Positions 1-64,000 of a stretch of DNA of 64,000 nucleotides are shown here, one piece after another. Under the pieces are notes generated by a model. That model was not told the DNA's origin, searched no databases, and saw only the letters and a list, made by a program, of their open reading frames with translations. Positions within the stretch are counted from its first letter, which is position 1. Each line of letters begins with the position of its first letter. The DNA lies in the NCBI GenBank assembly GCA_937996625.1, contig CALKVA010000008.1:20902-84901 (forward strand), written 5' to 3'. The translations under genes and the position numbers were made by a program. The DNA is from an uncultured Alphaproteobacteria bacterium. GTDB taxonomy: Bacteria > Pseudomonadota > Alphaproteobacteria > Puniceispirillales > Puniceispirillaceae.

Positions 1-300
1 ATCGATAAGCTGAGAAAAGATAACCGCCCCTTACCTGATTTAAACGATCCTTCATTCTTCCAAATACCCGTAGATAAGAGCGATGATATCTTACAACGCG
101 TTGAAGAAGAGAAAAAAATAACAAATGCGCTAAAAAATTTACCCCCAGAGCAGGCCAAACTAATACTTTCTGCGTATTATGAAGAGAAGTCGCATAGAAA
201 AATCGCTGACGAGACGAATTTACCGCTTGGAACGGTAAAATCCCGCATACGTCTTGCCATTAATCGGTTGCGATCACAATTAGAAGAATTAGAGGGGTAG
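1..300 (+). CDS. ECF-family RNA polymerase sigma factor, C-terminal part (5' end lies outside the window)
   Basis: Frame 1 is open from the window edge to TAG at 298-300. My translation ends ...NLPPEQAKLILSAYYEEKSHRKIADETNLPLGTVKSRIRLAINRLRSQLEELEG, a typical sigma-70 region 4 HTH. A ChrR-type anti-sigma gene starts 10 bp downstream. Confidence 0.8.
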   Translation: MDKLRKDNRPLPDLNDPSFFQIPVDKSDDILQRVEEEKKITNALKNLPPEQAKLILSAYYEEKSHRKIADETNLPLGTVKSRIRLAINRLRSQLEELEG

Positions 301-310
301 GATTATCGCA

Positions 311-967
311 ATGAATAAACAAAACACATTAACATTAGTGGAATCATTGCTAATCGACTACGCAAGTGGAAGCCTGCCTTTGGCACTTGAGGTATTAGTG
401 GAAAGTCACATTTCTATGAATCCTTCCAGCGCAAGATCTATCCGCATGCTTTTGCAAATTGGCGGCGCGTTAATGGAAAATTCTGACCCAATATCGATGT
501 CTGAAGGAAGCTTTAAGAGGCTAATGGACGAAATCGATAGCGGACAAGATGAGGAAATAGCCAAGAGCGAAGTAAGCAATGATAATAACAAATTGCCATT
601 ACCGTTGCGAAATTTCATTTCTGAGGCCACTTTCCCAAAAAACTGGCGCCGAATCGGCATTGGCCTGTCTGAGCAAACTGTCGATTTTGGAGAGGAGTTT
701 GGTAATGCCAAACTTTATCGAATAGCGCCTGGATTCGGTGTTCCAAGCCACTCTCACGATGGAAATGAAGTCTCCCTCGTACTTGCTGGCGGATTTACCG
801 ACGAATACGGATCTTACGGCCCAGGAGATATATCCATTCAAGAGACGGGAGCCGTTCACAAGCCTGTTGCAGATGCGGATGGGGAATGTATTGTGCTTGC
901 CGTTAATGAGGGTCCAATCGTTTTAACAAGTCCGGTTGGCCGCTTATTGAATATGCTCATCAAATAA
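311..967 (+). CDS. ChrR-type anti-sigma factor (N-terminal anti-sigma domain + C-terminal cupin)
   Basis: 218 aa, immediately downstream of the ECF sigma gene. N-terminus LLIDYASGSLPLALEVLVESHISMNPSS resembles the ChrR anti-sigma domain. C-terminus GVPSHSHDGNEVSLVLAGG...GAVHKP is a cupin metal motif. Confidence 0.75.
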   Translation: MNKQNTLTLVESLLIDYASGSLPLALEVLVESHISMNPSSARSIRMLLQIGGALMENSDPISMSEGSFKRLMDEIDSGQDEEIAKSEVSNDNNKLPLPLRNFISEATFPKNWRRIGIGLSEQTVDFGEEFGNAKLYRIAPGFGVPSHSHDGNEVSLVLAGGFTDEYGSYGPGDISIQETGAVHKPVADADGECIVLAVNEGPIVLTSPVGRLLNMLIK

Positions 968-979
968 TTAATGAAAAAA

Positions 980-1001
980 GCACAGCCCAAAAAAGCTGTG
1001 C
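980..1001 (-). terminator. rho-independent terminator downstream of the DUF3429 gene
   Basis: GCACAGC-N8-GCTGTGC hairpin. On the minus-strand RNA it is followed by a U6 tract (A-run 974-979). Confidence 0.6.
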
Positions 1002-1036
1002 CGAATATTCTTCTCATTATGATGAGAAGGTGTGAT

Positions 1037-1519
1037 TTAATGAAGCAACAAGACTGTTAGGCTAAAACAAACAATAAGGGTTAAATTTGTTCGAAGCGGC
1101 TTCATCCAAGACTGCCACGCACCTAGCTTTATGAATCGAATATCAATCACATAAGATATTATAAATCCGGCAATGAGCATCAATGCAGTGTCCTGCCAGA
1201 TATCAGCTAATAAATAAGACGACCAACCAATAAGAGATGGAAGAACTGAATATATCAAAAACCATTTATCAGAGGGTTTGATATCTGGATTGCATGCTAT
1301 CCGTCCCCAATGCAATCCGCCCAGAAAACTTAATATAATCGCACCATATATATGCAATGCTGATGCTGCTAAGGCTGATGCCGCTGGGGTACTGAATGAA
1401 GCGTTCGCTAGCAGCAATATCACAGCCAAGCTTATAAATGGTATTGTACCCGAATACCCTAATATACTTGCCCATTGCTTTAGTGTTTTTTGATCTTTAG
1501 GAATTGAGGTCTGAGCCAT
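1037..1519 (-). CDS. DUF3429-family integral membrane protein
   Basis: 160 aa with about 5 hydrophobic helices and the SFLGGLHWG motif typical of DUF3429. Confidence 0.6.
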   Translation of the reverse strand: MAQTSIPKDQKTLKQWASILGYSGTIPFISLAVILLLANASFSTPAASALAASALHIYGAIILSFLGGLHWGRIACNPDIKPSDKWFLIYSVLPSLIGWSSYLLADIWQDTALMLIAGFIISYVIDIRFIKLGAWQSWMKPLRTNLTLIVCFSLTVLLLH

Positions 1520-1667
1520 GAATAATAATTCTATCTGTTACCGACTTAATGATTGTATATTTTTTACAAATGAAACAATAAAATTTGTGTGACCTTACGT
1601 TAAAAGTAATCTATACGAAATTTATTAATAATAACATTCTGAGCTTTTAGTCTTATCTGGAGTAATA

Positions 1668-2897
1668 ATGGCAGATTCATCCATAAAAAAAGTCGTTCTT
1701 GCATATTCAGGAGGTCTTGATACCTCGGTAATTCTAAAATGGCTACAAACCCATTATAATTGTGAGGTTATAACATTCACCGCAGATATAGGTCAGGGTG
1801 AGGATATCACGCAGGTAAAAAGCAAAGCAGAATTACATGGCGTGAAGCATATTTTTATTGAAGATCTGCGTGAAGAATTTGTATCAGATTATGTTTTTCC
1901 AATGTTTCGTGCCAATGCGCTTTATGAGGGCGAATATCTACTTGGAACCTCTATCGCAAGACCCCTGATAGCAAAGCGCCAAATTGAAATCGCACGTGAG
2001 CTAGGGGCAGACGCGGTATCTCACGGCGCAACTGGAAAAGGAAATGATCAAGTTCGATTTGAACTTGGATATTATGCCCTGCATCCTAATATTAAAGTAA
2101 TTTCGCCTTGGCGAGAATGGAATCTCACCTCAAGAACTAAGCTAATAGATTATGCAGAGAGACATCAAATACCAGTTCCAACAGATAAGAGAGGCGAAGC
2201 TCCTTTTTCTGTTGATGCTAATCTTTTACATATCTCTGCTGAAGGCAAAGTGCTGGAAGACCCCAACATTCCAGCGGAGGAGTATGTATTCTCGCGCACG
2301 GTCGACCCGTCAGATGCTCCAGATACCGCTGAAGAAATTAAAATACAATTTGCCGCCGGCGATCCAATAGCAATAAACGATACTATGATGTCTCCTGCTG
2401 AATTGCTAGCTCGCTTAAATGAGCTGGGAGGCAAGCATGGAATAGGCAGATTAGACCTTGTCGAAAACAGGTTTGTTGGGATGAAATCAAGGGGCGTTTA
2501 TGAAACTCCTGGAGGCACTATTCTGCTTAAAGCAAGGAGAGCTATGGAATCCATTACGCTTGACCGCGGAGCAGCTCATCTTAAGGATTCATTGATGCCT
2601 AAATATGCTGAGCTAATTTATAATGGATTCTGGTTTTCTCCTGAAAGAGAAATGCTTCAAGCTGCGATAGACCATAGCCAGACCTCCGTAAACGGAGAGG
2701 TTAGGCTAAAACTCTATAAGGGCAACATTATAATGTTGGGACGCAATTCACCAAATTCTCTTTATTCTGAAGATCTTGTGACGTTTGAAGAGGGTACCGC
2801 TGACTATAATCATAGTGATGCAGAGGGATTCATAAAATTGAATGCGCTTCGATTACGTGTTGCTGAGATGGTCAGGCAAAAAAATCACAAAAATTAA
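1668..2897 (+). CDS. argG: argininosuccinate synthase
   Basis: 409 aa. N-terminal [11 protein letters not shown]-loop, [32 protein letters not shown]-like GGAG lies before the ATG. Confidence 0.95.
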
Positions 2898-2902
2898 TTA
2901 TT

Positions 2903-3133
2903 TTAATCATTATCTTTGCATACAGAACCAACTGTTCCATCTTCATTGACCTGTTTAAAATAGACTCTATTTTTAATGATTATTGAATAACCGCTATCAT
3001 GAAGCCCGCCTTCGCATTGCTCGGATACCAGTTCATAAATATGCAAATTATTTGAATGCTCGGAAAATCGTTTAACCTCATCAGACTCGCTAATAATTAA
3101 AAACAAACTAATGAAAATTGCTGCTAGCTCCAT
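2903..3133 (-). CDS. small hypothetical protein with a hydrophobic N-terminus
   Basis: 76-aa ORF with AGGAG 9 nt upstream of its ATG (reverse strand of 3134-3150). N-terminal MELAAIFISLFLIIS hydrophobic segment and two Cys. I recognise no family. Confidence 0.4.
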   Translation of the reverse strand: MELAAIFISLFLIISESDEVKRFSEHSNNLHIYELVSEQCEGGLHDSGYSIIIKNRVYFKQVNEDGTVGSVCKDND

Positions 3134-3219
3134 ATGTTTACGCTCCTAGGCAAATAAAGCTTTGATAAAGTAGCTCTTATCATCTGTATCAAACATGACT
3201 TAATAATGGCTTAATTTAG

Positions 3220-3250
3220 AAAAAAAAAGCACACATTCGAAATGTGTGCT
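3220..3250 (-). terminator. rho-independent terminator of sodB
   Basis: AGCACACATT-cga-AATGTGTGCT perfect 10-bp stem (3228-3250). On the minus strand it is followed by a U-run (A-run 3220-3227). Confidence 0.8.
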
Positions 3251-3277
3251 TTTAATACGTAAAAGAGGCTCCGATTT

Positions 3278-3877
3278 TTACAATCTGCTCGCAACATTTT
3301 CCCAATTTACTAAATTATCTAAAAAGTTGGAGAGATATGCCGGGCGTTTATTACGAAAATCAATATAGTAAGAATGCTCCCAAACATCACAGCCCAACAA
3401 TGCTTTCTGACCAAAGCATAATGGATTAACCCCATTTTCGGTTTTAGTTACCTTCAACGCGCCATCAGCGTCTCTCACAAGCCAGCACCAGCCAGAACCA
3501 AATTGACCGGCACCTGCCGCAGTAAATGCTTCTTTAAATGCATTTACGCTTCCAAAACTCTCATTAACAGCAGCTTCAAGTTCAGACGGCATACCCGTAT
3601 TTGAAGGGCCCATCATTTCCCAGAATTGCATGTGATTCCAATGTTGTGACGCATTATTAAATATTCCACTCTGTGCAACCGCACCAGCTTCATAAGTGCC
3701 AATAATAATGGATTCAAGCGTTTCAGATTCCCATTTGGTACCAGCAATTAATTTATTTCCATTATCAACATACGCCTTATGATGTAAATCATGATGATAT
3801 TCGAGCGTTTCTGCACTCATGCCATGTTGAGCTAACGCATCATGCGTATAGGGAAGATCGGGAAGTTCAAAAGCCAT
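3278..3877 (-). CDS. sodB: superoxide dismutase, Fe type
   Basis: FELPDLPY...HHDLHHKAYV, QHWNH, DVWEHSYYIDFRNKRPAYL. The ORF extends to 3889, but the conserved N-terminus starts at the MAFELP Met (3877). Confidence 0.9.
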   Translation of the reverse strand: MAFELPDLPYTHDALAQHGMSAETLEYHHDLHHKAYVDNGNKLIAGTKWESETLESIIIGTYEAGAVAQSGIFNNASQHWNHMQFWEMMGPSNTGMPSELEAAVNESFGSVNAFKEAFTAAGAGQFGSGWCWLVRDADGALKVTKTENGVNPLCFGQKALLGCDVWEHSYYIDFRNKRPAYLSNFLDNLVNWENVASRL

Positions 3878-4060
3878 TTCAGTCTCCATAAATTAAATTA
3901 ATATCCTTTATTTAGGCTAAAAACAGGTAAAAGCCAAACCATCTCATTAAATATATTTTAGTATAGAAGATTTTCTATGGCTAGCATATGATTTGATGTG
4001 TGTTGCGACACGGTTTTAAACCATTATTAATACCATTAATTCAAACAAGGCTTACTCCCA

Positions 4061-4654
4061 ATGACATCTGACCATAATTTATTCGCGCACCATATGTTTA
4101 TAGAACCCTTTTTGGGGCAAACACCAAACATCAATGAAACAGCCTTTATTGCCAAGTCAGCTGCGATAATTGGTGCAGTGAAAATTGGCGAGGATTGCTC
4201 AATCTGGCATCACACCACTATCAGGGGAGATGCTAATTACGTCATAATTGGAAAAGGCACTAACCTTCAGGATAACAGCGTAGTGCATATTGATTCAGCA
4301 CGCTTTCCAACGATAATCGGGGATTATGTGACTATTGGCCATTCTGCTATTATCCATGCCTGCACTCTTGAGAATCATAGCTTTATTGGAATGGGTGCAA
4401 TTATTATGGATGGCGCTGTTGTTAACAGCTATTCAATGGTTGCTGCTGGCGCACTTGTGACGCCTGGAAAAAATGTACCGCGCGGGGAATTATGGGCAGG
4501 CTCTCCTGCCAAAAAAATGCGGGACTTAACGACAGATGAATTTAAGATGATTGAGACCTCTGCAGAACGATATATCGAAGTGGGAAGAGCCTCAAAAACA
4601 GGTAATATAGCAGACCCGCCTACCCATTTTTCAGTTAAACCGATTCCAGATTAA
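4061..4654 (+). CDS. gamma-carbonic-anhydrase / hexapeptide-repeat (LbH) family protein
   Basis: 197 aa with repeated hexapeptide pattern. IWHHTTIRGDANYVIIGKGTNLQDNSVVH resembles YrdA/PaaY-type gamma-CA proteins. Confidence 0.8.
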   Translation: MTSDHNLFAHHMFIEPFLGQTPNINETAFIAKSAAIIGAVKIGEDCSIWHHTTIRGDANYVIIGKGTNLQDNSVVHIDSARFPTIIGDYVTIGHSAIIHACTLENHSFIGMGAIIMDGAVVNSYSMVAAGALVTPGKNVPRGELWAGSPAKKMRDLTTDEFKMIETSAERYIEVGRASKTGNIADPPTHFSVKPIPD

Positions 4655-4700
4655 TTTGTAGCAATGAGGCCTTTGGCAATCATATAATATTATAGCTATT

Positions 4701-5546
4701 TCAGGATAAAATCCCAAAACCACCTGCCATCAGGCCTGAATAAGCAAGGTGCACACCAACGATAGATAATACAATTCCAAATATTTTTCGAAGTTTTTTT
4801 CGATTAATTTTATCCGCGGTTTTAGCCCCTAAAGCTGCCATAAAAAAAGAAGTGGCTGAAAGGCATACCACCCCTGGAAGCCAAACAAAACCAAGCGAAT
4901 AGGTAGGCCTGCCTGGCATATCTAACCCCATTACAACAAAACTAGCCATACCCGGAATAGCAATAACCAATCCAATTAGAGCGGCTGTTCCGACAGCCCT
5001 ATGCATCGTCCAGCCAAATGAGGTAAGAGCCGGAACCATAAGAGAGCCACCCCCAATTCCAACGAGTGATGATAACAGCCCGACTATACCGCCAATAACA
5101 GCCCTGAAAATATGTTTTGGCAGACCATCTCTTATTACAATAATCTTGATAAGAAATATAAATCCAAAAATTATGCACAACAAGCCAAACAGGATCTTTA
5201 AAGAAGAATTATCCAAGAAACGTGCAACTATTGCGCCGCCACAGGCCCCAATAAACACAAATAAAGCAAGCTTCCTTACGACAGAAAAATCAACATTACC
5301 AAGAGTCATGTGCGTTCTGGCAGATAATATGGATGTTGGAATAATTACAGCTAAAGATGTCCCTATAGCGGAATGCATTGCGGTTATTACGTCTGGCTGC
5401 GTTTGCATAATGATATAGGAAACTGCTGGCACCATAACAATACCGCCGCCAACACCTAATAGGCCTGCAACAAATCCTGCAGAAACACCAGTAAGCAATA
5501 AAACAACCGCTATTCCAGCAGTGTTACCAAGAAACAGATCGAGCAT
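4701..5546 (-). CDS. TauE/SafE-family anion (sulfite/organosulfonate-type) permease
   Basis: Polytopic membrane protein with duplicated GxGGG motifs (LLGVGGGIVMVP, LVGIGGGSLMVP). The ORF extends to 5624, but the Met at 5546 (MLDLFLG) fits family length better. Confidence 0.75.
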   Translation of the reverse strand: MLDLFLGNTAGIAVVLLLTGVSAGFVAGLLGVGGGIVMVPAVSYIIMQTQPDVITAMHSAIGTSLAVIIPTSILSARTHMTLGNVDFSVVRKLALFVFIGACGGAIVARFLDNSSLKILFGLLCIIFGFIFLIKIIVIRDGLPKHIFRAVIGGIVGLLSSLVGIGGGSLMVPALTSFGWTMHRAVGTAALIGLVIAIPGMASFVVMGLDMPGRPTYSLGFVWLPGVVCLSATSFFMAALGAKTADKINRKKLRKIFGIVLSIVGVHLAYSGLMAGGFGILS

Positions 5547-5665
5547 TTTGCTCCTTTGCCAAGAAAACAGGCTGCCTATTAAGGATATATATAAAGCGCA
5601 GCTAACATTCATATAACAACTCATTCGTTGCTATAAAAAGTATTAAATCATAAATTTTATTATTA

Positions 5666-6529
5666 TTATCTTAGCAGGCGAATAAGAGAAGAGGTATCAT
5701 TTCTTCCATATCCTTGATTTGACAGTCGCGCATAAAATTGTGCAACAAGGGCTGTGATTGGCAATTCTGCGCCATTACCTTCTGCTTCATCCATACATAT
5801 TCTAAGATCTTTGCACATCCAGTCTACTGCAAATCCAAAATCAAACTCATCATCCAGCATCGTATTCCCGCGATTTTCCATCTGCCATGACTGAGCAGCA
5901 CCGCCAGCTATTAAATCTAATGCGCTATTCATATCAAGACCTGCCTTCTGACCAAAATTGAGTGCCTCCGACAAACCTTGTACCAGCCCTGCTATACAGA
6001 TTTGATTAACCATTTTGGTGAGTTGTCCTGAACCGGACGGGCCCATCAGTGTGATTTTTTTACTATAACAGCTCATGACCGGTTGTGCTTTGTGAAAAGC
6101 ATCTTTGCTGCCCCCACACATAATGGTAAGTGTTCCGTTTTCGGCGCCAGCCTGACCGCCAGATACAGGCGCATCTATAAACCCTATTTGATTATCCATT
6201 GCCTTATCTGCTAACTTACGTGAAACAGACGCAGACGCTGTTGTGTGATCAACAAACAAACTCTGGGGCTTCATTGCGCTAAATGCCCCTTGGTTGGAAG
6301 TAGTAATCTCCGTTATATCTGCATTATCGCCAACACAGGCAAATACGATATCTGCACCCTTGGAAGCATCTGCCGGACTAGATGCTATTTTTGCGTTAAA
6401 TTCTGAGATGAATTTTTCTGCCTTAGACTGGGTTCGATTATATACCACAACTTCGTTGCCATCTTGAACCAGATGGCGCGCCATTGGAAAACCCATGACA
6501 CCCAAACCCAAAAAAGCTATTTTCGCCAT
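5666..6529 (-). CDS. NAD(P)-dependent oxidoreductase, 3-hydroxyisobutyrate dehydrogenase (HIBADH) family
   Basis: 287 aa. N-terminal Rossmann IAFLGLGVMGFPMARHL, family signature GSGQLTKMVNQ. Lies directly upstream of and co-directional with a TauE gene. Confidence 0.85.
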   Translation of the reverse strand: MAKIAFLGLGVMGFPMARHLVQDGNEVVVYNRTQSKAEKFISEFNAKIASSPADASKGADIVFACVGDNADITEITTSNQGAFSAMKPQSLFVDHTTASASVSRKLADKAMDNQIGFIDAPVSGGQAGAENGTLTIMCGGSKDAFHKAQPVMSCYSKKITLMGPSGSGQLTKMVNQICIAGLVQGLSEALNFGQKAGLDMNSALDLIAGGAAQSWQMENRGNTMLDDEFDFGFAVDWMCKDLRICMDEAEGNGAELPITALVAQFYARLSNQGYGRNDTSSLIRLLR

Positions 6530-6704
6530 ATTATATCTCTTTTTTTCACTCTATTAAATTTTAGAATTTTGTTATTCAATCAAATCTACGATAAGATTAA
6601 ACCGTATTAAATGTTTTGCCAATCTATCACTGTTCTTGCTGGTTTTTAGTCTCAAAACACGGTAGAATATATCTGTTTGTAAATTAAAATATTAGCAGAG
6701 AATT

Positions 6705-7247
6705 ATGGCCGTACTTGTAACAGGTGAAAAACTTGAAATCCTGATAACGGAAGCTGAGATTGCCTCCAGAATTAATACATTGGCAGAACAAATCAGCATA
6801 GCTTATGAGCAGACAAATCAACTTGTTGTAATCGGTCTATTAAGAGGTTCCTTTGTATTTATCGCGGATTTGGTGAGGTGCCTTGATTTGCCTGTAGAGG
6901 TGGATTTTATGACTGTTTCAAGCTATGGAAATAAAATGAAATCATCAGGACAATTACGCATTATTAAAGATGTAGAAACAGACCTAAAAAACAGAGATAT
7001 CCTTATAATTGAGGATATAATCGATACAGGGCATACCTTATCGCAAGTAATTAGTCTGCTGGAGACAAGAAAACCACAATCCCTTCGAATTTGCACATTA
7101 CTCAACAAGCCATCACGAAGAGAGGTCGATGTAGATATAGATTGGGTTGGATTTGATATTCCAGATGAATTTGTTATTGGATATGGCATAGATTACGCAC
7201 AACAAGGCCGAAATCTACAACATATTGCGATCGTAAAAAAGCCTTGA
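6705..7247 (+). CDS. hpt: hypoxanthine phosphoribosyltransferase
   Basis: 180 aa. PRPP-binding loop ILIIEDIIDTGHTL, C-terminal VIGYGIDYAQ. Confidence 0.9.
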   Translation: MAVLVTGEKLEILITEAEIASRINTLAEQISIAYEQTNQLVVIGLLRGSFVFIADLVRCLDLPVEVDFMTVSSYGNKMKSSGQLRIIKDVETDLKNRDILIIEDIIDTGHTLSQVISLLETRKPQSLRICTLLNKPSRREVDVDIDWVGFDIPDEFVIGYGIDYAQQGRNLQHIAIVKKP

Positions 7248-7288
7248 CCCAGAGCGCAAAACATATCGCCCCAAAATACGTGTATTAT

Positions 7289-8290
7289 CTAGCTTGCATC
7301 CTTAACATTAACAACTAATCTGCCAAATGTGTTTCCAACAAGGATATCTTTTCCGGCCTGAATCGTATCCAAAAGCGATATCTCAGTGGTTATCAGCGAA
7401 AGCTTCTCGGTTGGCAAATCACTGGATAAACGCTCCCATGCCCGAATACGTTTCGGTATTGCCTTACTAGCTGAATCAATTCCAATTAGTTTAATACCTC
7501 TAAGCAAGAATGGAATAACGGTTGCAGGAAGTGAAGAATCCCCCGCATTTCCAATAGCAGAAACTGCAGTTTCATGCTTCATTTGGGCTAGTATACGTGC
7601 AAGCGTTACGCCGCCCACACTATCAATACACCCCCCCCAAACAGCAGATTCAAGCACCTTATTTAACGGCTCTTGCAAAGTTTTCCTGTCGATAATTGTG
7701 GTTGCTCCCAATTGTTTAAGAAAGGGGGTGTTTTTCTCAACATCCCCGGTGGAAGCGCTCACTTCATAGCCAAGCGAAGAGAGCACTGCAACTGCGATAG
7801 AGCCGACACCGCCCGTAGCACCAGTAACTAAAACAGGTCCATTTTCAGGGGTCATCCCATTATCCTCTAACTCGATTATACCAAGCATGGAAGTAAGCCC
7901 TGCTGTGCCAATCGCCATAGCTTGTTTTAGAGACATCTGTTCTGGGAGTGGTACCAGCCATTCTGCCTTTACTCGTGCTTTTTGACTATATCCACCAAAC
8001 CAAACCTCACCCACACGCCAGCCTGTATTAATTACTTTATCTCCTGGACTAAAACGAGGATCATCGCTCTCCAACACAATGCCAGAAAAATCAATCCCAG
8101 GTATATGCGGATATTCACGCACCAACCTGCCCTTTCCATTAAGACATAGACCATCCTTGAAATTCACATCCGAATAATGAACCTCAATTGTCACATTCCC
8201 ATCAGCAGGAAGTTGCGATTCATCAACATCAGAAATATGTGCAGATATCGTCTCATCTTCTGCCTTATTAACAATAATTGCTTTAAACAT
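7289..8290 (-). CDS. acuI: YhdH/AcuI-family NADPH-dependent acrylyl-CoA reductase (MDR superfamily)
   Basis: 333 aa, colinear by eye with E. coli YhdH (VHYSDVNFKDGL, IPGIDFSG, LVTGATGGVGS, LLRGIKLIGIDS). Confidence 0.75.
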   Translation of the reverse strand: MFKAIIVNKAEDETISAHISDVDESQLPADGNVTIEVHYSDVNFKDGLCLNGKGRLVREYPHIPGIDFSGIVLESDDPRFSPGDKVINTGWRVGEVWFGGYSQKARVKAEWLVPLPEQMSLKQAMAIGTAGLTSMLGIIELEDNGMTPENGPVLVTGATGGVGSIAVAVLSSLGYEVSASTGDVEKNTPFLKQLGATTIIDRKTLQEPLNKVLESAVWGGCIDSVGGVTLARILAQMKHETAVSAIGNAGDSSLPATVIPFLLRGIKLIGIDSASKAIPKRIRAWERLSSDLPTEKLSLITTEISLLDTIQAGKDILVGNTFGRLVVNVKDAS

Positions 8291-8427
8291 GGGCTATATT
8301 CCTTTTTAAAATCCTGCTATGATTCTGAGGCGAAAATTATAGTTTCAAGTAAATAAATCAGGCAATAGATAAATTGTTTTTCAAGAGTTTAATTTTAAGA
8401 CTAGTAAACAAAATATGGAGACACCCA

Positions 8428-8829
8428 ATGTTTCAAGAAGTCACTCCACTTGTAGCCTATAAACGATTAACAGAAAACAAAGATGCTATGTTAATTGACT
8501 GCCGAACTGAGAGAGAATGGGAAATTATAGGTGTTCCAGATTTGTCTGAAATTAATAAATCATTGGTGAAAATCGAACTTATGCGTCAGGATCAATCTGT
8601 AAATCCTGCTTTTGTCGAACAGATTACAGAGGTTGCACAACAAGATACACCCTTATATTTGATATGCAGATCTGGCGCGCGGTCTGCTGCTGCTTGCCAG
8701 ATGCTTCTGAAAGCAGGGTTTATAGATGTTACAAACGTAGCCGAGGGGTTTGAGGGAAATTCACAAAATAAGGATAGCCCAGTAATCATTGAAGGATGGC
8801 AGTCCCATAATCTGCCTTGGCAAAAATAA
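8428..8829 (+). CDS. rhodanese-domain protein
   Basis: The ATG at 8428 is preceded by GGAG. Active-site loop LICRSGARS. The ORF-track start at 8374 is a TTG without an SD. Confidence 0.75.
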   Translation: MFQEVTPLVAYKRLTENKDAMLIDCRTEREWEIIGVPDLSEINKSLVKIELMRQDQSVNPAFVEQITEVAQQDTPLYLICRSGARSAAACQMLLKAGFIDVTNVAEGFEGNSQNKDSPVIIEGWQSHNLPWQK

Positions 8830-8936
8830 CCGCCCCTATTAAAAACCCTAAACAGGGTTGGCTCACTAAACTACCTGTTTTAAAAAAAATTCCCTGCATC
8901 TTGCTTTTTTTGCGTTCAGGTTCATGTTTAATTATT

Positions 8937-9536
8937 ATGAGCTTTGTTACTTATTTTTCCGCAGTTAAAACGTTGATGCCCCAAATACTAGTAGGACTTT
9001 GTTTTTCCGCTGTATTTTTATTCGCCCTTAATACTGCAAATGCTGACCAAAGAGATCCTGAGTTAGACATTTTATTCTCAAAGCTTAAATCTGCTGAAAC
9101 AATCGAAGACGCAGAACAGATTTCGGGCAGAATTTGGCAAATATGGGCCACCCATAATGCGAGTTCAATATTAAGTAGACAAATGCAGATGGGCATTGAT
9201 TTAATGCAATCTGGCCAGCTAGATGCCGCCAATGCAGTGTTTAGTTATGTAATCCAGCAAGATAATGAATTTGCTGAGGCGTGGAATAAACGCGCCACTG
9301 TTTTATTCTTCATGGGTGAGTTTGAAAGAGCAAAATATGACATCGCCCAGACACTTGCATTAGAGCGTAATCATTTTGGCGCGCTTGCTGGCCTTGGTAT
9401 GGTGGAAGTGCACCTTGGCAATCCCAAAGCAGCCCTTGAAGCCTATCGTCGTGCCGCATCTATAAACCCGCACCTACAAGACGTTCAACAAGCAATTTCT
9501 AGATTAGAAGAGAAGCTCAAAGGGCTTCCTGCCTAA
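8937..9536 (+). CDS. secreted or membrane-anchored TPR-repeat protein
   Basis: Hydrophobic signal-like N-terminus from the Met at 8937 (MSFVTYFSAVKTLMPQILVGLCFSAVFLFAL). TPR-like repeats (AEAWNKRATVLFFMGEFERAKYD...). The longer ORF from 8817 overlaps the rhodanese gene. Confidence 0.65.
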   Translation: MSFVTYFSAVKTLMPQILVGLCFSAVFLFALNTANADQRDPELDILFSKLKSAETIEDAEQISGRIWQIWATHNASSILSRQMQMGIDLMQSGQLDAANAVFSYVIQQDNEFAEAWNKRATVLFFMGEFERAKYDIAQTLALERNHFGALAGLGMVEVHLGNPKAALEAYRRAASINPHLQDVQQAISRLEEKLKGLPA

Positions 9537-9553
9537 TACCCTTATTTTTCAAC

Positions 9554-10981
9554 TTAAATATGCTCTACACGAATTGCGTTTGTACTACCTGCAAGGCCAA
9601 ATGGAAAACCAGCAACCACAACAATTGTGTCATTCGTATTTACCACTTTTTCTTGTTTTAGCGTTTCTTTTGTAATAGATAATGCGGCCTCATAATCTGA
9701 TTCAACTTGGCGCAATGTAGTGGCTCCAAATAATACAGATAAACGCCTTTGCACTGCCAATTCTGGTGTTGATACGAATAGGCGTATTGCCGGCCTTTCT
9801 CTTGCGATTCGCACCGCTGTATTGCCTGATGCTGAATATGCTATGATGGCTTTTGCCTCAATCGTTTGTGCAAGCGCTACTGCTGCTTTTGCAACTGCGT
9901 GATATATCGATGGCTCTACATCTAATGGTGCGGGCCCATCAAACGGAAACTCCTTAATATGCATCTCGGCGGACGTTAATATGCTCGCCATTGTTTTTAC
10001 AGCTTCAACAGCATAATCCCCTATCGCCGTTTCAGCTGACAACATTACCGCATCAGCGCCATCAAACACAGCACCTGCCACATCTGTTGCTTCTGCTCTG
10101 GTTGGGGTAGGGCTATGTATCATTGATTCTAGCATTTGAGTTGCTACCACTACTGGTTTGCCGACTTTGCGGCATTGATAAATCAGTCTTTTTTGAACAG
10201 ATGGCACTTCAGCTGCATCTAACTCTACGCCCAAATCACCTCTTGCAATCATAATTGCATCAGAGGCATTTATGATATCTTGGATTTCGGTAAGCGCTGC
10301 TGGTTTTTCTATCTTTGCCATTAGCTGAGCCCTGCCCGCAATTTTTGCTTTGGCAGCCAAAACATCAGATACAGATTGCACAAAGGATAGCGCTATCCAG
10401 TCAACACCTTTATCCAACGCAAATTCCAAATCTTTTAAATCTTTTCTGGTTAAGACATCCGTATCTAATTTAATATCTGGTACATTAACCCCTTTTCGGC
10501 TCAACACTGGACCACCTGTTAAGACCTCTGCTGTGAAAGCATTATCTGCAAGAGTTTTTACCACAAGCGCCAACTTACCATCATCCATAAGTAATCTTGC
10601 ACCTGGATATAGCGCCTTGAATATCTCTGGATGCGGAAGCGGTAATCTCTCAGCATTGCCAATTTCATCAGACTGGTCGAATTGTATTAAGCTGCCTTCT
10701 ACTAGCGACAACCCATCAACAACTCTGCCAATTCGATATTTCGGTCCTTGCATATCTGCCAAAATACCTATTGGCTTTGAGAGCTTCTTTTCAATGTCAC
10801 GAACCATCTCAATACGCTTCAGATGCTCCTCATGTGTACCGTGGCTAAAATTCATTCTAACAATATTCACACCAGCTTGAACTAGCTGTGTGATTTGCGC
10901 TTCGCTCTCACTTGCAGAGCCTAATGTTGCCAAAATTTTAGTTGCTCGCCATGTCTGTCCAGATAGTGTGTTAGATGTCAT
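9554..10981 (-). CDS. pyk: pyruvate kinase
   Basis: 475 aa. NFSHG, MQGPKYRIG, IMIARGDLGVE, ATQMLESM motifs. Confidence 0.95.
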   Translation of the reverse strand: MTSNTLSGQTWRATKILATLGSASESEAQITQLVQAGVNIVRMNFSHGTHEEHLKRIEMVRDIEKKLSKPIGILADMQGPKYRIGRVVDGLSLVEGSLIQFDQSDEIGNAERLPLPHPEIFKALYPGARLLMDDGKLALVVKTLADNAFTAEVLTGGPVLSRKGVNVPDIKLDTDVLTRKDLKDLEFALDKGVDWIALSFVQSVSDVLAAKAKIAGRAQLMAKIEKPAALTEIQDIINASDAIMIARGDLGVELDAAEVPSVQKRLIYQCRKVGKPVVVATQMLESMIHSPTPTRAEATDVAGAVFDGADAVMLSAETAIGDYAVEAVKTMASILTSAEMHIKEFPFDGPAPLDVEPSIYHAVAKAAVALAQTIEAKAIIAYSASGNTAVRIARERPAIRLFVSTPELAVQRRLSVLFGATTLRQVESDYEAALSITKETLKQEKVVNTNDTIVVVAGFPFGLAGSTNAIRVEHI

Positions 10982-11083
10982 GCGAAAATGATCTCTTCAC
11001 AAATAAATTTACGGGATTTTTGGGCACTCTAAGATAAAGAATTTTTTTAAGCAAATAATAACAAAAAATAAAGATGCTAATTG

Positions 11084-12421
11084 TTAGGCTTTGGTACTAA
11101 TCCTTTCAGGAATTAAACCCCGGGGGGAAAACCGAAGAAACAGCAATAAAACCAATCCCATTATCAGCAATCTTAATTGCGGCGCGGTGCTAACAAAATG
11201 TTCCTTTAAGGCTGAGCCCTCAGATAACGGCAAAGTGATAATATACACTAACATATTACCAATTGTTTCAGCTTCAATCCAAAAGAACCACACAATAAAG
11301 CCACCAAGAATTGCACCAAAGTTATTCCCAGAGCCGCCGACAATAACCATTACCCAGATTAAAAACGTAAATCGAAGCGGATGGTATATAGATGGATTAA
11401 ACTGGCCATCTAATGTAACCAGCATAGCCCCCGCAATTCCTACAATGGCAGAACCAATAACAAAGATTTGCAGGTGACGTGAGGTAACGTTTTTGCCCAT
11501 CGCACTCGCTGCTATCTCATTATCACGGATAGCGCGCATCATCCTGCCCCATGGCGAATTTAATGCTCTCTCACATAGCCATAAAAGCATAAGCAACACC
11601 CCTAAAAACAGGGACGTATAACATAATTTAACAAACAAACTTGATGCTTGCATAACATTCATTCCAACAGAATCTGTTATATCTTGAAACCAAATTGTTG
11701 ATTGCAGTTCAATTTCATAGGGAACGGGCCGCGGTATGCCTGTTACATTCTTAACACCCCTTGTTAACCAATCCTCGTTTTTAAACATGAAAATAACAAT
11801 TTCTGAAATACCGAGCGTAGCAATAGCAAGATAGTCGGAGCGCAAGCCAAGGGTGATTTTTCCAATAATAAATGCAACACAACCGGCCAATATTCCGCCA
11901 ACACCCCATGACAGCAAAATAGGCAATCCTGCACCACCTAGATACCCAGAAGAAGCTGGCTCAAACGATTCAATTCTAAGAATTGCGGGATCTAGCACAA
12001 ATCGGGAGAGTATGTAGCCTGCAACAGCGATAATGATTACGTACCAGTATCGCCGTCTGCCTGTGCCCTTAAATCTTCGCCATACAAGGTACGCTAAAAT
12101 ACCGCTCATTATCCAGATAATTACCCCGAGCAACACCCCAAATCCGCCTGCCTGCCAAGCGCCCATAATAGGCGCTTTTGAAACCAGCATTGCAGCCAAA
12201 CCGCCAAGCGCGGCAAACCCCATAATTCCAGCGTTAAACAGGCCTGCATATCCCCATTGTAAATTTACACCAAGCGCCATAATTGCTGAAATCAAACATA
12301 AATTCAGGATTGCGAGCATCAAATTCCAGCTTTGGAAAACCCCGACAAGCGTCAATGCGCCTAGCATAAGCGGGAATAGTAAAACTGCTTTTCTGCTAGA
12401 ACTAGGAATTGATAACTTCAT
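11084..12421 (-). CDS. livM: branched-chain amino acid ABC transporter permease (LivM type)
   Basis: 445-aa polytopic protein. ATGA overlap with the upstream LivH-type gene. Sits in a 5-gene liv-like operon. Confidence 0.8.
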   Translation of the reverse strand: MKLSIPSSSRKAVLLFPLMLGALTLVGVFQSWNLMLAILNLCLISAIMALGVNLQWGYAGLFNAGIMGFAALGGLAAMLVSKAPIMGAWQAGGFGVLLGVIIWIMSGILAYLVWRRFKGTGRRRYWYVIIIAVAGYILSRFVLDPAILRIESFEPASSGYLGGAGLPILLSWGVGGILAGCVAFIIGKITLGLRSDYLAIATLGISEIVIFMFKNEDWLTRGVKNVTGIPRPVPYEIELQSTIWFQDITDSVGMNVMQASSLFVKLCYTSLFLGVLLMLLWLCERALNSPWGRMMRAIRDNEIAASAMGKNVTSRHLQIFVIGSAIVGIAGAMLVTLDGQFNPSIYHPLRFTFLIWVMVIVGGSGNNFGAILGGFIVWFFWIEAETIGNMLVYIITLPLSEGSALKEHFVSTAPQLRLLIMGLVLLLFLRFSPRGLIPERISTKA

Positions 12422-13431
12422 AATGTCTTCCCACGAAATAATCCAGTAGGCCGAACCAGCAATACAATGACAAGTAGAACAAACGAGACAGCAAATTTAT
12501 ATTCAGTAGATAACATTTGAACAAGGCTTTCTGGCGCCCATTCTTCTGGCAAAAGGTAGGTAAAAAAACGTTTATATGCAAACGTTATGAATGCCTCTGA
12601 AAAGGCTATTACATATCCTCCAATTACGGCCCCTATAGGATTGCCAACACCGCCAACAATGGCCGCTGCAAATATCGGTAATACCAGTTGCAAATATACA
12701 AATGGTTTATAGCCTTTATCAAGCCCATATAATGTCCCTGCAACCGCTGCTAATGCGCCTACCAGCATCCAAGTAATAATAATGACACGTTCCGGCTTTA
12801 TCCCCGACAAAAGAGCAAGATCCTCATTGTCAGAAAATGCGCGCATTGATTTGCCTGTCCTGGTTTTATTCAGAAACCAGAAAACAGCAGTAACCAGCAC
12901 GAGTGTGACAATAACGGTAATGGCCTGAGTTGTGCGGATTGACACCCCCTCTGCCAATCCAGTTATTTGCTTAAACTCAGATGCCTTGATAATAAATCGC
13001 TCCCCATCAGCAAAATTCTTTTTAGACGTTCCAATGAAAAACCGAATAAAACCAGCTAAAAAGAACATTACACCAACAGACACAATCATAAAAGTAACAG
13101 GTTGAACACGCTGAGCCTGATAATATCTAAACACCGTTCCGTCTAAAATTAGCAATAACATAATGGTTATAATAATGGAGAAAGGAAGTGCTAACAAAGC
13201 TGTCGGTAGAGGATGGATTGAAATCCCTACCGACTGAAAGAGCCAAATGGTAAAAATGGATATCATCGTGCCAAAAGACATCATCTCGCCATGTGCAAAA
13301 TTTGAAAACCGCAGCACAGCATATATTAACGTAATTCCAAGTGCGCCAAGTGCAAGCTGACTTCCATAAGCAAGAGAGGGAACAATAATATAATTTGCCA
13401 AAAGCGTTATCGCATTTAAAATATCTATCAT
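12418..13431 (-). CDS. livH: branched-chain amino acid ABC transporter permease (LivH type)
   Basis: 337-aa polytopic protein with a C-terminal GGVGNPIGAVIGG motif typical of LivH. Confidence 0.8.
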   Translation of the reverse strand: MIDILNAITLLANYIIVPSLAYGSQLALGALGITLIYAVLRFSNFAHGEMMSFGTMISIFTIWLFQSVGISIHPLPTALLALPFSIIITIMLLLILDGTVFRYYQAQRVQPVTFMIVSVGVMFFLAGFIRFFIGTSKKNFADGERFIIKASEFKQITGLAEGVSIRTTQAITVIVTLVLVTAVFWFLNKTRTGKSMRAFSDNEDLALLSGIKPERVIIITWMLVGALAAVAGTLYGLDKGYKPFVYLQLVLPIFAAAIVGGVGNPIGAVIGGYVIAFSEAFITFAYKRFFTYLLPEEWAPESLVQMLSTEYKFAVSFVLLVIVLLVRPTGLFRGKTL

Positions 13432-13438
13432 TATACTA

Positions 13439-14143
13439 TCAGCCTCCTAAAAAAGCTTGTCGTACTTCAGGATTATTGAGTAGCGCAGTGCCAGCATCCT
13501 TAAATTTGTTTTCGCCTTGTACTAATACATATCCCATATCTGCTATCTGCAAGGCTTGCTTTGCATTCTGTTCAACCATTAAAATGGCAACTCCTGTATT
13601 AGCTATATCAATGATTCTATCGAACAATTCATCCATTACGATAGGGGAGACGCCTGCCGTTGGCTCATCTAGCATTAAGATATTGGGCTTCGTCATCATG
13701 GCTCTTGCAACAGCAACTTGTTGTCTTTGTCCTCCTGATAACTCCCCGGCTGCTTGGTCCTGTTTCGTTTTTAAAATAGGGAATAGATCAAAAATCTCTG
13801 AAATCGTCTGGCTTAAATCATCACGGCGCACAAACCCGCCCATTTCAAGGTTTTCTAAAACTGTCATAGATGGAAATACATTATTGGTTTGAGGCACATA
13901 CCCCATGCCAAGCAATACGCGTTGTTCTGGTCGGAGCTGTGTTATATCCCTGCCATCACTAAAAACAGATCCTTCTCGCAGTGGAAGCATTCCAAACAGT
14001 GCCTTCATAGCGGTGGATTTGCCCGCTCCATTTGGGCCTACGATTACAGCAATTTGTCCTTTATCAACCGATATAGAGCAGCCATTTAAAATCATGCTGG
14101 CACCATAGCCTGCATGCATACCAATTCCTTCAAAAAAGGTCAT
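13439..14143 (-). CDS. livF: branched-chain amino acid ABC transporter ATP-binding protein (LivF type)
   Basis: 234 aa. Walker A GPNGAGKST, signature LSGGQRQQ, Walker B LMLDEP. Confidence 0.85.
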   Translation of the reverse strand: MTFFEGIGMHAGYGASMILNGCSISVDKGQIAVIVGPNGAGKSTAMKALFGMLPLREGSVFSDGRDITQLRPEQRVLLGMGYVPQTNNVFPSMTVLENLEMGGFVRRDDLSQTISEIFDLFPILKTKQDQAAGELSGGQRQQVAVARAMMTKPNILMLDEPTAGVSPIVMDELFDRIIDIANTGVAILMVEQNAKQALQIADMGYVLVQGENKFKDAGTALLNNPEVRQAFLGG

Positions 14144-14177
14144 TTAACTTTACTCTCTCAAGTTTTTTTGCCATTAT

Positions 14178-14948
14178 TCACAATTTATTTTTCATCCCAC
14201 GCCCCAGATAAGCTTCAATAACATCTGGATTTGCCTTAATCGCCTCAATACTGTCTGTTGCTAATACGCTTCCTTCTGCCATAACCACCACTTCATCACA
14301 TAATTTGCCAATAAATTCCATATCATGTTCGATCATGCAAAATGTATAGCCTCGCTCTCGGTTAAGACGGATTATAGCATCGCCTAGGTGGTTAAGAAGC
14401 GTTCTGTTAACGCCTGCTCCAACCTCATCTAGAAATACGATTTTCGCATCAACCATCATGCATCTTCCAAGCTCAAGTAATTTTTTCTGGCCCCCAGATA
14501 AGTTGCCTGCAGGCTCATCAGCAAGTGCCTTTAGATTTAAAAACTCTAATACCTCATCTACTTTTTGTGTGAGCTGTGCTTCTTCTTGCTTTATTTTTTC
14601 AGGACGCAACCAGACATTTAGCAACGTCTCACCTGACTGATGTGATGGAACCATCATCAAATTATCTCGAACAGGCAATGTTGAAAACTCATGTGCTATC
14701 TGAAATGTTCGCAACACCCCCTTAGCAAACAGCGCGTGAGGGGGAAGTCCCGTAATTTCCACCTCATCGAGAAAAACCCGCCCTGAAGTTGGCGGGTGCA
14801 GTCCTGCTATAATATTGAATAAGGTTGTTTTACCAGCACCGTTCGGCCCAATTAGCCCCGTTATTTTGCCCGAATCAAAGGATAGAGAGACATCATTAAC
14901 AGCATGAATCCCGCCAAACCATTTATCTAAATGTTGTACTGTCAACAT
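14178..14948 (-). CDS. livG: branched-chain amino acid ABC transporter ATP-binding protein (LivG type)
   Basis: 256 aa. Walker A GPNGAGKTT, signature LSGGQKKLLE, Walker B VFLDEV. Confidence 0.85.
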   Translation of the reverse strand: MLTVQHLDKWFGGIHAVNDVSLSFDSGKITGLIGPNGAGKTTLFNIIAGLHPPTSGRVFLDEVEITGLPPHALFAKGVLRTFQIAHEFSTLPVRDNLMMVPSHQSGETLLNVWLRPEKIKQEEAQLTQKVDEVLEFLNLKALADEPAGNLSGGQKKLLELGRCMMVDAKIVFLDEVGAGVNRTLLNHLGDAIIRLNRERGYTFCMIEHDMEFIGKLCDEVVVMAEGSVLATDSIEAIKANPDVIEAYLGRGMKNKL

Positions 14949-14983
14949 ATCATCAATAAACTTAAAAAATTAATTTTTGACAT

Positions 14984-15021
14984 AAAAAAAGCGACCCAGT
15001 AAATTCTGAGCCGCTTTTTTT
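14984..15021 (-). terminator. intercistronic hairpin / partial terminator between the binding-protein gene and livG
   Basis: 9-bp stem 14991-14999 / 15006-15014 flanked by A7 and T7. The two plus-strand mismatches (A.C, C.A) become G.U wobbles on the minus-strand RNA, so the stem is complete only in the sense of the liv transcript. Confidence 0.6.
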
Positions 15022-15029
15022 GATTAATA

Positions 15030-16211
15030 TTAGCGATATCCTACCGTCGCAAATTTTCCGTTTTGAACTTCATATTGCAGGTAAGCACCGCCAGACTCGC
15101 CAGGTTCGATAAGCTCAACCGCAGACGCACCGACATAGTCGATTTCGCCGCCATCAGCTAGAATCTTCAGCCCTTTGACTAATTCCCCAGGATAGATTTT
15201 CTCACCTGGTGCATTTGCAACATCCATCACATGGTCTTTTAAATCTGATGATGAGGAAGAGTTTGCGGCCTGCATGGCTAGCATGATAAGGGCAGCTGCA
15301 TCATAATATTCGCCTGCATATACATTGTATTCATGACCTGCTTCAGCAAATAGTGTTTTAAAAGTTGCATCACCTGGGCTATCGGTGCCAGCAGACGCTC
15401 CAAATGAGCCATCAATATCAGAGCCAAATGTAGCTGTAAGACTATCTGCATACATGCCATCAGGTAGGAAGAATGTCTCAAATGATCCTAAATCTAAGGA
15501 GCCTTGAATGATAGCGCCGCCGCCGCCATCTGCGTAACCTGCTACAATAAGAATGTCACCTCCAGCTTGCGCTAAAGCTGCAGCATCAGCACTGTAATCG
15601 CCTTTATTCTCTTCATGTCCAGCATTTATAGTTACGGTGCCACCCCCTGCTACAAAATTAGCTTCAATAGCACTGCCAAGGCCCTTACCGTAATCATTAT
15701 TTACGTAGGTAATCGCTGCAGATTTGTATCCTTGCTCGATTAATATTTCTGCTAACACCTCTGCGGAACGTGCATCTGAAGGAGCTGTTCTAAAAAATAA
15801 ACCATTATCCTCGACTGTTGACAGAACAGGTGCTGTTGCAGATCCAGAAATCATAACGATACCGTTAGGCATAGCCACCCCTTCCAACACGGCTTGTGTC
15901 GCACCTGAACACATAGCGCCTACGATCGCATTTACATTTTCTGAAGTAACCAATCGCTCCCCTGTTGCAACAGCTGCTGCTGTATCTGCACAGGTTGAAT
16001 CGCCCGTAACGGCAACAACATTGCTGCCACCAAGCAACGATTTGCTTTCAGCAACCTCTGAAATAGCCATCTGCGCCCCATTATTCATGGCTGGTGCCAG
16101 TGATTCTAATGGGCCTGTAAAGCCTAGTGATATTCCAATTTTTATATCTTCTGCATATGCTGGAGAGGCCAGCATTAAAATAGCCGCAGAAACACCAATA
16201 ATTTTTTTCAT
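15030..16211 (-). CDS. periplasmic amino-acid-binding protein (LivJ/LivK family, type 1 PBP)
   Basis: 393 aa. Signal peptide MKKIIGVSAAILMLASPAYA. First gene of the liv-like operon. Confidence 0.8.
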   Translation of the reverse strand: MKKIIGVSAAILMLASPAYAEDIKIGISLGFTGPLESLAPAMNNGAQMAISEVAESKSLLGGSNVVAVTGDSTCADTAAAVATGERLVTSENVNAIVGAMCSGATQAVLEGVAMPNGIVMISGSATAPVLSTVEDNGLFFRTAPSDARSAEVLAEILIEQGYKSAAITYVNNDYGKGLGSAIEANFVAGGGTVTINAGHEENKGDYSADAAALAQAGGDILIVAGYADGGGGAIIQGSLDLGSFETFFLPDGMYADSLTATFGSDIDGSFGASAGTDSPGDATFKTLFAEAGHEYNVYAGEYYDAAALIMLAMQAANSSSSSDLKDHVMDVANAPGEKIYPGELVKGLKILADGGEIDYVGASAVELIEPGESGGAYLQYEVQNGKFATVGYR

Positions 16212-16373
16212 AATTGTCTCCCTTTTAATATTCAGCTTAAAAAAATTTAATGTTTAAGAAATAGCGTTAATAAATAAGCTTGCAATGAGAAACTACCCAT
16301 GAAATTGGCAAAAAGGAAAGAAAATCTTGTTCTAACGCAATATTAGACTGAATTTATTGCCGTTACCCGATGT

Positions 16374-17693
16374 TCAACTTAATTTTAGCTTGGAAATAGG
16401 TTTAATTGATACCAGTGATTCGTCAGCCCAATCAATCATTCCAACATCGTGGCATTTCGGACAAATCGGCTCATATTGCGCCGTTAAAGTCGCGCATGTA
16501 GAACACCGCCAGGCTTTTCCGCGCGGCGCGCGCGCAGCACCCTGCAAAGCGGTTTTTGCACCAATAGGGTCAATCTGCTTTTCTGCTAATTCTGCCGCTA
16601 GTAAATAATCTTCATTTGTCATTTGATTCTGCGGTATTTCTGATAATAGACTGGTTGCAGGAGGCAGAATATCTGCTTCAAGTGAGGCTGCAATTACTAA
16701 TCTGTTTGCATCCATCTTTTGCTCACTCTGACGGGCTAATTTTGTAAGACGAGCAATGAATTTTCCAATATTATCGCTAAATGCATCTCGCAATATGTCG
16801 ATATAATCTTGATGCGGTTTTAAGATAAATCCCCGCTCGATTATTTTAATCATCTGCTTTGTTAATTCGCTCTTTTGATATAATCTGGCAAGTGCAACCC
16901 GTACGGCAATGTGGGATTGATCTAACTTTAGGGCACGCTCCAGCCAGTTGGTCTTATCCCGAACTTCAGAAACTTCCCGTCCGAGGATATAGCATAGTCC
17001 GATTTCTCGTCTTTGAAACAGATGTTTTTGTTCCGGTAAATTCGCCAGCTGAGGTATTAACCGCCCTAATATATTCAAAGCATTGTGCCAATTTTTTTCC
17101 TCAATTTCTCGCCAGAAAATATGGGTTAATGCGACTACTGAATCAGGTTGTATATGCAATGCCTTTTGAGCAGCTGCTCGGCTTTTCTCAGAATCATTAT
17201 TCTGAAATTGCAAGTTCATTATTCCGATAAGACCATAATAAGCAGTGTCCTTATGCTTTGATAGCTGTGCAAAATATCGTCTTGCAGCATTTTTATTTCC
17301 TGCCAGATGAGCTGCTTGTGCTGCCAGCAAATCAGGAAGAAGTCCCCTGCCAAGTAGTTTTTCTGCTTTCCTTGCTTGTTTTTGTGCAGAGCGACTATCT
17401 CCTGCGGCCAAGGCAATAAGGCCAAGTCCAAGCGCACGCTCGCCATTTGTGCGGCGCCTATATTGCCAGCCATGCGCCATCATTTTGGGCCAATTTCGAA
17501 TAAGGCGCCATAGCCTGTCAAACAGCATTACAAAAACGGCAAAAGCAATCACTAAACCAACAAGCAGGCTCGTTGAAATCTGAATTTCATAGCCAAGCCA
17601 TTGAATCTGGCTTTCACCTGTTTGCTGATTAAACCAGCTAACAACCAGCGCAACTAGACCGCCTACCAGAATTAAGCGTATGATTTGTATCAT
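16374..17693 (-). CDS. HemY-like TPR membrane protein with C-terminal zinc-ribbon
   Basis: 439 aa with two N-terminal TM helices and TPR-like repeats. C-terminal CSTCATLTAQYEPICPKCH. Sits after hemC-hemD and the Mic60-like gene, as in other alphaproteobacteria. Confidence 0.7.
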   Translation of the reverse strand: MIQIIRLILVGGLVALVVSWFNQQTGESQIQWLGYEIQISTSLLVGLVIAFAVFVMLFDRLWRLIRNWPKMMAHGWQYRRRTNGERALGLGLIALAAGDSRSAQKQARKAEKLLGRGLLPDLLAAQAAHLAGNKNAARRYFAQLSKHKDTAYYGLIGIMNLQFQNNDSEKSRAAAQKALHIQPDSVVALTHIFWREIEEKNWHNALNILGRLIPQLANLPEQKHLFQRREIGLCYILGREVSEVRDKTNWLERALKLDQSHIAVRVALARLYQKSELTKQMIKIIERGFILKPHQDYIDILRDAFSDNIGKFIARLTKLARQSEQKMDANRLVIAASLEADILPPATSLLSEIPQNQMTNEDYLLAAELAEKQIDPIGAKTALQGAARAPRGKAWRCSTCATLTAQYEPICPKCHDVGMIDWADESLVSIKPISKLKLS

Positions 17694-18883
17694 GGCTTTT
17701 CTCTTTTGGGTAATGAGCTGTAGCTTTGATAAATTTCAGTTATTATTTTATCAACCTGTTGCCGGGATTTAATTTGGGATAGATGCCTATTAAATTTTGA
17801 TAGCTGCTGTGAGCTTATATTTGAGGTATCATTATCTAAAAAATCTTTCAGATACATAATTGCCTCTGATAATGTTTCTGGGATTTTATTTGCACGCTGT
17901 AGCAGCTGGTTAGCATCGCTCAGAAGTGGTTTTTTTTGGGAAGCTTCATCCATGATGCCGCGCCTATCCTCAATATCAGACTGTAAGGCATTATCATGTG
18001 ATAATTTTTTAAGATTAAACAGGCTTGCAAAATAGTCCGCCCAGGACAGCTCAGATAATTCACTGGTATCTTCTATTATATTTGTCTTTATCTCTCTATC
18101 TGTCATTATCTTTGGGTTATCTGTGGGTTTGATTATTTTATCATACGCGTCCGAACCCCGTGTAACTTCAGAAATTTGATAGTTCAATTCATTTAACAGA
18201 CGTGCATGGCTAGATAAATTTCCGCTGAGCGCCTGCTCAATAGAGCGCACAACTTCATTTGACTTATCCTCAACCAAGTTAGATTTTAGCGTATCAATCA
18301 ATGGTCGATAGATTGAAAGGCTTTTGCCTGTTTGACTATCAAGCCATAAACTATCTAAAAATTGTTTTATCTGGTGCGAGCCAAAATTTATATTCTCGAG
18401 CGGCTTGCTACTCTCTATTTGGGTGCGCGATATCTCATAACCTAAATCCTCAAGCCGAGCTTCTAGAACATTAAGCTGGACTAGCAGTGTATCAGGGCTT
18501 ACATCCTGCGCATCTGTTTCAAAATATTCTTCTAGACTGCCTATATTTATTTTCAAATTATCAACTTGGTCTTTTAGCTCCGCTAGCTGCTGCTGAGTTT
18601 GTAATGTACGTTCCGTAAGTTCATTTAAGGTTTTTGAGAGTTTCAGGCTATTTTGTGAAAGGGGCATAACATTATTAAGCACCCAATACCCACCTGCTAT
18701 GGCAGCCAGAGTAAACATAAAAAATCCTATTAGATTTCTTAGTGAAAATAATGTCCTAGACGAAGAATAGCCTGACTGATGAGTGTGATTGCTCTTATTG
18801 CCAGACGCTTTTTTTCGGCCAGAGCGCGGGATTGCCTCACCTTCAATCACCGTCTCGGATGCGTCTTTATCTGGATCCTGCAT
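17690..18883 (-). CDS. membrane-anchored coiled-coil protein, alphaproteobacterial Mic60/mitofilin-like (called by architecture and synteny)
   Basis: 397 aa. Disordered basic N-terminus, a single TM (LIGFFMFTLAAIAGGYWVL), then a heptad-rich segment (LNELTERTLQTQQQLAELKDQVDNLKINIGSLEE). ATGA overlap with the hemY-like gene. Located between hemD and the hemY-like gene. Confidence 0.55.
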   Translation of the reverse strand: MQDPDKDASETVIEGEAIPRSGRKKASGNKSNHTHQSGYSSSRTLFSLRNLIGFFMFTLAAIAGGYWVLNNVMPLSQNSLKLSKTLNELTERTLQTQQQLAELKDQVDNLKINIGSLEEYFETDAQDVSPDTLLVQLNVLEARLEDLGYEISRTQIESSKPLENINFGSHQIKQFLDSLWLDSQTGKSLSIYRPLIDTLKSNLVEDKSNEVVRSIEQALSGNLSSHARLLNELNYQISEVTRGSDAYDKIIKPTDNPKIMTDREIKTNIIEDTSELSELSWADYFASLFNLKKLSHDNALQSDIEDRRGIMDEASQKKPLLSDANQLLQRANKIPETLSEAIMYLKDFLDNDTSNISSQQLSKFNRHLSQIKSRQQVDKIITEIYQSYSSLPKREKP

Positions 18884-18896
18884 ACGGATTATCTGC

Positions 18897-19619
18897 CTAT
18901 TCGAGTTCTCTTATCGTAGAGTACCAGTCTTTTATTACTTTAAACAAGTGCTCAAAATTAGCATCTCCGGATTTTGTAATGCCAGAGAAAAAAGACACCT
19001 CTTCTGGCACAAATGGTATTTGATCAAATGTAAAGAGCTGCCACTTTTTGTGATATTCCCAAATATCGGCTGCAATCATTAATTCTCTAAAACACTGAAA
19101 ATTCCGTTTTGATAGAATAATAATTCCCGTGATTTTATTTGATTTAACCAGCTCTATAAACCCGTTAGGAAGATGATCTGAAGGTCTCATATGGTAACTA
19201 ATGGCTCTTTCTATATTGAACTTTTTATGTGTTAAATAAGCTTCAATATCAAATGCAATATCAGCTCCTGAAACCCACAATAATGGCCCTTTTGCCCTGT
19301 CTGTCCTATGGGCTATATTCTCAGCCAAAGTCTGGGCGTTACCTGATGACTCAATGACATTCGTATATCCTGCATTTTTCGCTGCTTGTGCTGTGGTGCT
19401 TCCAACACACCAAGCTGGCAGATCATAAAATGAGTTTTGATGCAGAATTGCCTGTTTGCTTGTAAAAATCAGGGCCTGATAATTTATCTCAAATATCGAG
19501 CTATCTAGCGCAATTGGCTCGTAAGCTAAAACCGCAAGTGGCATAGCAGATATTCCAGAATCCGAAAGAAGATTAGCATTGCTAGTAGCAGCTTCGATAT
19601 CGCGAATAACAATAATCAT
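18897..19619 (-). CDS. hemD: uroporphyrinogen-III synthase
   Basis: 240 aa. HemD-like two-lobe pattern (IFTSKQA...WCVGSTTA). Lies immediately downstream of hemC. Confidence 0.7.
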   Translation of the reverse strand: MIIVIRDIEAATSNANLLSDSGISAMPLAVLAYEPIALDSSIFEINYQALIFTSKQAILHQNSFYDLPAWCVGSTTAQAAKNAGYTNVIESSGNAQTLAENIAHRTDRAKGPLLWVSGADIAFDIEAYLTHKKFNIERAISYHMRPSDHLPNGFIELVKSNKITGIIILSKRNFQCFRELMIAADIWEYHKKWQLFTFDQIPFVPEEVSFFSGITKSGDANFEHLFKVIKDWYSTIRELE

Positions 19620-19656
19620 CTTTTTGCTTATTTCATTCCTCTAAAAAGAACTTAAA

Positions 19657-20589
19657 CTAGCTCGAAAGAAACAATTTTCCACCACATTTTTCCAAAAGAT
19701 CTTGGGCGATTTTTTGACCTAATTCCGTCGCATTTTCAGGCTTACCCGAAGAAGAGGCACTATAGCTTTCCGCTCCATCAGGAGAGTATATATGTGCCTG
19801 AAGATGCAACTTCCCAGATGAGCTTATATAGGCATAAGCAGAAATCGGCGTGCGACAAGATCCATCAAGACCTGCTAGAGTTGCGCGCTCTGCCGTTACA
19901 CAAGAACGTGTATTGTTACAATTCAAGCGAGAAAAAGTCTGCTTAATAAACTCATATTCTGGATGACATTCATAAATCTGAACTGCGAGTGTTCCTTGCG
20001 AGGCAGCAGGTGGCATTTTATCAATATCAATTGGGGAATATGCAATATTCAAATTCAGCCGTTTTAGGCCAGCAACGGCCAAAATAATAGCATCATATTC
20101 ATTGTTTTCAAGACAAGCTATTCTTCGGTTTATATTTCCTCTTAATAGCTGAACATCTAAATCAGGACGATATTTTAATAATTGTGCTTTGCGTCTTACA
20201 GAAGCTGTGCCCACTTTTGCATTTATAGCAAGTTCATCAAGACTTGCAGCTCCTAATATTGCATCTCTTGGATCTTCTCTTGGTAAAATAGATGCAATTT
20301 GTGTATCTGGTGCAAACTGGGTTTCCATATCTTTCAAGGAATGTACAGCGCAATCGGCACTGCCAGATAAAAGCGCTTGCTCAAGTGTTTTAATAAATAC
20401 CCCTTTACCGCCAATTTCGACTAACGGTTTTACAAGGTTTTCATCCCCAGGCGTGGACATACCAACAAGCTGTGCTTGCACTGGCTCAATTAAATCGCAT
20501 ACTAGTTGAGCTTGAGCCATTGCTAGGTTTGATTTTCGTGTGGCGATCGTTAACAAACGGGACGTTTCAGAATTTTTCTTGTCTTGCAT
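19657..20589 (-). CDS. hemC: hydroxymethylbilane synthase (porphobilinogen deaminase)
   Basis: 310 aa. ATRKSNLAMAQA, HSLKDM, LRGNINRR, AERA..AGLDGSCRTPI (cofactor Cys). Confidence 0.92.
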   Translation of the reverse strand: MQDKKNSETSRLLTIATRKSNLAMAQAQLVCDLIEPVQAQLVGMSTPGDENLVKPLVEIGGKGVFIKTLEQALLSGSADCAVHSLKDMETQFAPDTQIASILPREDPRDAILGAASLDELAINAKVGTASVRRKAQLLKYRPDLDVQLLRGNINRRIACLENNEYDAIILAVAGLKRLNLNIAYSPIDIDKMPPAASQGTLAVQIYECHPEYEFIKQTFSRLNCNNTRSCVTAERATLAGLDGSCRTPISAYAYISSSGKLHLQAHIYSPDGAESYSASSSGKPENATELGQKIAQDLLEKCGGKLFLSS

Positions 20590-20632
20590 ATAATCTGTCT
20601 AATAGTATGACGGAAGTTTTCATAGGAAAAAA

Positions 20633-21697
20633 ATGACAAAACAGTCAATCATATTAGGAATAGAAAGCAGTTGTGATGAGACTGCTTGCGCAATTATTAG
20701 GCAGGATGGTGAAATCCTTGCTAATATTATCTCCTCGCAAGCATCTATTCATGCCTCTCACGGCGGTGTTGTACCAGAAGTGGCGGCAAGAGAACATTTA
20801 TCTGCGATGAGGCCAGTAATTACGAAGGCCCTTAAACAATCAGGACTATCCTTTGATAAAATCGATGGTGTTGCTGCAACAGGTGGGCCTGGATTAATAG
20901 GCGGCGTTTTAGTTGGCACCGTAACCGCGAAAGCAATAGCCAGCGCAAGTAATCTTCCCTATTACGCTGTCAACCATCTCGAAGGTCACGCACTAACACC
21001 AAGATTCACACATAATCTGGATTTTCCATACCTATTATTGCTAGTCTCTGGCGGTCACACCCAACTGTTAAATATCAGGGGGCTGGGTAAGTATGAGCGA
21101 TATGGTACTACATTGGACGATGCCGCTGGTGAAGCATTTGATAAAGCCGCAAAAATCTTAGGACTTGGCTACCCAGGTGGGCCAGCGATAGAAGAAGCCG
21201 CCAAGTCGGGAAATCCAACGGCTATAAAATTGCCTATTCCAAGGCAACGATATCATGATTGTCATTTCTCTTTTTCTGGCCTTAAAACAGCACTTGCAAA
21301 TGCAGCATCAACTCATCCAGAACCACTTCCGGTTTGCGACTTTGCTGCAAGTATGCAATCGGCTATATCTGCTTGTCTTGTTAATCGCTCAGCAATTGCA
21401 ATGGAGGCGTTTATCTCTTCTTATAAACACAGGGAACAACCCTCTTTTGTGGTTGCTGGCGGTGTAGCTGCAAACACACAAATTCGGGAGGATTTACAAA
21501 ACCTTGCCAGCTCCTTGAACTTCACTATGGTTTTGCCACCATTAGAATTTTGCACTGATAACGCTGCTATGATTGCTTGGGTTGGCATGGAATACCATCA
21601 AATTGGTATGAATACCGAACTTGATTTCGCACCAAGACCGAGATGGCCACTTGATAATAATGCAACACCGCCACCAGGGCGAGGTGTAAGACAATGA
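20633..21697 (+). CDS. tsaD: tRNA N6-adenosine threonylcarbamoyltransferase
   Basis: 354 aa. GIESSCDETA, NHLEGH, LLVSGGHT. Divergent from hemC. Confidence 0.92.
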   Translation: MTKQSIILGIESSCDETACAIIRQDGEILANIISSQASIHASHGGVVPEVAAREHLSAMRPVITKALKQSGLSFDKIDGVAATGGPGLIGGVLVGTVTAKAIASASNLPYYAVNHLEGHALTPRFTHNLDFPYLLLLVSGGHTQLLNIRGLGKYERYGTTLDDAAGEAFDKAAKILGLGYPGGPAIEEAAKSGNPTAIKLPIPRQRYHDCHFSFSGLKTALANAASTHPEPLPVCDFAASMQSAISACLVNRSAIAMEAFISSYKHREQPSFVVAGGVAANTQIREDLQNLASSLNFTMVLPPLEFCTDNAAMIAWVGMEYHQIGMNTELDFAPRPRWPLDNNATPPPGRGVRQ

Positions 21698-22689
21698 CAG
21701 CTAGCAACTCAAAAACTGGAGAAATAGTCGTCATTGGAGGGGGAAGCTGGGGAGGCGCGCTTGCAGACCAGCTGCAAAAAGCAAAAAATAGCGTTACGGT
21801 GCTTACCCGGCGCCAAGAAACAGCAGATGCCCTTAATCAAGCAAGGCTATTGGCATTGCCTCAGCTTAGACTTAACCAGCCCATATCATCAACACTACAG
21901 CCAGAATGTCTGAGGTCAGCTGAACTGATAGTGATAGCTGTCCCTGTGTCAGCAACCGAAGAGGCAATTCAATTAGTGGGCTCTTATGCACACAAAAAGG
22001 CAATTATACTATTTACTGGTAAAGGGCTTCTACCTCACCCTCAAAAGGGCGGCGTGTTCCTGCCAGAATGGGTGAATGAAAGCTTAGGCGAATTTAACCC
22101 CTATGGGCTCTTAAGTGGGCCATCATTTGCGGATGAGGTAATCTTAGATAAGCCTGCCGCTGTTATGATCGCTTCTAATTCTCTTTCGCTATCTTATATA
22201 ATTGCCGATTATTTCTCGATGAGTTGTTTGAGGTGTTATGTGGGAGATGATGTAATGGGTGTTGCTGTTGGAGGTGCTGTCAAAAATATTATTGCTATCG
22301 CAGCTGGTATTGCTACTGGATTAGAACTTGGGGATAATGCGCGTGCTGCATTGGTAACACGAGGCCTTGCCGAAATTTCGCGACTAGCTGTAAAAATAGG
22401 TGGCAATGGCAAAACGCTAAATGGTTTGGCAGGGATGGGGGATTTAATGCTATCCTGTTCTGGTCCTCATTCTCGTAATATGGCTTATGGAATGGCCCTT
22501 GCAAAAAAACAGCATCCTGAACAGAAATTAGCAGAAGGAAGCAAAGCAGCTGCCCTTCTTAACGCAAGAGCAGAATATGAAGATATCGAATTACCAATTG
22601 CGCAATCTGTTTATCGTATTTTGCAACATCCTGAGACCATAGAGAACGAAATTAGGACGCTTTTATCAAGAACCGTAACGATTGAATAG
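21694..22689 (+). CDS. gpsA: NAD(P)H-dependent glycerol-3-phosphate dehydrogenase
   Basis: 331 aa. GGGSWG, GPSFADEV, GGAVKNIIAIAAG. ATGA overlap with tsaD. Confidence 0.9.
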   Translation: MTASNSKTGEIVVIGGGSWGGALADQLQKAKNSVTVLTRRQETADALNQARLLALPQLRLNQPISSTLQPECLRSAELIVIAVPVSATEEAIQLVGSYAHKKAIILFTGKGLLPHPQKGGVFLPEWVNESLGEFNPYGLLSGPSFADEVILDKPAAVMIASNSLSLSYIIADYFSMSCLRCYVGDDVMGVAVGGAVKNIIAIAAGIATGLELGDNARAALVTRGLAEISRLAVKIGGNGKTLNGLAGMGDLMLSCSGPHSRNMAYGMALAKKQHPEQKLAEGSKAAALLNARAEYEDIELPIAQSVYRILQHPETIENEIRTLLSRTVTIE

Positions 22690-22745
22690 AATGGCAGGAT
22701 TGTCGTTGCTTGTTTAAAATAACAAAACACTAAAAAGAGGCTTAC

Positions 22746-23165
22746 ATGGCATATTGGCTATTTAAATCAGAACCGAATACATGGTCATTTGATGATCAAC
22801 TGGCTAAGGGAGATGAAGGCGAAGGCTGGGATGGCGTTCGCAATTATCAAGCTGGCAATAATATGAAAGCTATGGAGATAGGAGATCTAGGATTTTTCTA
22901 TCACTCTGTAATTGAAAAACGCATTGTTGGAATTGTACGTGTTACCGAGAAATGGCACCTTGATCCAACCGACCCAACAGGGCGCTTTGGAATGGTTACG
23001 GTAGTTGCGGTAAAAGAGGTTGTAAAACCTGTTACACTTGCAGAAATTAAAAATGAGCCGTTACTGGAAAATTTCGCACTCGTGCGTCAATCGCGTCTAT
23101 CCGTAGTACCTGTATTACAAGACGAATGGGGTATTTTACTAAATATGAGCAATACCGTTATATAA
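22746..23165 (+). CDS. EVE (PUA-like) domain protein
   Basis: 139 aa. MAYWLFKSEP...W.GVRNYQA.NNMK.M..GD..FFYHS signature of EVE/DUF55 proteins. Confidence 0.8.
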   Translation: MAYWLFKSEPNTWSFDDQLAKGDEGEGWDGVRNYQAGNNMKAMEIGDLGFFYHSVIEKRIVGIVRVTEKWHLDPTDPTGRFGMVTVVAVKEVVKPVTLAEIKNEPLLENFALVRQSRLSVVPVLQDEWGILLNMSNTVI

Positions 23166-23187
23166 TGCTTACCAAAATATTCAGGCT

Positions 23188-23562
23188 TTAAGATTGGGCA
23201 TCCTTTCTAGAATTACGGTGAATAAAATACAAATTACGCGCATATATAAATAACCCCAGACCTTGACCGCATATGATAACAGGGTCTTTGCGCCATAGCG
23301 CATATAATAAAAGCACTAATCCGCCACCTATTGAGAAATACCAAAATGCAAGTGGAATGACCGATTTCTTTTCGCCTTCAGATTTAATCCATTGGATAAT
23401 AAACCTCATAGCGAATAAAAACTGTCCGCCAAAACCAACAATGACCATCAAAGTTGCTGGATTTTCAGAAATTGAAGCAGGCAGGAATGGAATAGCTGTG
23501 TGCAGAAAGCTACCCGTTGCTAGTGCGGACGTACCTATTATATTTGAGATGATATCAAGCAT
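23188..23562 (-). CDS. small membrane protein with lipid-A-biosynthesis N-terminal (LAB_N) domain
   Basis: 124 aa. FIIQWIKSEGEKKSVIPLAFWYFSIGGG...GLFIYARNLYF matches the LAB_N pattern. Downstream of the GT2/GT39 genes. Confidence 0.65.
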   Translation of the reverse strand: MLDIISNIIGTSALATGSFLHTAIPFLPASISENPATLMVIVGFGGQFLFAMRFIIQWIKSEGEKKSVIPLAFWYFSIGGGLVLLLYALWRKDPVIICGQGLGLFIYARNLYFIHRNSRKDAQS

Positions 23563-23572
23563 TTAGTTTTTT

Positions 23573-24376
23573 TCAGTACTTCTCGGTTTCATTATTATGT
23601 AATGTTTTTGGGGAAATCTCTTTAATTTCTTCTGGGTGGTTTGTGCGACTAAGAAGCCACATAACGCCCATAATATCAGAAATTCCAACCAGTAATCTAT
23701 CTAAAATTCCATATTTGGAATTGCCTTGCTCGCGAGCGCGGTGACCAACTGGCACTTCAATTACCACCCCCCCTTCTCTTCGAACCAGAACCGACATAAA
23801 CCGATGCATATGATTAAAAAAAGGAACCCGCAAAAATACTTCCCTATCTACTATTTTAATCCCACAGCCAGAGTCAGGGTGAGAATCTTTTAGCAACCAA
23901 CCTCTTAGGTTCTTAGCTCTGCGAGAAGCAAATTTCTTCATTGCTGAATCTTTTCTTCCCTGTCGCACGCCCCCTGCCATGCCCAAATTAGGGCGCGCTG
24001 CCAATAAAGCTTTTTCTAACGCAGGCAGGTCAGCTGGGATATTTTGACCATCCCCATCTAAAACAGCAATGAGAGGCGCTCTTGAGGCAAGCAGCCCTGT
24101 GCGAATGGCAACGCTTTGTCCACTTCGTTTTTTATGACGTAAAACCCGCAACTCTTTAATTTCAGACACGCATTTTTGTAACTCAGCCCCTGTTTCATCC
24201 GTACTGCCATCATCAATATAAATAATTTCAAAAGATCTGCCTTGAAAAGTATTGCATATCTCGTCAATCAAGGGCCTGACATTTCCAGCCTCGTTCATAA
24301 CTGGCACAAGCACTGAAATCTCCGGTGCTAACACAGCATGAGATGCATTCTCTGGATAGGTGATAAATTGTGCCAT
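23573..24376 (-). CDS. polyprenol-phosphate glycosyltransferase, GT2 family (ArnC/Dpm1-like)
   Basis: 267 aa. SVLVPVMNE...IIYIDDGSTDET...LDGDGQN (DxD-type motifs). Confidence 0.8.
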   Translation of the reverse strand: MAQFITYPENASHAVLAPEISVLVPVMNEAGNVRPLIDEICNTFQGRSFEIIYIDDGSTDETGAELQKCVSEIKELRVLRHKKRSGQSVAIRTGLLASRAPLIAVLDGDGQNIPADLPALEKALLAARPNLGMAGGVRQGRKDSAMKKFASRRAKNLRGWLLKDSHPDSGCGIKIVDREVFLRVPFFNHMHRFMSVLVRREGGVVIEVPVGHRAREQGNSKYGILDRLLVGISDIMGVMWLLSRTNHPEEIKEISPKTLHNNETEKY

Positions 24377-24409
24377 AAAACATAATCTTAAGACGGTTTT
24401 TTAGTGGTC

Positions 24410-26152
24410 TTAGCCGTTCAAACTCTTATCGTCAAATTTAATCGAAGAAATGAAATATAATTCAACAAATTGTCCTTTAGAAATATTGAACCCGTCAACC
24501 TTAGATAGCTGATGGGTCGGTATATCTAGCTTTAACGCAGCTGTCTGAAATTGTTTTAAATGGCGTGATTCAACGATGATTGTTGCCTCTGGCGCCTCTG
24601 CCAAAAGTAAGGCGGCCTCATTTGCAGAAAGCAATAAAATTTCTTCCCCCAATGTAAATACAGCAGAAGGTTCGTGATAACCTGCCAGTGCGATAATGTT
24701 AGCATCTATGGCAAGTGCTTCGAGTTCCTGTTCGATTAAGGACGCAATATGAATAGATTTTAAGTTCCCAATAATGCCAGAAAATAACACGCAATTAAAC
24801 GCAATTCCAAGAATACTAGCTACAAGCACGACCTGGCCACGTTTTATAATCTGAGTTGAATCATCCCTAATCCATTTAAAGCCGAATGCAAAAATACCAA
24901 AAATTAGTAATAATGCAAAAAGCACAAACGCAAATGCAAAGCCTCCATTTTCTGCCCCTAATTTTGCGGCACCCCACAATCCAGCTGAAAGCAGCAAAAC
25001 CCCGCTCAAAGCAGATATCACAAATATTATCACTTCAGTGATACGGCGCCATTTCAATAAGGAGACGGGCAGAAATACGGCTCTGCCAATAAGCATAATA
25101 AGCGCTGGTAGTATCGGTAATATATAATGCGGCAATTTAGTTGGAATTAATTCGATCACAAACCAATAACCCACAAACCATACAAAACAGAACTTAGTTG
25201 CATCAGACCTCCAAAATTGAGCGTTTGTTCTACTAAAAGAGCCCAGAAATATAGAAACTGGAAACATCAATAACAGAATAGTTAACACATAAGTGCCAGG
25301 GGGTGCACCATGAGATTCCTGCCCACTAGCGAGTTTTGGCAAAAGGTCTTTTGTGACCGCTTGAGCAAGAAAACTGCCATCTGTAGCGATTGAAACAGCT
25401 AAAAACCAGGGAAGACAAATTATGCCAATAATAAGCAAGCCAGATACAAAACGAAGTTCTCTTATCCAGCGCAATTCGCGCTCTATAATCACCAATCCAA
25501 GCAGTGTCGTTAGCGCCAGAAAAGGTGCGATAGGTCCTTTAACCAATATGGCAAATGCCATTGAGACCCAAAACCAAACCCGCCCAGATCTATTATTTAG
25601 AAGGTGTTTGTTAAGGTGTTTATCAAGATGTCTATTTTTGTAAAATAACCATAAAGAGAACTGTTGAGTCATTATTAGGCTTAATAATAGTGAATCTGTT
25701 TTAGCGATATGCGCTTCGGCAAGTATAATAAAACAACTAGCAAGTAAAGACGAAGAGACAAGTTGCTGTAAATGGCGTGAATCAGGCCATAAATTTCGCA
25801 CAAACAAATAGCATAAAACCAGACTTACAATATAACCAACTAAGCTTGGGAGCCGATAGGATGATATGTCTTCTGAACCGAATAAGGCGGCTGATGCAGA
25901 TTGCAGCCAATAAATGCCAATTGGTTTTTTTGCTCGTAATTCATCTTGAAACTTAACCGTTATAATATCTGCTGTTTCCACCATTTGCTTACTTGCCTGC
26001 GCAAATCGTGCTTCGTCGCGATCAATAACGTTGATTGTAGCATGGCCAATTAGGATTAACAGACTGGCAAATATGACAAGAATCCATAAGCCCAACCGGC
26101 GGTGGCTTAACAATTTTGCATTAGCAAGCATTTCTGAATGGGAATTTAACAA
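24410..26152 (-). CDS. ArnT/PMT-like glycosyltransferase, GT39/GT83 type (polytopic)
   Basis: 580 aa with at least 10 TM helices. N-terminal DRDEARFAQASKQM motif as in ArnT-like enzymes. The ORF-track start is TTG (26152). The first ATG is at 26131. Confidence 0.75.
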   Translation of the reverse strand: MLNSHSEMLANAKLLSHRRLGLWILVIFASLLILIGHATINVIDRDEARFAQASKQMVETADIITVKFQDELRAKKPIGIYWLQSASAALFGSEDISSYRLPSLVGYIVSLVLCYLFVRNLWPDSRHLQQLVSSSLLASCFIILAEAHIAKTDSLLLSLIMTQQFSLWLFYKNRHLDKHLNKHLLNNRSGRVWFWVSMAFAILVKGPIAPFLALTTLLGLVIIERELRWIRELRFVSGLLIIGIICLPWFLAVSIATDGSFLAQAVTKDLLPKLASGQESHGAPPGTYVLTILLLMFPVSIFLGSFSRTNAQFWRSDATKFCFVWFVGYWFVIELIPTKLPHYILPILPALIMLIGRAVFLPVSLLKWRRITEVIIFVISALSGVLLLSAGLWGAAKLGAENGGFAFAFVLFALLLIFGIFAFGFKWIRDDSTQIIKRGQVVLVASILGIAFNCVLFSGIIGNLKSIHIASLIEQELEALAIDANIIALAGYHEPSAVFTLGEEILLLSANEAALLLAEAPEATIIVESRHLKQFQTAALKLDIPTHQLSKVDGFNISKGQFVELYFISSIKFDDKSLNG

Positions 26153-26455
26153 CCAAGCTCTCTTCTAACTATTTTCATATAAAGCGACAATTAAATCTAT
26201 AAAAGTTGTCTATTTAATTGCCTATTTAATAGTTAGATTTAGCCGATTTAAGAAATTTTGACCATGGCCTGCTATAAATATTTCCTCTTTTTACAAAATT
26301 TGTTTTATTTAACATTTAAAACAGTACTGCATTTTACTTTTATCTAATGTGAAAGAAACTTATAAGATATAAATCAAGATAATTTCCCACTTGCTTAATC
26401 TGCTAATCACAGCACAATAGACGTAAAATTTGGGCTACGATTTTAAAGGACGGCT

Positions 26456-27937
26456 ATGTTGGATTATCTTGAAGTTAAGACGGGGTTAACCTCTGATAAT
26501 GATGGGCTAAGGCCAGTTTACCTGATTATTTCCTCTGAATTTCATAAATGGGTAGAGAATAAACCCCCCTATTGGAAATCTTGGATAAAGCAAAATAATT
26601 TCCAGCCTGATTCAGGTTGCTTTTTGCTCTTTCCTGATAAGAACGGAAATGTTGAAGCAGCATTATTAATAATCTCTGAATCATCTTCCACTTTTTTAAA
26701 TAACGCAGATACAAACTGGACTGACTCAGATTGGCCTGGCATTTGGGAAATGGCTATCGCTGCTAAAAAATGCCCTGCTGGTATCTGGAAAATAGAATTC
26801 GGGAATAAAGAATTTAAAAAAAAGCCGTTCATTTTAGGGTGGGGATTAGCACAATATAATTATGATTTTCCTGAAAAACCGAATGATCCTCAAAAGAACC
26901 CCCCTAAAGATAAAGACCAAAATACAGAAAAACCTGAATCTGCGCAGCTATACGCACCAGATGCGGGAGAAGTGCCTGCATTGATTAAGGCTATATCGCT
27001 TTGCCGAAATCTTATTAATTTACCAGCAAACTATCTAAACACTTCAAAATTAGCACATATAGCTTCACAGCTTGCTGACAGGTTCTCAGCTGATTTCACA
27101 TTGTATTCTGGTGCAAAGCTAGCAACACATGCACCATCAATTAATGTGGTTGGACGCGCTGCAGAAACGCCTCCGTGTTTAATAGATTTTAAATGGGGCA
27201 CAAAAGGACCTAAAATAACCGTAATTGGCAAGGGCATAACCTTTGATACCGGGGGTCTTGACCTCAAACCGTCAAAAGCCATGGAGATAATGAAAAAAGA
27301 TATGGGGGGAGCAGCACATGCCCTTGGTCTGGCATCGGCCATTATGGAAACTGGCCTTAGCGTACAATTACGTGTTTTAATACCAGCTGCCGAAAATTCA
27401 GTTTCTGATAAATCCATGCGGCCTCTTGATATTATTGAAACTGCTGCAGGAATTCCTGTTGAGGTAGGCAACACCGACGCAGAAGGACGCCTAGTATTAG
27501 CAGACGCATTATTCTACGCCAAAAAGGATAATCCAGACTTTGTGGTTGATTTTGCAACACTAACTGGTGCTGCCAGAGTAGCTCTTGGCACAGAATGCCC
27601 TGCTGTTTTTTGTAACAAAACAGAGACCGCTAGACAACTCATGTCGATAGGCGAGAAAATAGATGACCCGATTTGGCAACTGCCATTATTTGCGCCATAT
27701 GAGCGATATTTAAAAACAGGAACATCTGCGGTTTCAAGTACAGGTCAATCAGGATATGGCGGCGCTATAACAGCAGCACTATTCTTGCAAAAGTTCATTG
27801 GCAAAGATTTAAATTGGGCGCATATCGATGTTATGGCATGGAATCTCTCGAGCAGACCGGGCAGGCCAAAAGGAGGAGAAGCTATGGGACTTCGAACCGT
27901 TTATCAATATATTGCGGAACTTGCCAAAAATCATTAG
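26456..27937 (+). CDS. M17-family leucyl aminopeptidase-like protein
   Basis: 493 aa. VIGKGITFDTGGLDLKP and NTDAEGRLVLADAL catalytic motifs. Atypical N-terminal domain with a Pro/Lys/Asp-rich insert. Confidence 0.85.
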   Translation: MLDYLEVKTGLTSDNDGLRPVYLIISSEFHKWVENKPPYWKSWIKQNNFQPDSGCFLLFPDKNGNVEAALLIISESSSTFLNNADTNWTDSDWPGIWEMAIAAKKCPAGIWKIEFGNKEFKKKPFILGWGLAQYNYDFPEKPNDPQKNPPKDKDQNTEKPESAQLYAPDAGEVPALIKAISLCRNLINLPANYLNTSKLAHIASQLADRFSADFTLYSGAKLATHAPSINVVGRAAETPPCLIDFKWGTKGPKITVIGKGITFDTGGLDLKPSKAMEIMKKDMGGAAHALGLASAIMETGLSVQLRVLIPAAENSVSDKSMRPLDIIETAAGIPVEVGNTDAEGRLVLADALFYAKKDNPDFVVDFATLTGAARVALGTECPAVFCNKTETARQLMSIGEKIDDPIWQLPLFAPYERYLKTGTSAVSSTGQSGYGGAITAALFLQKFIGKDLNWAHIDVMAWNLSSRPGRPKGGEAMGLRTVYQYIAELAKNH

Positions 27938-27990
27938 CGTTATATAAAGATAATTAAATTCAGTTAATTATAAGTTTAGGGGAAATAAAA

Positions 27991-29136
27991 ATGGCTAATT
28001 CTAAAAAAAAGGAAATTGGGCTTGCGATAGTGGGTTGCGGCGCTATCGGCAGGATAAGAGCCATCATGGCACGCGATTACCCAGGAATAGGTTGGATTGG
28101 CTTATGTGATATCGACACAGAACTTGGTAAGACATTACAAAAAGACACAAACGCAGATTTTTTTACAGATGATTATAACAAACTTCTCGCAAGAAGTGAG
28201 GTAGATGCCGTAATTATTGCAACTGATGAAAATCACCATTTTGGACCAACAATGGCAGCCGTAGAAGCTGGAGCAAGTTTATTTATCGAAAAGCCCCTAG
28301 CTACTGACATTCAGGAATCAGCAAAAATTTTGGCCGCAATAGAGGCCGCAGGGCTAGATGCGGTGATGGGATATACACAGCGTTTCAGGAGGCGTTTTCT
28401 CACTGTAAAACAACGCTTAGAAGAAGGACGCATTGGAGATGTCACATCAGTTGTTACCCGTGCATTTATGAATTCAATGGTGCCTATTGCTACCGTGCGG
28501 AGAACAAACGAGCGTCAAAATCTTACCCCAATGGTTGTATCTGGCACGCATAGCCTTGATATGTCTTTATGGTTGTTAGAGGGTAAGACACCCGCGCAAA
28601 TTTTTGCAAAATCAGTTGATAAATCGCTTTCACAATATGGTACCAAAGATGCAACATTCGGTCTTTTTACCATGGATGATGGCACGATTTTCAGCATGAA
28701 TATTAGCTGGGCACTTCCTCAGGTTTGGCCTGGATCAGTTTACGGGCTTGAGATTGGTATCGTTGGCACCGAGGGTGTGATTGATATAGAGGATACTCAT
28801 AGGGATCTAGTGCTGGCTAGCACAAAGTCACAAGGTGGGGGATATGTTCCCCATGGATTTGAGCCTCCGCAGAGACATGTTGATTTTCTTACATCTTACC
28901 CGCCCGGCGATATTTATGGTGGCCAGCTATGGGGCCCTATGCGTGAAGAGACTAATTCTTGGTATCAGAGATTAGTTACTGGACAATCAACACCACACGC
29001 AACCGCCAAAGACGGGCATAGGAACCTAGTGCTTACAATGGCGATGGATGCATCAGCCTTTACCGGAGAGGCTATTGATTTAACCGATAATTTAGAAAAA
29101 CACATTCTAGAAATACAGTCCTCAGTGAAAAAATAG
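27991..29136 (+). CDS. Gfo/Idh/MocA-family oxidoreductase
   Basis: 381 aa. N-terminal Rossmann LAIVGCGAIGRIRA, EKP motif (FIEKPLA). Confidence 0.8.
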   Translation: MANSKKKEIGLAIVGCGAIGRIRAIMARDYPGIGWIGLCDIDTELGKTLQKDTNADFFTDDYNKLLARSEVDAVIIATDENHHFGPTMAAVEAGASLFIEKPLATDIQESAKILAAIEAAGLDAVMGYTQRFRRRFLTVKQRLEEGRIGDVTSVVTRAFMNSMVPIATVRRTNERQNLTPMVVSGTHSLDMSLWLLEGKTPAQIFAKSVDKSLSQYGTKDATFGLFTMDDGTIFSMNISWALPQVWPGSVYGLEIGIVGTEGVIDIEDTHRDLVLASTKSQGGGYVPHGFEPPQRHVDFLTSYPPGDIYGGQLWGPMREETNSWYQRLVTGQSTPHATAKDGHRNLVLTMAMDASAFTGEAIDLTDNLEKHILEIQSSVKK

Positions 29137-29147
29137 GGAAAGTAATT

Positions 29148-30191
29148 ATGAAAGCACTTGTATCTCACGGACCTAATCAACCCTTTTCTCTAGAAAATGT
29201 TGCTGACCCTATTCCAGGACCTGGAGAAGCAGTTGCAAAAATTCTTGCCTGTGGTGCAGGACTCACAGTTCAGCATGTTAAAGCTGGGCGTTCTCCTGTT
29301 CCGTTCCCTCGAATATTAGGGCACGAAATTTCAGCAGAAATTGTTGAAACAAACGGAGATTGCGGCAATATTAAAGTTGGTATGCCTGTAACCGCATATT
29401 TTTATCTGACCTGTGGCCACTGTAAATTTTGTTTAATTAATCGTCAAACGTTATGCAAAAATTTTGGTGGTTATATTGGTAGAGCCTGTGACGGCGGGTA
29501 TGCTGAATACATCAAATTACCTGCCAAAAATTTTGTTCCGATACCTGAGACTTTGGATATCTACAAAAATCCAGCTGAAATTGGAGTGATTTGTGATGCA
29601 ATTGCCACCCCTTACAAGGTGCTTAGAAAGGGAAGAGTTGCCCCTTTAGATAAAGTGGCGGTATTTGGTGCTGGTGGGGGTCTTGGCATTCAGATGCTAA
29701 AAATGGCACGATGGGCAAACTGTCATGTTACAGCCGTGGACATAGATACGAGTAAGTTCTCAGCATGCCTTGAGCATGGAGCAGATATTTGTGTTAATGC
29801 AGGCAGTAATGATGCACATGAAGCACTAATGGATGCATCTAGTGGCGGCTTCGATGTGGCAATAGATTTTGTTTCCTCAACAAAAAGCCTAGAAATGGCT
29901 GTTGCGAGTTTAGGGATTGGCGGGAGATTATTAACACTTGGCGGGGGGGGTGGTGCTAATGCAGATTTCAAACTCAATGCAATGACTCTTTTATCAAAAG
30001 AAATTGAAGTTATGGGCAGCCGTTATTGCACTTATCAAGAAGTACTTGAAAGTTTGCAACTGGTGGGAGAACAATCACATAAGGGTCTTATGCCACTAGT
30101 CACACGCACTTCCGGTTTTGAGGGACTAGAAGAAATTCATAACGATGTTGAGCATAGTCGTATAACCGGAAGAGCTGCGCTCGTACTTTAA
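29148..30191 (+). CDS. zinc-dependent alcohol dehydrogenase (MDR family)
   Basis: 347 aa. GHEISAEIV catalytic-zinc motif, CGHCKFCLINRQTLC structural-zinc cluster, GAGGGLG NAD fold. Confidence 0.85.
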   Translation: MKALVSHGPNQPFSLENVADPIPGPGEAVAKILACGAGLTVQHVKAGRSPVPFPRILGHEISAEIVETNGDCGNIKVGMPVTAYFYLTCGHCKFCLINRQTLCKNFGGYIGRACDGGYAEYIKLPAKNFVPIPETLDIYKNPAEIGVICDAIATPYKVLRKGRVAPLDKVAVFGAGGGLGIQMLKMARWANCHVTAVDIDTSKFSACLEHGADICVNAGSNDAHEALMDASSGGFDVAIDFVSSTKSLEMAVASLGIGGRLLTLGGGGGANADFKLNAMTLLSKEIEVMGSRYCTYQEVLESLQLVGEQSHKGLMPLVTRTSGFEGLEEIHNDVEHSRITGRAALVL

Positions 30192-30203
30192 TTTTGGGGA
30201 TAA

Positions 30204-31097
30204 TTGATGAAAAAATCTGCAGGCATTGTGGGGCTTGGTGTACTTGGCTCTGCAATAGCACAATATCTACTCGAGAAGGATTACGAAATATACGGGTATG
30301 ATATAGCCCCAAATGCACTTAATGAGCTAGAAAAATTTGAAAACTTTAAAACATGCAGCTCACCTGCTAATGTATTGTCACATCAACAAATAACTCTTTT
30401 ATGTTTGCCATCTGCTGCAAGCCTAGAAATAGTTGTGAAGGATTTATCCAAAAATTCATTACCGCATTCTAAACAACCCCTTTTAATAGAATTATCTACT
30501 CTACCAGTGGACTCAAAAATCGCTGCGTTAAAGATCGCACAAGATAATAATATTAGAATGGTAGATTCACCAGTATCAGGAAATCGGATTGTCGCTTTAA
30601 ATGGAAAATTATCCGCCTATTTGTCTGGTATTAGGCAAGATACTGAAATTGCCAAACCTTTATTAGATGCTTTTTGTCAGAAGGTTACTGAAGTTGGCGA
30701 TTTTGGGAATGGAAGCAAAATGAAGCTTATTGGCAACATTTTAAATCTTGTTCATAACAGTGTGACCGCTGAAGTTATGGTTCTTGGGATGAAAGTGGGG
30801 TTAGAGCCAGAATTAATTCATAAAGCAATTAGCGGCACATTTTCAAGCTCAGCAGTATTTGAAGGGCGCGGAAAATTAATGGTTGATAATAATTATGCCG
30901 TGGAAGGGATGAACTTTTCTACGCCTATAAAAGATAGTGATTTTATTACCAAATTAGCTAAAGATCATTTTGTGCCACTGCCTTTATACCAGGTCGCCTT
31001 ACAATATTATTTAGCTGCAATGGCGCAGGGATACGAGGACCTAGACGCAGCTGCGGTTTGCGCAGTAGTTGAGAAGAATACAAATTTGAACCGCTAG
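30204..31097 (+). CDS. NAD(P)-dependent oxidoreductase, HIBADH family
   Basis: 297 aa. GIVGLGVLGSAIA Rossmann, GNGSKMKLIGN signature. Confidence 0.8.
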   Translation: MMKKSAGIVGLGVLGSAIAQYLLEKDYEIYGYDIAPNALNELEKFENFKTCSSPANVLSHQQITLLCLPSAASLEIVVKDLSKNSLPHSKQPLLIELSTLPVDSKIAALKIAQDNNIRMVDSPVSGNRIVALNGKLSAYLSGIRQDTEIAKPLLDAFCQKVTEVGDFGNGSKMKLIGNILNLVHNSVTAEVMVLGMKVGLEPELIHKAISGTFSSSAVFEGRGKLMVDNNYAVEGMNFSTPIKDSDFITKLAKDHFVPLPLYQVALQYYLAAMAQGYEDLDAAAVCAVVEKNTNLNR

Positions 31098-31139
31098 TAG
31101 CATTTTAAAAAACTTTTTAATATTCTGGTTTATTTTAAT

Positions 31140-31922
31140 TTATATAATTTCAAAATTTTGGAAATTAGGATTTCGAAGAATATTCATAAAATCAAGTCGT
31201 CTGAGCACACCAAACACTGCTATTTGTACCAAACCAGTCTCCTTCAAAATTTCGGCTTCGATTATTTTTATGTCAATAGTTCTCAGCTTTGAATTTTCTG
31301 TTGCTTCAGCTGTGAGAGTTCGCTTAATACCCTGCAGAAGAGCGCTTTCACCAAAACATTCGCCTTTTTCAATAACAGCAATTTTATTACCACTCTCTTG
31401 AGACAATTTGATCGAACCACTTTCCACAAAATACATTTTTCTCGCAGTATCACCACAGCTAAATAATATTTGATTAGCCTCAATATTTAAACGTTTCAAT
31501 TCTTTGTCAAATTTGTAGAGAAATTCATCCTCAAAATAATAGGGTGCTTTAGAATTCCCTAAACCACATATTCTATTCATACTATATTTGATGATTGATT
31601 TTACAAGGGCACTGCTCCGATTAACCTCTTCTCTCATTTTTTTACCATCAAATTTTATCAATAATATATCAGTTTTCCTTTTGTAATTGAGAATATTTTC
31701 CCTAGCATAAATGCTTTCGGCAATTCTAATGGGGTCATCAACCCTCAAGAGATGCGTAAAATTATTTTCCCCATAAGATAACACGTCCCCTTCTTTCAAA
31801 ATAAAACAGGAGTTTCTAGTGTTTAAATCAAATTCTTCATTCAATTTTATTTGAATATACGAAAAATCTTCTCCCGATAGGCCATCTAAAATTGCGTTTA
31901 AATCTAGCATATTTCTACTCAA
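31140..31922 (-). CDS. stand-alone cyclic-nucleotide-binding (cNMP) domain protein
   Basis: C-terminal half KMYFVESGSIKL...GECFGESALLQGIKRTLTAEA matches the cNMP beta-barrel and phosphate-binding cassette. No HTH or enzymatic domain is visible. The ORF-track start is TTG. The ATG at 31910 is the more likely start. Confidence 0.65.
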   Translation of the reverse strand: MSRNMLDLNAILDGLSGEDFSYIQIKLNEEFDLNTRNSCFILKEGDVLSYGENNFTHLLRVDDPIRIAESIYARENILNYKRKTDILLIKFDGKKMREEVNRSSALVKSIIKYSMNRICGLGNSKAPYYFEDEFLYKFDKELKRLNIEANQILFSCGDTARKMYFVESGSIKLSQESGNKIAVIEKGECFGESALLQGIKRTLTAEATENSKLRTIDIKIIEAEILKETGLVQIAVFGVLRRLDFMNILRNPNFQNFEII

Positions 31923-31979
31923 GTAATATGTTGTTTTCTTATGCCTTTAAATATTCTTTACTGTTTTCTAAAACACTTA

Positions 31980-32858
31980 TCACTTCTGCAATAATTCTTT
32001 TAATTGTGGGTAGATAAGCATAAAATCTTCATGCTCATATGTTGGGTCAAGCATATCAAGTAGCCGCAAGCTATGGCTAAGAAAGGTTTGTTCCCCATTA
32101 GTTTGCAACAACTTTTCTAATAGCCCCAAATCTTTTTTAAGGTTGGAGGGTGTTGATTTACCATCAAATGTTCCTGATAAAATATGGTCTGGAAAACGCC
32201 TTTCTGAAATATAGCTTCGTGCGTTAGAGCAATTAAACACATCAATCATTTGACCTAAATCAAGGCCTTGCTTCTCGCCCTTGATACAAATTTCACTTAA
32301 CAGCAAAAAATTTCCGTGGCAAACAGCATTATGGAAAAGCTTCATTAACTGACCTTTACCTGCTCCCCCGATGTGAAAAATCTTATTTGAAAAAGAATTT
32401 AATATAGGCGTATTTTTTTCTAAAATATCAGCATCACCGCCAACCATCAATGTTAGCGTTCCAGCGGCTGCTCCCTTAGCTCCACCGGACATAGCTGCGT
32501 CTAACTGATTTACCCCAATTTCTTGCAGCAATTTTTCTGCTCGATTTTCTGTCACACGAGGGTCAGAACTTGTAAGGTCAACTATTGTTGCACCATGTTT
32601 TGGCGAGTCCAATGATAAAATGTTCCCTATCTGAATAGAGGATTGCACACACATTAAAACCAAATCACATTCTGTAACTATTTTGGTTGCTGAAGATTTT
32701 TTAATTAAAGGGTTTTTGGCTGTTAATTCTAATTTATAAGTATCAGTATCATAAACAAGTGATGATAAACCCGCCCTTGAAATACTTGCCGCGATGCCAC
32801 TACCCATTGCACCAAGACCAATTAGTCCAATATTAGGTTGAGTCATCATAAGCACCAC
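31980..32858 (-). CDS. NAD(P)-dependent oxidoreductase, HIBADH family
   Basis: 292 aa. IGLIGLGAMGSGIA Rossmann, GKGQLMKLFHN signature. Last enzyme gene of the long minus-strand ABC/CoA cluster. Confidence 0.8.
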   Translation of the reverse strand: MVLMMTQPNIGLIGLGAMGSGIAASISRAGLSSLVYDTDTYKLELTAKNPLIKKSSATKIVTECDLVLMCVQSSIQIGNILSLDSPKHGATIVDLTSSDPRVTENRAEKLLQEIGVNQLDAAMSGGAKGAAAGTLTLMVGGDADILEKNTPILNSFSNKIFHIGGAGKGQLMKLFHNAVCHGNFLLLSEICIKGEKQGLDLGQMIDVFNCSNARSYISERRFPDHILSGTFDGKSTPSNLKKDLGLLEKLLQTNGEQTFLSHSLRLLDMLDPTYEHEDFMLIYPQLKELLQK

Positions 32859-32914
32859 TAATTCAAGTTACCACTCTTTGTATAGAACTGTTACCGTTTT
32901 AACAATTTTATTAG

Positions 32915-33829
32915 CTATAGTTTCAATTTAGGATCAAGCCAATCACGAAGACTGTCACCAAATAGATTGAATGAAAACACTGCTATACTCACAGCAAGAC
33001 CAGGGTAAATAATCATCCAAGGCGCTGTTCTATAATAATCAGCATTCACCCCAGATAACATTAGCCCCCATGACGGTGTTGGTTCAACCACACCAAGTCC
33101 TAAATATGATAAACTTGCCTCAAGCAAGATTGCCTGACCGATAAATGCCGTCATCATAATTAGGAAAGGTGCGGTCACATTAGGTAATATATGCCTGAAA
33201 ATAATGCGTCTTGAACTAAATCCATTTGCCCTTGCCGCATCCACATAAGGAAGTGTTACCACTGCCAGAGCTTGCGAGCGAATAACACGCGCTGTTTTAG
33301 GAATAAATGGAATGGCTATCGCAATAATAACATTAATGTCTATCCCAGCAACAACCGTTTTTGGGAATATTGCTATAACGATAATCGCTAAGATAATTAT
33401 CGGGAATGAAAGCATGAGATCTATAAATCGCTGAACCAACAAATCTATTTTACCGCCAAAGAAAGCAGAGCTTGTTCCTATAATCGCCCCTATCGAGCAC
33501 CCAAATAATGCTGAGAGGAAGCCAATCGATAAAGCTGTTCTTGCGCCATGAATTAGCCGAGATAAGATATCGCGGCCAAATGCATCTGCACCCAGCAAAT
33601 GAGCGATTGAAGGCGCCCCGCCACCAAAAGCAGGGGATGCCTCGAAATCAACATCTTCTGGATTATAAGGAGATACCTGCTGAGCAAAAATAGCCGCAAG
33701 CATCATAATCACAATCATGATAATCCCAATGCTTCCTAGCGGTTGCTGGCGAACAAAATCCCAAACGCTCCGGCGTGCGGGTTTTGTATAAGCTTGGTCT
33801 GCAGTTGTGTTAGTGGTTGGAGTACTCAT
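32915..33829 (-). CDS. ABC transporter permease (DppC/OppC type)
   Basis: 304-aa polytopic protein. ATGA-type overlap with the upstream permease gene. Confidence 0.85.
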   Translation of the reverse strand: MSTPTTNTTADQAYTKPARRSVWDFVRQQPLGSIGIIMIVIMMLAAIFAQQVSPYNPEDVDFEASPAFGGGAPSIAHLLGADAFGRDILSRLIHGARTALSIGFLSALFGCSIGAIIGTSSAFFGGKIDLLVQRFIDLMLSFPIIILAIIVIAIFPKTVVAGIDINVIIAIAIPFIPKTARVIRSQALAVVTLPYVDAARANGFSSRRIIFRHILPNVTAPFLIMMTAFIGQAILLEASLSYLGLGVVEPTPSWGLMLSGVNADYYRTAPWMIIYPGLAVSIAVFSFNLFGDSLRDWLDPKLKL

Positions 33830-34782
33830 TTTTGATACCTTATTCTTGGATCTAGCGCGGCATATAGCAGGTCAACAATTAAGTTGATTAAAACGAAACC
33901 AGTAGCAACCGTTAATACCAGCCCTTGTAATAGGTTTAGATCATTTCTAACAACACTATCTACGAAAAGCTTACCTATACCGTTCAGGTTAAATACAGAC
34001 TCAGTAACTACAAGACCCCCTAGTAAGAACGCGAACTCCAACCCAATAACCGTGACAGTTGGTAGAAGCGCGTTTCGCATTCCATGCTTTACGATAACAA
34101 TCCGCTCAAACACACCTTTTGCTCTTGCTGTCCTGATATAATCTTCTGACAACACCTCTAATATTGAAGAGCGAAGCATTCTTGCCGTAACCGATGAGTA
34201 GCGATAACCAACTGATAATGCTGGCCATATAAGCTGATATAGGTTGGTTAGAGGGTCTTCTAATAATCCAACGGTACCTAGGGGCGGTAATTTTCCAACG
34301 GTTGCCAGCAACATCATAATGATTAGCATACCAAGCCAGAATGAGGGCACAGCTATCCCGCCAATCGTTAATAATCGTATGACATAGTCTAATATCGAAC
34401 CTCTGAATAACGCTGATAACGTACCCAACGGAAACGCTATTAACACCGCCAAAACGGTCGATAATACGGCTAATTCAAATGACAATCCAATTCGCGCCGC
34501 TATTTCAGAAGAAACATTATTTTCTGTCCAGAGCGAAATTCCCAAATCACCTTGAGGAAGTCCAATCATATATTTATAGAATTGAACCATAATAGGGTCA
34601 TTCAGGCCAAGACGCTCTTTCTCACGCATGATTTCTTCTTCAGAAACCATGCCACCCTCTGCTGTTAGTTTAATTTCGACAATATCGCCAGGAACAACCC
34701 GCAAAACGAAAAAAACAAGAACAGCAACCGCAATTAGAGTTGGTATCGTTAATAAAATTCTTCTTATTGCATAACTAAGCAT
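33826..34782 (-). CDS. ABC transporter permease (DppB/OppB type)
   Basis: 318 aa. N-terminal MLSYAIRRILLTIPTL typical of DppB-type permeases. Confidence 0.85.
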   Translation of the reverse strand: MLSYAIRRILLTIPTLIAVAVLVFFVLRVVPGDIVEIKLTAEGGMVSEEEIMREKERLGLNDPIMVQFYKYMIGLPQGDLGISLWTENNVSSEIAARIGLSFELAVLSTVLAVLIAFPLGTLSALFRGSILDYVIRLLTIGGIAVPSFWLGMLIIMMLLATVGKLPPLGTVGLLEDPLTNLYQLIWPALSVGYRYSSVTARMLRSSILEVLSEDYIRTARAKGVFERIVIVKHGMRNALLPTVTVIGLEFAFLLGGLVVTESVFNLNGIGKLFVDSVVRNDLNLLQGLVLTVATGFVLINLIVDLLYAALDPRIRYQK

Positions 34783-36817
34783 TTTCTAACTCATCTAATT
34801 TAATACAAGCTGCTTGATGTTCATTTCCACATTCTTGTAGCTGAGGCATTTCAGCTCTACAGGCGTCAGTGACAAAATTGCATCTTGAAGAAAAAACACA
34901 GCCCTTTGGCGGATTAAGAGGAGAGGGTAATTCGCCTTTTAAAACAATTTTCACTCTATTTCTCTCAATCTGTGGATCTGGTATTGGTGCGGCATCCATT
35001 AATGCTCTGGTGTAGGGATGTCTTGGGTTACTATATAAATCATCACCCTCGCCAAATTCCATAATTTTACCAAGATACATCACAATAACCTTATGCGAGA
35101 TATGCTTAACCACCGCAAGATCATGCGCAATAAACAAGTAAGCAATGCCAAGTTCACGTTGCAAATCTTCCAGCAAATTGATTATCTGTGCCTGCACAGA
35201 TACGTCCAAAGCTGACACTGGCTCGTCACAAATGATTAATTTAGGCTCCATTGATAAGGCTCTTGCAATACCAACCCTTTGACGTTGCCCGCCTGATAAC
35301 TCATGTGGGTAGCGCTCTCTCATGTAAGGGTACAAGCCAACCTTCAATAACAGGTCGGAAATCTTTTCCTCCCTTTCTTGAGGGTCAAGCACAATATTAT
35401 GCACCTTTAATGGCTCCTCCAAAATTTCTCCAATAGTCATCCTTGGGTTTAATGAGGAGAAGGGGTCTTGGAAAATCACCTGCATATCTTGTCTTACAAG
35501 CGCAACAGAATTTGAATTCAAATCAACATCATTGAATTGCATTTTTCCGCCAGTTGCCTTATTCAGATGCAATATAGCTCTTCCAACAGATGTTTTACCA
35601 CATCCAGATTCGCCTACTAATCCAACAGTTTGCCCAGGATAAACCTCAAATGATACGCCATCAACAGCCTTCACCGTGCCTGAAGTATTAGATAACCAAC
35701 CGCTTCTGAAGGACACAGAGAAATACTGCTCAAGCCCATCAACAACCAGCAATGGATTTTCTTTATTAATTTCAGCACTACTATGGGTGCTGGTTTCAGC
35801 TAGGTAAATGGTACTACCATCTTTGCTTGCTTTATCTGTAAAGAAACAAGCAGCCAAATGATCTTCCTTACCGTGCTGAGTTTCTAACACTGGCACATTG
35901 TCGCACGCATCCCCCGCTAGCGGACATCTTGGCTTAAAGCGACATCCTACCGGCGGTGACATTAAGTTTGGCGGCAATCCGTCAATAGTTGCAAGTCGAC
36001 CGCCCCTTGGTTTATCCATCCGAGGCACTGAGCGAAGAAGCCCAATTGTATATGGGTGAGACGGCTTTTCAAAAATCTGGTTTGCATCGCCTTGCTCTAC
36101 AATACGAGCAGCGTACATAACATTTACTCTATCAGCATAAGCAGCAACAACACCTAGATTATGTGTGATCATAATTACCGCTACGCCAAGACGGCTACTA
36201 ATATCCTTCAGTAATTCAAGAATTTGCGCTTGAATTGTAACATCTAACGCGGTTGTTGGTTCATCCGCTATAATCAAATCAGGCTCACAAGCAAGACCGA
36301 TAGCAATCATCACCCTCTGCCTCATACCACCAGAAAACTGGTGTGGGTACTGGGTTAATCTTTTCTCTGGTTCAGGTATTCCAACCATTCCAAGAAGTTC
36401 AATTGCACGTGCATTAGCTTCCTTCTCACTCATCTCTAAATGAGTTAAAAGCGGCTCTGTTAGCTGATCCCCGATTGTAAGAACCGGATTTAAACTGGTC
36501 ATTGGTTCCTGAAATATCATAGAGATACGGCGACCCCTAAGTTTTCTCATTTCACTTTCAGTCACTTTAGAGATATCAACGCCGTCAAATTTAATGTGGT
36601 CAGCGGATATGTCGGCAATACGAGGAAGCAATCTCATCAACGATAGTGCAGTCACTGACTTTCCGCAGCCAGATTCGCCCACTATTGCTAAAAACTCGCC
36701 TTTTCCTACTTGAAAACTGATATTATCAACAGCTCTCACGGTACCATTTTTTAATTTGAACTCCACGTTTAAGTTCTTAACATCAAGAAGTACGTTCTTA
36801 TCATCAATATTTGACAC
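34775..36817 (-). CDS. fused double ATP-binding protein of a peptide/opine-type ABC transporter (DppD-DppF fusion)
   Basis: 680 aa. Two Walker A (GESGCGKS twice), two signatures (FSGGMRQR, LSGGQRQR). Cys-rich oligo_HPY C-terminal tails after each half. Confidence 0.9.
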   Translation of the reverse strand: MSNIDDKNVLLDVKNLNVEFKLKNGTVRAVDNISFQVGKGEFLAIVGESGCGKSVTALSLMRLLPRIADISADHIKFDGVDISKVTESEMRKLRGRRISMIFQEPMTSLNPVLTIGDQLTEPLLTHLEMSEKEANARAIELLGMVGIPEPEKRLTQYPHQFSGGMRQRVMIAIGLACEPDLIIADEPTTALDVTIQAQILELLKDISSRLGVAVIMITHNLGVVAAYADRVNVMYAARIVEQGDANQIFEKPSHPYTIGLLRSVPRMDKPRGGRLATIDGLPPNLMSPPVGCRFKPRCPLAGDACDNVPVLETQHGKEDHLAACFFTDKASKDGSTIYLAETSTHSSAEINKENPLLVVDGLEQYFSVSFRSGWLSNTSGTVKAVDGVSFEVYPGQTVGLVGESGCGKTSVGRAILHLNKATGGKMQFNDVDLNSNSVALVRQDMQVIFQDPFSSLNPRMTIGEILEEPLKVHNIVLDPQEREEKISDLLLKVGLYPYMRERYPHELSGGQRQRVGIARALSMEPKLIICDEPVSALDVSVQAQIINLLEDLQRELGIAYLFIAHDLAVVKHISHKVIVMYLGKIMEFGEGDDLYSNPRHPYTRALMDAAPIPDPQIERNRVKIVLKGELPSPLNPPKGCVFSSRCNFVTDACRAEMPQLQECGNEHQAACIKLDELENA

Positions 36818-36848
36818 GGTAAAAACCTTCGCAAGTATGAAATAAATA

Positions 36849-36873
36849 GAGCGCGTCAGTAATTGACGCGCTC
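36849..36873 (-). terminator. intercistronic hairpin between the family-5 binding-protein gene and the ATPase gene
   Basis: GAGCGCGTCA-gtaat-TGACGCGCTC perfect 10-bp GC-rich stem in the 71-bp gap, followed on the minus strand by a U-rich stretch (UAUUUAUUU). Confidence 0.6.
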
Positions 36874-36888
36874 ACTTGTATTGTTATT

Positions 36889-38475
36889 TTAGTTTTCTAA
36901 ATAGACACCACGGTAGGTGTTATTCAGAATGTGTGAGAATGCAATGGTAAAGCCTTTAACGCTTTTATGCATTGGAACCACACGGTCTGTGTAAGTCACA
37001 GGAAGCACATAAGCATCTTCAAGTGCTTTTTTCTCAAAAGCATGAACAAGTGCTTTACGCTTTTCAAAGTCTGTTTCACCTTTTTGTGCGTCAAACAACT
37101 CATCTAGTTCTCTGTCAATGTAGTTACTGTAGTTAGAACCAGTTTTATCATCTGAGAGATACTTAAAGTGCATTAATGTTGGATCCGGCAAAAATGAAGG
37201 AGCCCAGTCTATCGTTGCATCAAATCCACCTTCTTTTCTGATTTGAACAAACTTAGATGTTGGGTTTGTTATCATATTTGGATTCATGCCACATTTCTTC
37301 CACTCTGACATCAACCAAATTGCAATATGGTCGTATGGGTGAGAAACAGCTCTGTTACTATATGTAAACTCAAGGCCTTCAAAACCTGCCTCTTTAAGAA
37401 GTCTCATACCCTCCGCTCTATTTGCTTCTGCATCAGGACCATAGCCTACAAGGTCAAACAATTCTTCGTCTGGGAGTGCAAATTTTGTATCATAAAGCAA
37501 GAATCCTGAAGGTCTTGGAGCAACAAATGTAATTTTTGCTAGCTTTGGAAGACCGCCATGCCTGTCGATACATAGGTTCATCGCTTGGCGAACGCGCTTA
37601 TCTTTAAATGCCTCAAACTCACTGTTAAGAGAAACAACCCATGCAGTCATTAGCTGTTTTTCCTGGAAAGTGATATCATCACCCATTTGCTCTGTTAGAG
37701 ACTTTCTTTCTGGTGGAGCAACTCCGCGCCACTCAGCCATGATTTGACCTCCAACCATCGGCTCTACGATGCCTTTAATACGATAACCAACAGTACCGTC
37801 AAGGCAGTTATCACCATGATGGAAATCATCATAACGAACCGCTTTATAAGCTTCGCCTTTTACGTGCTCATCAAGCATATAAGGACCAGTACCATTAACA
37901 TTTTTAACTGGGAATGCTGGGTCAGCTGCTAAGTCTTTTGCAGAATAAATAGCGTTAAACGGGGATGCAAATCCATCCATCATAAACGCGTCTGCTGAGC
38001 TGAGTTTGAAAATCACTGTGTGATCATCAGGTGTCTCAATTTCTGAAATACTTGCAAATAATGCTTTTCTTACAGATGTAACACCTTCTGGTGGATTTCT
38101 CATACGGTCATAGCTTGCCTTAACATCAGCTGATGTAAAAGGAGTTCCATCATGGAACTTAACACCTTTATGCAAGTTAAATGTATAAGACAGCCCATCG
38201 TCAGCCATTGACCAACTCTCAGCTAAATCCCCTTCTAACTTTGGAAAGTTTTTCCAGTCAAATGTTAGAAGAGTTGAATAGTGTTGTGCTACGAAGTGCA
38301 TAACTGCGTATGAATTTGTAGCGTGCATATCGTAACTTGGTGGCTCTGCCTTGACACCGTATTTGAGCGTGCCGCCTTGTACAGGACAAGACGCATGACT
38401 CCCTGCAAAAGCAGAAGTTGATACTGCACATACAGCCGCAACTGTAATAAGGGCAGACCTGATTGATAATCGCAT
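36889..38475 (-). CDS. ABC transporter substrate-binding protein, family 5 (peptide/nickel/opine type)
   Basis: 528 aa. Signal peptide MRLSIRSALITVAAVCAVSTSAFA. First gene of the transporter block. Confidence 0.85.
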   Translation of the reverse strand: MRLSIRSALITVAAVCAVSTSAFAGSHASCPVQGGTLKYGVKAEPPSYDMHATNSYAVMHFVAQHYSTLLTFDWKNFPKLEGDLAESWSMADDGLSYTFNLHKGVKFHDGTPFTSADVKASYDRMRNPPEGVTSVRKALFASISEIETPDDHTVIFKLSSADAFMMDGFASPFNAIYSAKDLAADPAFPVKNVNGTGPYMLDEHVKGEAYKAVRYDDFHHGDNCLDGTVGYRIKGIVEPMVGGQIMAEWRGVAPPERKSLTEQMGDDITFQEKQLMTAWVVSLNSEFEAFKDKRVRQAMNLCIDRHGGLPKLAKITFVAPRPSGFLLYDTKFALPDEELFDLVGYGPDAEANRAEGMRLLKEAGFEGLEFTYSNRAVSHPYDHIAIWLMSEWKKCGMNPNMITNPTSKFVQIRKEGGFDATIDWAPSFLPDPTLMHFKYLSDDKTGSNYSNYIDRELDELFDAQKGETDFEKRKALVHAFEKKALEDAYVLPVTYTDRVVPMHKSVKGFTIAFSHILNNTYRGVYLEN

Positions 38476-38628
38476 TATTTTCCTCCTGTTGAATTTTTTC
38501 GATATTCAATACGGTATAGAAACACGATAAAAATAGGAATTCAATCTATTAATGCCGTTATTTTCGATTATTCCACTAGTAATCCAGATTGTGAAATAGA
38601 ATCAAAATTTTTGTGAGTGTATGCTGCT

Positions 38629-39744
38629 TTAGCTAACCAAAAAAGGTGTTAATTTTTTCATCTCTATTTCTGTGCCCAATCCGATTCCCTGTGGCCCAAT
38701 AACGCGGCCTTGTTCTATTGCCAAACTATTAGTAACCGGATCCGTTTCAAGATATTGATTAGTAACACTCACATCCCAGTTTATATTAGGAACAAGACAA
38801 GCCAGAACAGCAACGGCACTGCTACTAATACTTGTTTCTGCTACCTTTCCGGCAAGATTGATATTTAGCCCCAAAGAATGTGCGTGTCTTGCAGCATCCA
38901 ATACAGCTAGCATTCCGCCAAGCTTAATTGTCTTAAGACTGCATCCTTTAACCGCTGAAGCCAAAACTAGCTCTGATATATCAGACTGGCTATGAACCCC
39001 TTCATCTGCCGCCAATGGAACAGAGCTTACAGATGCAACATCCCTAATTAAGCTAACATCATAGGCAGGGACAGGTTGCTCGAAAAAATCAATACCATAT
39101 TCTTTTGCTGATTTTGCAAACTCAGCTGCTTGCAAGGGCTCATAACCTTCATTTGCATCAGCCGAAATAAAGGCGCCACTACCTAGCACTTTTCTAATAG
39201 CAGAGCACCTCATTAAATCTTGCTCTGCCGAGAGCGAGCCTACCTTGACTTTGAATGCCTCAAATCCTTCATGTTGCTTAGCCTTTGCACGGTCTATTTC
39301 TTCATCTAAAGTGCCTCCCGCAATCATAGTGAGGGCTCGCGCTGATTGTCGTTTTGCACCGCCAAGTAACTCAATGAGAGAGCAATTATTGGAGCGGGCA
39401 AACAGATCAAGCATCGCCATTTCAATTGCAGATATAGCACCATCATTTCCATATAAAGGGGTTTCAATTAATGTTTTGATATCCTGCAGACTGGTAATTG
39501 AAGCACCGACTAATCTTGATTTAAGAAACTCTGCCGCAGCTACCATACCTTGCACAAATTCGCCTGTCATTGTTGGTGCTGATGATGCCTCACCCCAGCC
39601 AGATATAGCATTATTACCAGTAACATGAATGATGATATTATCCGCTGATTTGACAGTAACACCTGCCATTTTTACAGGTGCTTTTAAGGGCATAGATACT
39701 GAATATATTTGAATATCTTCTATTTTTACATGTAAATAAGTCAT
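38629..39744 (-). CDS. enolase-superfamily enzyme, MLE subgroup (dipeptide epimerase / OSBS / racemase-like)
   Basis: 371 aa. FKVKVG (KxK), DANEGY, FFEQP, AADEG and KTIKLGG catalytic or metal positions. Confidence 0.8.
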   Translation of the reverse strand: MTYLHVKIEDIQIYSVSMPLKAPVKMAGVTVKSADNIIIHVTGNNAISGWGEASSAPTMTGEFVQGMVAAAEFLKSRLVGASITSLQDIKTLIETPLYGNDGAISAIEMAMLDLFARSNNCSLIELLGGAKRQSARALTMIAGGTLDEEIDRAKAKQHEGFEAFKVKVGSLSAEQDLMRCSAIRKVLGSGAFISADANEGYEPLQAAEFAKSAKEYGIDFFEQPVPAYDVSLIRDVASVSSVPLAADEGVHSQSDISELVLASAVKGCSLKTIKLGGMLAVLDAARHAHSLGLNINLAGKVAETSISSSAVAVLACLVPNINWDVSVTNQYLETDPVTNSLAIEQGRVIGPQGIGLGTEIEMKKLTPFLVS

Positions 39745-39750
39745 TAAATA

Positions 39751-40947
39751 TTAGGGTTCCTGATTTGTTAGTTCGTTGATCTCAGCCTGTGTCATACCTA
39801 ATAATCCTTCCAGGATTTCGGTGTTATGCTGACCTAATAATGGGGGCGGCGAATTCTCGCAACGTCCTCTTACATCATCAATCGTAATGGGCAAGCCAAG
39901 AGATTTAACAAGCCCAGCAGTTGAATGCTGCATTTCAACAACCATTCCGTTTTCAATTGTTTGTGGATGTGTTAGCGATTGTGAAACCGTACGCACCACC
40001 GCAACTGGAATACCGCTATCTTTTAGCGCATTGTACCAATAATTCGCGCTATTATCAGACAAGGCTATTTCAATTAGCCGTTCAATCTCGTCTCTATTTT
40101 CTACCCTGCCTGCATTTTTAGCGAACCGGCTATCGCCAATCCATTCCTGATGCCCAACACATTCTGCGAACTGTTTGAATTGCCCATCATTTCCAACTGA
40201 AATAACAAGGCTCCCCTCACCACATTTAAAAAGATTATAAGGCACTATATTGGGGTGGCCATTTCCATAACGCCTTGCTTCAGCTTCTGAAACAAGAAAA
40301 TTTGAAGCAACATTTGCTAACAAAAATACCCCTGTATTGTATAAATTAACATCCACGAACGAGCCTAAATTTGTTCTGTTACGTTTGTTTAATGCAGCTA
40401 GAATTCCGATCACCGCATTCATCCCTGTTGCGATATCAACAACTGCTACCCCCAGTTTCATGGGCGCTCCATCTGGCTCGCCAGTAATTGCCATCAAACC
40501 AGATTCGGCCTGAAGCAGAAAATCATATCCTGGCATTCCCCCGTTCGGGCCTTTGGTGCCATAACCTGTTATCGAGCACCTGATAACTGTTTCAGCTTCT
40601 GTTTCAAACCAATCAGATGTAAGACCAAGCTTATCAAGAAGACCTGGTTTGAAATTATCAATTACAATATCACTTTTCTCAACTAGTTTTTTGAGTACCT
40701 GCAGACCAGCAGGAGATTTGAAATCGAGTGCCAAGCTTTTCTTATTGCGATTCACCCCCAGAAAATATGCTGCTTCTGTATCAGCAAATGGGGGGCCCCA
40801 ATGCCGTGTATCATCGCCTCTGCCAGGATGTTCTACCTTTATCACTTCTGCGCCCATATCACCGAGCATTTGGGCACATAAAGGGCCTGCAAGAACGCGT
40901 GTTAGATCCAAAACCACAACGCCGTCAAGCGCATTACCACCAGCCAT
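39751..40947 (-). CDS. family III CoA-transferase (CaiB/BaiF/Frc type)
   Basis: 398 aa. N-terminal LDGVVVLDLTRVLAGPLCAQMLGDMGAEVIKVE. Confidence 0.88.
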   Translation of the reverse strand: MAGGNALDGVVVLDLTRVLAGPLCAQMLGDMGAEVIKVEHPGRGDDTRHWGPPFADTEAAYFLGVNRNKKSLALDFKSPAGLQVLKKLVEKSDIVIDNFKPGLLDKLGLTSDWFETEAETVIRCSITGYGTKGPNGGMPGYDFLLQAESGLMAITGEPDGAPMKLGVAVVDIATGMNAVIGILAALNKRNRTNLGSFVDVNLYNTGVFLLANVASNFLVSEAEARRYGNGHPNIVPYNLFKCGEGSLVISVGNDGQFKQFAECVGHQEWIGDSRFAKNAGRVENRDEIERLIEIALSDNSANYWYNALKDSGIPVAVVRTVSQSLTHPQTIENGMVVEMQHSTAGLVKSLGLPITIDDVRGRCENSPPPLLGQHNTEILEGLLGMTQAEINELTNQEP

Positions 40948-41027
40948 AATCTCTCACCCATTATCACATAAGATAGCGGCCAGCCATTCACCAACCCATA
41001 TCTAATTTCATCCTATTATACCACAAG

Positions 41028-41059
41028 CTTCAACCAAAAAAAATCCAATGGTTGAAGCC
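41028..41059 (-). other. intercistronic inverted repeat between the crotonase and CoA-transferase genes
   Basis: GCTTCAACC-N14-GGTTGAAGC (9-bp stem, A-rich 14-nt loop). No U-tract follows on the minus strand, so it is not a classical terminator. Confidence 0.3.
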
Positions 41060-41083
41060 CTTCTAATTTTTAAAAAAACCGCT

Positions 41084-41941
41084 TTAGGCTTTTTTCATAT
41101 TATCATCATTTTTCAGGCCTGATAGGTATTCTTTTACTTCTTCAGCATTACGTTGTCTAAATTTCTGGAAGTCAGGTTTACGCTTTTCAAGGAATGCATG
41201 CATACCTTCAAGAGACTCCTCGGAGCCCCAAACATGTGCTAGCAGCTCCATACCATGCTGCCAAGATGCATATAATTCATCTGATTCGGCATTTAACGAT
41301 TTTTTAGTCTGACGCAATGTCTGACCGCTATGAGTGTTAATTTTTTTAACCCATTCGAGCGTTTCTTCATATAATTTATCCTGCGGGACACATTTATTAA
41401 TAAGCCCAACCTTTACAGCTTCTTCTGCTTTAAATGATCTGGCTAAAAATATCATCTCACGTGCAAGACGCTCCCCAACGATGCGCGGCAAATATTGGGT
41501 TGCTCCGACGGTTGGGCATGCGCCAACACGTGCACCAGTTTGCCCAAGTACCGCGTTTTCAGATGCAATAACAAGGTCACACCAAAGCGCTAGCTCATGA
41601 CCGCCGCCCATGCACCAGCCATTTACCATAGCAATTACTGGAACAGTAACACCACGGATTGCCATTGCAAGACCAAGCATACGGTCATTCCAATGAGCCG
41701 CATTTACCCAGTTAAGTCGCTTCATTGCATAGAAATCACCACCCGCAGAGAATGCCTGGTCCCCAGCACCAGTAATTACAATACAAGAAATAGAGGGGTC
41801 GTTTCTGGTATCGAGAACCGCTTCACGCAATTCGTCCAGTGTTTGTTCACGAAATGCATTTCTAACCTCTGGTCTGTTTATTGTGATCCAGGCTGCACTC
41901 TCTTTTACCTCTACAAGAATTTCATTATAATCAGTTTTCAT
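41084..41941 (-). CDS. crotonase-superfamily enzyme, MenB/BadI-like branch
   Basis: AFSAGGD, VNGWCMGGGHELALWCDLVIAS, GQTGARVG, LPRIVGERLAREMIFLARSF...GLINKCVP closely follow the MenB/BadI pattern. I start it at the Met at 41941 (MKTDYNE), which overlaps the upstream gene stop by 11 nt. The ORF continues to 41980. Confidence 0.8.
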   Translation of the reverse strand: MKTDYNEILVEVKESAAWITINRPEVRNAFREQTLDELREAVLDTRNDPSISCIVITGAGDQAFSAGGDFYAMKRLNWVNAAHWNDRMLGLAMAIRGVTVPVIAMVNGWCMGGGHELALWCDLVIASENAVLGQTGARVGACPTVGATQYLPRIVGERLAREMIFLARSFKAEEAVKVGLINKCVPQDKLYEETLEWVKKINTHSGQTLRQTKKSLNAESDELYASWQHGMELLAHVWGSEESLEGMHAFLEKRKPDFQKFRQRNAEEVKEYLSGLKNDDNMKKA

Positions 41942-42371
41942 TTGTAGTACCTTTTCCTTTTTTACTTTCAACGATTTCAACTAAAATATTACCGGTATCT
42001 GACGGGTGTAAAAAAAACATCTTTTGACCATGGTGACCGACTACCGGCTTGCCAAGCGCCTTCATTTGATTGTTTTTAACGGATTTAGCTGAAGCTTCTG
42101 CATCTGATGTAGCTGCACAGAAATGATGCATAGCTCCTTTTGGATTACGTTCCAAAAATTTTGCAATTGGGCTTTGTTCATTTAAAGGCTCAATAAGTTC
42201 GATTTTTATATTCACAAAATGAACATAAGCCATCCTTATTCCCTGCTCTGGGATGATTTTTGGAGGCGTTATTTCAGCTCCAAACATATTCGAATAGTGT
42301 TCTAAAACTGGTTCTATTTTTGGAACCGCAATAGCGATATGATCAAGAACGTTTATTCCAATTTTTTCCAA
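41931..42371 (-). CDS. methylmalonyl-CoA epimerase-like VOC-family protein
   Basis: 146 aa. LDHIAIAVP...IKIELIEPL...SPIAKFLERNPKGAMHHFC...FFLHP matches the MCE pattern. Confidence 0.8.
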   Translation of the reverse strand: MEKIGINVLDHIAIAVPKIEPVLEHYSNMFGAEITPPKIIPEQGIRMAYVHFVNIKIELIEPLNEQSPIAKFLERNPKGAMHHFCAATSDAEASAKSVKNNQMKALGKPVVGHHGQKMFFLHPSDTGNILVEIVESKKGKGTTNEN

Positions 42372-42403
42372 TTTTTCCCCCGACCGAAGTCCTGTTTATT
42401 GAA

Positions 42404-42415
42404 AATATCGATAAT
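42404..42415. promoter_or_regulatory. palindromic operator candidate AATATCGATAAT (copy 1 of 5)
   Basis: Exact TATCGATA core at 42406-42413 in the 61-bp gap between the TauE gene and the MCE-like gene, 33 bp upstream of the MCE-like start codon. Confidence 0.55.
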
Positions 42416-42432
42416 TTTACAATTTGCAAGTA

Positions 42433-43170
42433 TTATGAATTGAAAATCAATGCAATACCAAGAGAAAATAATATTGTGTATGTAATGTACCTAAAATAGG
42501 CTTCAGACACTTTATCAAACAAAAAAATACCTGCCCTTAACCCGACTGATAGAGGGATAGAAAGCACGAGCCCAATTACAAGGAATTTAGAGTCAAAACC
42601 TTGCACAAAAATGAAATAAGCAAAAAACGATAATATCGTGCATATTATAACGAGCTGTATATTACTTTGAATGATATTTTTTTCAACTGGAGACGAAAAA
42701 AAATAAATTCCGGTAAAAGGGCCTGTAGGAACACCAAAAAAGCCCGAGAACAGGCCTGTTACCCACCCGAATCCAAGAGATATAAGTCTTGTTTGAGGCC
42801 CATTGTATCGCCAGCCGGAGAAGAGAATTAATGTCCCGACAATTATAAAAATTCCCATGTAAAAAGTAATTTGTGATATTTCATTCTTGAAAAGAAAATT
42901 TAAACCCATAAAGGCGCCAACGCAAAGCCCTGCGCTATAAAAAAGAGTTATTTTTTTTTGTGAATATTTCACAGCTCTTCTCACAGTAAACATAACACCC
43001 ACCAAACCCGACAAGATAATAATATTCATTCCAGCAATAGGGCCAAGAAGAAGAGTGTAACAAGGCAACATAAATAATGAACCTGCAAAACCAGTAAACC
43101 CTCTTACAATCCCTCCAAGAAAAGCTATTAAAACACATAAAAAGAGCGTGGATAATTCTATATCAAACAA
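42433..43170 (-). CDS. TauE/SafE-family permease
   Basis: 245-aa polytopic protein with family-typical G-rich helices (FLGGIVRGFTGFAGS ... GFFGVPTGPF). Confidence 0.7.
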   Translation of the reverse strand: MFDIELSTLFLCVLIAFLGGIVRGFTGFAGSLFMLPCYTLLLGPIAGMNIIILSGLVGVMFTVRRAVKYSQKKITLFYSAGLCVGAFMGLNFLFKNEISQITFYMGIFIIVGTLILFSGWRYNGPQTRLISLGFGWVTGLFSGFFGVPTGPFTGIYFFSSPVEKNIIQSNIQLVIICTILSFFAYFIFVQGFDSKFLVIGLVLSIPLSVGLRAGIFLFDKVSEAYFRYITYTILFSLGIALIFNS

Positions 43171-43376
43171 TTAATAAGTTCCTTTATTATTCAGCTCTAG
43201 GAAGAGCAGCTTGCGGTCATTGCCTTTGCTTGTATCGTTTGAGACAGTTTATTAACAGTTGTTTTTTATATTAGAAGTGGCTTAACATTTTATCATAAAA
43301 ATCAATCAATTCTAAATGTATCAAATATTCATTCTACCAAAATATATCAATTAAATTATGAGTTTAGGGGAGAGAA

Positions 43377-44348
43377 ATGACAGGAAAGCAAATCACGAGA
43401 GACGATTTAAGAGTAGCCGCCGAAAAGTATAAGAATTGGGGGAAATGGGGGCCTGATGATGAAATAGGTACCTTAAACTATACCTCGGCGAACGATATTG
43501 TTGAAGCGGCACAGCTTGTCAATCAAGGAAAAGTAATCTCTCTTGCCCTCAATTTTGATTCAAACGGCCCACAAGGTGCAAAATCTAAATATCAATCGCT
43601 TGGCAGAATAAACCCACTTCATACGATGCTACGAACAGGAACTGATGCCTATTCCGGCGTTCTTGACCAGCGGGGGATTCGCGCCGCAGACGATATGATT
43701 GTTATGCCGTTGCAGTCGGGAACCCAGTGGGACGGCCTTGGACATATATTTTATGAGAATTTCATGTGGAATGGCTATGATTGCAGAGAAGTAACCTCTG
43801 CTGGAGCGCAGAAATGTGGCATTGAAAAAACAAAGAGTAAAATGGTCGGACGCGGCGTTTTATTAGATGTACCAAAAGAAATGGGTGTTGAGCGGCTAGA
43901 GGATGGTTACGGGATTACATGCGATGATCTGGACAGGGCCGCAAAATCCCAGCAGGTTGAAATTAAGCGCGGGGATTATGTAATTGTTCGCACTGGCCAA
44001 ATGGAAGAAATGCTTAAAAATGGAAATTGGGATGGCTATCCTGGAGGCGATGCGCCTGGGTTTGCTTTTGAGACGCTAGAATGGCTACAAGAAAAAGAAA
44101 TAGCAGCCATTGCCTCAGACACTTGGGGTTGTGAAGTACGCCCCAACGAATCCGTGGAAGGCATAAATCAGCCATGGCATTGGATTACAATCCCAATTAT
44201 GGGCATTACGATGGGAGAAATATTTTCTCTTGGCGAATTAGCAGCTGATTGCGCTTCAGACGGAATTTATGAATTTATGTTTGTTGCGCCAGCCTTACCC
44301 ATTACAGGCGCTGTTGGCTCGCCTACCAACCCACTTGCTATAAAATAA
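43377..44348 (+). CDS. cyclase-family protein (kynurenine formamidase / isatin hydrolase fold), long variant
   Basis: 323 aa. NWGKWGPDDEIGTLNY N-terminus and QSGTQWDGLGH in place of the family HxGTHxDxPxH motif. SD GGGGAG before the ATG. Confidence 0.7.
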   Translation: MTGKQITRDDLRVAAEKYKNWGKWGPDDEIGTLNYTSANDIVEAAQLVNQGKVISLALNFDSNGPQGAKSKYQSLGRINPLHTMLRTGTDAYSGVLDQRGIRAADDMIVMPLQSGTQWDGLGHIFYENFMWNGYDCREVTSAGAQKCGIEKTKSKMVGRGVLLDVPKEMGVERLEDGYGITCDDLDRAAKSQQVEIKRGDYVIVRTGQMEEMLKNGNWDGYPGGDAPGFAFETLEWLQEKEIAAIASDTWGCEVRPNESVEGINQPWHWITIPIMGITMGEIFSLGELAADCASDGIYEFMFVAPALPITGAVGSPTNPLAIK

Positions 44349-44490
44349 TTATTAGTTGGGATAGGAGCTACGCTTTTTCTAGAATAATTGGACATATTTT
44401 TTGAACTAACGGAGCGTTTAGCCCCTAAACTAATTATTACAACCCATGCATTGTTGAAGACGCCTTTTTAATAAGAATGGAATCACATAA

Positions 44491-46167
44491 ATGAATAAAC
44501 AAACTGGTGCAGTTATATTAGCAGAATTATTAAAAGCTTATGGGATTACCCATATTTTTATGGTTCCGGCCGTCTTAAGAAGAACAATGGTGGAAATAGA
44601 GAAAAGGACAAATATCAAAAGACTTCACGTTCATTCAGAAAAATCAGCTGCTTATATGGCAGATGGTTTTGCGCGGGCATCTGGAAAGCCTGCTATTTGC
44701 ATGGCACAGGTAATTGGTGCTTTGAATATAGCAGCAGGGTTGCGAGATGCATTTCTGGCGCATTCTCCTGTAATCGCTCTTACAGGTGGCAGAGATCCGA
44801 AAACAAAATTCAAGAAGGTCTATCAAGAAATAGATGATATGCCTGCATTTGAGCCTGTCACAAAATTCAATGCAACGATTGATGATGTTAGCCGGATTCC
44901 TGATATGGTTGAACAGGCGTTTCGGGTTTCAACCTCTGGCTCACCAGGTCCCGTGCATTTGCAATTCAAAGGCAATGAAGCACAAATAGATTTAGAGGAA
45001 TTTGAATTTGAAAGTAATTTCAAGATATCAGACACACACATTCCACCGCATCGCCCGATTTGCAATGATACATTATTAAATGAAGCCCTAACCACCATTC
45101 AATTAGCACAGAGGCCAATTATTGTTGCTGGCGGCGGTGCAAAACATTCCAAATCTTCCCTAGAATTAATCGAATTTGCGGAAAAGCTGAATATACCAAT
45201 TGCAACTTCTCTGAATGGAAAAGATATAATTCATTCAACCCATCCTCTTTCGTGTGGTGTGGTTGGCACTTACTCACGCGAATCAGCTAATCTCTCTGTA
45301 AAAGCTGCTGACCTTGTGATATTTATTGGGTCTGAAACAAGCTCTATGACAACACATTTCTGGACAGTGCCAGATGATAAAACACGGGTTATTCAGATAG
45401 ATATCGAACCTGAAAATCTAGGCAGAAACTATCTTCTTGAAGTTGCAATACAAGGCGATGCAAAAGCAATCCTTGAGAGGATGAATGCGCTCGCATCTGC
45501 ACTTATCATTAGCGAGCGCACTGACTGGCTTGAGCATGTCCACGAGCTAAGACGTGATTGGTATCACAAATATAAATCCCTAATGGAAAGTGATGCCAAT
45601 CCAATAAGGCCAGAGCGATTATGCAAGGAAATTAGCGATAACGCTCCAGACAACGCTGTGATTGTTGTGGATACAGGCCATGCTGGTATGTGGATGGGCG
45701 GTATGTTTGATCTGCAGCATCCAAACCAAAATTACATTCGAAGCGCTGGCCATCTTGGCTGGGCGTTTCCAGCATCACTTGGGGCAAAATGTGCGCTGCC
45801 AGATAGAACAGTGATTTGCTTTACTGGAGATGCTGGATTTTGGTACCATATTGCTGAAATCGAAGTGGCCGTAAGATGGAACATTAATGTAATTGTGATT
45901 GTAAATAATAACAGTGGTGGCAACCAGTCAAAACGTGGTTTTGATAAAGCCTATGGCGGAGAGCAAACTGCCGAAGGTCGTCAGATGTGGACTTTCAATA
46001 ATATAAATTTTGCAGAAATCGCTCAGAATATAGGGGCTGTTGGTATTAGAGTAGAAAAAGCAGAAGATATAAAAACTGCGATTAAAAAAGCATTACAAAT
46101 GAACAAACCAGTAATTATTGATGTTGTGACTGACATCGATGCGTTAGCACCGCTAGCCGTTAACTAG
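44491..46167 (+). CDS. thiamine-diphosphate-dependent enzyme (acetolactate synthase / cyclohexanedione hydrolase-like family)
   Basis: 558 aa with three-domain ThDP architecture. ThDP-binding motif GDAGFWYHIAEIEVAVRWNINVIVIVNNNSGGN. Confidence 0.85.
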   Translation: MNKQTGAVILAELLKAYGITHIFMVPAVLRRTMVEIEKRTNIKRLHVHSEKSAAYMADGFARASGKPAICMAQVIGALNIAAGLRDAFLAHSPVIALTGGRDPKTKFKKVYQEIDDMPAFEPVTKFNATIDDVSRIPDMVEQAFRVSTSGSPGPVHLQFKGNEAQIDLEEFEFESNFKISDTHIPPHRPICNDTLLNEALTTIQLAQRPIIVAGGGAKHSKSSLELIEFAEKLNIPIATSLNGKDIIHSTHPLSCGVVGTYSRESANLSVKAADLVIFIGSETSSMTTHFWTVPDDKTRVIQIDIEPENLGRNYLLEVAIQGDAKAILERMNALASALIISERTDWLEHVHELRRDWYHKYKSLMESDANPIRPERLCKEISDNAPDNAVIVVDTGHAGMWMGGMFDLQHPNQNYIRSAGHLGWAFPASLGAKCALPDRTVICFTGDAGFWYHIAEIEVAVRWNINVIVIVNNNSGGNQSKRGFDKAYGGEQTAEGRQMWTFNNINFAEIAQNIGAVGIRVEKAEDIKTAIKKALQMNKPVIIDVVTDIDALAPLAVN

Positions 46168-46210
46168 CATAACCCAAACAAACTTATCACCGAACAAACA
46201 GGAGAGATTT

Positions 46211-47392
46211 TTGAAATATCCCAGCATAGATAAAGATAATTATCCACTTGGTTTTTTATTCATAAAAGGGGGAGAGCAACCTGATATCGTTCAAGGCAAA
46301 ACCGGAACAACAACCTATACAACTCATGCAAGGCAAATGGCCTTATTTCAAAAAGAAGCCCTTGTTCAAGAAGGCGAAAAAGGAAACAGATGGCGGCTAT
46401 CGTCAGATGAAGGAAAACACCTATCTGGAACCGACCTTGCCCCTTTTCCGCTTGGTTTCTTTAATGCAGCGCTTCACGGTGAATTAACAGGGCGTATTCG
46501 CCAATTTGCCAAACGTGATAACATAATTATCGACAAAATAGACATGGAAGTTTCTAATTTTTACTATATGACTGGCTCATTTGTGAAGGGAGATGCTGCA
46601 GGTCATGCAGAACCGCCCCTAATTGAAATATCTATCACCGCTGATACAAGCGCTGAAAAAATTAACACGATTATATCAGATGCTCTAACCGCTTCTCCTT
46701 TCATAGATGGGTATCGCAACGAGCTTCATAGCCGATTTTCCTTATTCATAAATGGCACCCAAAAAACATTATCAAACTTGCCAAATTGTCCAATAGATGC
46801 CGCTGCAGATCCCTTCATGATCTACCAGACAACACCTGCACCTGTTAGTAATGCTAAATTTATGGATGATATAATCAGAAAAACAGGCGAAGAATTAGAG
46901 GGGGAAATAACAAAAGCACCCACAGGAACAACAACAAAAATTATCCGTAACATCTATGGGGAAAGCCATAGCACTGGTGATGCAAGCACGGTCATTGCTG
47001 ATACCGTCCTTGGGCTTCCGGGGATGACCCGTTTTGAGATTGGCAGTGATGAGGGGGGTAACTCTGCTCCTTCTGGCTTAAGCCATATGTGTGCAGGCGT
47101 GTCGTTCTGCTTTTTAACGCAGTTACACCGATATATTGAACATCAGAAATTCTCTATCAGTGGAATGCGCCTTACCCAAACTGTAGATTTCGAGGTAAGC
47201 GAAGAAAACGGCGCTCAAATTGGCAAGATGGCTGCTGTTGATACGCATCTTTATATGAATGGAGATGCCTCTGAAGAGGAGTATGAGCGCTTGTTAGAAT
47301 TATCAGCAAGATCGTGTTATTTGCACGCAACCCTTGCCAAACCGCTTGAACCTAAAGTGGAGATAAGCCTGAATGGTAACGCCATTTCTTAG
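46211..47392 (+). CDS. tandem (duplicated) OsmC/Ohr-like domain protein
   Basis: 393 aa. TTG start with AGGAGAG 4 nt upstream. Two OsmC-like cores (RWRLSSDEGKHLSGTDLAPFPLGFFNAAL... and FEIGSDEGGNSAPSGLSHMCAGVSFCFLTQL...ARSCYLHATL). Confidence 0.6.
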   Translation: MKYPSIDKDNYPLGFLFIKGGEQPDIVQGKTGTTTYTTHARQMALFQKEALVQEGEKGNRWRLSSDEGKHLSGTDLAPFPLGFFNAALHGELTGRIRQFAKRDNIIIDKIDMEVSNFYYMTGSFVKGDAAGHAEPPLIEISITADTSAEKINTIISDALTASPFIDGYRNELHSRFSLFINGTQKTLSNLPNCPIDAAADPFMIYQTTPAPVSNAKFMDDIIRKTGEELEGEITKAPTGTTTKIIRNIYGESHSTGDASTVIADTVLGLPGMTRFEIGSDEGGNSAPSGLSHMCAGVSFCFLTQLHRYIEHQKFSISGMRLTQTVDFEVSEENGAQIGKMAAVDTHLYMNGDASEEEYERLLELSARSCYLHATLAKPLEPKVEISLNGNAIS

Positions 47393-47424
47393 ACTAAATA
47401 GAAATCAAGATTAGGGAGTTCAGA

Positions 47425-48648
47425 ATGAAGTCATTGAGAACCAAACGAGACGAGCAACAATGGATGCTCGACCTTGCGCTTAATATGCGTGGTAGAGTTC
47501 AGAATTTTGAGAGAGATGATTGGGAAACACCAAAGCGCGCTCATAATTATCGGATGCTTCCCAAAATGTGGCGCCAAAAAGCAGAGCATGACGAAGCACT
47601 GGCAAAACAGGCTGAAAAACAAGGGTTTCTGATGACGGCATTAGAACATTACGAACATGCGGTTGAATCCTACAGAATGGCGCAGCACCCTATATATTTT
47701 GACGATAATCCAGTGAAAATATATCTCACTCAAAAACTAGCAGAGATGGTTGATAGAAGAAGTGCTATTTCGCCCTACCCCATAGAGCGAGTTGAAGTAC
47801 CGTTCGATGGTGGCAAAACCATATCCTGTCTTTTGCACCTGCTCCCAGATAGACGCAAAGCACCATGCGTCCTTTATGTTCCAGGAATGGATCAGACAAA
47901 AGAATATTTCCCAAAGGTTATGAATAATCTTGGCATAAATAGGGGTATGCACGTTATTTCAATGGATGGCCCTGGACAGGGCAATTCAAACATGCAGAAA
48001 ATTCGTGCTGTTGGGGATAATTATGAACGTGCAGGGGCTGCTGTTATCTCATACCTTCAAACCAGAGAAGAAATAGATAGCGATCGTATCGGCATATATG
48101 GTGTTAGCATGGGCAGTTATTGGTCACTTCGTCTTGCAAGTTATGATCACCGTGCCGCCGCCATCGCTAGCGGTGTTGCATGTTTCAATCCTAATAACAC
48201 CATTTTTTCTGTATCCTCACCGCGCTTCAAGCAGATGTTTATGTATATGGCTGGATTAGATGATGAAGATGAATTTGATAAGATGTCATCTGAAATGACG
48301 GTAAAAGGATATTCTGAAAAAATCTCCTGCCCAACATTACTGGCTACTGGTGAATTTGACCCGCTATGCCCCTTGGAGGATGCAGTTGAGGTTTTTGAAG
48401 ACCTGAAATGTAGCAAAGAAATGTGGGTTATTGAAGATCAGTTTCATCCCTTATGGGGAATCCCCAATCTAGGCAAACTTGATTGTCATCACTATATTAT
48501 GGATTGGCTGCAACGTGTCTTATTTTCAGAAAATCCAGCAGATGGGGTAGCTGATGGGCGTATTGCCTATGTTGCTAATGGGGGTGATGGGCCATTTGGT
48601 GATTGCGAATGGGAGCCTCCTATTGGAGCAGATGACGCCTATTTCTAA
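47425..48648 (+). CDS. alpha/beta hydrolase with N-terminal helical domain (DUF1100 / 2,6-dihydroxypseudooxynicotine-hydrolase-like)
   Basis: 407 aa. Nucleophile elbow GVSMGSYW, later GEFDPLCP (Asp) and DQFHPLWG (His). Confidence 0.7.
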   Translation: MKSLRTKRDEQQWMLDLALNMRGRVQNFERDDWETPKRAHNYRMLPKMWRQKAEHDEALAKQAEKQGFLMTALEHYEHAVESYRMAQHPIYFDDNPVKIYLTQKLAEMVDRRSAISPYPIERVEVPFDGGKTISCLLHLLPDRRKAPCVLYVPGMDQTKEYFPKVMNNLGINRGMHVISMDGPGQGNSNMQKIRAVGDNYERAGAAVISYLQTREEIDSDRIGIYGVSMGSYWSLRLASYDHRAAAIASGVACFNPNNTIFSVSSPRFKQMFMYMAGLDDEDEFDKMSSEMTVKGYSEKISCPTLLATGEFDPLCPLEDAVEVFEDLKCSKEMWVIEDQFHPLWGIPNLGKLDCHHYIMDWLQRVLFSENPADGVADGRIAYVANGGDGPFGDCEWEPPIGADDAYF

Positions 48649-48745
48649 TATAAGCTTAACTATTAAAAAAAGGCAGCTTGCATTCGCCCAAACTGCCTTT
48701 TTCCCAAACTGCGTTTTTATAGTTTCATTTGAAACCGAAAATTAA

Positions 48746-49810
48746 CTAGAGACCTAGTAGCTTTTCTGCATTGCCACCGACAATCTTCGCGATATCTTCT
48801 TCTGTAAGAGATGTAGTGCCTGTAACATGACCAATTGGATCATCTTCAGCCATATCATACGGATAGTCAGTTCCCATCACAATTTTATCAGACCCATAGA
48901 TCTTTACAAGATAATCTAACTGCTCATAGGTAAACACAACTGTATCAAAATAGATTTTGCGCAAATAATCAGATGGCTTGCCCTTAATTATTTCGCGGCA
49001 ATCTGGGCGTGCACCCCATGCATGGTCGATACGTCCTGCATAAGCTGGCAGATATCCCCCGCCATGAACCGCAAGTATCTTAAGATTTGGATAGCGCTCA
49101 AGTGTCCCATCAAAAATCAAATGATGAATAGCAACTGTTGTATCAAGAGGGTTTCCGATGATGTTATTGAAATAATGGTTTAGGAAACGGTCGCCTTGCG
49201 GATATCCGTTCGGGTGCAACACCATTAATGTGTCAAGCTTTTCTGCCATTTCCCACATTGGATCAAGACTTCTATCTGATAGCTCAGTACCATTTACAGA
49301 TCCTAGAACCTGAAATCCTTTTAGACCTAATTCTTTTACACCGCGTTCCATTTCACGTGCAGCAGCATCACCATCCTGAAGTGGTAAATGTCCTAGCGCT
49401 AGAAATCTGTCAGGGCGAGATTGCGCAATAGATGCTAATTTATTATTGATGGTCTGGATAGCTTTATGGCCAACAGAATTTCGGACTGAATAATATGCCT
49501 GAAAAGGAACAGGAATAAGCACCTGCATATCAATTCCTTGACGGTCCATATCACGAAGGCGCTGATCCAAGTCTGTTAGATGAACGATTCTATCCTCTTG
49601 GTTTTGCTTCACATTTTGAGCAGTAGTGCGCGGATTTGTATATCTAACAGCTGGAATAGCCATCGGATTTAAAATCCCGTCTACAAGATCATGAGCCTCT
49701 TGAACATGAAGATGACAATGCGCGTCAATTGTAAGACGCGACGGACGAGTTTCTGCCCCTGACTTACCATGTTTTCTGGCAGCTGTTGCGCCATAAGGTC
49801 TTAATTCCAT
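48746..49810 (-). CDS. amidohydrolase-2 family protein (ACMSD/LigW-type non-oxidative decarboxylase-like)
   Basis: 354 aa. IDAHCHLH, LMVLHPNG, LAVHGGG, MGTDYPYD metal-ligand pattern. Confidence 0.75.
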   Translation of the reverse strand: MELRPYGATAARKHGKSGAETRPSRLTIDAHCHLHVQEAHDLVDGILNPMAIPAVRYTNPRTTAQNVKQNQEDRIVHLTDLDQRLRDMDRQGIDMQVLIPVPFQAYYSVRNSVGHKAIQTINNKLASIAQSRPDRFLALGHLPLQDGDAAAREMERGVKELGLKGFQVLGSVNGTELSDRSLDPMWEMAEKLDTLMVLHPNGYPQGDRFLNHYFNNIIGNPLDTTVAIHHLIFDGTLERYPNLKILAVHGGGYLPAYAGRIDHAWGARPDCREIIKGKPSDYLRKIYFDTVVFTYEQLDYLVKIYGSDKIVMGTDYPYDMAEDDPIGHVTGTTSLTEEDIAKIVGGNAEKLLGL

Positions 49811-49939
49811 TTTTATCCTCCAAAAAAACCATCAAAAATACCAGACCCTGCGTTTACGTACCCCAACAGAGACATGGCGTGTTAAAAATTTATCTTCTTT
49901 TTTTGCGTGACTTCGTTTGAAGTCTACCCAATTCCGCAA

Positions 49940-49951
49940 AATATCGATAAT
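49940..49951. promoter_or_regulatory. palindromic operator candidate AATATCGATAAT (copy 2 of 5)
   Basis: Exact core at 49942-49949 in the 253-bp divergent region between the ACMSD-like amidohydrolase gene (-) and CoA-transferase subunit A gene (+). Confidence 0.55.
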
Positions 49952-50063
49952 ATGCTACAAAAGATATACATAAAACAACAGATATTTTAAACAAAACTTG
50001 ATAAATGAGAATTTTTTTAAATGTACACTTGCTTTTACATTTTGATTATGGCGTGCTCTGGCC

Positions 50064-50939
50064 ATGATTGATAAGGTTATGACTGCGCAACAAGCAGTCA
50101 AAAAATACATCCATAATTCAGATACAGTCTTCATTGGCGGCTTTGGACATGCCATTGCGTTCGCAATTGCACATGAAATAGTTCGACAAAAAAAACACAG
50201 TCTTCATCTTGTAAAGACAGGAGCTGATATTGTTTTTGATTTGCTGATTGCAGGTGGGTGTGCCAGCAGATTAAGCTGCGGATGGTATGGTAATCCAGGT
50301 ATCGGCATGAGCAATATAATCAGCAAAGCTGTTGCGTCAGGTGAGCTTGCATTAACCGAAAGCACAAATTTTTCGATGATGTTGCGCTTGCATGCTGGCA
50401 AGCTTGGGGTGCCTTTTATCCCCTCGCCTATATTAGCTGATGGCGATTTAGCTGGCAGTGTTAATGGTATTAAAACGATAAAATGTCCGTTCACAGAGGC
50501 ACAATATCAAGCACATAGTGCCTTAAATCCAGATGTGGCCATCATTCATGCACAACGTAGTGACATGAATGGAAATGTTCAGCTATGGGGTTCTGTTGGT
50601 GATACAATTGAGGGCTGTGAGGCATCACAAAAAATAATCTGTTCTGTTGAAGAAATCTGCGAGAGCGAGGAAATACTTCTCTGCCCGCATCTAACAAAGC
50701 TACCAGCGCATAAAGTCGTCGCTGTCATAAAACAGCCCTTTGGCGCATACCCCTCTTATTTGCATGATTATTATCAAAGAGATGAGAGATATTACGCAGA
50801 GTATACAAGCGATACCAAAGATAGCTTGAAATCAGATGAATGGCTTCAAACAAGCGTTTTTGACCATGAAGACTTTGATAGCTATCTTAACAGCTTGCCC
50901 GGCACGCTATTAGACCAATTAGCCTGGAGCAAATCATGA
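50064..50939 (+). CDS. family I CoA-transferase, subunit A (glutaconate CoA-transferase-like)
   Basis: 291 aa. N-terminal KVMTAQQAVKKYIHNSDTVFIGGFG. ATGA overlap with subunit B. Confidence 0.75.
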   Translation: MIDKVMTAQQAVKKYIHNSDTVFIGGFGHAIAFAIAHEIVRQKKHSLHLVKTGADIVFDLLIAGGCASRLSCGWYGNPGIGMSNIISKAVASGELALTESTNFSMMLRLHAGKLGVPFIPSPILADGDLAGSVNGIKTIKCPFTEAQYQAHSALNPDVAIIHAQRSDMNGNVQLWGSVGDTIEGCEASQKIICSVEEICESEEILLCPHLTKLPAHKVVAVIKQPFGAYPSYLHDYYQRDERYYAEYTSDTKDSLKSDEWLQTSVFDHEDFDSYLNSLPGTLLDQLAWSKS

Positions 50940-51706
50940 ATACAAACACAGCATCCAGCGATAATAACAACGGTATGGAAAAGCCGTTAATTACAGATGA
51001 GATTATCTCACAAGCCCGCGCCGCTTTTATGGCGGCACGTGAAATTAAAGACCATCAGACATTATTTGTTGGCATAGGTTTGCCATGTCTTGTTGCGCAT
51101 CTTTCTCAATCTGTTTTATCCCCTAACTGCCATCTCGTTTTCGAATCGGGATTGATGGAGGTCGCATGCGAAACACAGCCTCTATCAACTGCCAGCGCCA
51201 ATATCGCGAAAACTGCAAAAATGCATGGCTCCATGCTAGATGTTTTTAGTATGCTTCAGCGAGGCGAGATTGATGTTGGCTTATTATCAGCAGCACAAAT
51301 TGACATACATGGCCACCTCAATAGCAGTAGGTTAACTACAAAATCTGGGAAAACTTTATCATTGCCAGGCTCAGGAGGGGCGCATGACATTACCGTTTTA
51401 GCCAATAAAGTAATTGCGGTGATGCCATCTGACCCAAGGCGATTTGTAAATAATGTTGATTTTATAACCTCTCCAAACAGCCCTTATGGCAATAGAGAAG
51501 GTGTGGCAGGCGTTGCAATGCCAGATGCTTACTTTAGCTTTGATACTGGCAGGCCTATTCTGCAAAAAATTTATTCAGATAGGAATGCTGATTCGATAAA
51601 TGAATCTCTTAATTGGGATTCCGAGATTTCAGATAGCCTTGAGATAGTAAATCCGCCAGAGGGTGATTTGATAGAAAGAGCTGGAATATTTCTAAAAAAT
51701 AGTTAG
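50936..51706 (+). CDS. family I CoA-transferase, subunit B
   Basis: 256 aa. VFESGLME (catalytic Glu region), LPGSGGAHD. Confidence 0.75.
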   Translation: MNTNTASSDNNNGMEKPLITDEIISQARAAFMAAREIKDHQTLFVGIGLPCLVAHLSQSVLSPNCHLVFESGLMEVACETQPLSTASANIAKTAKMHGSMLDVFSMLQRGEIDVGLLSAAQIDIHGHLNSSRLTTKSGKTLSLPGSGGAHDITVLANKVIAVMPSDPRRFVNNVDFITSPNSPYGNREGVAGVAMPDAYFSFDTGRPILQKIYSDRNADSINESLNWDSEISDSLEIVNPPEGDLIERAGIFLKNS

Positions 51707-51796
51707 CTGATAGCCTGTCATTTTGATTTAATTCCAATTTTAGGTAGTTTTTTGTATAGACAAATTTTCTACAATCGTTAAATCCTAATAAAACAA

Positions 51797-51808
51797 ATTA
51801 TCGATAAA
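51797..51808. promoter_or_regulatory. palindromic operator candidate ATTATCGATAAA (copy 3 of 5)
   Basis: Exact 10-bp palindrome TTATCGATAA at 51798-51807, 39 nt upstream of the LigI-like amidohydrolase start. Confidence 0.55.
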
Positions 51809-51847
51809 TCAATTATCTAAATATAAAGCGAAATTTGGAGACAAAAA

Positions 51848-52741
51848 ATGACTATCCGAGATTGTATAGCACCAGATAGAAACCCTAGAAAGCCAGATAT
51901 CACTTTGCCAAAAGGCAGTATTGACACCCATGTGCATATATTTGAAAGCCACTTTCCGTTGTTTGAAGGACGTGGATATAATCCGCCTAACTCGACATTA
52001 GAAGATCTTATCCATCTGCATACGACGCTTGGGGTAGACAGAGTAGTCTTCACGCAGCCATCAGTTTATGGTGTTGATAATTCAGCCATTCTTAAAGGAA
52101 TGAATGTATTAAATGAGAAAGTTGCCAATAAGGCACGTGGTGTTTGCGCTATTAAAATGGATGCATCAGAAGCCTCACTGCAAGAATTGCATGACCAAGG
52201 AATTCGCGGCGTTAGACTGAATCTTGATAATAAAGGCGGAATGCCACTGGAACTAACAGAAATATCAAAGCTTGAAGACAAAATTAAAGGCTTTGGTTGG
52301 CATCTAGAATATTTATTCCCAGGCAAAGATATTGTTGAGTTGGAATCTGTGTTATCTAATGCTTCTGTGCCTGTTTCTATCGGGCATTTTGCCTATCAGC
52401 CTGCAACAGCTGGCATTAACGCGGATGGTTTCAAGACATTATTACGACTTGTAAAAGACGGAAATACCTGGATCAAAATTTCGGGTGCTAACCGAGTAAG
52501 TGAAACCGACCTTCCTCCCTATGATGATGTTCTGCCAATGGCACGGGCTCTAGTTGAAGCAAATCCAGATAATGTAATGTGGGGAACAGACTGGCCTCAT
52601 CCAAACAAATATGAAGTAAATCCCAATGATGGTGATTTGGTGAATTGGTTTGGTGAATGGATAACAGATGATGCCATGCGCAAACGCATTATGGTAGATA
52701 ATTCAGAAGCGTTCTACGATTTTGGCGCCTATCAAGGATAG
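51848..52741 (+). CDS. amidohydrolase-2 family hydrolase/lactonase (LigI / COG3618-like)
   Basis: 297 aa. IDTHVHIF at the N-terminus, VMWGTDWPHP near the C-terminus. Confidence 0.8.
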   Translation: MTIRDCIAPDRNPRKPDITLPKGSIDTHVHIFESHFPLFEGRGYNPPNSTLEDLIHLHTTLGVDRVVFTQPSVYGVDNSAILKGMNVLNEKVANKARGVCAIKMDASEASLQELHDQGIRGVRLNLDNKGGMPLELTEISKLEDKIKGFGWHLEYLFPGKDIVELESVLSNASVPVSIGHFAYQPATAGINADGFKTLLRLVKDGNTWIKISGANRVSETDLPPYDDVLPMARALVEANPDNVMWGTDWPHPNKYEVNPNDGDLVNWFGEWITDDAMRKRIMVDNSEAFYDFGAYQG

Positions 52742-52816
52742 TTAGTTTATTCCTTAATTTTAGGATACATCTTATTTATATAGTAAGGTGTATCCGTCCT
52801 AAACTGGAGAATATCG

Positions 52817-53578
52817 ATGGCTGAAGAAGTTAAAAAAGTTGCTCTTATAACTGGGGGCGGCACTGGAATTGGACGGTCTGCTGCGTTAGCACTGCAGAAG
52901 GATGGTTTTCATGTAATTGTATGCGGGCGACGCGTCGAGCAGCTTGAAGAGACGGCATCTCTTGGTACAACTGACAAGCCAGCGATCACAGCAATTGCAG
53001 CAGATGTGACAAACGGCGCTTCTGTTAAATCGCTATTCTCAGAAATAGAAAACAGCTATGGCAGATTAGATATCTTATTTAATAATGCAGGCATGGGCGC
53101 TCCTCGTGTTGAGTTGGATGAGCTAGCTGAAGATGCATGGCGTAACTGCGTAGATGTCAATCTAACTGGCAGTTTTCTATGCGCACAAGCAGCGTTTAAA
53201 ATCATGAAATCTCAATCCCCTCAAGGGGGCCGAATTATTAATAATGGCTCTATTAGTGCACACGCACCAAGACCTAATACCATCGCATATACAGCTACAA
53301 AACATGCCATTACTGGCATGACAAAAACAATCGCTCTGGATGGCAGAGCCTATTCAATTGCTTGTTCACAATTAGATATTGGAAATGCAGATACAGCTAT
53401 TGGTAATAGATTTACCAAAGGAGTGCCTCAGGCTAATGGAGAGATAATGGTTGAACCTGTGATTGAATCTGATGAATGCGGACGTGCAGTTGCCTATATG
53501 GCAAGCCTTCCTCTTGATACAAATATTCTGAACATGACCATAATGGCAACAAATATGCCGTTTGTTGGAAGAGGCTAA
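52817..53578 (+). CDS. short-chain dehydrogenase/reductase (SDR)
   Basis: 253 aa. TGGGTGIG, NNAG, YTATKHA (YxxxK). Confidence 0.9.
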   Translation: MAEEVKKVALITGGGTGIGRSAALALQKDGFHVIVCGRRVEQLEETASLGTTDKPAITAIAADVTNGASVKSLFSEIENSYGRLDILFNNAGMGAPRVELDELAEDAWRNCVDVNLTGSFLCAQAAFKIMKSQSPQGGRIINNGSISAHAPRPNTIAYTATKHAITGMTKTIALDGRAYSIACSQLDIGNADTAIGNRFTKGVPQANGEIMVEPVIESDECGRAVAYMASLPLDTNILNMTIMATNMPFVGRG

Positions 53579-53669
53579 TCATATTAATAATAGCTCCTCT
53601 GGCTAATAATCAAGTCCTCCGATATGGCTATAAATGGGTAGATGACAAAAAGGCAGACTGGAAAAAAAG

Positions 53670-55361
53670 ATGGATGATAAAAAAACTGGGATTAAACAAA
53701 ATCTAACAAATTACGGAGATCTTGGTTTTTCCACATTTCTGCGCAAATCATTTATCAAAGGGTTAGGCTATTCTGATGAAATGCTGGATAAACCAATTGT
53801 TGGTATCATTAACACCTTCAGCGATTATAATTCCTGTCATGGAAATGTGCCTGATTTAATTCAAAGCGTAAGAGCTGGCATTTTGGCAAAAGGGGCTATT
53901 CCTCTTGAATTCCCCACAATTTCTGTTCATGAAGCTTTTTCTTATCCAACTTCAATGTATCTTCGCAACCTTATGGCAATGGATACAGAGGAGATGATTA
54001 GAGCACAGCCTATGGATTCATGTGTGCTTATTGGTGGTTGTGATAAAACGGTTCCTGCCCAATTAATGGGGGCCTTAAGCGTTGATATGCCTGTAATTCA
54101 GCTTGTAACTGGTCCAATGTTAACAGGCTCTCATAGGGGCGAGCGCGTAGGCGCATGCACAGATTGCCGGAGATTATGGGCTAAATTTAGAGCAGATGAA
54201 ATCGATGAGGCAGAAATTAATGAGGCCAATAATCAGCTTGTACCAACGGTTGGTACCTGCGGTGTGATGGGAACAGCTAGTACCATGGCGATGATTGCTG
54301 AAACACTTGGAATAATGCCACCTGATTCTTCCTGCGCTCCTGCTGTATCTTCTGAGAGGCGCAGAATCTCTGAAAAAACAGGTCAGATAGCGGTTGATAT
54401 CGCAATAAACAAACGCAGGCCAAGCAGTATCCTTACCGCAAAATCATTTGAAAATGCCTTAATGGTACTTCTTGCGATCGGGGGATCTACTAATGCCCTT
54501 ATTCATCTTGCAGCAATTGCAGGGCGCATGGGTATAAAGCTGGATATGGAATCATTTGATGCGCTTTCGCGAACCATACCTGTTATTGTTGATTTAAAGC
54601 CTTCAGGTGAAGGGTATATGGAAGATTTATATAAAGCAGGTGGTCTTCCGCGAATTCTTCTTGAATTGAAAGATAAGCTGCATCTTGATGTCTCCACCGT
54701 TACTGGAAAAACACTGAGGCAAACAATCGAGGAGACTGAGTTTTCATGGCAGCAAAATATTGTTAAATCAGCAGCAGACCCTATTTACCGCGAAGGCGGG
54801 ATGGCCGTTCTTAAAGGCAATCTTGCTCCAAATACAGCCATTATAAAACAATCTGCTGCAAGTGATAGTCTTCTTACTCACTCAGGGCGAGCGGTTGTGT
54901 TTGATGGGCTTGAAGATTTGGCAAACAGAATAGATAGCGAAGAGCTAGATGTTCATAAAGAGGATATCTTGGTGTTGAGATATATTGGACCCAAAGGAGC
55001 CCCTGGAATGCCAGAGGCAGGCCTAATTCCTATTCCAAAAAAGCTCGCACGACAAGGTGTCAAAGACATGGTTCGGATTTCGGATGGGCGTATGAGTGGA
55101 ACGGCATCTGGCACTATCATACTTCATGTTTGTCCAGAAGCAGCAGATGGTGGTCCGCTGGCGCTTGTCCAAACCGGCGATAAGATAAGCCTTGATGTAA
55201 ATTCAAGAAGCCTGCATCTGCATGTAGAAGATAGTGAACTTGCCAGACGCCAAGAAACGCTTGATCTCAGGAGATTTATCGCCAAAAGGGGCTACCATAA
55301 ATTATATATGGAACATGTCTTGCAGGCAGATGAAGGGGTGGATTTTGACTTTCTCGTTTAG
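53670..55361 (+). CDS. IlvD/Edd-family dehydratase (sugar-acid dehydratase-like)
   Basis: 563 aa. GGCDKTVPAQLMG, TCGVMGTASTMA, ISDGRMSGTASG. Confidence 0.88.
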   Translation: MDDKKTGIKQNLTNYGDLGFSTFLRKSFIKGLGYSDEMLDKPIVGIINTFSDYNSCHGNVPDLIQSVRAGILAKGAIPLEFPTISVHEAFSYPTSMYLRNLMAMDTEEMIRAQPMDSCVLIGGCDKTVPAQLMGALSVDMPVIQLVTGPMLTGSHRGERVGACTDCRRLWAKFRADEIDEAEINEANNQLVPTVGTCGVMGTASTMAMIAETLGIMPPDSSCAPAVSSERRRISEKTGQIAVDIAINKRRPSSILTAKSFENALMVLLAIGGSTNALIHLAAIAGRMGIKLDMESFDALSRTIPVIVDLKPSGEGYMEDLYKAGGLPRILLELKDKLHLDVSTVTGKTLRQTIEETEFSWQQNIVKSAADPIYREGGMAVLKGNLAPNTAIIKQSAASDSLLTHSGRAVVFDGLEDLANRIDSEELDVHKEDILVLRYIGPKGAPGMPEAGLIPIPKKLARQGVKDMVRISDGRMSGTASGTIILHVCPEAADGGPLALVQTGDKISLDVNSRSLHLHVEDSELARRQETLDLRRFIAKRGYHKLYMEHVLQADEGVDFDFLV

Positions 55362-55412
55362 CTTCGGGTCTGGTTTTGTTTTTGGTACGCTGAATGACTA
55401 GAACTATCTGCT

Positions 55413-56318
55413 ATGAATTCTAATATATTTATTGGCGTATTATGGATGGTATTAACAACCATTTGTTTTTCGCTAACGCTGACAGTTGTTCGCTATATCG
55501 GAACAGATATGCCAGCAACACAAGCTGCATTTATTCGTTATTTGTCAGGTGCAATCATACTGGCACCTTTCTGGCTGCCTGTTATGCGGCGATTATTAAT
55601 AGATACAAAAAACCAACCATCAGAAGCCATAAAGATGAAACGAAAAAGTCTACGATTCTTTGTTTTGCGCGGGGCTATTCATAGTATAGCGGTAATTTTA
55701 TGGTTTTATGCAACTATTCATATTCCAATTGCCGAAGTCACCGCTATTGGATATTCAATTCCTCTTTATGTTACAATCGGGGCAGCTTTGTTTTTTGGCG
55801 AGCATTTAAAGCCATACCACCTAATAGCACTTGGTATTGGATTTATAGGCGCGATGGTCATTATTAGACCTGGTTTTCAGCAAGTCTCTCTTGGACAATT
55901 GGCACAATTGCTTGCCTCCCCAATATTTGCAACTTCCTACCTGATGGCAAAACGCCTTTCTTTCAAAGAAAGCTCAATGGTTATTGTTGGTATGCTAAGC
56001 TTATTTGTATCTATGGCTCAAATACCAATGGTGCTGGTAGTATGGGAGAACCCAGATTTTTTTGATGTTATTTGTCTTGGGTTAGTAGCTATTTTAGCAA
56101 CAACTGGGCATTATGCTATGACACAATCTTTCCGCCTTACGCCAATGACGATTAGCCAACCTGTCACTTATTTGCAACTTGTCTGGGCAAGTATTATGGG
56201 CATTTATCTATTTGGTGATAGGTTTGATATTTTTGTGATACTGGGCGGAGCCATGATAACACTCTCTGCCACTGTAATTGCGTATTTGGATACAAGAGCT
56301 CCAAAAGATGCTATTTAA
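55413..56318 (+). CDS. DMT-superfamily (EamA) transporter
   Basis: 301 aa, 10 predicted TM helices in two EamA halves. Confidence 0.8.
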   Translation: MNSNIFIGVLWMVLTTICFSLTLTVVRYIGTDMPATQAAFIRYLSGAIILAPFWLPVMRRLLIDTKNQPSEAIKMKRKSLRFFVLRGAIHSIAVILWFYATIHIPIAEVTAIGYSIPLYVTIGAALFFGEHLKPYHLIALGIGFIGAMVIIRPGFQQVSLGQLAQLLASPIFATSYLMAKRLSFKESSMVIVGMLSLFVSMAQIPMVLVVWENPDFFDVICLGLVAILATTGHYAMTQSFRLTPMTISQPVTYLQLVWASIMGIYLFGDRFDIFVILGGAMITLSATVIAYLDTRAPKDAI

Positions 56319-57862
56319 TCGCTTTCAAATAAAGTCTTGAACTGATCTCTCAATAAATTTTTCTGGACTTTTCCCATACTATTTCTTGGCAGTGATGACA
56401 CGAACGCCACATGTTTTGGGCGTTTGTAATTCACAAGCTGGCTAGATAAGTAATTTACCACATCTGTTTGTGAAAGCTCGGCATCTTGTTGGGTAACAAT
56501 AACCGCAATAACGGCCTCTCCAAAATCTGCATGAGGAACACCGACAACTGCACTCTCACTCACCTGTGTCAGCTCGTCCAAAACTGTTTCAATCTCTTTA
56601 GGGTAGATATTAAATCCCCCAGAAATGATTAAATCCTTCTCTCTGCCAACGATGGAGATATAGCCATCCTCATCACGGCAAGCAAGATCCCCTGATATGA
56701 AATATCCATCAGAGCGAAATTCTGCTGCTGTTTTTTCGGGATTCTGCCAATAGCCTGTAAATAGGTTCGGACCCTTCATCTCAAGACTTCCAACCTCACC
56801 TTCAGCAACCTCCTCCATCGTCTCTCCTGAGGTTATACGCACAGTTATACCGTCAAGCGGCATACCTACTGTACCAGCTTTTCTTGTTCCATCATAGGGG
56901 TTTGAGGTAATCATGTTCGCTTCTGTCATACCGTAGCGTTCCAGAATCGCATGACCTGTTTTCTGGGTCCATTCTTCATGTGTTTGCGCCAATAAGGGCG
57001 CTGAACCAGACACAAATAAACGCATATTCTGAGCCGCCGAAGATAAATCAGGATGCTGAAGCAAGCGTGTATAGAATGTAGGAACGCCCATTAGCGAGGT
57101 AGCTGACGGCATCGCTTGGATAACTTTTTCTGTATCAAATTTATCCATAAACAGCATTTCAGCACCACTTACCAATGCAACATTAGTAGCCACAAATAGC
57201 CCATGAGTATGAAAAACAGGTAGAGCATGTATTAACACATCCTGCGCACTAAACTTCCACTGCCTGCATAGCGTTGATGCATTTGAGCCTAATGCACGGT
57301 GAGGTATCATTGCGCCCTTTGGTCTTCCTGTTGTGCCAGATGTATATAAAATAGCTGCTATATCTTCTTCCTGCCGCTCAGCAACAGAAGTAAATTTAAC
57401 ATTCTTCGAATTTATATCTTCATAGAATGAACCAGACTTATCAGCACCCATACTATATATAAAAGGAACATTTGATTCGCGTGCGATTTGGAATAATGTT
57501 TCCATTCTATCAAGCATGCAGACAAAAATGGTGGGCTGAGAATCATTCAAATAATAAGATACTTCTGTATCTGTAAAATCAGGATTTAGCGGGATATAGA
57601 TTCCACCTGCCATTATCACAGCTACATATAAACACAAGCTGTCTGACGATTTTGGTGTTTGAACAACTATCCTGTCACCTGCCTTTAATCCTAAATTTTG
57701 AAAAAAAGCACAATAGCGCTCGCAAATGGCAAAAAATGCCTCTCTGGTTATGGGCGCATCACCATTAGCAAAACGAATGAGCGTAGCATCTGGAGAATCA
57801 GCTAGGTGAGTGGCCAGAAGATTGATAAGAGCATTAGGTGAATAAGAAGAAGATGGGTACAT
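56315..57862 (-). CDS. matB: malonyl-CoA synthetase-like acyl-CoA ligase (ANL superfamily)
   Basis: 515 aa. LYTSGTTGRPKGA. The long stretch IHALPVFHTHGLFVATNV...GVPTFYTRLL...RLFVSGSAPLL...GHAILERYGMTE...GKVQKNLLR is colinear with rhizobial MatB as I remember it. Confidence 0.75.
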   Translation of the reverse strand: MYPSSSYSPNALINLLATHLADSPDATLIRFANGDAPITREAFFAICERYCAFFQNLGLKAGDRIVVQTPKSSDSLCLYVAVIMAGGIYIPLNPDFTDTEVSYYLNDSQPTIFVCMLDRMETLFQIARESNVPFIYSMGADKSGSFYEDINSKNVKFTSVAERQEEDIAAILYTSGTTGRPKGAMIPHRALGSNASTLCRQWKFSAQDVLIHALPVFHTHGLFVATNVALVSGAEMLFMDKFDTEKVIQAMPSATSLMGVPTFYTRLLQHPDLSSAAQNMRLFVSGSAPLLAQTHEEWTQKTGHAILERYGMTEANMITSNPYDGTRKAGTVGMPLDGITVRITSGETMEEVAEGEVGSLEMKGPNLFTGYWQNPEKTAAEFRSDGYFISGDLACRDEDGYISIVGREKDLIISGGFNIYPKEIETVLDELTQVSESAVVGVPHADFGEAVIAVIVTQQDAELSQTDVVNYLSSQLVNYKRPKHVAFVSSLPRNSMGKVQKNLLRDQFKTLFESD

Positions 57863-57974
57863 GGCTGCTTTTTTTCAGATAAATTGTTTTGAAGGCTAGA
57901 AAATCCTAAAAAATACAAAGATAATCTCATTTTTTACTGTGTTTTCTTATAACAGCAACATATCAGAACTTCAT

Positions 57975-58020
57975 CTTTTTATTTCAGCCTATACATTATA
58001 GCCTTTTCATTTCGGCCTAT
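57975..58020. repeat. 18-bp imperfect direct repeat in the matB / ABC divergent promoter region
   Basis: CTTTTTATTTCAGCCTAT (57975-57992) and CTTTTCATTTCGGCCTAT (58003-58020) are 16/18 identical, with starts 28 bp apart. Confidence 0.45.
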
Positions 58021-58114
58021 TTATTTCAAGATGAAAAAAAACGTTGCAGCTGAAACATTTTTTTTACAAATAAAATATTTTCTTGTTGATCTAAACGAAT
58101 GCGATGCTAAGCTT

Positions 58115-58126
58115 ATTATCGATAAT
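58115..58126. promoter_or_regulatory. palindromic operator candidate ATTATCGATAAT (copy 4 of 5)
   Basis: Perfect 12-bp palindrome in the matB / ABC-operon divergent region, 28-40 nt upstream of the ABC ATPase start. Flanked by CTAAG...CTTAG. Confidence 0.55.
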
Positions 58127-58154
58127 CTTAGTGATGTTACTTTAAATATTCACC

Positions 58155-58958
58155 ATGGGGGAAAATATGGCCGCGTCTGCTAAAAAGGCAGAAGACCTTT
58201 CACAATTTGGTCAAACTGTTATAGAAGGAAAAAATGTAACAAAAATCTTCGGAGAAACTGTTACAGCACTCGAAGGAGCTAATTTTGATATCCAAGCTGG
58301 TGAATTTATTTCACTCGTTGGACCTAGCGGTTGTGGTAAATCGACATTATTGCGCCTTGTGGCAGGATTAATTGAAAAAACTTCTGGTGATGTTAAAGTT
58401 AACGATGATTTAGTGACCAAACCACGAACTGATATTGGTATGATGTTTCAGAAAGCGGTGCTACTTGATTGGCGTACAGCGATAGAAAATGTTCTATTGC
58501 CATCTGAAATGAAACACCGAATTACTCAAGAAGACAAAGATAAAGCGATGGCCTCCCTTGAGCTTGTTGGATTGAAGGGATTCGAATTTCATTTTCCAAA
58601 GCAATTATCAGGCGGAATGCAGCAACGTGTAGCACTCGCAAGGCTTATTCAAACAGGCGCTGATATTATGCTAATGGATGAACCTTTTGGTGCTCTTGAT
58701 GAATTCACAAGAGAGCGCTTGAACGTTGAGTTAATGCGTATTGTCGGTGAACTAAAAGCAACAACATTGTTTGTGACACACAATATTCAAGAAGCAATTT
58801 ACCTTGCGGACAGAGTGATGGTTATGACACCACGCCCTGGAAAAATAGCAGAGATTATCGAAGTCAAGTTCGAACGTCCAAGAGATATATCTATTCAGAC
58901 CAGTCGTGAATTTAATATAATCATAGAGCAGGTGAGAGACACGTTGGGGAGTCATTGA
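58155..58958 (+). CDS. ABC transporter ATP-binding protein, NitT/TauT (nitrate/sulfonate/bicarbonate) family
   Basis: Walker A GPSGCGKST, signature LSGGMQQR, Walker B LMDEPFGALD. The in-frame ATG at 58167 has a GGGGGA SD and is the likelier start. Confidence 0.88.
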   Translation: MGENMAASAKKAEDLSQFGQTVIEGKNVTKIFGETVTALEGANFDIQAGEFISLVGPSGCGKSTLLRLVAGLIEKTSGDVKVNDDLVTKPRTDIGMMFQKAVLLDWRTAIENVLLPSEMKHRITQEDKDKAMASLELVGLKGFEFHFPKQLSGGMQQRVALARLIQTGADIMLMDEPFGALDEFTRERLNVELMRIVGELKATTLFVTHNIQEAIYLADRVMVMTPRPGKIAEIIEVKFERPRDISIQTSREFNIIIEQVRDTLGSH

Positions 58959-58962
58959 TTAG

Positions 58963-59820
58963 ATGTCCTATTCAACGAGCCAACAAACCAAAAATATTAG
59001 CTTATTTAAGACACTACCATTCCATTTGCTCATATTTGCTGCGCTTATTGTGATTTGGGAATTGACAAATCTCTACGGGTTTGAGGACCAAATTCAAGCG
59101 GATATGATTGCACCAAGACCAACTAACATTGTTCTTGCCATGCTTGATATTTTCATTGTCGATAAAACAGTTTGGAAACATCTGATATCTACTTTTCAAA
59201 AAGCTTTGTTAGGCGCAAGTATTGGTACTGCAATAGGTATGGGTTTAGCGATTGCAGCGACACTTAGCCTGACCTTCAGAAAATACATAAAGCCTTGGAT
59301 TATTTTAATGGAAGCAACACCTAGAATTGCTGTTGGTCCCATCTTTGTCGCTCTTTTAGGGTTCGGATTATGGTCAGCAGTTGCACTTGCTGCATTAGTT
59401 GCGTTCTTCGGCCCATTTGTAAATACGTTTCAAGGATTAATGGAAGTTGATGATGAAGCAGAAGAGATGTTTCGCTCTCTTGGAGCATCACGGTTTCAGA
59501 CATTCTGGAAGTTAAGATTTGCGTCCGCTATGGAACTAATATCAGCTGGTTGGAAACTTGCTACTGCTTCTGCATTTGGCGGCGCACTTGTTGCTGAATT
59601 TATTCAAGCAAGTGAGGGAATGGGCGTTCTAATTGCGCAATATGTGATCATGATTACCATGGATTACGCATTTGCAGGACTTTTATCCGTTACTATATTT
59701 GGATTTATATTATTTAAAATAATGGATTATTTCGACTACCGTCTGATTTTTTGGAAAAATGATTATCTTCTTTTAAAAGAAAGTGAAAAAAGACGCAAGA
59801 AAGCAGGGATTGTATCATGA
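58963..59820 (+). CDS. ABC transporter permease (NitT/TauT family), first of two
   Basis: 285-aa polytopic protein with a BPD_transp_1-type loop (FRSLGASRFQTFWKLRF). Confidence 0.85.
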   Translation: MSYSTSQQTKNISLFKTLPFHLLIFAALIVIWELTNLYGFEDQIQADMIAPRPTNIVLAMLDIFIVDKTVWKHLISTFQKALLGASIGTAIGMGLAIAATLSLTFRKYIKPWIILMEATPRIAVGPIFVALLGFGLWSAVALAALVAFFGPFVNTFQGLMEVDDEAEEMFRSLGASRFQTFWKLRFASAMELISAGWKLATASAFGGALVAEFIQASEGMGVLIAQYVIMITMDYAFAGLLSVTIFGFILFKIMDYFDYRLIFWKNDYLLLKESEKRRKKAGIVS

Positions 59821-60653
59821 AAACAGTAAGCTTTTTGGTATCGTTTTTAAAATATTCACTTAGTTTTATCCTAGTCCTTGGTTTATGGGAAGTGTACGCA
59901 AGATATGGAGGACTAAATGAGTTATTTTTGCCTCGCCCATCAAAAATTGGAGCTAAGCTATATAGCCTTTTCGTAAAGTTTGAAGTCATCGAGCAAGGCA
60001 CGATATATTGGCATTTTTTTGCAACGCTAGCACAAATGAGTATCGGATTTGTTTACGGAATAACGATTGGAACAACATTAGCGGTACTAGCAGCGTTTAA
60101 CGAAACATTTAGAAGATATGTTGCCCCTTATGCAGTTGTCTTTAATGTAACACCTGGTATTGCGGTTCTTCCATTAATTATTGCTTGGTTCGGTTTTGGC
60201 TGGGAATCCAAGATTGCTTTGGCAACATTGGTATGTTTCTTCCCACCATTTATTAATACATTAACTGGTTTGTTAAAGAAGAATGACGAAGCGATTGAGC
60301 TGTTTCAGACAATTGGTGCAACTCAGTCACAATATTTCTGGAAGCAACAACTTCCAAATGCATTACCCGAGGTTTTTGCTGGATTAAAACTTGCAATCAC
60401 GACAGCGTTACTTGGCACGATTGTAGCGCAGTTTGGATCAGCAACTGAAGGGGTAGGAATTCTAATGCAGCGATTTGCGTTTAGGCTAGATATGGCTGGC
60501 TCGTTCGCTTCATTAGTTACGATGGCTATCATGGGTCTATTAGTTTTCACCATTGCAGAAGTGATGGACAGACGTATCGTGTTTTGGCGTGATGCCAAAG
60601 GTCTAGAGCGGGTGTCCAAAAAGAAGCAACGTAAACTAATGGTCAATGGGTAG
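59817..60653 (+). CDS. ABC transporter permease (NitT/TauT family), second of two
   Basis: 278 aa, paralogous to the previous gene (FQTIGATQSQYFWKQQLP). ATGA overlap. Confidence 0.85.
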   Translation: MKTVSFLVSFLKYSLSFILVLGLWEVYARYGGLNELFLPRPSKIGAKLYSLFVKFEVIEQGTIYWHFFATLAQMSIGFVYGITIGTTLAVLAAFNETFRRYVAPYAVVFNVTPGIAVLPLIIAWFGFGWESKIALATLVCFFPPFINTLTGLLKKNDEAIELFQTIGATQSQYFWKQQLPNALPEVFAGLKLAITTALLGTIVAQFGSATEGVGILMQRFAFRLDMAGSFASLVTMAIMGLLVFTIAEVMDRRIVFWRDAKGLERVSKKKQRKLMVNG

Positions 60654-60690
60654 GCAAAAAAAGTGAAGACCTTAATGTGAGGTTTTTAAA

Positions 60691-61761
60691 ATGAGCGTAA
60701 GGGAGAAAAATATGCTTAAAAAAATATTAGCGACCGCGATAGCAGTTGCAGTGATATCGCCAATGTCAGCTATGGCTGGCGGACACCTGGATAAAATCAC
60801 AATTATCCAACCTTCTTATCCGTCAATGATTTTCTGGCCGTCACATATCAGTGCACAGCTAGGATTTTATGAGGAGCAAGGTATTGACCCAACATATCTT
60901 GATGGTGATACAACCGTTCCATATCAGGCTTTCCTATTAAATGGACAAGCTGACTTTGCAATGCTTGACGGCCCTCAGGTTTTCCAGGGTGCCGCTGCAG
61001 GTATGGGTTTAAAAACTGCCTATTCAGTTCATAGTTCAGCACCAGAGGGTGTTTATGTAAATGATGATAGCCCACTTCAAAGCGTAACTGAGCTAAAAGG
61101 TAAGACTGTTGGTCTTGCATCAGACCGTGACCTTGCTTCTCTAAAAGTTGCATTAGCTCATGCTGATTCAAATACTGATGGTATTAGCACAGTTGTTGTT
61201 GGTGACGCGGGTCCTACATTGGCAAACGTATTTCTAAAAGGAACAGCTGCTGCATTCGCAGGTTCAATTTCTGACTTGGCAGCACTTGCAACCAAAGGTG
61301 TTATTGTAAGAGATATCACACCTCCATCAGCAAAAGTTGCTCCTGCAAACACATATGCTGTTAACGGCGCAACAATGATGGATAACTATGACAAATATTG
61401 TCGTTTCCTAAAAGCATACTCAATGGGTGTGCACGTTGGTCATTACAACCTAGATATCATTGCAGCTATGTCAAAGGCACCTGATGGTTCGCCAGCACAG
61501 TGGGAAGTTGAATCAGTGGGTAATTCCTACTTAGCAGCTGTGGCAAAACTTCAGTTACCACCAGAAGGTGACACATTATATGGCTTGGTAGCTGAGTCTG
61601 CATGGCTTACAGTTAACAATGATATGAAGATGATCGGTGCAGTAGACGCAGATTATGATACAAATGATTATCTTACACACGTATTCGAAGGCTGTGCAAA
61701 CAACTTCGATCGTGCGGCAGTTGAAGCAGCTGCTGATGCATGGATGGCTAAAAACGGTTAA
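60691..61761 (+). CDS. periplasmic substrate-binding protein, NMT1/THI5-like (NitT/TauT family)
   Basis: Signal peptide MLKKILATAIAVAVISPMSAMA. The ATG at 60712 has an AGGGAG SD and is the likelier start. Confidence 0.75.
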   Translation: MSVREKNMLKKILATAIAVAVISPMSAMAGGHLDKITIIQPSYPSMIFWPSHISAQLGFYEEQGIDPTYLDGDTTVPYQAFLLNGQADFAMLDGPQVFQGAAAGMGLKTAYSVHSSAPEGVYVNDDSPLQSVTELKGKTVGLASDRDLASLKVALAHADSNTDGISTVVVGDAGPTLANVFLKGTAAAFAGSISDLAALATKGVIVRDITPPSAKVAPANTYAVNGATMMDNYDKYCRFLKAYSMGVHVGHYNLDIIAAMSKAPDGSPAQWEVESVGNSYLAAVAKLQLPPEGDTLYGLVAESAWLTVNNDMKMIGAVDADYDTNDYLTHVFEGCANNFDRAAVEAAADAWMAKNG

Positions 61762-61783
61762 TCTAGCATTATAAAATAGATTT

Positions 61784-61815
61784 GGGCGCTTGAGTTATAT
61801 CAAGCGCCCTTTTTT
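61784..61815 (+). terminator. rho-independent terminator of the NitT/TauT-type ABC operon
   Basis: GGGCGCTTGA-gttata-TCAAGCGCCC perfect 10-bp stem followed by T6. Confidence 0.85.
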
Positions 61816-61845
61816 ATGCGTAAAATCATGCTTAATTAAAATTGA

Positions 61846-62715
61846 TTAAATAACAGGATTTGTAAGTGACCCCAATCCTGTAACGTTGATTGTAACAACA
61901 TCTCCAGATTTCAAAAACTTCGGAGGGTTGAAACCTATACCTACACCAACAGGTGTTCCAGTTGCAATTATATCTCCTGCAAGAAGTGTCCCTGTTAAGG
62001 TAAGAGTTTCAATTAAAGTTGGTATGTCAAATATGAGATCGCGAACCTCTGCTTGCTGGCGAACCTCATTATTCACAAGCGTTTGAATTTGCATAGATGG
62101 CAAATCACCTATTTCATCCTTGGTCACAATATAAGGACCCATCGGTCCAAACGTATCCAAGCCTTTTCCAATTGTCCATTGGTTATGCTTTTTCTGCAAC
62201 TCACGAGAAGTGACATCATTGATAATGACATACCCAAATACGTAATCCTGCCAATCAGCTTTGGCAACACGCCGCGCTGTTTTGCTAATTATCACACCAA
62301 GCTCACCTTCATAATCAACAGATTCTGTTGGATCAATTGAGGCATTAATGGCATCATTTGGCCCAATTAGCGATGTCATTGCTTTGGTGAAAATTATGGG
62401 CTCAGATGGAATTGTTTCTTTCTGAGTTGCATCGAAACCTGAATCAAAAAACTCCTTTGCATGTGCATAGTAATTTTTTCCAACACATACCATATCTCTG
62501 ATGAGATACGGTATCGGAGCTAGTATCTGAACATCGGTTAAATCTCTTCTCTCAGCAGTATCGATGATATCGTCCCAAGATGCCATATTACCATTGCGTA
62601 TAATAGATAGGACAGCCATATCGGCCCCCTCTCCTTCAACACAACAGACAAACTCATCGCCGATAATCATGCCTGCTTTTATGTTACCATTATCCTTTAC
62701 AGTTGCGAGTTTCAT
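61846..62715 (-). CDS. fumarylacetoacetate hydrolase (FAH) family protein
   Basis: 289 aa. DYEGELGVII, INDVTSRELQ, GTPVGVG motifs of the FAH C-terminal domain. Confidence 0.88.
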   Translation of the reverse strand: MKLATVKDNGNIKAGMIIGDEFVCCVEGEGADMAVLSIIRNGNMASWDDIIDTAERRDLTDVQILAPIPYLIRDMVCVGKNYYAHAKEFFDSGFDATQKETIPSEPIIFTKAMTSLIGPNDAINASIDPTESVDYEGELGVIISKTARRVAKADWQDYVFGYVIINDVTSRELQKKHNQWTIGKGLDTFGPMGPYIVTKDEIGDLPSMQIQTLVNNEVRQQAEVRDLIFDIPTLIETLTLTGTLLAGDIIATGTPVGVGIGFNPPKFLKSGDVVTINVTGLGSLTNPVI

Positions 62716-62758
62716 AACGCTCCTTCCTTCTGGTTATTTACTAAAAATACTCTAGCCA

Positions 62759-62770
62759 ATTATCGATAAA
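62759..62770. promoter_or_regulatory. palindromic operator candidate ATTATCGATAAA (copy 5 of 5)
   Basis: Exact TTATCGATAA at 62760-62769 in the 132-bp divergent region between the FAH gene (43 nt away) and the HIBADH-TauE pair (77 nt away). Confidence 0.55.
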
Positions 62771-62847
62771 TGTGAACATAATAATATCAACATTTTAATT
62801 AATAAAAAAAACTGCTGGATTAACAATAATAACAAAACGGAGTTATC

Positions 62848-63711
62848 ATGGGCGTGGGAATTATCGGACTTGGCGCAATGGGCGGAGCATATGCTCGAAA
62901 CTTATTGGCAGGGGGCATTTCGGTATCTGGTTTTGACCCAGATCCAGCTGCACAAGAAATGTTAAGTAAGGCAGGCGGCACGCCTCAGACCAGCTATGGT
63001 GACTGGCTTGGTGAGTGTGAGCTAGTAATCTTATCCCTAGCAAATATAAAAATTCTTGCAGATGCGACTCAAAAACTGAGTGGCATTTTAAAACCAGGAC
63101 AAGTTGTTTTGGAAACCGGAACTTTCACTCTCGAAACAAAACAGGCTGCAAAAAAGATGTTAGACAGCTGTGGCGCCATCCTACTGGATTGCCCTGTTAG
63201 CGGAACTGGCGCGCAAGCAGCGGTAGCTGATCTTGTGATGATGGCCAGTGGTTCAGAAGAGGCATTTACCAGAATAAAACCGCTATTAGAGCATTTTACA
63301 AAGTCAGTCCTTTATGCCGGACCTTTCGGAAATGGCTCTAAACTAAAATTTGTGGCAAATCATGCTGTGTACGTTCATAATTGCGCTGCAGCAGAAAGCC
63401 TTAATTACGGAATAACTCTTGGTTTAGACCCCAAAATGATATTTGAATTACTATCTAATGGAGCTGGTCAGTCAAAAATGTCTGATTTGCGTATGCCATT
63501 AATGATAGACCATGCCTATGAACCAGCTACAGCAAATATGACAATTGCTTATAAAGATATATCGGTCATCAGTGAGGATATTAAAAGCAACAATTGTTCA
63601 ACTCCACTTTTTGATGTTACCCAGAAATTATATGATGTAGCGAAAAAGGGCGTGCCTATTACATATGATACAGGTGCGGTTTATGAAGTTTATAAGCAAA
63701 AATTGGTTTAA
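62848..63711 (+). CDS. NAD(P)-dependent oxidoreductase, HIBADH family
   Basis: 287 aa. GIIGLGAMGGAYA Rossmann, GNGSKLKFVAN signature. Its stop overlaps the start of the next gene (TAATG). Confidence 0.85.
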   Translation: MGVGIIGLGAMGGAYARNLLAGGISVSGFDPDPAAQEMLSKAGGTPQTSYGDWLGECELVILSLANIKILADATQKLSGILKPGQVVLETGTFTLETKQAAKKMLDSCGAILLDCPVSGTGAQAAVADLVMMASGSEEAFTRIKPLLEHFTKSVLYAGPFGNGSKLKFVANHAVYVHNCAAAESLNYGITLGLDPKMIFELLSNGAGQSKMSDLRMPLMIDHAYEPATANMTIAYKDISVISEDIKSNNCSTPLFDVTQKLYDVAKKGVPITYDTGAVYEVYKQKLV

Positions 63712-64000
63712 TGACTTTTGAACCATATAGCTTTCTTACGATAGCTTCAATAATGCTTGCCTTAGTGCTTTCAGGCAGTGTGAAGGGTGTTTTTGGCATT
63801 GGGTTTCCTGTCGTTGCCATGGCAATCCTTCCACTATTTATTACACCCATTTCGGCTATAACCGTTATTGCACTTCCTATTGTAGTGACAAATATTCAGC
63901 AGCTTTTTTCAGAGAAAGAATGGAGGTACATAATTATAAAATACAGGTATATGGCGCTATTCATGCTACTTGCAAGTTTTCTATCAAGCCAGATACTTAC
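63711..64000 (+). CDS. TauE/SafE-family permease, N-terminal part (3' end outside the window)
   Basis: The ATG at 63711 shares its A with the TAA of the upstream gene. My translation MTFEPYSFLTIASIMLALVLSGSVKGVFGIGFPVVAMAILPLF... shows the family G-rich first helix pair. Below the ORF-track length cut-off because it is truncated. Confidence 0.65.
   Translation, partial: MTFEPYSFLTIASIMLALVLSGSVKGVFGIGFPVVAMAILPLFITPISAITVIALPIVVTNIQQLFSEKEWRYIIIKYRYMALFMLLASFLSSQIL

Follow-up and report, generated by a model that had tools for sequence, protein, structure and literature searches.

Described operators with a related core

Among the closest described counterparts of the palindrome analysed here are operators of GntR-family repressors. 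Those of the GntR/FadR subfamily are palindromes of 10-12 bp, either of the form NyGTM-N0-1-KACNy or, in the case of BioR, TTATMKATAA (PMC4494728). The BioR box is bound by a FadR-subfamily GntR regulator of the Alphaproteobacteria, and the sites validated by EMSA are TTATCTATAA and TTATAGATAA (PMC4494728, PMC4554459). Another box, AwATATCGATATwT, is given in PMC6449761 for AphS and BphS of Betaproteobacteria, GntR-family proteins that repress the degradation of phenol and biphenyl; Arai 1999 and Ohtsubo 2001 are cited there for the operators.

Occurrence of the palindrome in the SAR116 window

The window, by which the whole analysed stretch of 64 kb is meant, belongs to an uncultured marine SAR116 (Puniceispirillales) alphaproteobacterium. 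SAR116 is one of the abundant heterotrophic lineages of the surface ocean, and the regulation of its genes is, to our knowledge, almost entirely unexplored. Exact matching of the window yielded exactly five copies of TATCGATA, at 42406, 49942, 51799, 58117 and 62761, as reported in the first-pass annotation, and all of them were found in spacers between long ORFs, in agreement with their description as intergenic. The reported extension of all copies to a 12-mer of the form A(A/T)..(A/T) was also reproduced, with AATATCGATAAT and ATTATCGATAAA occurring twice each and ATTATCGATAAT, the perfect 12-bp palindrome described for copy 4, occurring once. The consensus of the sites is a-W-TATCGATAA-W, with the pseudo-palindrome TTATCGATAA. 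The sites are listed below with the predicted promoters, whose assignment is based on visual inspection for consensus and conservation and not on mapped transcription starts:

42404..42415, no strand: site 1, AATATCGATAAT, flanked on one side by the stop codon of TauE and on the other by the beginning of the minus-strand MCE-ECH-CoA-transferase operon; exact match
42402..42429, minus strand: predicted MCE-operon promoter, TTGCAA-16-TATTTT; hexamers by eye, conserved in the alignment
49940..49951, no strand: site 2, AATATCGATAAT, in a spacer of 253 bp that separates Amidohydro_2 from the divergent CoA-transferase A/B genes; exact match
51797..51808, no strand: site 3, ATTATCGATAAA, 41 nt upstream of a lactonase-like (LigI-like) gene; exact match
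51757..51784, plus strand: predicted LigI-SDR-IlvD-EamA operon promoter, TAGACA-16-TAAATC; conserved block t(a/g)GACAAAtTTT...GTTAnAnC
58115..58126, no strand: site 4, ATTATCGATAAT, perfect 12-bp palindrome in the matB / ABC transporter spacer; exact match
58086..58113, plus strand: predicted NitT/TauT-type ABC operon promoter, TTGATC-16-TAAGCT; conserved TTGTTGATCT...TGCTAAg block
62759..62770, no strand: site 5, ATTATCGATAAA, in a spacer of 132 bp that separates the FAH unit from the divergent HIBADH-TauE unit; exact match
62749..62782, both strands: two overlapping divergent promoter-like sites, plus TAGCCA-18-CATAAT and minus TTCACA-16-TAGAGT; promoter scan, consensus matches only

The G+C content was 41% for the window, close to the approximately 60% A+T assumed in the first-pass annotation, and 31% for the non-coding DNA, which makes up 7-8% of the window. 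The expectation of about two copies in 64 kb was too high, since dinucleotide-preserving shuffles of the window gave a mean of 0.79 copies of TATCGATA, with five or more copies in 0 of 100 shuffles. For the 4.4 kb of intergenic DNA a first-order Markov model predicts about 0.09 (0.086) copies compared to the five determined, so that the intergenic placement is indeed unlikely by chance, as had been argued. In 2000 simulations of intergenic DNA, no palindromic 8-mer containing G/C reached five or more copies, whereas palindromes consisting only of A/T were often present five times. The commonest 8-mer of the intergenic DNA is ATCGATAA.

The nearest start codons lie 34, 41, 42 and 45 nt from sites 1, 3, 4 and 5, respectively (the distance for site 4 is counted to the ATG at 58167 and would be 30 nt for the ATG at 58155). 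For site 2, the distances to the two divergent start codons are 131 and 114 nt. This corresponds to the earlier description of four copies shortly upstream of a start codon and one in a divergent region. A sixth TATCGATA crosses the left window edge within a gene for an ECF sigma factor. It is a coding copy with G/C flanks and was not visible in the first-pass annotation because it straddles this edge. The ECF sigma factor encoded at the start of the window is accompanied by a ChrR-type anti-sigma partner. All five intergenic sites are located within one island of 20 kb, and none was found in the other approximately 62 kb examined. The regulon proposed as "distributed" touches five gene units, but it is less spread than suggested.

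A comparison with the described operators showed that the sites agree with TTATMKATAA at 10 of 10 positions for sites 3-5 and at 9 of 10 for sites 1 and 2. For AwATATCGATATwT (PMC6449761), agreement was found at 13, 12, 12, 10 and 12 of 14 positions for sites 1 to 5. The BioR box fits and the AphS/BphS box comes close, and the assertion that no characterised operator has such a consensus does not hold (PMC4494728, PMC4554459, PMC6449761). With BioR the SAR116 sites share the class Alphaproteobacteria, a 10-bp core with the half-sites TTAT..ATAA, and the location in promoter regions, where the BioR sites mediate repression; BioR, too, can be encoded apart from some of its targets. In contrast, the centre of the SAR116 sites is CG, compared to AG or CT in the validated BioR sites, and no exact match to AG-, CT- or AT-centred variants of the box was found in the window. 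Furthermore, the SAR116 targets are catabolic and not bio genes, each promoter of the island has one site, and neither the window nor its flanks yielded a bioR-like gene. With the AphS/BphS box, the TATCGATA core is identical, and in the known systems catabolic operons are repressed until an intermediate of the pathway releases the repressor. These systems differ by a T at the position of the invariant A at +5 of TATCGATAA, by several adjacent sites instead of one per spacer, by a regulator encoded in or next to the cluster, of which none was found in the SAR116 window and flanks, and by their aromatic meta-cleavage pathways, for which no genes are present in the window.

Putative target units

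Annotation with Pfam and NCBIfam gave the following units next to the sites:

38629..42371, minus strand: unit 1, MCE (glyoxalase fold), enoyl-CoA hydratase, family III CoA-transferase and MR/MLE enolase-superfamily enzyme (Pfam)
48746..51706, both strands: unit 2, Amidohydro_2 (minus), divergent from CoA-transferase subunits A and B (plus) (Pfam)
51848..56318, plus strand: unit 3, Amidohydro_2 lactonase-like protein, SDR, IlvD/EDD dehydratase and EamA transporter (Pfam, NCBIfam)
56315..61761, both strands: unit 4, malonyl-CoA synthase (minus) / ABC ATPase, two permeases and NMT1-type binding protein (plus) (Pfam)
61846..64000, both strands: unit 5, FAH-family hydrolase (minus) / HIBADH-like dehydrogenase and TauE (plus), extending beyond the window end (Pfam, NCBIfam)

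The malonyl-CoA synthase of unit 4 scored 719 bits against NF005702 (cutoff 558). Among the approximately 80 genes annotated in the window and flanks, none was assigned to bioB, bioF, bioD, bioA, bioZ or bioY, and the Pfam/NCBIfam annotation of the window contained no gene for an extradiol dioxygenase or a phenol hydroxylase.

Conservation in SAR116 relatives

Phylogenetic footprinting, as proposed in the first-pass annotation, showed that at least eight sister species (loci L010-L018 and L176) have all five sites at the orthologous positions; their neighbouring proteins share 72-99% identity. All 35 aligned sites carry TATCGATAA unchanged, while their flanks drift and the identity of the neighbouring proteins drops to 72-85%. 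The outermost symmetric position that was scored comprised only A or T (no G/C in 35 sites), and the positions beyond it were unconserved. Considered individually, site 1 was kept in all six clade loci that cover it, site 2 in eight loci, site 3 in all ten clade loci that cover it, site 4 in nine loci and site 5 in six loci, the latter with an invariant flank of about 40 nt. Site 2 is lost in one species, where the locus L012 carries the degenerate TATCGCCA followed by a 17-bp duplication. Extra copies in the relatives lie within genes and have G/C flanks, as would be the case for chance copies.

The clade that carries the motif has a G+C content of 38-42%. In the low-GC SAR116 clade, MR_MLE-CoA_transf_3-ECH-MCE-TauE and LigI-SDR-IlvD-OsmC-FrsA form one divergon, in which the genes of unit 1 constitute one operon. 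Genes of three window units thus lie in a single divergon, so that these units are functionally linked. The motif itself was not found in the orthologous promoters of other SAR116 clades, and the TATCGATA copies of the low-GC clade and of high-GC relatives proved to be coding or unrelated.

Predicted promoters and proposed mode of action

Conserved hexamers resembling -35 and -10 elements overlap or adjoin four of the five sites. Site 1 covers the spacer of the predicted MCE promoter together with the first two bases of its -10 hexamer, site 4 begins 3 nt past the predicted -10 hexamer and would cover the predicted start site, site 3 lies 14 nt downstream of its predicted -10 hexamer, at about +8 to +16, and site 5 is located inside the spacers of both divergent promoter-like sites. 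Judged from these predictions, the palindrome would occupy a repressor-type position at the four sites.

Altogether, the five TATCGATAA palindromes exist far beyond chance, are conserved and lie in promoter regions. Their position on the promoters of neighbouring operons, together with their conservation in sister species, makes them very probably the binding sites of one repressor. As a complete explanation it is considered probable that they are operators of one homodimeric repressor encoded outside the window, most likely a GntR regulator of the FadR subfamily (FCD) with BioR/AphS-like specificity. The operator would lie on the core promoter or just downstream of it (site 1: on the -10 hexamer; site 4: at the start; site 3: about +8 to +16; site 5: in the spacers), and a bound repressor would consequently block the binding of RNA polymerase or promoter escape. 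A pathway intermediate would then release the repressor; typical effectors for such a GntR family are carboxylates or acyl-CoAs. In this way the sites would place about 20 genes of a catabolic island of 25 kb under one signal. The island encodes steps of the sugar-acid type (lactonase, SDR, IlvD-type dehydratase, FAH), CoA-transferases with hydratase and epimerase, malonyl-CoA synthase, and transport by a NitT/TauT-type ABC importer and TauE-type permeases. The earlier proposal of operators of one regulon is supported by the orthologous conservation in contrast to the diverged flanks, by the promoter-like hexamers and by the linkage of the units. Several observations count against this explanation, among them the failure to find a regulator gene in the window and flanks and the metagenomic LacI loci described below. 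Site 2 has no convincing -35 hexamer and no clear promoter context, the spacer shared by the Cyclase-TPP-OsmC-FrsA operon and the TauE gene (42433-43170) has no site, and targets of BioR, AphS and BphS often carry two or more adjacent sites compared to one here.

Search for the regulator

No transcription-factor gene was detected by Pfam and phmmer in the window or in its flanks (10 kb on the right and 8.3 kb on the left), in line with the first-pass annotation, which had recognised no HTH-type regulator gene between about 27 and 64 kb. The same holds true for GntR, FCD or LacI genes in any of at least 40 SAR116 loci searched by phmmer with seed regulators, a search that gave matches in control loci; it replaced regex screens for HTH signatures, which were too strict and remained empty even in the control loci. 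Since the window and flanks yielded neither a GntR nor any other regulator gene, the regulator protein is hypothetical. A cNMP-binding protein at 31140-31922 was rejected as a candidate, as it is without a DNA-binding domain. The contexts of MatB homologues were also discarded as a guide, with the Rhodobacterales MatB lying in an unrelated context without a regulator; P0007, another such context, turned out to be a further clade member. The literature search yielded no paper reporting a MatR operator sequence, and for TTATCGATAA only cloning primers.

In a metagenome sample, tandem copies of TTATCGATAA were found next to genes for LacI-family regulators at eight loci, compared to three loci with GntR+FCD genes. 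At the latter (L088, L113, L123), two or three copies lie directly upstream of the regulator gene and show no fixed flanks, as is the case for the SAR116 sites. This association speaks for a GntR regulator, and the larger number of LacI loci speaks against it. Most of the LacI-linked copies belong to the 16-mer ATGTTATCGATAACAT, in which positions +/-6 and 7 are TG..CA, and at the LacI-linked L062 and L078 the flanks consist of A/T, as they do in the SAR116 sites.

Alternative explanations

In the main rival reading, a LacI-family repressor encoded in trans would use the sites as its operators, control a sugar-acid catabolic regulon and insert its hinge helix at the central CpG. The palindrome with its central CG, the eight metagenome loci with pairs of TTATCGATAA directly upstream of LacI-family genes (including L062 and L078 with their A/T flanks) and the resemblance of the lactonase, IlvD-type dehydratase and FAH genes to sugar-acid pathways, which LacI-family regulators often control, are consistent with this possibility. 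The box of E. coli GntR/IdnR, which are LacI-family regulators of the gluconate-repressor type, is ATGTTACCGGTAACAT and served only as a lead. Sites of this type and the metagenomic ATGTTATCGATAACAT sites share with the SAR116 sites the central CpG, the inner 10 bp TTATCGATAA and target genes of the sugar-acid type. However, the outer TG..CA of most LacI-linked copies is absent from the SAR116 sites, which have unconserved A/T there, their conservation ends at 10-12 bp and is short compared to LacI-type operators (14-20 bp palindrome), and no LacI gene occurred in any SAR116 locus examined. A LacI-family repressor is therefore regarded as unlikely, though deserving attention. The sites could also be genuine BioR boxes that place the island in the biotin regulon, for example for a biotin-sparing supply of malonyl-CoA by MatB instead of acetyl-CoA carboxylase. 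This would agree with the nearly complete matches to TTATMKATAA (PMC4494728) and with BioR being specific to Alphaproteobacteria and without a known effector (PMC4554459). Compared to this, the CG centre differs from the AG or CT of the validated sites, the window and flanks contain no bioB, bioF, bioD, bioA or bioY, and the orthologous promoters of other SAR116 clades lack the motif. Although MatB and methylmalonyl-CoA epimerase adjoin biotin-dependent steps in metabolism, membership in the biotin regulon is highly improbable.

Functions other than that of an operator comprise a promoter element for RNA polymerase or an alternative sigma factor, a methylation or restriction target (ATCGAT forms part of the motif), a scar of recombination at the borders of cassettes, or an RNA element. 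The sites do lie at the borders of gene units that are rearranged relative to the low-GC clade, the parts GATAAT and TATTTT resemble -10 hexamers, and the sigma factor and its anti-sigma partner at the window start could be related to a promoter element. A fixed promoter element does not fit, however, since the position of the sites relative to the -35 and -10 hexamers varies (spacer, -10, +1, about +10). ATCGAT is present 17 times in the window, mostly within genes and without conserved flanks, and no longer repeat or mobile-element signature including the five sites was found around them. A perfect palindrome of 8 nt alone cannot form a stable hairpin, Rfam gave no match to the sites at the gathering threshold, and the fact that two sites serve divergent promoters argues for recognition at the DNA level. 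The readings as promoter element, RNA element and repeat element were consequently rejected on the basis of the variable position, the missing Rfam match and the missing longer repeat, and a non-operator function as a whole is given little credence. An A/T-rich 8-mer might also cluster by chance in spacers that are themselves A/T-rich, and this would be favoured by the low G+C content of the intergenic DNA (31% compared to 41% for the window) and by the frequent fivefold occurrence of all-A/T palindromes in the simulations. Against it stand the expectation of 0.086 copies and the result of 0 of 2000 simulations for palindromic 8-mers with G/C, and the conservation of five orthologous positions in at least eight species already refutes it, so that practically no probability remains for this reading.

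Possible origin and meaning of the putative regulon

With a FadR-subfamily GntR repressor as the preferred explanation, a history of the regulon can tentatively be proposed, which we regard as possible but rather doubtful. A BioR/AphS-like GntR specificity may have been recruited recently in a streamlined SAR116 genus, and its operator copied onto at least five promoters while the ancestral divergon broke up and gained units, namely malonyl-CoA synthase with the ABC importer, CoA-transferase A/B, and FAH with HIBADH and TauE. The outcome would be a compact regulon controlled in trans for a marine substrate, possibly linked to organosulfonates or sugar acids. If true, this would represent a datable rewiring of a regulon in an abundant uncultured lineage.

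The concept as such is standard operator-repressor biology of bacteria, and the regulon is of a solid but ordinary kind, as BioR and AphS/BphS boxes have already been described. Nonetheless, a regulon of five promoters with a clean operator provides a handle on an uncharacterised catabolic island, and the comparison with the low-GC clade points to one pathway that was split into several units which kept a common control. Weak half-site-like matches were additionally observed at 38496 and 38561, upstream of the gene for a peptide ABC binding protein.

Palindrome copies in the window

The window contains exactly five copies of the palindrome TATCGATA (sites 1-5, numbered from left to right), all of them within spacers flanked by long ORFs. 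The count, coordinates, intergenic position and 12-mer extensions reported in the first-pass annotation were reproduced.

Sites 1-5: start, 12-mer and placement relative to predicted promoters
Site 1: 42406; AATATCGATAAT; minus strand, TTGCAA-16-TATTTT, putative operator covering the spacer plus the initial bases of the -10 hexamer
Site 2: 49942; AATATCGATAAT; no convincing -35 hexamer in its spacer
Site 3: 51799; ATTATCGATAAA; TAGACA-16-TAAATC, putative operator 14 nt downstream of the -10 hexamer
Site 4: 58117; ATTATCGATAAT; TTGATC-16-TAAGCT, putative operator from 3 nt past the -10 hexamer, over the predicted start site
Site 5: 62761; ATTATCGATAAA; two overlapping divergent promoter-like sites, TAGCCA-18-CATAAT and TTCACA-16-TAGAGT, putative operator in both spacers

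Dinucleotide-preserving shuffling of the window (n=100) yielded a mean of 0.79 copies of TATCGATA, and five copies were reached in 0/100 cases. The non-coding share of the window amounts to 7-8%, with a G+C content of 31% compared to 41% for the whole window. For the 4.4 kb of intergenic DNA, 0.086 copies are expected from a first-order Markov model, and none of 2000 simulated intergenic sets contained a G/C-containing palindromic 8-mer at five copies. The commonest 8-mer of the window's intergenic DNA is ATCGATAA.

At sites 1, 3 and 4 the promoter hexamers were derived from conservation in alignments and at site 5 from a promoter scan; their coordinates were checked, and the placement of the sites relative to them is inferred. 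Since this placement varies from site to site, a function of the motif as a promoter element is disfavoured, and steric repression would fit.

A sixth copy of TATCGATA spans the left edge of the window (window 1-8; position 8367 in comparison locus L052). It carries G/C flanks, lies in the coding sequence of an ECF sigma-factor gene preceding a ChrR-type anti-sigma gene (311-967) and is most likely a chance occurrence. Weak matches, TTTTCGATAT and TTTTCGATTA, were observed at 38496-38505 and 38561-38570, upstream of a peptide ABC binding-protein gene.

Conservation across SAR116

Via orthologous loci of GTDB species representatives, the source was assigned to the SAR116 cluster (Puniceispirillales, uncultured), and near-identical contigs are contained in marine metagenomes. 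Within the genus-level clade of the window (loci L010-L018 and L176; 38-42% G+C, proteins beside the sites sharing 72-99% identity with their counterparts in the window), sites 1-5 are kept at orthologous positions. Footprinting of the orthologous spacers, as proposed at first pass, gave 35 aligned sites, in which the nine bases TATCGATAA are invariant, with A or T at the positions next to them, while the sequence farther out drifts. The sole loss in the clade concerns site 2 of L012 (8080-8140), which has decayed to TATCGCCA, with a replaced right half, and precedes a tandem duplication of 17 bp, GCCAATATGCTACAAAA. Extra copies of TATCGATA in L014, L015 and L017 lie inside genes and have no A/T flanks, as expected for chance.

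In more distant SAR116 lineages (30-32% G+C; lactonase-like protein 73-78% identical), the motif was not found upstream of the orthologue, and the copies of TATCGATA in this low-GC clade (L022-L043) are coding. There, the TauE-LigI spacer of a compact divergon (e.g. L024, around 9890-9990) carries another inverted repeat, AAAATGAT-N17-ATCATTTT, which is conserved and probably serves as operator for a different regulator of this pathway.

Directly to the right of site 2 (window 49950-49990), a block ATATGCTACAAA...ACATAAAACAACAnATATTTT is kept across species and may mark either a promoter or a further binding site within this divergent spacer. Downstream of site 3, at a distance of 8-10 nt, most sister species show AATTATCGA or AATGATCG, which resembles a half-site and is weakened to AATTATCTA in the window (51808-51822). 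In a Lichenihabitans MAG with 64% G+C (L045, 19290-19315), TTATCGATAATTTATCGA was observed in the interval separating a winged-helix gene from the gene of a CbbQ/NorQ-type ATPase; this occurrence seems unrelated to the SAR116 system.

Genes around the sites

The genes around the sites were assigned with Pfam and NCBIfam.

Gene units
Glyoxalase-fold methylmalonyl-CoA-epimerase-like protein, enoyl-CoA hydratase, family III CoA-transferase, MR/MLE enzyme
TauE
Cyclase, ThDP enzyme, OsmC-like protein, FrsA-like hydrolase
Amidohydro_2 divergent from CoA-transferase subunits A and B
Amidohydro_2 lactonase-like protein, SDR, IlvD/EDD dehydratase, EamA
Malonyl-CoA synthase divergent from a NitT/TauT-type ABC system with NMT1 binding protein
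FAH-family hydrolase divergent from a HIBADH-like dehydrogenase and TauE

Malonyl-CoA synthase exceeded its NCBIfam cutoff. The top NCBIfam matches to 4-sulfomuconolactone hydrolase, 2,4-didehydro-3-deoxy-L-rhamnonate hydrolase, L-threonate dehydrogenase and L-arabinonate dehydratase were all sub-threshold; together with the two TauE genes, they give a hint that the substrate of the island might be sugar-acid-like or an organosulfonate. Among 5.8 billion proteins, the relatives of this clade's malonyl-CoA synthase (56315-57862, minus strand) show a gap from 73% down to 57% identity, pointing to a lineage that is isolated or was acquired. Beyond the clade, MatB homologues reach no more than 57% identity and stand in unrelated contexts.

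For the ABC ATPase gene (window 58155-58170), the start is more likely ATG 58167, judged from a conserved ribosome binding site GGGGGA and an upstream ATG (58155) that is missing in relatives. A strong, bidirectional terminator-like hairpin of 10 pairs (7 G-C) lies at 61784-61809 between the convergent NMT1 and FAH genes.

In the low-GC clade, MR_MLE-CoA_transf_3-ECH-MCE-TauE faces LigI-like-SDR-IlvD-OsmC-FrsA on the opposite strand, forming one compact divergon, whereas in the window's clade its genes are split over three units with other genes between them. This arrangement is a separate line of evidence that sites 1 and 3 touch units of one and the same pathway, of which the OsmC-FrsA pair is also part, despite its site-less operon. 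The operator may have multiplied during rearrangement and extension of the cluster.

Search for the regulator gene

The first-pass statement that no HTH-type transcription-factor gene is recognisable between about 27 kb and 64 kb held in both searches. With phmmer, seeds of the GntR, LysR, IclR, TetR, LacI, MarR, Lrp, MerR, Crp and AraC families gave no match in the window or any SAR116 locus, while the same seeds matched control loci from other bacteria. In the Pfam analysis of the window plus 10 kb to the right and 8.3 kb to the left, the only regulatory proteins were the ECF sigma factor and its ChrR-type anti-sigma partner. A cNMP-binding protein (31140-31922, minus strand, 260 aa) was rejected as regulator, as a cyclic-nucleotide-binding domain but no DNA-binding domain was detected.

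ALTERNATIVES

Chance clustering is excluded by the statistics and the conservation; likewise, the sites are not part of a longer repeat, the end of a mobile element or a known RNA. If ATCGAT were a target of methylation or restriction, it would be left unexplained why, of the 17 ATCGAT in the window, only the flanked intergenic copies are conserved. The first-pass remark that no characterised operator with this consensus is known does not hold, since two published boxes fit. BioR, which represses biotin genes in Alphaproteobacteria and belongs to the FadR subfamily of GntR regulators, has the box consensus TTATMKATAA, which is called atypical for this subfamily (PMC4494728), and TTATCTATAA and TTATAGATAA were validated as BioR sites by EMSA (PMC4554459). 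Sites 3-5 match this consensus at 10/10 positions and sites 1-2 at 9/10. Nonetheless, a true BioR regulon is unlikely, because bio genes are missing, the centre is CG rather than AG/CT, and only a single clade carries the motif. The second box is the palindrome AwATATCGATATwT of AphS/BphS, GntR-family repressors of phenol and biphenyl degradation that occupy several sites at each promoter (PMC6449761); site 1 matches this consensus at 13/14 and site 2 at 12/14 positions.

Altogether, sites 1-5 are most probably operators of a trans-encoded repressor, and the regulon interpretation of the first-pass annotation is well supported by the comparative evidence. While the mechanism itself is unsurprising, the sites offer an entry point to an uncharacterised catabolic island of SAR116.

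Regulator family

A FadR-type GntR protein is the leading candidate for the repressor, and a LacI-family repressor is the main rival. A metagenome collection was scanned for pairs of TTATCGATAA at most 30 nt apart, and the genes facing them were classified. Among 35 such genes, 5 belonged to the LacI family, 3 were GntR with an FCD domain, 3 DUF2975 and 2 HTH_3; with improved seed sequences, 8 LacI loci compared to 3 GntR/FCD loci were obtained. These numbers favour LacI, as do two LacI loci with A/T flanks. However, most copies linked to LacI genes take the form of the 16-mer ATGTTATCGATAACAT, pairs of which lie upstream of LacI-family genes in L063, L068, L090, L093, L094 and L133 (the latter with CG..CG flanks), whereas the copies linked to GntR/FCD genes consist of the 10-mer alone and have no fixed flanks. 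In L088 (5063-5097) and L113 (2033-2065), three TTATCGATAA at a 12-bp period are located directly upstream of a GntR+FCD gene, which is paired with a gene for a kdgK-like PfkB kinase. Since G or C was found at the outermost symmetric position scored in 0/35 of the SAR116 sites, these resemble the GntR/FCD type more closely than the usual LacI-linked form.

Follow-up and report, generated by a model that had tools for sequence, protein, structure and literature searches.

Sequence comparison indicated that the four-gene cluster described here is a mosaic, in which a cyclase gene and a ThDP enzyme gene (module A) are joined to genes for a tandem OsmC protein and an alpha/beta hydrolase (module B). 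In the reading that we prefer, with a probability of about 0.55, the cluster is specific to one genus, was assembled from these two older modules, is probably expressed as one unit, and would combine ester or lactone hydrolysis, a ThDP-dependent step and C-C hydrolysis, assisted by a thiol-redox protein. The comparison supports the assembly of the cluster, and the reaction order and substrate class are purely our inference. The host is a SAR116 alphaproteobacterium with a 2.0-Mb genome, in which the cluster lies within a catabolic island of ~35 kb; the window, as used below, is the whole stretch of 64,000 nucleotides that was analysed.

The layout of the cluster is given in Table 1. An earlier sequence-only reading had described four co-directional genes with gaps of 142, 43 and 32 bp behind an AT-rich upstream region, and had assigned each protein to a family. 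The ORF listing and the base composition agreed with this description, and the Pfam and NCBIfam matches upheld all four family assignments. The TauE permease gene (42433-43170, minus strand) is divergent from the cluster. The AT-rich region is presumably the promoter site of the cluster, and the promoter scan returned only weak sigma-70-like matches there. The window contained five copies of TATCGATA (42406, 49942, 51799, 58117 and 62761) against 0.79 expected, and none of them lay in the AT-rich region, as expected from the earlier statement that the cluster lacks this operator.

Table 1. Coordinates of the cluster and of the associated features in the window.
Feature	Position	Strand	Description
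Cluster	43377-48648	+	Four co-directional ORFs (ORF listing)
Gene 1, cyclase-family protein (PF04199)	43377-44348	+	323 aa, ATG start
Gene 2, ThDP enzyme	44491-46167	+	558 aa, ATG start
Gene 3, tandem OsmC/Ohr-fold protein	46211-47392	+	393 aa, TTG start
Gene 4, FrsA / DHPON-hydrolase-like alpha/beta hydrolase	47425-48648	+	407 aa, ATG start
AT-rich upstream region	43171-43376		GC ~0.33; between the TauE permease gene and the cluster
Spacer between cyclase and ThDP genes	44349-44490	+	142 bp; length variable in the genus
A-run / GC stem / U-run hairpin	48667-48702		Flanked by the hydrolase and amidohydrolase-2 genes, which converge

The cyclase-ThDP spacer was ~61 bp long in two members of the genus (G003 and G005) and 142-164 bp in the others, owing to an indel of ~80 bp. 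It gave no Rfam match and contained a single weak promoter-like match at 44356-44385. The variable length makes an internal promoter possible and, together with the weak promoter-like site, leaves room for two transcripts. Shine-Dalgarno sequences were found 5' of gene 3 (AGGAGAG) and gene 4 (AGGGAG); the former, with the N-termini of homologues, supports the TTG start of gene 3. No terminator-like site was detected in the three internal gaps by the consensus scan. Downstream of gene 4, folding of the hairpin yielded -20.3 kcal/mol (z = -2.5), with 2 of 200 shuffled sequences being equally stable. The consensus scan, which covers loops of 3-8 nt only, did not pick it up, probably because its loop exceeds this range. 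Judged from these features, the hairpin is likely a bidirectional terminator closing the cluster, and the four genes probably form one transcription unit.

Gene 1 matched the Pfam family Cyclase with 79.8 bits, and its only solved relative was 5IBZ (E 6e-61), the structure of MGS0169, a metagenomic cyclase-like carboxylesterase that is stimulated by Mn2+ (PMC5341072). The two proteins are both 323 aa long and align over the whole protein, being related but not near-identical. Gene 1 has the modified motif Gln-x3-Gln-x-Asp-x3-His (Q113, Q117, D119 and H123) together with R77, H268 and E281, and the alignment revealed that it keeps all the residues of MGS0169 that were validated by mutagenesis (PMC5341072). 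The same motif has been described in the trans-dienelactone hydrolase of Pseudomonas reinekei MT1 (PMC5341072). We predict that gene 1 encodes a Mn2+-dependent carboxyl-ester or lactone hydrolase; because it is a Gln-type member of the MGS0169 esterase subfamily, an ester or lactone is a likelier substrate than an amide. The classical amidase, a role that had been considered for this protein, was rejected, since the protein has no His-His metal motif such as formamidases and isatin hydrolases carry. The orthologues in Alpha- and Betaproteobacteria were ~80% identical. No ThDP partner is reported for MGS0169 (PMC5341072), whereas gene 1 adjoins a ThDP gene.

The product of gene 2 contains three TPP domains (TPP_enzyme_N/M/C in Pfam), with E50 and GDAG (446-449)...NNN (472-474) as cofactor and catalytic motifs. 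The three domains, the catalytic Glu and the GDG...NN motif are common to ALS, glyoxylate carboligase, 2-hydroxyacyl-CoA lyase and cyclohexane-1,2-dione hydrolase (Cdh). All 54 NCBIfam matches fell under their cut-offs, the best being TIGR00118 with 346 bits against 538. The PDB relatives BbmA, Gcl, ALS and HACL/OXC all scored ~1e-60, whereas Cdh, the family member singled out in the earlier reading, was a weaker match (E 1e-43), which corrects that emphasis. Gene 2 belongs to an uncharacterised subfamily of the acetolactate-synthase / glyoxylate-carboligase / pyruvate-oxidase superfamily. To our knowledge, a cyclase-family hydrolase, the conserved neighbour of gene 2, has been described as a partner for none of ALS, Gcl, HACL and Cdh.

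Gene 3 matched OsmC in Pfam and, in two stretches, the NCBIfam model NF041052 'OsmC-related (seleno)protein' with 125.7 bits (cut-off 95). The protein is a single-chain pseudo-dimer with a tandem OsmC/Ohr fold. Its AlphaFold2 model (pLDDT 89, pTM 0.91) gave the OsmC/Ohr structures 3CJE, 1LQL and 3EER as best Foldseek matches; its fold is thus that of the thiol-dependent organic hydroperoxide reductases, from which it differs in that two folds are fused in one chain and only one half carries cysteines. In an alignment of 22 sequences, the redox cysteines C300 and C369 were invariant and were confined to the C-terminal half, where both occupy the OsmC/Ohr FC...CY positions, whereas the N-terminal half carried a cysteine-free invariant block of its own (SDEGxH...PFPLGFFNA). 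In addition, gene 3 sits in catabolic operons, in contrast to the stress regulons of OsmC/Ohr.

Gene 4 was assigned by Pfam to the FrsA-like / S9 alpha/beta hydrolases. Its best solved relatives were 2JBW, the 2,6-dihydroxypseudooxynicotine (DHPON) hydrolase of Paenarthrobacter nicotinovorans (4e-19), and the Ayg1-like 8QD7 (2.5e-15), which bears out the likeness to DHPON hydrolase noted earlier; the C-C hydrolases DHPON hydrolase, Ayg1/Yg1 and AntI, the last two of which shorten polyketides, are the nearest solved relatives. Gene 4 and DHPON hydrolase have in common an alpha/beta core with an N-terminal helical part, and their GxSxG nucleophile and DGPGQG block align. The nucleophile Ser228 (GVSMGS) aligned with the GxSxG serine of DHPON hydrolase and, within a conserved block, Asp312 aligned with an Asp; we infer Asp312 and His341 to be the triad partners. 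Identity of the hydrolase was 83-85% in other SAR116 lineages and 70-78% in Hyphomicrobiaceae, Nitrospinota and Burkholderiales. The match is distant and spans residues 84-337 only and, unlike DHPON hydrolase, gene 4 has no nicotine-pathway genes near it; the esterase FrsA belongs to the same Pfam family, and the role of gene 4 as a C-C hydrolase is putative. None of the four proteins reached a curated equivalog cut-off in NCBIfam, and the statement that no described pathway unites the four families still stands.

The distribution of the genes was then compared. Seven further genomes or contigs from the genus carried all four intact and in the same order, at 80-99% protein identity, with one exception (G006), in which the ThDP match spans only 63% of the query. 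The exact four-gene set was not found beyond the source genus in the genomes and loci surveyed, a result that largely counts against the set as a conserved unit. An orthologue of the cyclase was present in 7 of the 10 genomes from the genus and in none of 27 genomes from 12 other genera of the family. The cyclase-ThDP adjacency was found in records from Dongiaceae, Rhodospirillaceae and Burkholderiales (cyclase ~80%, ThDP 60-68% identity). Among 65 informative loci, 25 had the ThDP gene directly downstream of the cyclase gene (three of these being from the source genus), and ~12 more had it within a few kb. These comparisons show that the two genes of module A form a cassette that is widespread and strongly conserved, and since it is otherwise without a counterpart in the family, it was probably acquired horizontally.

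Module B has a different history. Thirteen other SAR116 loci carried an operon of amidohydrolase-2 (Amido2b), SDR, IlvD/Edd, OsmC and hydrolase genes, most of whose junctions measured 5-40 bp (L031 and L039 have larger ones), and these loci contained no cyclase, ThDP or CoA-transferase A/B genes. The OsmC tree joined the sequences of the genus with those of other SAR116 at 100/100 support, indicating that module B has occupied this type of locus for longer. Module B is the tail of the SAR116 operon, in which the amidohydrolase-2 is lactonase-like. In the source genus, the amidohydrolase-2, SDR and IlvD/Edd genes are located 3 kb downstream, behind a two-subunit CoA-transferase and under a TATCGATA operator; an IlvD/Edd gene is still present 6 kb downstream in the window. 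At the module B locus, module A has replaced these three genes. Operons for non-phosphorylative sugar or sugar-acid oxidation combine a dehydrogenase, an amidohydrolase-2 lactonase and an IlvD/Edd or enolase-superfamily dehydratase; the OsmC-hydrolase pair ends such an operon in other SAR116 lineages but is detached from these genes in the source genus. We know of no OsmC-fold protein or DHPON-like hydrolase in the described pathways of this type. The earlier reading as an 'orphan operon' is only partly right: the genes are real and probably co-transcribed, but they join two pairs that are conserved separately.

Several neighbourhoods suggested that some functional coupling among the cluster genes is likely. 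In a distant Hyphomicrobiaceae genome, genes for the hydrolase (76%), a GFO/IDH/MocA protein, the cyclase (81%), the ThDP enzyme (61%) and a cupin were co-directional, so that three of the four orthologues share one cluster; the tandem OsmC gene was 2.4 Mb away. Cyclase paralogues adjoined hydrolase paralogues at two loci of another genome (G193). Among 83 loci outside the source genus, 23 had MsrB downstream of the cyclase in the same orientation, as the immediate next gene in ~9; the MsrB count overstates independent events because the metagenome loci are not phylogenetically independent. The order cyclase-MsrB-ThDP was seen in three loci. A 55% cyclase paralogue in the source genome was flanked by OsmC, a peroxiredoxin-like protein and GST, and OsmC was in the cluster around a 62% paralogue from a different family of the order.

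It could be argued that a single cyclic diketone, lactone or N-heterocycle is processed by all four enzymes in turn, the arrangement in the genus being a complete pathway under one promoter. The Hyphomicrobiaceae trio, the synteny held in every cluster-bearing member of the genus and the nicotine-catabolic role of the nearest solved relative of gene 4 agree with this, as do cyclase paralogues beside OsmC, alpha/beta hydrolases, flavin monooxygenases and xanthine-dehydrogenase-type Mo-hydroxylases, which are typical of N-heterocycle catabolism. We consider it unlikely, because the set is confined to one genus, the cluster lacks an oxygenase or Mo-hydroxylase, and most cyclase-ThDP pairs occur without a hydrolase or OsmC protein. 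The hydrolase was near the cyclase in few of the loci examined, and outside the genus the tandem OsmC was never beside a cyclase-ThDP pair, its conserved partners being IlvD/Edd and enolase-superfamily dehydratases; these two observations also weigh against coupling in our preferred reading. The proposed breakdown of a ring, lactone or heterocycle is plausible from the Hyphomicrobiaceae trio and the paralogue neighbours, but unproven.

Equally improbable, in our judgement, is an accidental juxtaposition, in which insertion of the cassette and relocation of Amido2b-SDR-IlvD stranded the OsmC and hydrolase genes, so that the pairs would belong to different pathways and have nothing but a promoter in common. 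Each pair is separately conserved with different partners, and the TATCGATA regulon, which governs its former operon partners, does not extend to the cluster. Moreover, gene 3 has diverged much faster than the adjacent hydrolase (46-49% against 83-85% identity to other SAR116, with long tree branches), which fits a changed or relaxed role; the OsmC protein could be a leftover of the rearrangement. Against this, all carriers in the genus retain the arrangement with intact ORFs (the partial ThDP match in G006 excepted), the grouping of hydrolase, cyclase and ThDP genes is seen independently elsewhere, and thiol-redox partners are repeatedly found beside the cyclase family. IlvD/Edd enzymes have oxidant-sensitive Fe-S clusters, and a purely accessory or protective role of the tandem OsmC for such dehydratases, with no catalytic part in the cluster, is less probable still: it is a direct neighbour of IlvD/Edd in other SAR116 lineages, lies between enolase-superfamily and IlvD/Edd genes in seven distant alphaproteobacterial loci and still has IlvD/Edd downstream in the window, but ~50 of 80 tandem-OsmC loci have no IlvD/Edd gene within 10 kb, and the source genus lost the adjacency while keeping the gene intact.

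In the preferred reading of two joined modules, the Gln-type, Mn2+-dependent cyclase would yield a keto acid by opening an ester or (enol-)lactone, and the ThDP enzyme would decarboxylate, cleave or ligate the 2-oxo or vicinal-dicarbonyl product. The serine hydrolase encoded by gene 4 would then break a beta-diketone-type C-C bond or an ester. The tandem OsmC, with its single Cys300/Cys369 site, may serve as a thiol-dependent reductase that acts on a hydroperoxide or peracid side product or on an auto-oxidising intermediate. Because two older pairs were joined in one genus, the cluster would represent an uncharacterised catabolic set of known enzyme families rather than a self-contained new pathway.

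The four-gene cluster proved to be real and to be kept in one SAR116 genus. The ORF listing bore out the four co-directional genes with gaps of 142, 43 and 32 bp that had been read from the sequence alone, and the AT-rich region ahead of them was likewise confirmed. Seven further genomes or contigs of the genus retained the surrounding region of ~20 kb in the same order, and their four proteins were 80-99% identical. A consensus scan found no terminator-like sites in the three internal gaps; the same scan overlooked the hairpin behind the hydrolase gene, which was recovered by direct folding. The TTG start of the tandem OsmC gene matched the N-termini of 21 homologues and had AGGAGAG 7 nt upstream, and AGGGAG was present ahead of the fourth gene. 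The spacer between the cyclase and ThDP genes (44349-44490) was variable in length and carried a weak promoter-like site. Within the genus, this spacer showed an indel of ~80 bp, measuring 142-164 bp in some members and ~61 bp in others (including genomes G003 and G005). No Rfam match to a riboswitch or other RNA was found across the whole window. In genome G006 (long-read, pilon-polished; loci L021 and L029), the ThDP match covered 63% and the amidohydrolase-2 match 56% of the query, reflecting either frameshift errors or real pseudogenes. Genome G009 of the same genus, which is 95% complete, was without orthologues of the tandem OsmC protein, the cyclase and the hydrolase; thus, the cluster is accessory even within the genus.

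Features of the four-gene cluster and its surroundings, in window positions where available
Feature	Position	Strand	Remark
Opp-type ABC importer	upstream of cluster	-	
MLE-type enolase-superfamily enzyme (MR_MLE)	upstream of cluster	-	
Family III CoA-transferase (CaiB)	upstream of cluster	-	
MenB/BadI-like crotonase (MenB)	upstream of cluster	-	
Methylmalonyl-CoA-epimerase-like VOC protein	upstream of cluster	-	
TauE permease	upstream of cluster	-	
Upstream region of cluster	43171-43376		GC ~33%
Cyclase	43377-44348	+	ORF listing
ThDP enzyme	44491-46167	+	ORF listing
Tandem OsmC protein, TTG start	46211-47392	+	ORF listing
Alpha/beta hydrolase	47425-48648	+	ORF listing
A-run/U-run-flanked hairpin after hydrolase gene, ahead of convergent amidohydrolase-2 gene	48667-48702		direct folding
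Amidohydrolase-2 gene, convergent with cluster	downstream of cluster		
Two-subunit CoA-transferase	downstream of cluster		
Amidohydrolase-2 (Amido2b), SDR, IlvD/Edd dehydratase	downstream of cluster		
EamA and acyl-CoA ligase	downstream of cluster		
NitT/TauT-type ABC system	downstream of cluster		
FAH-family hydrolase	downstream of cluster		
Several HIBADH-type reductases	downstream of cluster		

The genome is 2.0 Mb in size and 99.9% complete, and the cluster lies within an island of genes for catabolism and transport that covers roughly 26-64 kb of the window. The palindrome TATCGATA was found in five copies in the window (42406, 49942, 51799, 58117 and 62761) versus 0.79 expected. These copies front the VOC-MenB-CaiB-MR_MLE string, the divergent amidohydrolase-2/CoA-transferase pair, the Amido2b-SDR-IlvD operon, and two more operons. 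The earlier observation that the cluster lacks this operator was confirmed, and the arrangement looks like a genus-specific regulon that encircles the four genes yet skips them. In the other SAR116 loci checked, the TauE-Amido2b intergenic region, which is the equivalent promoter position, contained no copy. At 30204-31097, 31980-32858, 42433-43170, 58155-61761 and 62848-63711, the island contains several HIBADH-type reductases together with TauE permeases and a NitT/TauT-type ABC system whose binding protein is NMT1-like. This content hints at organosulfonate or hydroxy-acid handling; none of the enzymes diagnostic of sulfonate use turned up. Sulfoquinovose or organosulfonate catabolism, suggested by the three TauE, the HIBADH-type and the NitT/TauT genes, was set aside because the island yielded neither an aldolase nor a sulfolactaldehyde dehydrogenase nor an Xsc equivalog.

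Profile searches upheld the four family calls of the sequence-only reading (Cyclase, three ThDP domains, OsmC and FrsA-like/S9). The match of the cyclase to PF04199 reached 79.8 bits (cut-off 23.1). A classical amidase of the kynurenine formamidase or isatin hydrolase type had been considered, and this assignment did not hold. In residues 113-123 (QSGTQWDGLGH), both leading His residues of the metal motif are replaced by Gln, and Pro by Leu, relative to the classical amidohydrolase type. The resulting Gln-Gln-Asp-His pattern was invariant in 86 cyclase orthologues and also in the paralogues, and sequence search at E <= 10 returned no formamidase or isatin hydrolase structure. The sole solved relative found by sequence was MGS0169 (PDB 5IBZ, E 6e-61), a cyclase-like protein from a marine metagenome (PMC5341072). 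Its Mn2+-stimulated pNP-acetate esterase activity was reported to be three orders of magnitude above its own isatin hydrolase activity, and mutagenesis showed that Gln127, Gln131, Asp133, His137, Arg87, His286 and Glu299 were needed (PMC5341072). The first four form the modified motif Gln-x3-Gln-x-Asp-x3-His, which is stated to be shared by the trans-dienelactone hydrolase of Pseudomonas reinekei MT1 (PMC5341072). The seven residues of MGS0169 align, in the order given, with Q113, Q117, D119, H123, R77, H268 and E281 of the window's cyclase, and all seven catalytic-type residues were invariant across orthologues and paralogues. Since the motif residues of MGS0169 are conserved, the cyclase is assigned to the esterase or lactonase type and not to the formamidase type; it is a predicted Gln-type metal-dependent ester/lactone hydrolase. 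This corrects an annotation habit, as genes labelled 'cyclase family / kynurenine formamidase' that are without the formamidase metal ligands would be better named esterase- or lactonase-like.

The ThDP enzyme contained the three Pfam domains TPP_enzyme_N, M and C, together with the catalytic Glu (E50) and the cofactor motif GDAG446-449...NNN472-474 (pattern GDG-x(24-27)-NN). It missed every NCBIfam equivalog cut-off for the named ThDP families (ALS large subunit, Gcl, Xsc, pyruvate oxidase and others), with the best score obtained for TIGR00118 (346.1 vs a cut-off of 538.35). The enzyme was approximately equidistant (E ~1e-60) from BbmA, glyoxylate carboligase, acetolactate synthases and 2-hydroxyacyl-CoA lyases. 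A closest kinship with cyclohexane-1,2-dione hydrolase was not supported, as this enzyme (2PGN, 4D5G) matched at E ~1e-43, compared with ~1e-60 for the four groups. Pyruvate-oxidase-like chemistry was also considered as a possible activity and put aside.

In the tandem OsmC protein, Pfam OsmC matched the C-terminal half (52.3 vs 27.5), and NCBIfam NF041052 matched in two stretches (125.7 vs 95). The AlphaFold2 model (pLDDT 89, pTM 0.91) comprised two OsmC-like halves, and its top Foldseek matches were the OsmC/Ohr proteins 3CJE, 1LQL and 3EER. C300 and C369, of the peroxidatic/resolving type, were invariant in 22 homologues and confined to the C-terminal half; the N-terminal half had no equivalent cysteines and possessed an invariant block of its own. 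The hydrolase scored 37.4 against a cut-off of 22 for PF06500, a family that also includes the esterase FrsA. Its nearest solved relatives were 2,6-dihydroxypseudooxynicotine (DHPON) hydrolase (PDB 2JBW, E 4e-19), followed by the carbon-carbon hydrolases Ayg1/Yg1 and AntI. Ser228 aligned with the nucleophilic serine in the GxSxG of 2JBW, Asp312 aligned with an Asp in a conserved block, and His341, just past the aligned region, is the putative third member of the triad. Hydrolases 70-78% identical to it were found in records of Hyphomicrobiaceae, Nitrospinota, Rokubacteria and Burkholderiales. The genus also has a second hydrolase paralogue (38-39%; contig C11 of the window's own genome, 12533-13684), which occurred in almost every genome, the cluster-less G004, G008 and G009 among them.

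The sequence-only reading had asked whether the four genes co-occur in other genomes. Among 80 tandem-OsmC loci, 86 cyclase loci and 60 relatives, the four-gene set was not found outside the genus, and the set was thus confined to the genus in the loci surveyed; three of the four families occurred together in one distant genome (Hyphomicrobiaceae). A single dedicated four-enzyme pathway, which the conserved gene order within the genus would fit, is therefore an unlikely reading. The two halves of the cluster showed different histories. We scanned the 80 loci carrying tandem-OsmC relatives with 18 proteins of the window's neighbourhood. In 13 loci from other SAR116 bacteria, MR_MLE, CaiB, MenB, VOC and TauE were found on one strand, and amidohydrolase-2, SDR, IlvD/Edd, tandem OsmC and hydrolase formed a tight five-gene operon on the opposite strand, divergent from the TauE-VOC-MenB-CaiB-MR_MLE genes (for example L033:6660-12401, L034, L042, L096 and 9 more). 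The junctions of this operon were mostly 5-40 bp and were larger in L031 and L039. All 13 loci were without the cyclase, the ThDP enzyme and the two-subunit CoA-transferase. In seven distant alphaproteobacterial loci (L035, L037, L046, L068, L070, L085 and L100, around 8800-12900 in each), the tandem OsmC gene stood between an enolase-superfamily gene and IlvD/Edd, the three forming an adjacent trio. SDR and amidohydrolase-2 genes with 60-69% identity to those of the window lay near this trio, and often a MenB-like crotonase (65-76% identity) as well. One trio locus also carried sulfatase and alkyl-sulfatase genes. About fifty of the 80 tandem-OsmC loci had none of the neighbours seen in the SAR116 or trio loci. 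We know of no described sugar-acid pathway that includes a tandem OsmC protein and a DHPON-like hydrolase.

The cyclase had thousands of homologues, and the best ones outside the genus were ~80% identical (Rhodospirillales, Dongiaceae, Xanthobacteraceae, Betaproteobacteria and Burkholderiales records). In three such lineages, the gene after the cyclase encoded a ThDP enzyme 60-68% identical to that of the window. The ThDP orthologue was directly adjacent in 25 of the 65 cyclase loci with room downstream (from a total of 86), three of the 25 belonging to the window's genus, and lay within a few kilobases in about twelve more. The surroundings of the pair varied, including TetR regulators and TctC/Bug, TRAP or MFS carboxylate transporters, and a TarD-like enolase-superfamily gene was found around it in 25 loci. 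Greedy longest-ORF clustering of the high-GC metagenome loci was contaminated by antisense ORFs; thus only the enolase, MsrB and transporter clusters, rechecked by tblastn, were used. Among the 60 relatives, cyclase orthologues were restricted to the genus (7 of 10 genomes), and all 27 genomes from another 12 genera of the family were without one. Sampling 401 alphaproteobacterial genomes evenly gave just six with a cyclase relative of at least 58% identity, too few for co-occurrence statistics. Matches in the plasmid collection were paralogues (35-56%) beside SDR and xanthine-dehydrogenase-type genes and were discarded as orthologues. Because the adjacency recurs and the carriers are scattered, the cyclase-ThDP pair is a conserved, patchily distributed cassette.

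A maximum-likelihood tree united the OsmC sequences of the genus with those of the other SAR116 bacteria (100/100 support, long branches), which argues that the OsmC-hydrolase pair is old in this type of locus. Between the genus and the other SAR116 bacteria, the OsmC proteins were 46-49% and the adjacent hydrolases 83-85% identical, so OsmC had diverged far more; replacement of OsmC via horizontal transfer was rejected by the tree. The original leading genes, Amido2b-SDR-IlvD/Edd, are today found 3 kb downstream, where they follow the two-subunit CoA-transferase and are under the TATCGATA operator. These locus comparisons showed the cluster to be a mosaic: the cyclase-ThDP half is a cassette that has spread horizontally, and the OsmC-hydrolase half is the tail of a sugar-acid-type operon that was resident at the locus. 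Most likely, the cassette entered the ancestor of the genus and was placed ahead of the OsmC-hydrolase pair.

An alternative is that the two pairs were juxtaposed without functional meaning. In agreement with this, the cyclase loci examined from outside the genus had no OsmC protein in the vicinity of the ~80% orthologues, and the hydrolase was rare there. Three lines of evidence suggested that the juxtaposition may not be arbitrary. In the 6.05-Mb Hyphomicrobiaceae genome, orthologues of the hydrolase (76%), cyclase (81%) and ThDP enzyme (61%) formed one co-directional cluster with RidA, a GFO/IDH/MocA dehydrogenase and a cupin, and the tandem OsmC gene lay 2.4 Mb away. Genome G193 carried a 72% cyclase relative beside two hydrolase paralogues. 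Its second locus (L203:8395-11463) contained three tandem Gln-type cyclase paralogues (62-63% to the g16 paralogue), and their neighbours were a CoA-transferase of the CaiB type, an SDR and a hydrolase paralogue of 39% identity. Downstream of the ~80% cyclase orthologue, MsrB was found on the same strand in 23 of 83 loci from outside the genus (L133, L140, L149, L153, L154, L170, L171 and 16 further), metagenome loci being non-independent samples. MsrB was the next gene in about nine loci, and the order cyclase-MsrB-ThDP was observed in three. The gene for MsrB, a methionine-R-sulfoxide reductase, is normally solitary, so this association is unusual. In the window's own genome, a 55% cyclase paralogue on contig C12 (L194:2798-10525) lay on the plus strand in the order single-domain OsmC, peroxiredoxin-like protein, cyclase and GST, flanked on the minus strand by a three-subunit xanthine-dehydrogenase-type Mo-hydroxylase and a flavin monooxygenase. 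Such gene content is typical of N-heterocycle catabolism. A 62% paralogue in G042, from another family of the order (L192:5634-14394), was preceded in its cluster by a luciferase-like monooxygenase, an alpha/beta hydrolase and a VOC protein and followed by a flavin monooxygenase and OsmC, adjoining a Mo-hydroxylase, and this cluster is probably related to that on C12. Considering both sides, we regard a meaningless juxtaposition as improbable. A role of OsmC bound to the IlvD/Edd dehydratases and not to the cluster, which overlaps with the other alternatives, would fit the trio and five-gene loci, is opposed by the fifty or so tandem-OsmC loci that lack such neighbours, and is given little credence. 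A myo-inositol-like ring cleavage, raised by the dehydrogenase, ThDP and cupin genes of the Hyphomicrobiaceae cluster, was set aside because the ThDP enzyme was not of the IolD type by score. The literature on BbmA/CsmA, on cyclase and ThDP clusters and on OsmC in enolase/IlvD neighbourhoods yielded nothing usable.

We assigned a probability of roughly 0.55 to the mosaic origin combined with a reaction order, with most weight on the evolutionary part. The order alone, from the cyclase to the ThDP enzyme to the hydrolase with OsmC as a helper, is a tentative proposal. The cyclase would open an ester or lactone, and the resulting 2-oxo or dicarbonyl acid would be the substrate of the ThDP enzyme. 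The hydrolase would then cleave a beta-diketone-type bond or an ester. The tandem OsmC protein would reduce a hydroperoxide or peracid at its single Cys-Cys site, or would guard against an auto-oxidising intermediate. A bolder idea, to which we give a low probability, is that a Gln-type cyclase, a ThDP enzyme and a recruited thiol-redox protein, often with a DHPON-like hydrolase, constitute a widespread undescribed catabolic module, in which the redox partner is mechanistic and not a bystander. The partner would vary by lineage: the window has the tandem OsmC protein, many lineages from soil and fresh water have MsrB, and the cyclase paralogues are accompanied by OsmC, a peroxiredoxin-like protein and GST. 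The ThDP step or an auto-oxidising dicarbonyl/enediol would yield a peroxide, peracid or sulfoxide, and the pathway would depend on its reduction. Within this idea, the acetyl-phosphate-like ligand trapped in the crystal of MGS0169 (PMC5341072) might point to the ThDP enzyme forming an acyl phosphate or another activated acyl compound.

Each of the four families is known, the four proteins themselves are uncharacterised, and their combination is undescribed but lineage-specific; for this last reason, the set should not be counted as a new conserved pathway. The wider interest lies in the very conserved cyclase-ThDP pair, the recurrent thiol-redox partner and the tandem OsmC protein in dehydratase operons. 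The pair of cyclase-like esterase and ThDP enzyme, with ~80% cyclase identity across proteobacterial classes, and the single-chain tandem OsmC protein of the sugar-acid-type dehydratase operons both lend themselves well to enzyme discovery. Should the thiol-redox partnership prove mechanistic, a protein of the peroxidase fold would, unusually, be an integral part of a catabolic route. SAR116 bacteria, which have small genomes, are an abundant group of the surface ocean; therefore, a ~35-kb island of unassigned catabolic genes represents a real gap in the picture of which dissolved organic matter they consume.

Follow-up and report, generated by a model that had tools for sequence, protein, structure and literature searches.

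A predicted co-translated HIBADH–TauE gene pair conserved in a SAR116 genus and in Rhodobacterales

To our knowledge, the TSUP (TauE/SafE) permeases are among the largest transporter families and have almost no defined substrates. One member of this TauE/DUF81 family is IsfE. Precedents for the combination of a reductase with an exporter are provided by IsfD/IsfE (PMC6616044) and SftR/SftE (PMC7491151), and TSUP permeases are not sulfur-specific, as some members carry non-sulfur organic acids, such as KbuT for alpha-ketobutyrate (PMC12671195). Here, we analyzed a 64,000-nucleotide stretch of DNA (the window) that ends in a HIBADH-family dehydrogenase gene followed by a TauE gene, together referred to as the focal pair. 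Our preferred explanation, to which we assign a probability of about 0.5, is that these genes form one translationally coupled operon in which a dehydrogenase of an uncharacterised clade is joined to a TSUP permease that would have co-evolved with it, and that this operon would be the last unit of a shared, uncharacterised catabolic cluster.

The focal dehydrogenase and permease

The focal dehydrogenase is encoded on the forward strand at positions 62848–63711 (287 aa) and is terminated by TAA 63709–63711, and the ATG at 63711–63713 starts the TauE open reading frame. Direct reading thus confirmed that the HIBADH stop and the TauE start share one nucleotide (TAATG, 63709–63713, forward strand), as the initial annotation had stated. 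The stop/start overlap was retained in all 19 orthologous junctions examined, in the forms TAATG/TGATG or ATGA/GTGA; these junctions came from the SAR116 genus, three Rhodobacterales genomes (Silicimonas, an uncultured Rhodobacter, and Histidinibacterium), and distant metagenome contigs. This retention argues for co-expression and supports the earlier proposal of a co-translated unit, and we infer that the two proteins are probably co-translated. Downstream, a Gfo/Idh/MocA gene converges on the pair and its stop overlaps that of the TauE gene, so that the transcription unit would consist of these two genes only.

The dehydrogenase displayed the domain architecture of the HIBADH (beta-hydroxyacid dehydrogenase) family, with an N-terminal Rossmann domain (NAD_binding_2, PF03446; 106.9 bits against a cut-off of 21) and a C-terminal all-alpha domain (NAD_binding_11, PF14833; 60.7 bits against a cut-off of 30). 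In this family, catalytic roles are ascribed to a GxGxxG dinucleotide motif, an S-G-G/T substrate loop, and a catalytic-type lysine within GxGxxxK. The focal enzyme carries all of these motifs, as GLGAMGG at residues 7–13, S118-G119-T120, and K167, which are invariant in its clade and align with YihU, GarR, and YgbJ. At the level of individual functions, the dehydrogenase reached no NCBIfam equivalog cut-off, its best match being L-threonate dehydrogenase (NF043037) with 156.8 bits against a cut-off of 350. In our tree, the focal clade received a support of 100/100 and fell on the YgbJ side, and both the tree and a PDB search identified YgbJ/LtnD, not YihU, as the nearest E. coli paralogue. 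Profiles, motifs, and phylogeny together place the enzyme in what appears to be an uncharacterised beta-hydroxyacid-dehydrogenase clade.

The window contains only the 5' part of the TauE gene (63711–64000, forward strand), and the corresponding 96-aa fragment matched the Pfam family with 29 bits. The complete gene was taken from the contig (L001 1613–2368, equivalent to window positions 63711–64466; 251 aa), and its product matched PF01925 with 77.2 bits against a cut-off of 32.6, covering model positions 2–236 of 237, as expected for a member of the TSUP family (TC 2.A.102). A crude Kyte–Doolittle scan identified 7–8 hydrophobic segments, which, together with the length of 251 aa, fits the polytopic TSUP organization of ~250 aa and ~8 segments. 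Among the other TauE paralogues of this genome, none exceeds 31% identity to the permease.

Conservation of the pair and its surroundings

A neighbourhood check revealed that the pairing is conserved outside this genome: 8 of 9 genomes of the genus carry it, as do three Rhodobacterales genomes and five distant metagenome contigs, and the focal region is fully syntenic within the SAR116 genus. The notion that the pair is limited to one genus was overturned by searches from the HIBADH side and in metagenomes. The focal HIBADH is missing from 12 other genera of the family, and proteins 53–60% identical to it occur in Rhodobacterales; for the most similar TauE genes of other SAR116 genera (30–38% identity), none of 21 loci had an adjacent HIBADH. 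When metagenomes were searched for the TauE clade, a focal-type HIBADH lay directly upstream in 16 of the 16 loci having upstream DNA, and on one contig (L183) the two-gene unit is intact though the surrounding genes are rearranged. Conversely, relatives of the focal HIBADH mostly lack TauE (it is absent at all 75 loci of the ~40% identity class and from several of the 53–60% class), which implies that the permease is dispensable for the pathway. These distributions point to a real, evolutionarily conserved unit, in which the TauE appears to be a dedicated but optional addition to the HIBADH clade.

The window as a whole holds four HIBADH genes (5666–6529, reverse; 30204–31097, forward; 31980–32858, reverse; and 62848–63711, forward) and three TauE genes (4701–5624, reverse; 42433–43170, reverse; and the focal gene from 63711, forward), in agreement with the counts of the initial annotation. 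A fifth HIBADH gene is located just beyond the window (L001 3374–4312), and the genome contains 7 TauE and 8 strong HIBADH genes in total. Among the additional genes, the neighbours at 6529–4701 (pair 2) had been described as a recurrence of the focal pair. Its HIBADH (Pfam) is tartronate-semialdehyde-reductase-like (TIGR01505, 230 bits against a cut-off of 341) and groups with the tartronate-semialdehyde reductases GarR/GlxR with a support of 95/85, and its TauE matches PF01925 with 164 bits. The neighbours are indeed present; however, homologues indicate that this TauE starts at the conserved Met27 (4701–5546, 281 aa), which leaves a spacer of ~119 nt instead of the 41 nt given by the longest open reading frame, and the genes of pair 2 are thus not coupled. 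Their adjacency is also patchy, occurring in only 8 of 16 orthologue loci. The third TauE (42433–43170; PF01925, 68 bits) heads, as reported, a string of VOC, crotonase, CoA-transferase, MR/MLE, Dpp-type ABC, and HIBADH genes that ends with the paralogue at 31980–32858 (identified by Pfam), but the two lie at opposite ends of a 10-gene, 11-kb co-directional string and are not neighbours; the 61-nt spacer at this TauE carries a palindrome copy at 42405–42414. The fourth HIBADH paralogue (30204–31097; Pfam and tree) closes an operon of Gfo/Idh/MocA, Zn-ADH, and HIBADH genes and falls in the clade that is sister to that of the focal enzyme. The statement that every TauE is linked to a HIBADH was therefore too strong, given the uncoupled pair 2, the 11-kb distance of the third link, and three TauE genes of the genome (on contigs C7, C19, and C28) without HIBADH nearby. 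A recent duplication as the origin of the two pairs was rejected, as the HIBADH paralogues are 19–33% identical and the two TauE proteins share no detectable BLASTP similarity.

The abundance of both families raises the alternative that the focal genes have no functional link, their adjacency being a product of a dehydrogenase- and transporter-rich island and the TauE a generic housekeeping permease. The probability of at least two adjacent HIBADH–TauE pairs was 0.0013 under a genome-wide null and ~0.045 when only the dehydrogenase-rich window was shuffled, and pair 2 itself sits among housekeeping genes, with TauE homologues (~41% identity) in unrelated contexts. Against this alternative, the overlap at every orthologous junction and the exclusive pairing of the TauE clade with one HIBADH clade persist across distant taxa and in a rearranged context, which would be difficult to account for if the unit were not under selection. 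An absence of any functional link is thus already disfavoured and, in our judgment, highly improbable.

The preferred explanation further places the pair within a wider catabolic cluster. Over 80 loci of the HIBADH clade, the conserved neighbours were a second HIBADH (36), LysR (19), Amidohydro_2 (16), Gfo (15), and flavin reductase (15). The Rhodobacterales gene order is a GntR regulator, an NMT1-type ABC importer, an ACMSD-like decarboxylase, the HIBADH, and then, optionally, the TauE. Nearby are a Gfo/Idh/MocA oxidoreductase, a CMD-like protein, a flavin reductase, and a second HIBADH, which resembles succinic-semialdehyde/glyoxylate reductases. In the window, the NitT/TauT-type ABC importer at 58155–61761 (forward; an ATPase, two permeases, and an NMT1-type binding protein, assigned by Pfam and partly via relatives) is syntenic with the importer heading the Rhodobacterales operon, with identities of 64–69% for the ATPase and 36–40% for the binding protein; a PDB search found no relative of the binding protein and hence gave no hint of its ligand. 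The ACMSD-like Amidohydro_2 decarboxylase at 48746–49810 (reverse; PF04909) is the closest homologue here of the gene directly preceding the Rhodobacterales HIBADH and is 48% identical to the Silicimonas operon gene, and the best PDB matches of the Silicimonas gene are ACMSD (150 bits). The cluster is probably common to the SAR116 genus and Rhodobacterales through horizontal transfer. In SAR116, the decarboxylase gene lies 13 kb away and an FAH-family hydrolase adjoins the pair instead, so the pathway may differ from its Rhodobacterales version. As an identity for the surrounding cluster, homarine catabolism (the hom operon, PMC13236597) was rejected, since its enzyme families do not match.

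The FAH-family gene (61846–62715, reverse; PF01557, 215 bits) is divergent from the focal pair, and its best NCBIfam match is 2,4-didehydro-3-deoxy-L-rhamnonate hydrolase, with 183 bits against a cut-off of 500. A pattern search located the TTATCGATAA palindrome (copy 5) at 62760–62769 in the divergent FAH/HIBADH region. The palindrome occurs in 31 copies in the genome, five of them within 21 kb of this window. Copy 5 falls inside the spacer of a promoter-like site (TAGCCA 62753–62758 / CATAAT 62777–62782), and the results of the promoter and terminator scans were not above chance.

Candidate cargo and direction of transport

The initial annotation had suggested a sulfonate module. In such a module, the HIBADH would reduce sulfolactaldehyde (SLA) or another sulfo-aldehyde and the TauE would export DHPS or sulfolactate, or else the TauE would export sulfite derived from an ABC-imported sulfonate. 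Several observations are in line with this suggestion, namely that the original TauE-family proteins are associated with sulfite and organosulfonates, that known sulfoglycolysis clusters combine an SLA reductase/dehydrogenase with a TauE-type exporter (PMC7491151), that the adjoining importer is of the NitT/TauT family and gave weak SsuA and TauB-like matches, that genes of sulfo-ED families (an IlvD/Edd dehydratase, an SDR, and a lactonase) lie 7–11 kb upstream, and that the cell makes sulfite through SuyAB, encoded on contig C5. The focal enzyme, however, scored 86.5 bits against a cut-off of 348 with the YihU (sulfolactaldehyde reductase) model NF012005, its weakest beta-hydroxyacid dehydrogenase equivalog match, and YihU ranked only 23rd among its PDB matches. 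In a phylogeny of the kind that the initial annotation had suggested as a check, the focal clade is separate from YihU, which falls in an unresolved group with other long branches, and the pair 2 enzyme joins GarR/GlxR. The focal enzyme has SGTG at the site of the YihU GRT motif. Reportedly, the sulfonate pocket of YihU is formed by Arg123, Asn174, and Ser178; at the aligned positions, the focal enzyme instead has Gly119, Ala170, and Val174.

The genomic context likewise argues against a sulfonate. Instead of sulfoglycolysis genes, the focal locus is surrounded by the ABC importer, FAH, Gfo/Idh/MocA, second HIBADH, and flavin reductase genes, and the conserved neighbours of the HIBADH clade are of decarboxylase, monooxygenase, and reductase types and not sulfonate enzymes. 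No sulfoquinovosidase, aldolase, Xsc, SuyAB, or CuyA was found in the cluster, and no Xsc in the whole genome; with Xsc, SuyAB, and CuyA, the sulfite-releasing enzymes, all missing from the cluster, the context of TauE sensu stricto as a sulfite exporter is also lacking. SuyB, on contig C5, is far from any TauE, and a canonical DHPS/sulfolactate cluster resides on another contig with a TRAP importer of its own and, as a different candidate exporter, a PF03601 membrane protein, and with neither TauE nor HIBADH. The sulfonate suggestion is thus unsupported and, in our assessment, improbable, and we infer that the TauE cargo is probably a non-sulfonate. A sulfonated cargo nevertheless retains some probability, as NMT1/NitT-TauT importers and the TauE family are both often tied to sulfonates.

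Some related assignments were also set aside. With 242 bits against a cut-off of 676, the ThDP enzyme at 44491–46167 was rejected as Xsc. SlcC, the (S)-sulfolactate dehydrogenase, was dropped as a HIBADH relative, as it belongs to the D-2-hydroxyacid dehydrogenase family (PMC6303947). An analogy between the upstream lactonase, SDR, and IlvD genes and sulfofucose/sulfo-ED pathways (PMC12421959) was rejected, as no aldolase or SLA dehydrogenase accompanies them and these genes lie outside the conserved Rhodobacterales neighbourhood.

Under the preferred explanation, an imported substrate would be processed to a small oxo-acid or semialdehyde, which the HIBADH would interconvert with the corresponding hydroxy-acid using NAD(P)(H), a chemistry deduced from sequence, and the TauE would then move the resulting small organic anion across the membrane. 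Purely by deduction, efflux of a reduced by-product seems likelier than uptake, given that a high-affinity importer is already encoded in the cluster. The reverse order would have the TauE take up a small hydroxy-acid, as TsaS does toluenesulfonate and KbuT alpha-ketobutyrate, for the HIBADH to oxidise as the first catabolic step, independent of the ABC importer. Such a role would agree with the uptake systems among the experimentally supported TSUP members (PMC12671195), with the oxidative action of the nearest characterised dehydrogenase relative (LtnD/YgbJ type) on an imported hydroxy-acid, and with the persistence of the two-gene unit on L183. Yet the pair stands, in most carriers, at the end of an operon in which a complete ABC importer is already encoded, and most genomes retaining the HIBADH together with the other cluster genes have no TauE, which would be odd for an entry step; we therefore regard uptake followed by oxidation as rather unlikely.

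Returning to efflux, a bolder and tentative extension would cast the pair as a safety valve dedicated to a marine catabolic pathway not yet described, whose substrate would be an abundant carboxylate of aromatic or N-heterocyclic type, perhaps a sulfonated one. This pathway would comprise the NMT1-type ABC importer, the ACMSD-like decarboxylase, the new HIBADH clade, a second semialdehyde reductase, Gfo/Idh/MocA, and a flavin reductase/monooxygenase, it would have passed horizontally between Rhodobacterales and the SAR116 genus, and the sole role for which the TSUP clade evolved would be the expulsion of a reduced hydroxy-acid by-product. If true, the permease would be the first TSUP member with a defined non-sulfur efflux substrate.

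Neither gene family is unusual in itself, and the result is a useful lead rather than a surprise. A TauE clade seen solely downstream of a single dehydrogenase clade, with the overlap preserved, offers a clean handle for substrate assignment via the dehydrogenase product. The cluster represents an uncharacterised pathway in two abundant marine groups, SAR116 and Rhodobacterales, and knowledge of its substrate would place a further compound on the map of carbon flow from phytoplankton to bacteria.

Relation to described systems

The locus resembles the ends of sulfoglycolysis pathways, where E. coli YihU, also a HIBADH-family aldehyde reductase, makes DHPS for export, and the sft clusters, where the TauE-type exporter SftE is encoded beside an SLA reductase/dehydrogenase (SftR/SftD; PMC7491151). 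It differs from them in that the focal enzyme fails the YihU tests and its neighbourhood has no sulfoquinovosidase, isomerase, transaldolase, aldolase, or kinase. A second likeness is to LtnD/YgbJ (E. coli ygbJKLMN; PDB 3g0o), a HIBADH-fold oxidiser of a small hydroxy-acid that ranked first in the NCBIfam and PDB searches and lies closest among the E. coli paralogues in the tree; this likeness is limited by the score of 157 bits against a cut-off of 350 and a weak link in the tree (73/91). Among Pfam-annotated neighbours within 10 kb in close relatives, none was OtnK (the DUF1537 kinase), OtnC, or OtnI.

In gene content, the cluster is similar to TauABC-Toa-IsfD-IsfE of Chromohalobacter salexigens (PMC6616044), where a NitT/TauT-type importer, an NAD(P)H reductase producing an anionic alcohol from an aldehyde, and a putative exporter of this waste product are encoded together, in a reduce-then-export arrangement. 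IsfD, however, is an SDR and not a HIBADH, the aminotransferase that defines the Chromohalobacter pathway is absent here, and the sulfonate substrate of that pathway has no indicated counterpart at this locus. Finally, the permease can be likened, through its family profile, to the TSUP permeases TauE, SafE, TsaS, and KbuT, as it passes the PF01925 cut-off, spans ~250 aa, and is polytopic. What distinguishes it from other TSUP members is that its clade was found only behind a single dehydrogenase clade.

A dehydrogenase gene overlapping a TauE gene

Reading of the sequence bore out the one-nucleotide overlap that the initial annotation had described between a reductase and a TauE gene: the upstream ORF at 62848-63711 (+) terminates with TAA at 63709-63711, and the final A of this codon is the first base of the ATG that opens the next ORF. 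Pfam assigned the upstream product to the beta-hydroxyacid dehydrogenase (HIBADH) family (NAD_binding_2, 106.9 bits; NAD_binding_11, 60.7 bits). The downstream gene extends past the end of the window, and its full length, taken from the contig (1613-2368 of L001, a stretch spanning the end of the window, G000:C8:20902-84901, and beyond), encodes a 251-aa TauE/TSUP protein (PF01925, 77 bits; cut-off 32.6) with about 7-8 hydrophobic segments in a crude hydropathy scan. A Gfo/Idh/MocA gene converges on TauE, their stop codons overlapping, and a fifth HIBADH gene comes after this Gfo/Idh/MocA gene; the transcription unit therefore comprises only the HIBADH and TauE genes.

The four HIBADH and three TauE genes previously counted in the window are correct, and the whole genome (2.0 Mb, 99.9% complete) holds 8 strong HIBADH and 7 TauE genes. 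When these were shuffled among ~1950 genes, at least two adjacent pairs arose in 0.13% of trials, and in 4.5% when the shuffle was restricted to the dehydrogenase-rich window. Recent duplication was ruled out as the origin of both adjacent pairs, the HIBADH paralogues being 19-33% identical; BLASTP detected no similarity between the two TauE proteins concerned. Adjacency within a single genome is thus suggestive only, and conservation is the real test.

By the names that near-identical proteins carry, the organism belongs to the SAR116 cluster of Alphaproteobacteria. Among nine further genomes of its genus, eight encode an orthologue of the focal TauE (82-87% identity), in every case with the focal HIBADH directly upstream; relatives with a TauE 83-94% identical showed complete synteny over 20 kb. 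Beyond this genus, the closest TauE matches in SAR116 were only 30-38% identical, none of their 21 loci carried a HIBADH gene within 1.5 kb, and the 12 further genera sampled from the family lacked the focal HIBADH. A large set of HIBADH relatives (53-60% identical) occurs in Rhodobacterales, Stappiaceae and Geminicoccaceae, and in three of their genomes (Silicimonas sp. MF1-12-2, an uncultured Rhodobacter and Histidinibacterium lentulum) a TauE gene lies directly behind HIBADH with overlapping stop and start. In the reverse test, metagenome contigs were scanned with an alignment of the focal TauE clade, giving 17 loci, 16 of them with upstream DNA; a focal-type HIBADH stood directly upstream in all 16, including five distant loci (TauE 37-54%, HIBADH 52-56% identical), at one of which (L183) the flanking genes are rearranged and the pair is retained. 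The overlap was kept at 19/19 junctions examined, as TAATG/TGATG or ATGA/GTGA. The proposed co-occurrence of the pair thus extends beyond the genus, to three Rhodobacterales genomes and metagenome contigs.

For the dehydrogenase, a TauE partner is exceptional. None of the 75 loci in the HIBADH class of ~40% identity has TauE, and among closer relatives Loktanella, Albidovulum, Labrenzia and a single MAG had no TauE behind HIBADH, the last having a TauE gene 5 kb off. The TauE clade is dedicated to the focal dehydrogenase clade, yet optional for it. The explanation that dehydrogenase and TauE have no functional link ranks as the least likely of three rivals.

The other TauE genes

The second adjacent pair, HIBADH 5666-6529 (-) and TauE 4701-5624 (-), did not hold up as the same coupled module. 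The longest TauE ORF has 307 aa, while all homologues have 277-282 aa and align from Met27; it probably over-extends, with a predicted start at 5546 and a protein of 281 aa, so that 119 nt separate it from the HIBADH stop. Only 8 of 16 orthologue loci showed the adjacency, and in a TARA SAR116 relative (contigs L160-L162) a succinate-semialdehyde dehydrogenase gene (TIGR01780, 677 bits; cut-off 646) stands between the two on the opposite strand, which hints at a C4 semialdehyde or hydroxy-acid as the substrate of this HIBADH. TauE homologues at 41-42% identity lie behind TRAP transporters instead, and the flanks are housekeeping genes. This pair reflects synteny at the level of the family rather than a coupled module.

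The third TauE (42433-43170, -) does, as described initially, head a gene string ending in HIBADH 31980-32858, although the two ends are 11 kb apart and all genes are co-directional: after 61 nt follow VOC, crotonase, family-III CoA-transferase and MR/MLE genes, a Dpp-type ABC system and the HIBADH gene. Of the remaining TauE genes, one is flanked by IspA and EamA, another comes behind TctA and TctB genes, and one precedes an Alph_Pro_TM gene. The last (G000:C7:58125-59836; L152 6125-7836) encodes 304 aa and overlaps the Alph_Pro_TM (PF09608) membrane-protein gene by 4 nt; this genome thus has a further tightly coupled TauE pair, distinct from the focal one. On contig C10, a TauE gene directly follows Amidohydro_2, with HIBADH 3 kb off, in a look-alike cluster (G000:C10:171001-191000; L151) where OsmC and a 345-aa HIBADH are convergent with M24 peptidase, alpha/beta hydrolase, TauE and Amidohydro_2; the same cluster also holds GST, FAH, GntR, Gfo/Idh/MocA, creatininase, 2-hydroxyacid dehydrogenase and a second NMT1-type ABC system.

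A putative catabolic cluster and a shared palindrome

In Rhodobacterales, the operon order is GntR, ABC ATPase, two permeases, NMT1-type binding protein, Amidohydro_2, HIBADH and, optionally, TauE. Over 80 loci, the conserved neighbours were a second HIBADH (36), LysR (19), Amidohydro_2 (16), Gfo/Idh/MocA and flavin reductase (15 each), SDR (14), 2-hydroxyacid dehydrogenase (12), and a PuuE-like polysaccharide-deacetylase-fold enzyme and a PRK07236-type FAD monooxygenase (11 each). The SAR116 cluster retains the importer, Gfo/Idh/MocA, second HIBADH, flavin reductase, a CMD-like protein, deacetylase and 2-hydroxyacid dehydrogenase in the order of Histidinibacterium; it contains no regulator gene, and a FAH-family hydrolase occupies the Amidohydro_2 position. 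The closest Amidohydro_2 homologue in this genome (48746-49810, 48% identity) lies 13 kb upstream, and the homologue of the monooxygenase (61% identity) is carried by a different contig. The best solved relatives of Amidohydro_2 are ACMSD decarboxylases (150 bits); for the second HIBADH, the resemblance is to glyoxylate/succinic-semialdehyde reductases (3doj at 137 bits, followed by 3pef and 3pdu). The restricted SAR116 distribution and the 50-70% identities to Rhodobacterales proteins fit horizontal sharing of the cluster.

A palindrome, TTATCGATAA, lies 78 nt upstream of the focal HIBADH start, within the spacer of a weak promoter-like site. The motif [AT]TATCGATA[AT] has 31 copies in the genome, five of them intergenic within a 21-kb stretch of the window (42405-42414, 49941-49950, 51798-51807, 58116-58125 and 62760-62769), one 80 bp upstream of a TctC-TctA-TctB-TauE operon (G000:C28:30343) and one beside the look-alike cluster (C10:192039). 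It looks like the operator of an organic-acid catabolism regulon, and its placement suggests a single regulon that takes in the focal pair, the ACMSD-like gene, the ABC operon, the malonyl-CoA synthase gene divergent from that operon, and other genes.

Three further ORFs were recorded. The AMP-binding protein at 56315-57862 (-) matches the NCBIfam malonyl-CoA synthase (MatB-type) model at 719 bits (cut-off 558); its gene is divergent from the ABC importer operon, with a palindrome in the common intergenic region. Just downstream of the window, an inositol-monophosphatase-family ORF (L001 7701-8156, -; C8:90700-91155) has only 151 aa when read from its TTG start, against 246-248 aa in relatives, some of which have 145 aa; it is possibly truncated or wrongly started. 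A 580-aa ORF with a TTG start (24410-26152, -), beside a family-2 glycosyltransferase gene, had no Pfam match at E 1e-6.

Substrate, direction and known modules

The focal HIBADH reached no NCBIfam equivalog cut-off: it scored 157 bits with the L-threonate dehydrogenase model (cut-off 350), 115 with 3-hydroxyisobutyrate dehydrogenase, 106 with tartronate-semialdehyde reductase and 86.5 with sulfolactaldehyde reductase (cut-off 348). Its best PDB match was 3g0o (111 bits), the sulfolactaldehyde reductase YihU (6sm7) ranking 23rd at 60 bits. In a tree that included E. coli YihU, GarR, GlxR and YgbJ, the second pair's HIBADH clustered with GarR/GlxR (95/85). The focal clade (support 100/100), sister to a wider clade including window gene 30204-31097, did not group with YihU; its branch joins YgbJ weakly (73/91), and YihU falls among long unresolved branches. 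The alignment shows V-S-G-T-G in the focal clade against V-G-R-T in YihU, and Gly, Ala and Val at the positions of YihU Arg123, Asn174 and Ser178, which we take to be sulfonate-binding residues.

The best-supported reading of the focal pair is a translationally coupled dehydrogenase-permease unit, which would handle a small hydroxy- or oxo-acid arising from an uncharacterised catabolic pathway. Since the cluster already has an ABC importer, TauE would most likely expel the reduced product; import of the dehydrogenase's substrate by TauE is the likeliest of the three rivals. What is new is the strict, clade-specific HIBADH-TauE coupling, both families being ordinary.

A sulfonate role, as proposed initially, or a sulfite role is the second rival by likelihood. 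The genome lacks Xsc (best matches 253 and 242 bits; cut-off 676), and contig C5 carries a canonical DHPS/sulfolactate catabolic cluster (G000:C5:21001-37000; L159 1833-12672) with a DctPQM TRAP transporter, an HpsN candidate of the histidinol-dehydrogenase family, SDR, Zn-ADH, SuyB (GD_AH), ComC-type Ldh_2 and a PF03601 membrane protein, and with neither TauE nor HIBADH. The organism thus handles sulfonates, and makes sulfite, via a self-contained locus elsewhere. TSUP proteins are not confined to sulfur compounds, as KbuT illustrates (PMC12671195). The logic of the initial proposal nevertheless has precedent: although their defining companions are missing at the focal pair, sulfonate modules that combine a reductase with an exporter are known in IsfD/IsfE (PMC6616044) and in SftR/SftD with the TauE-type SftE (PMC7491151).
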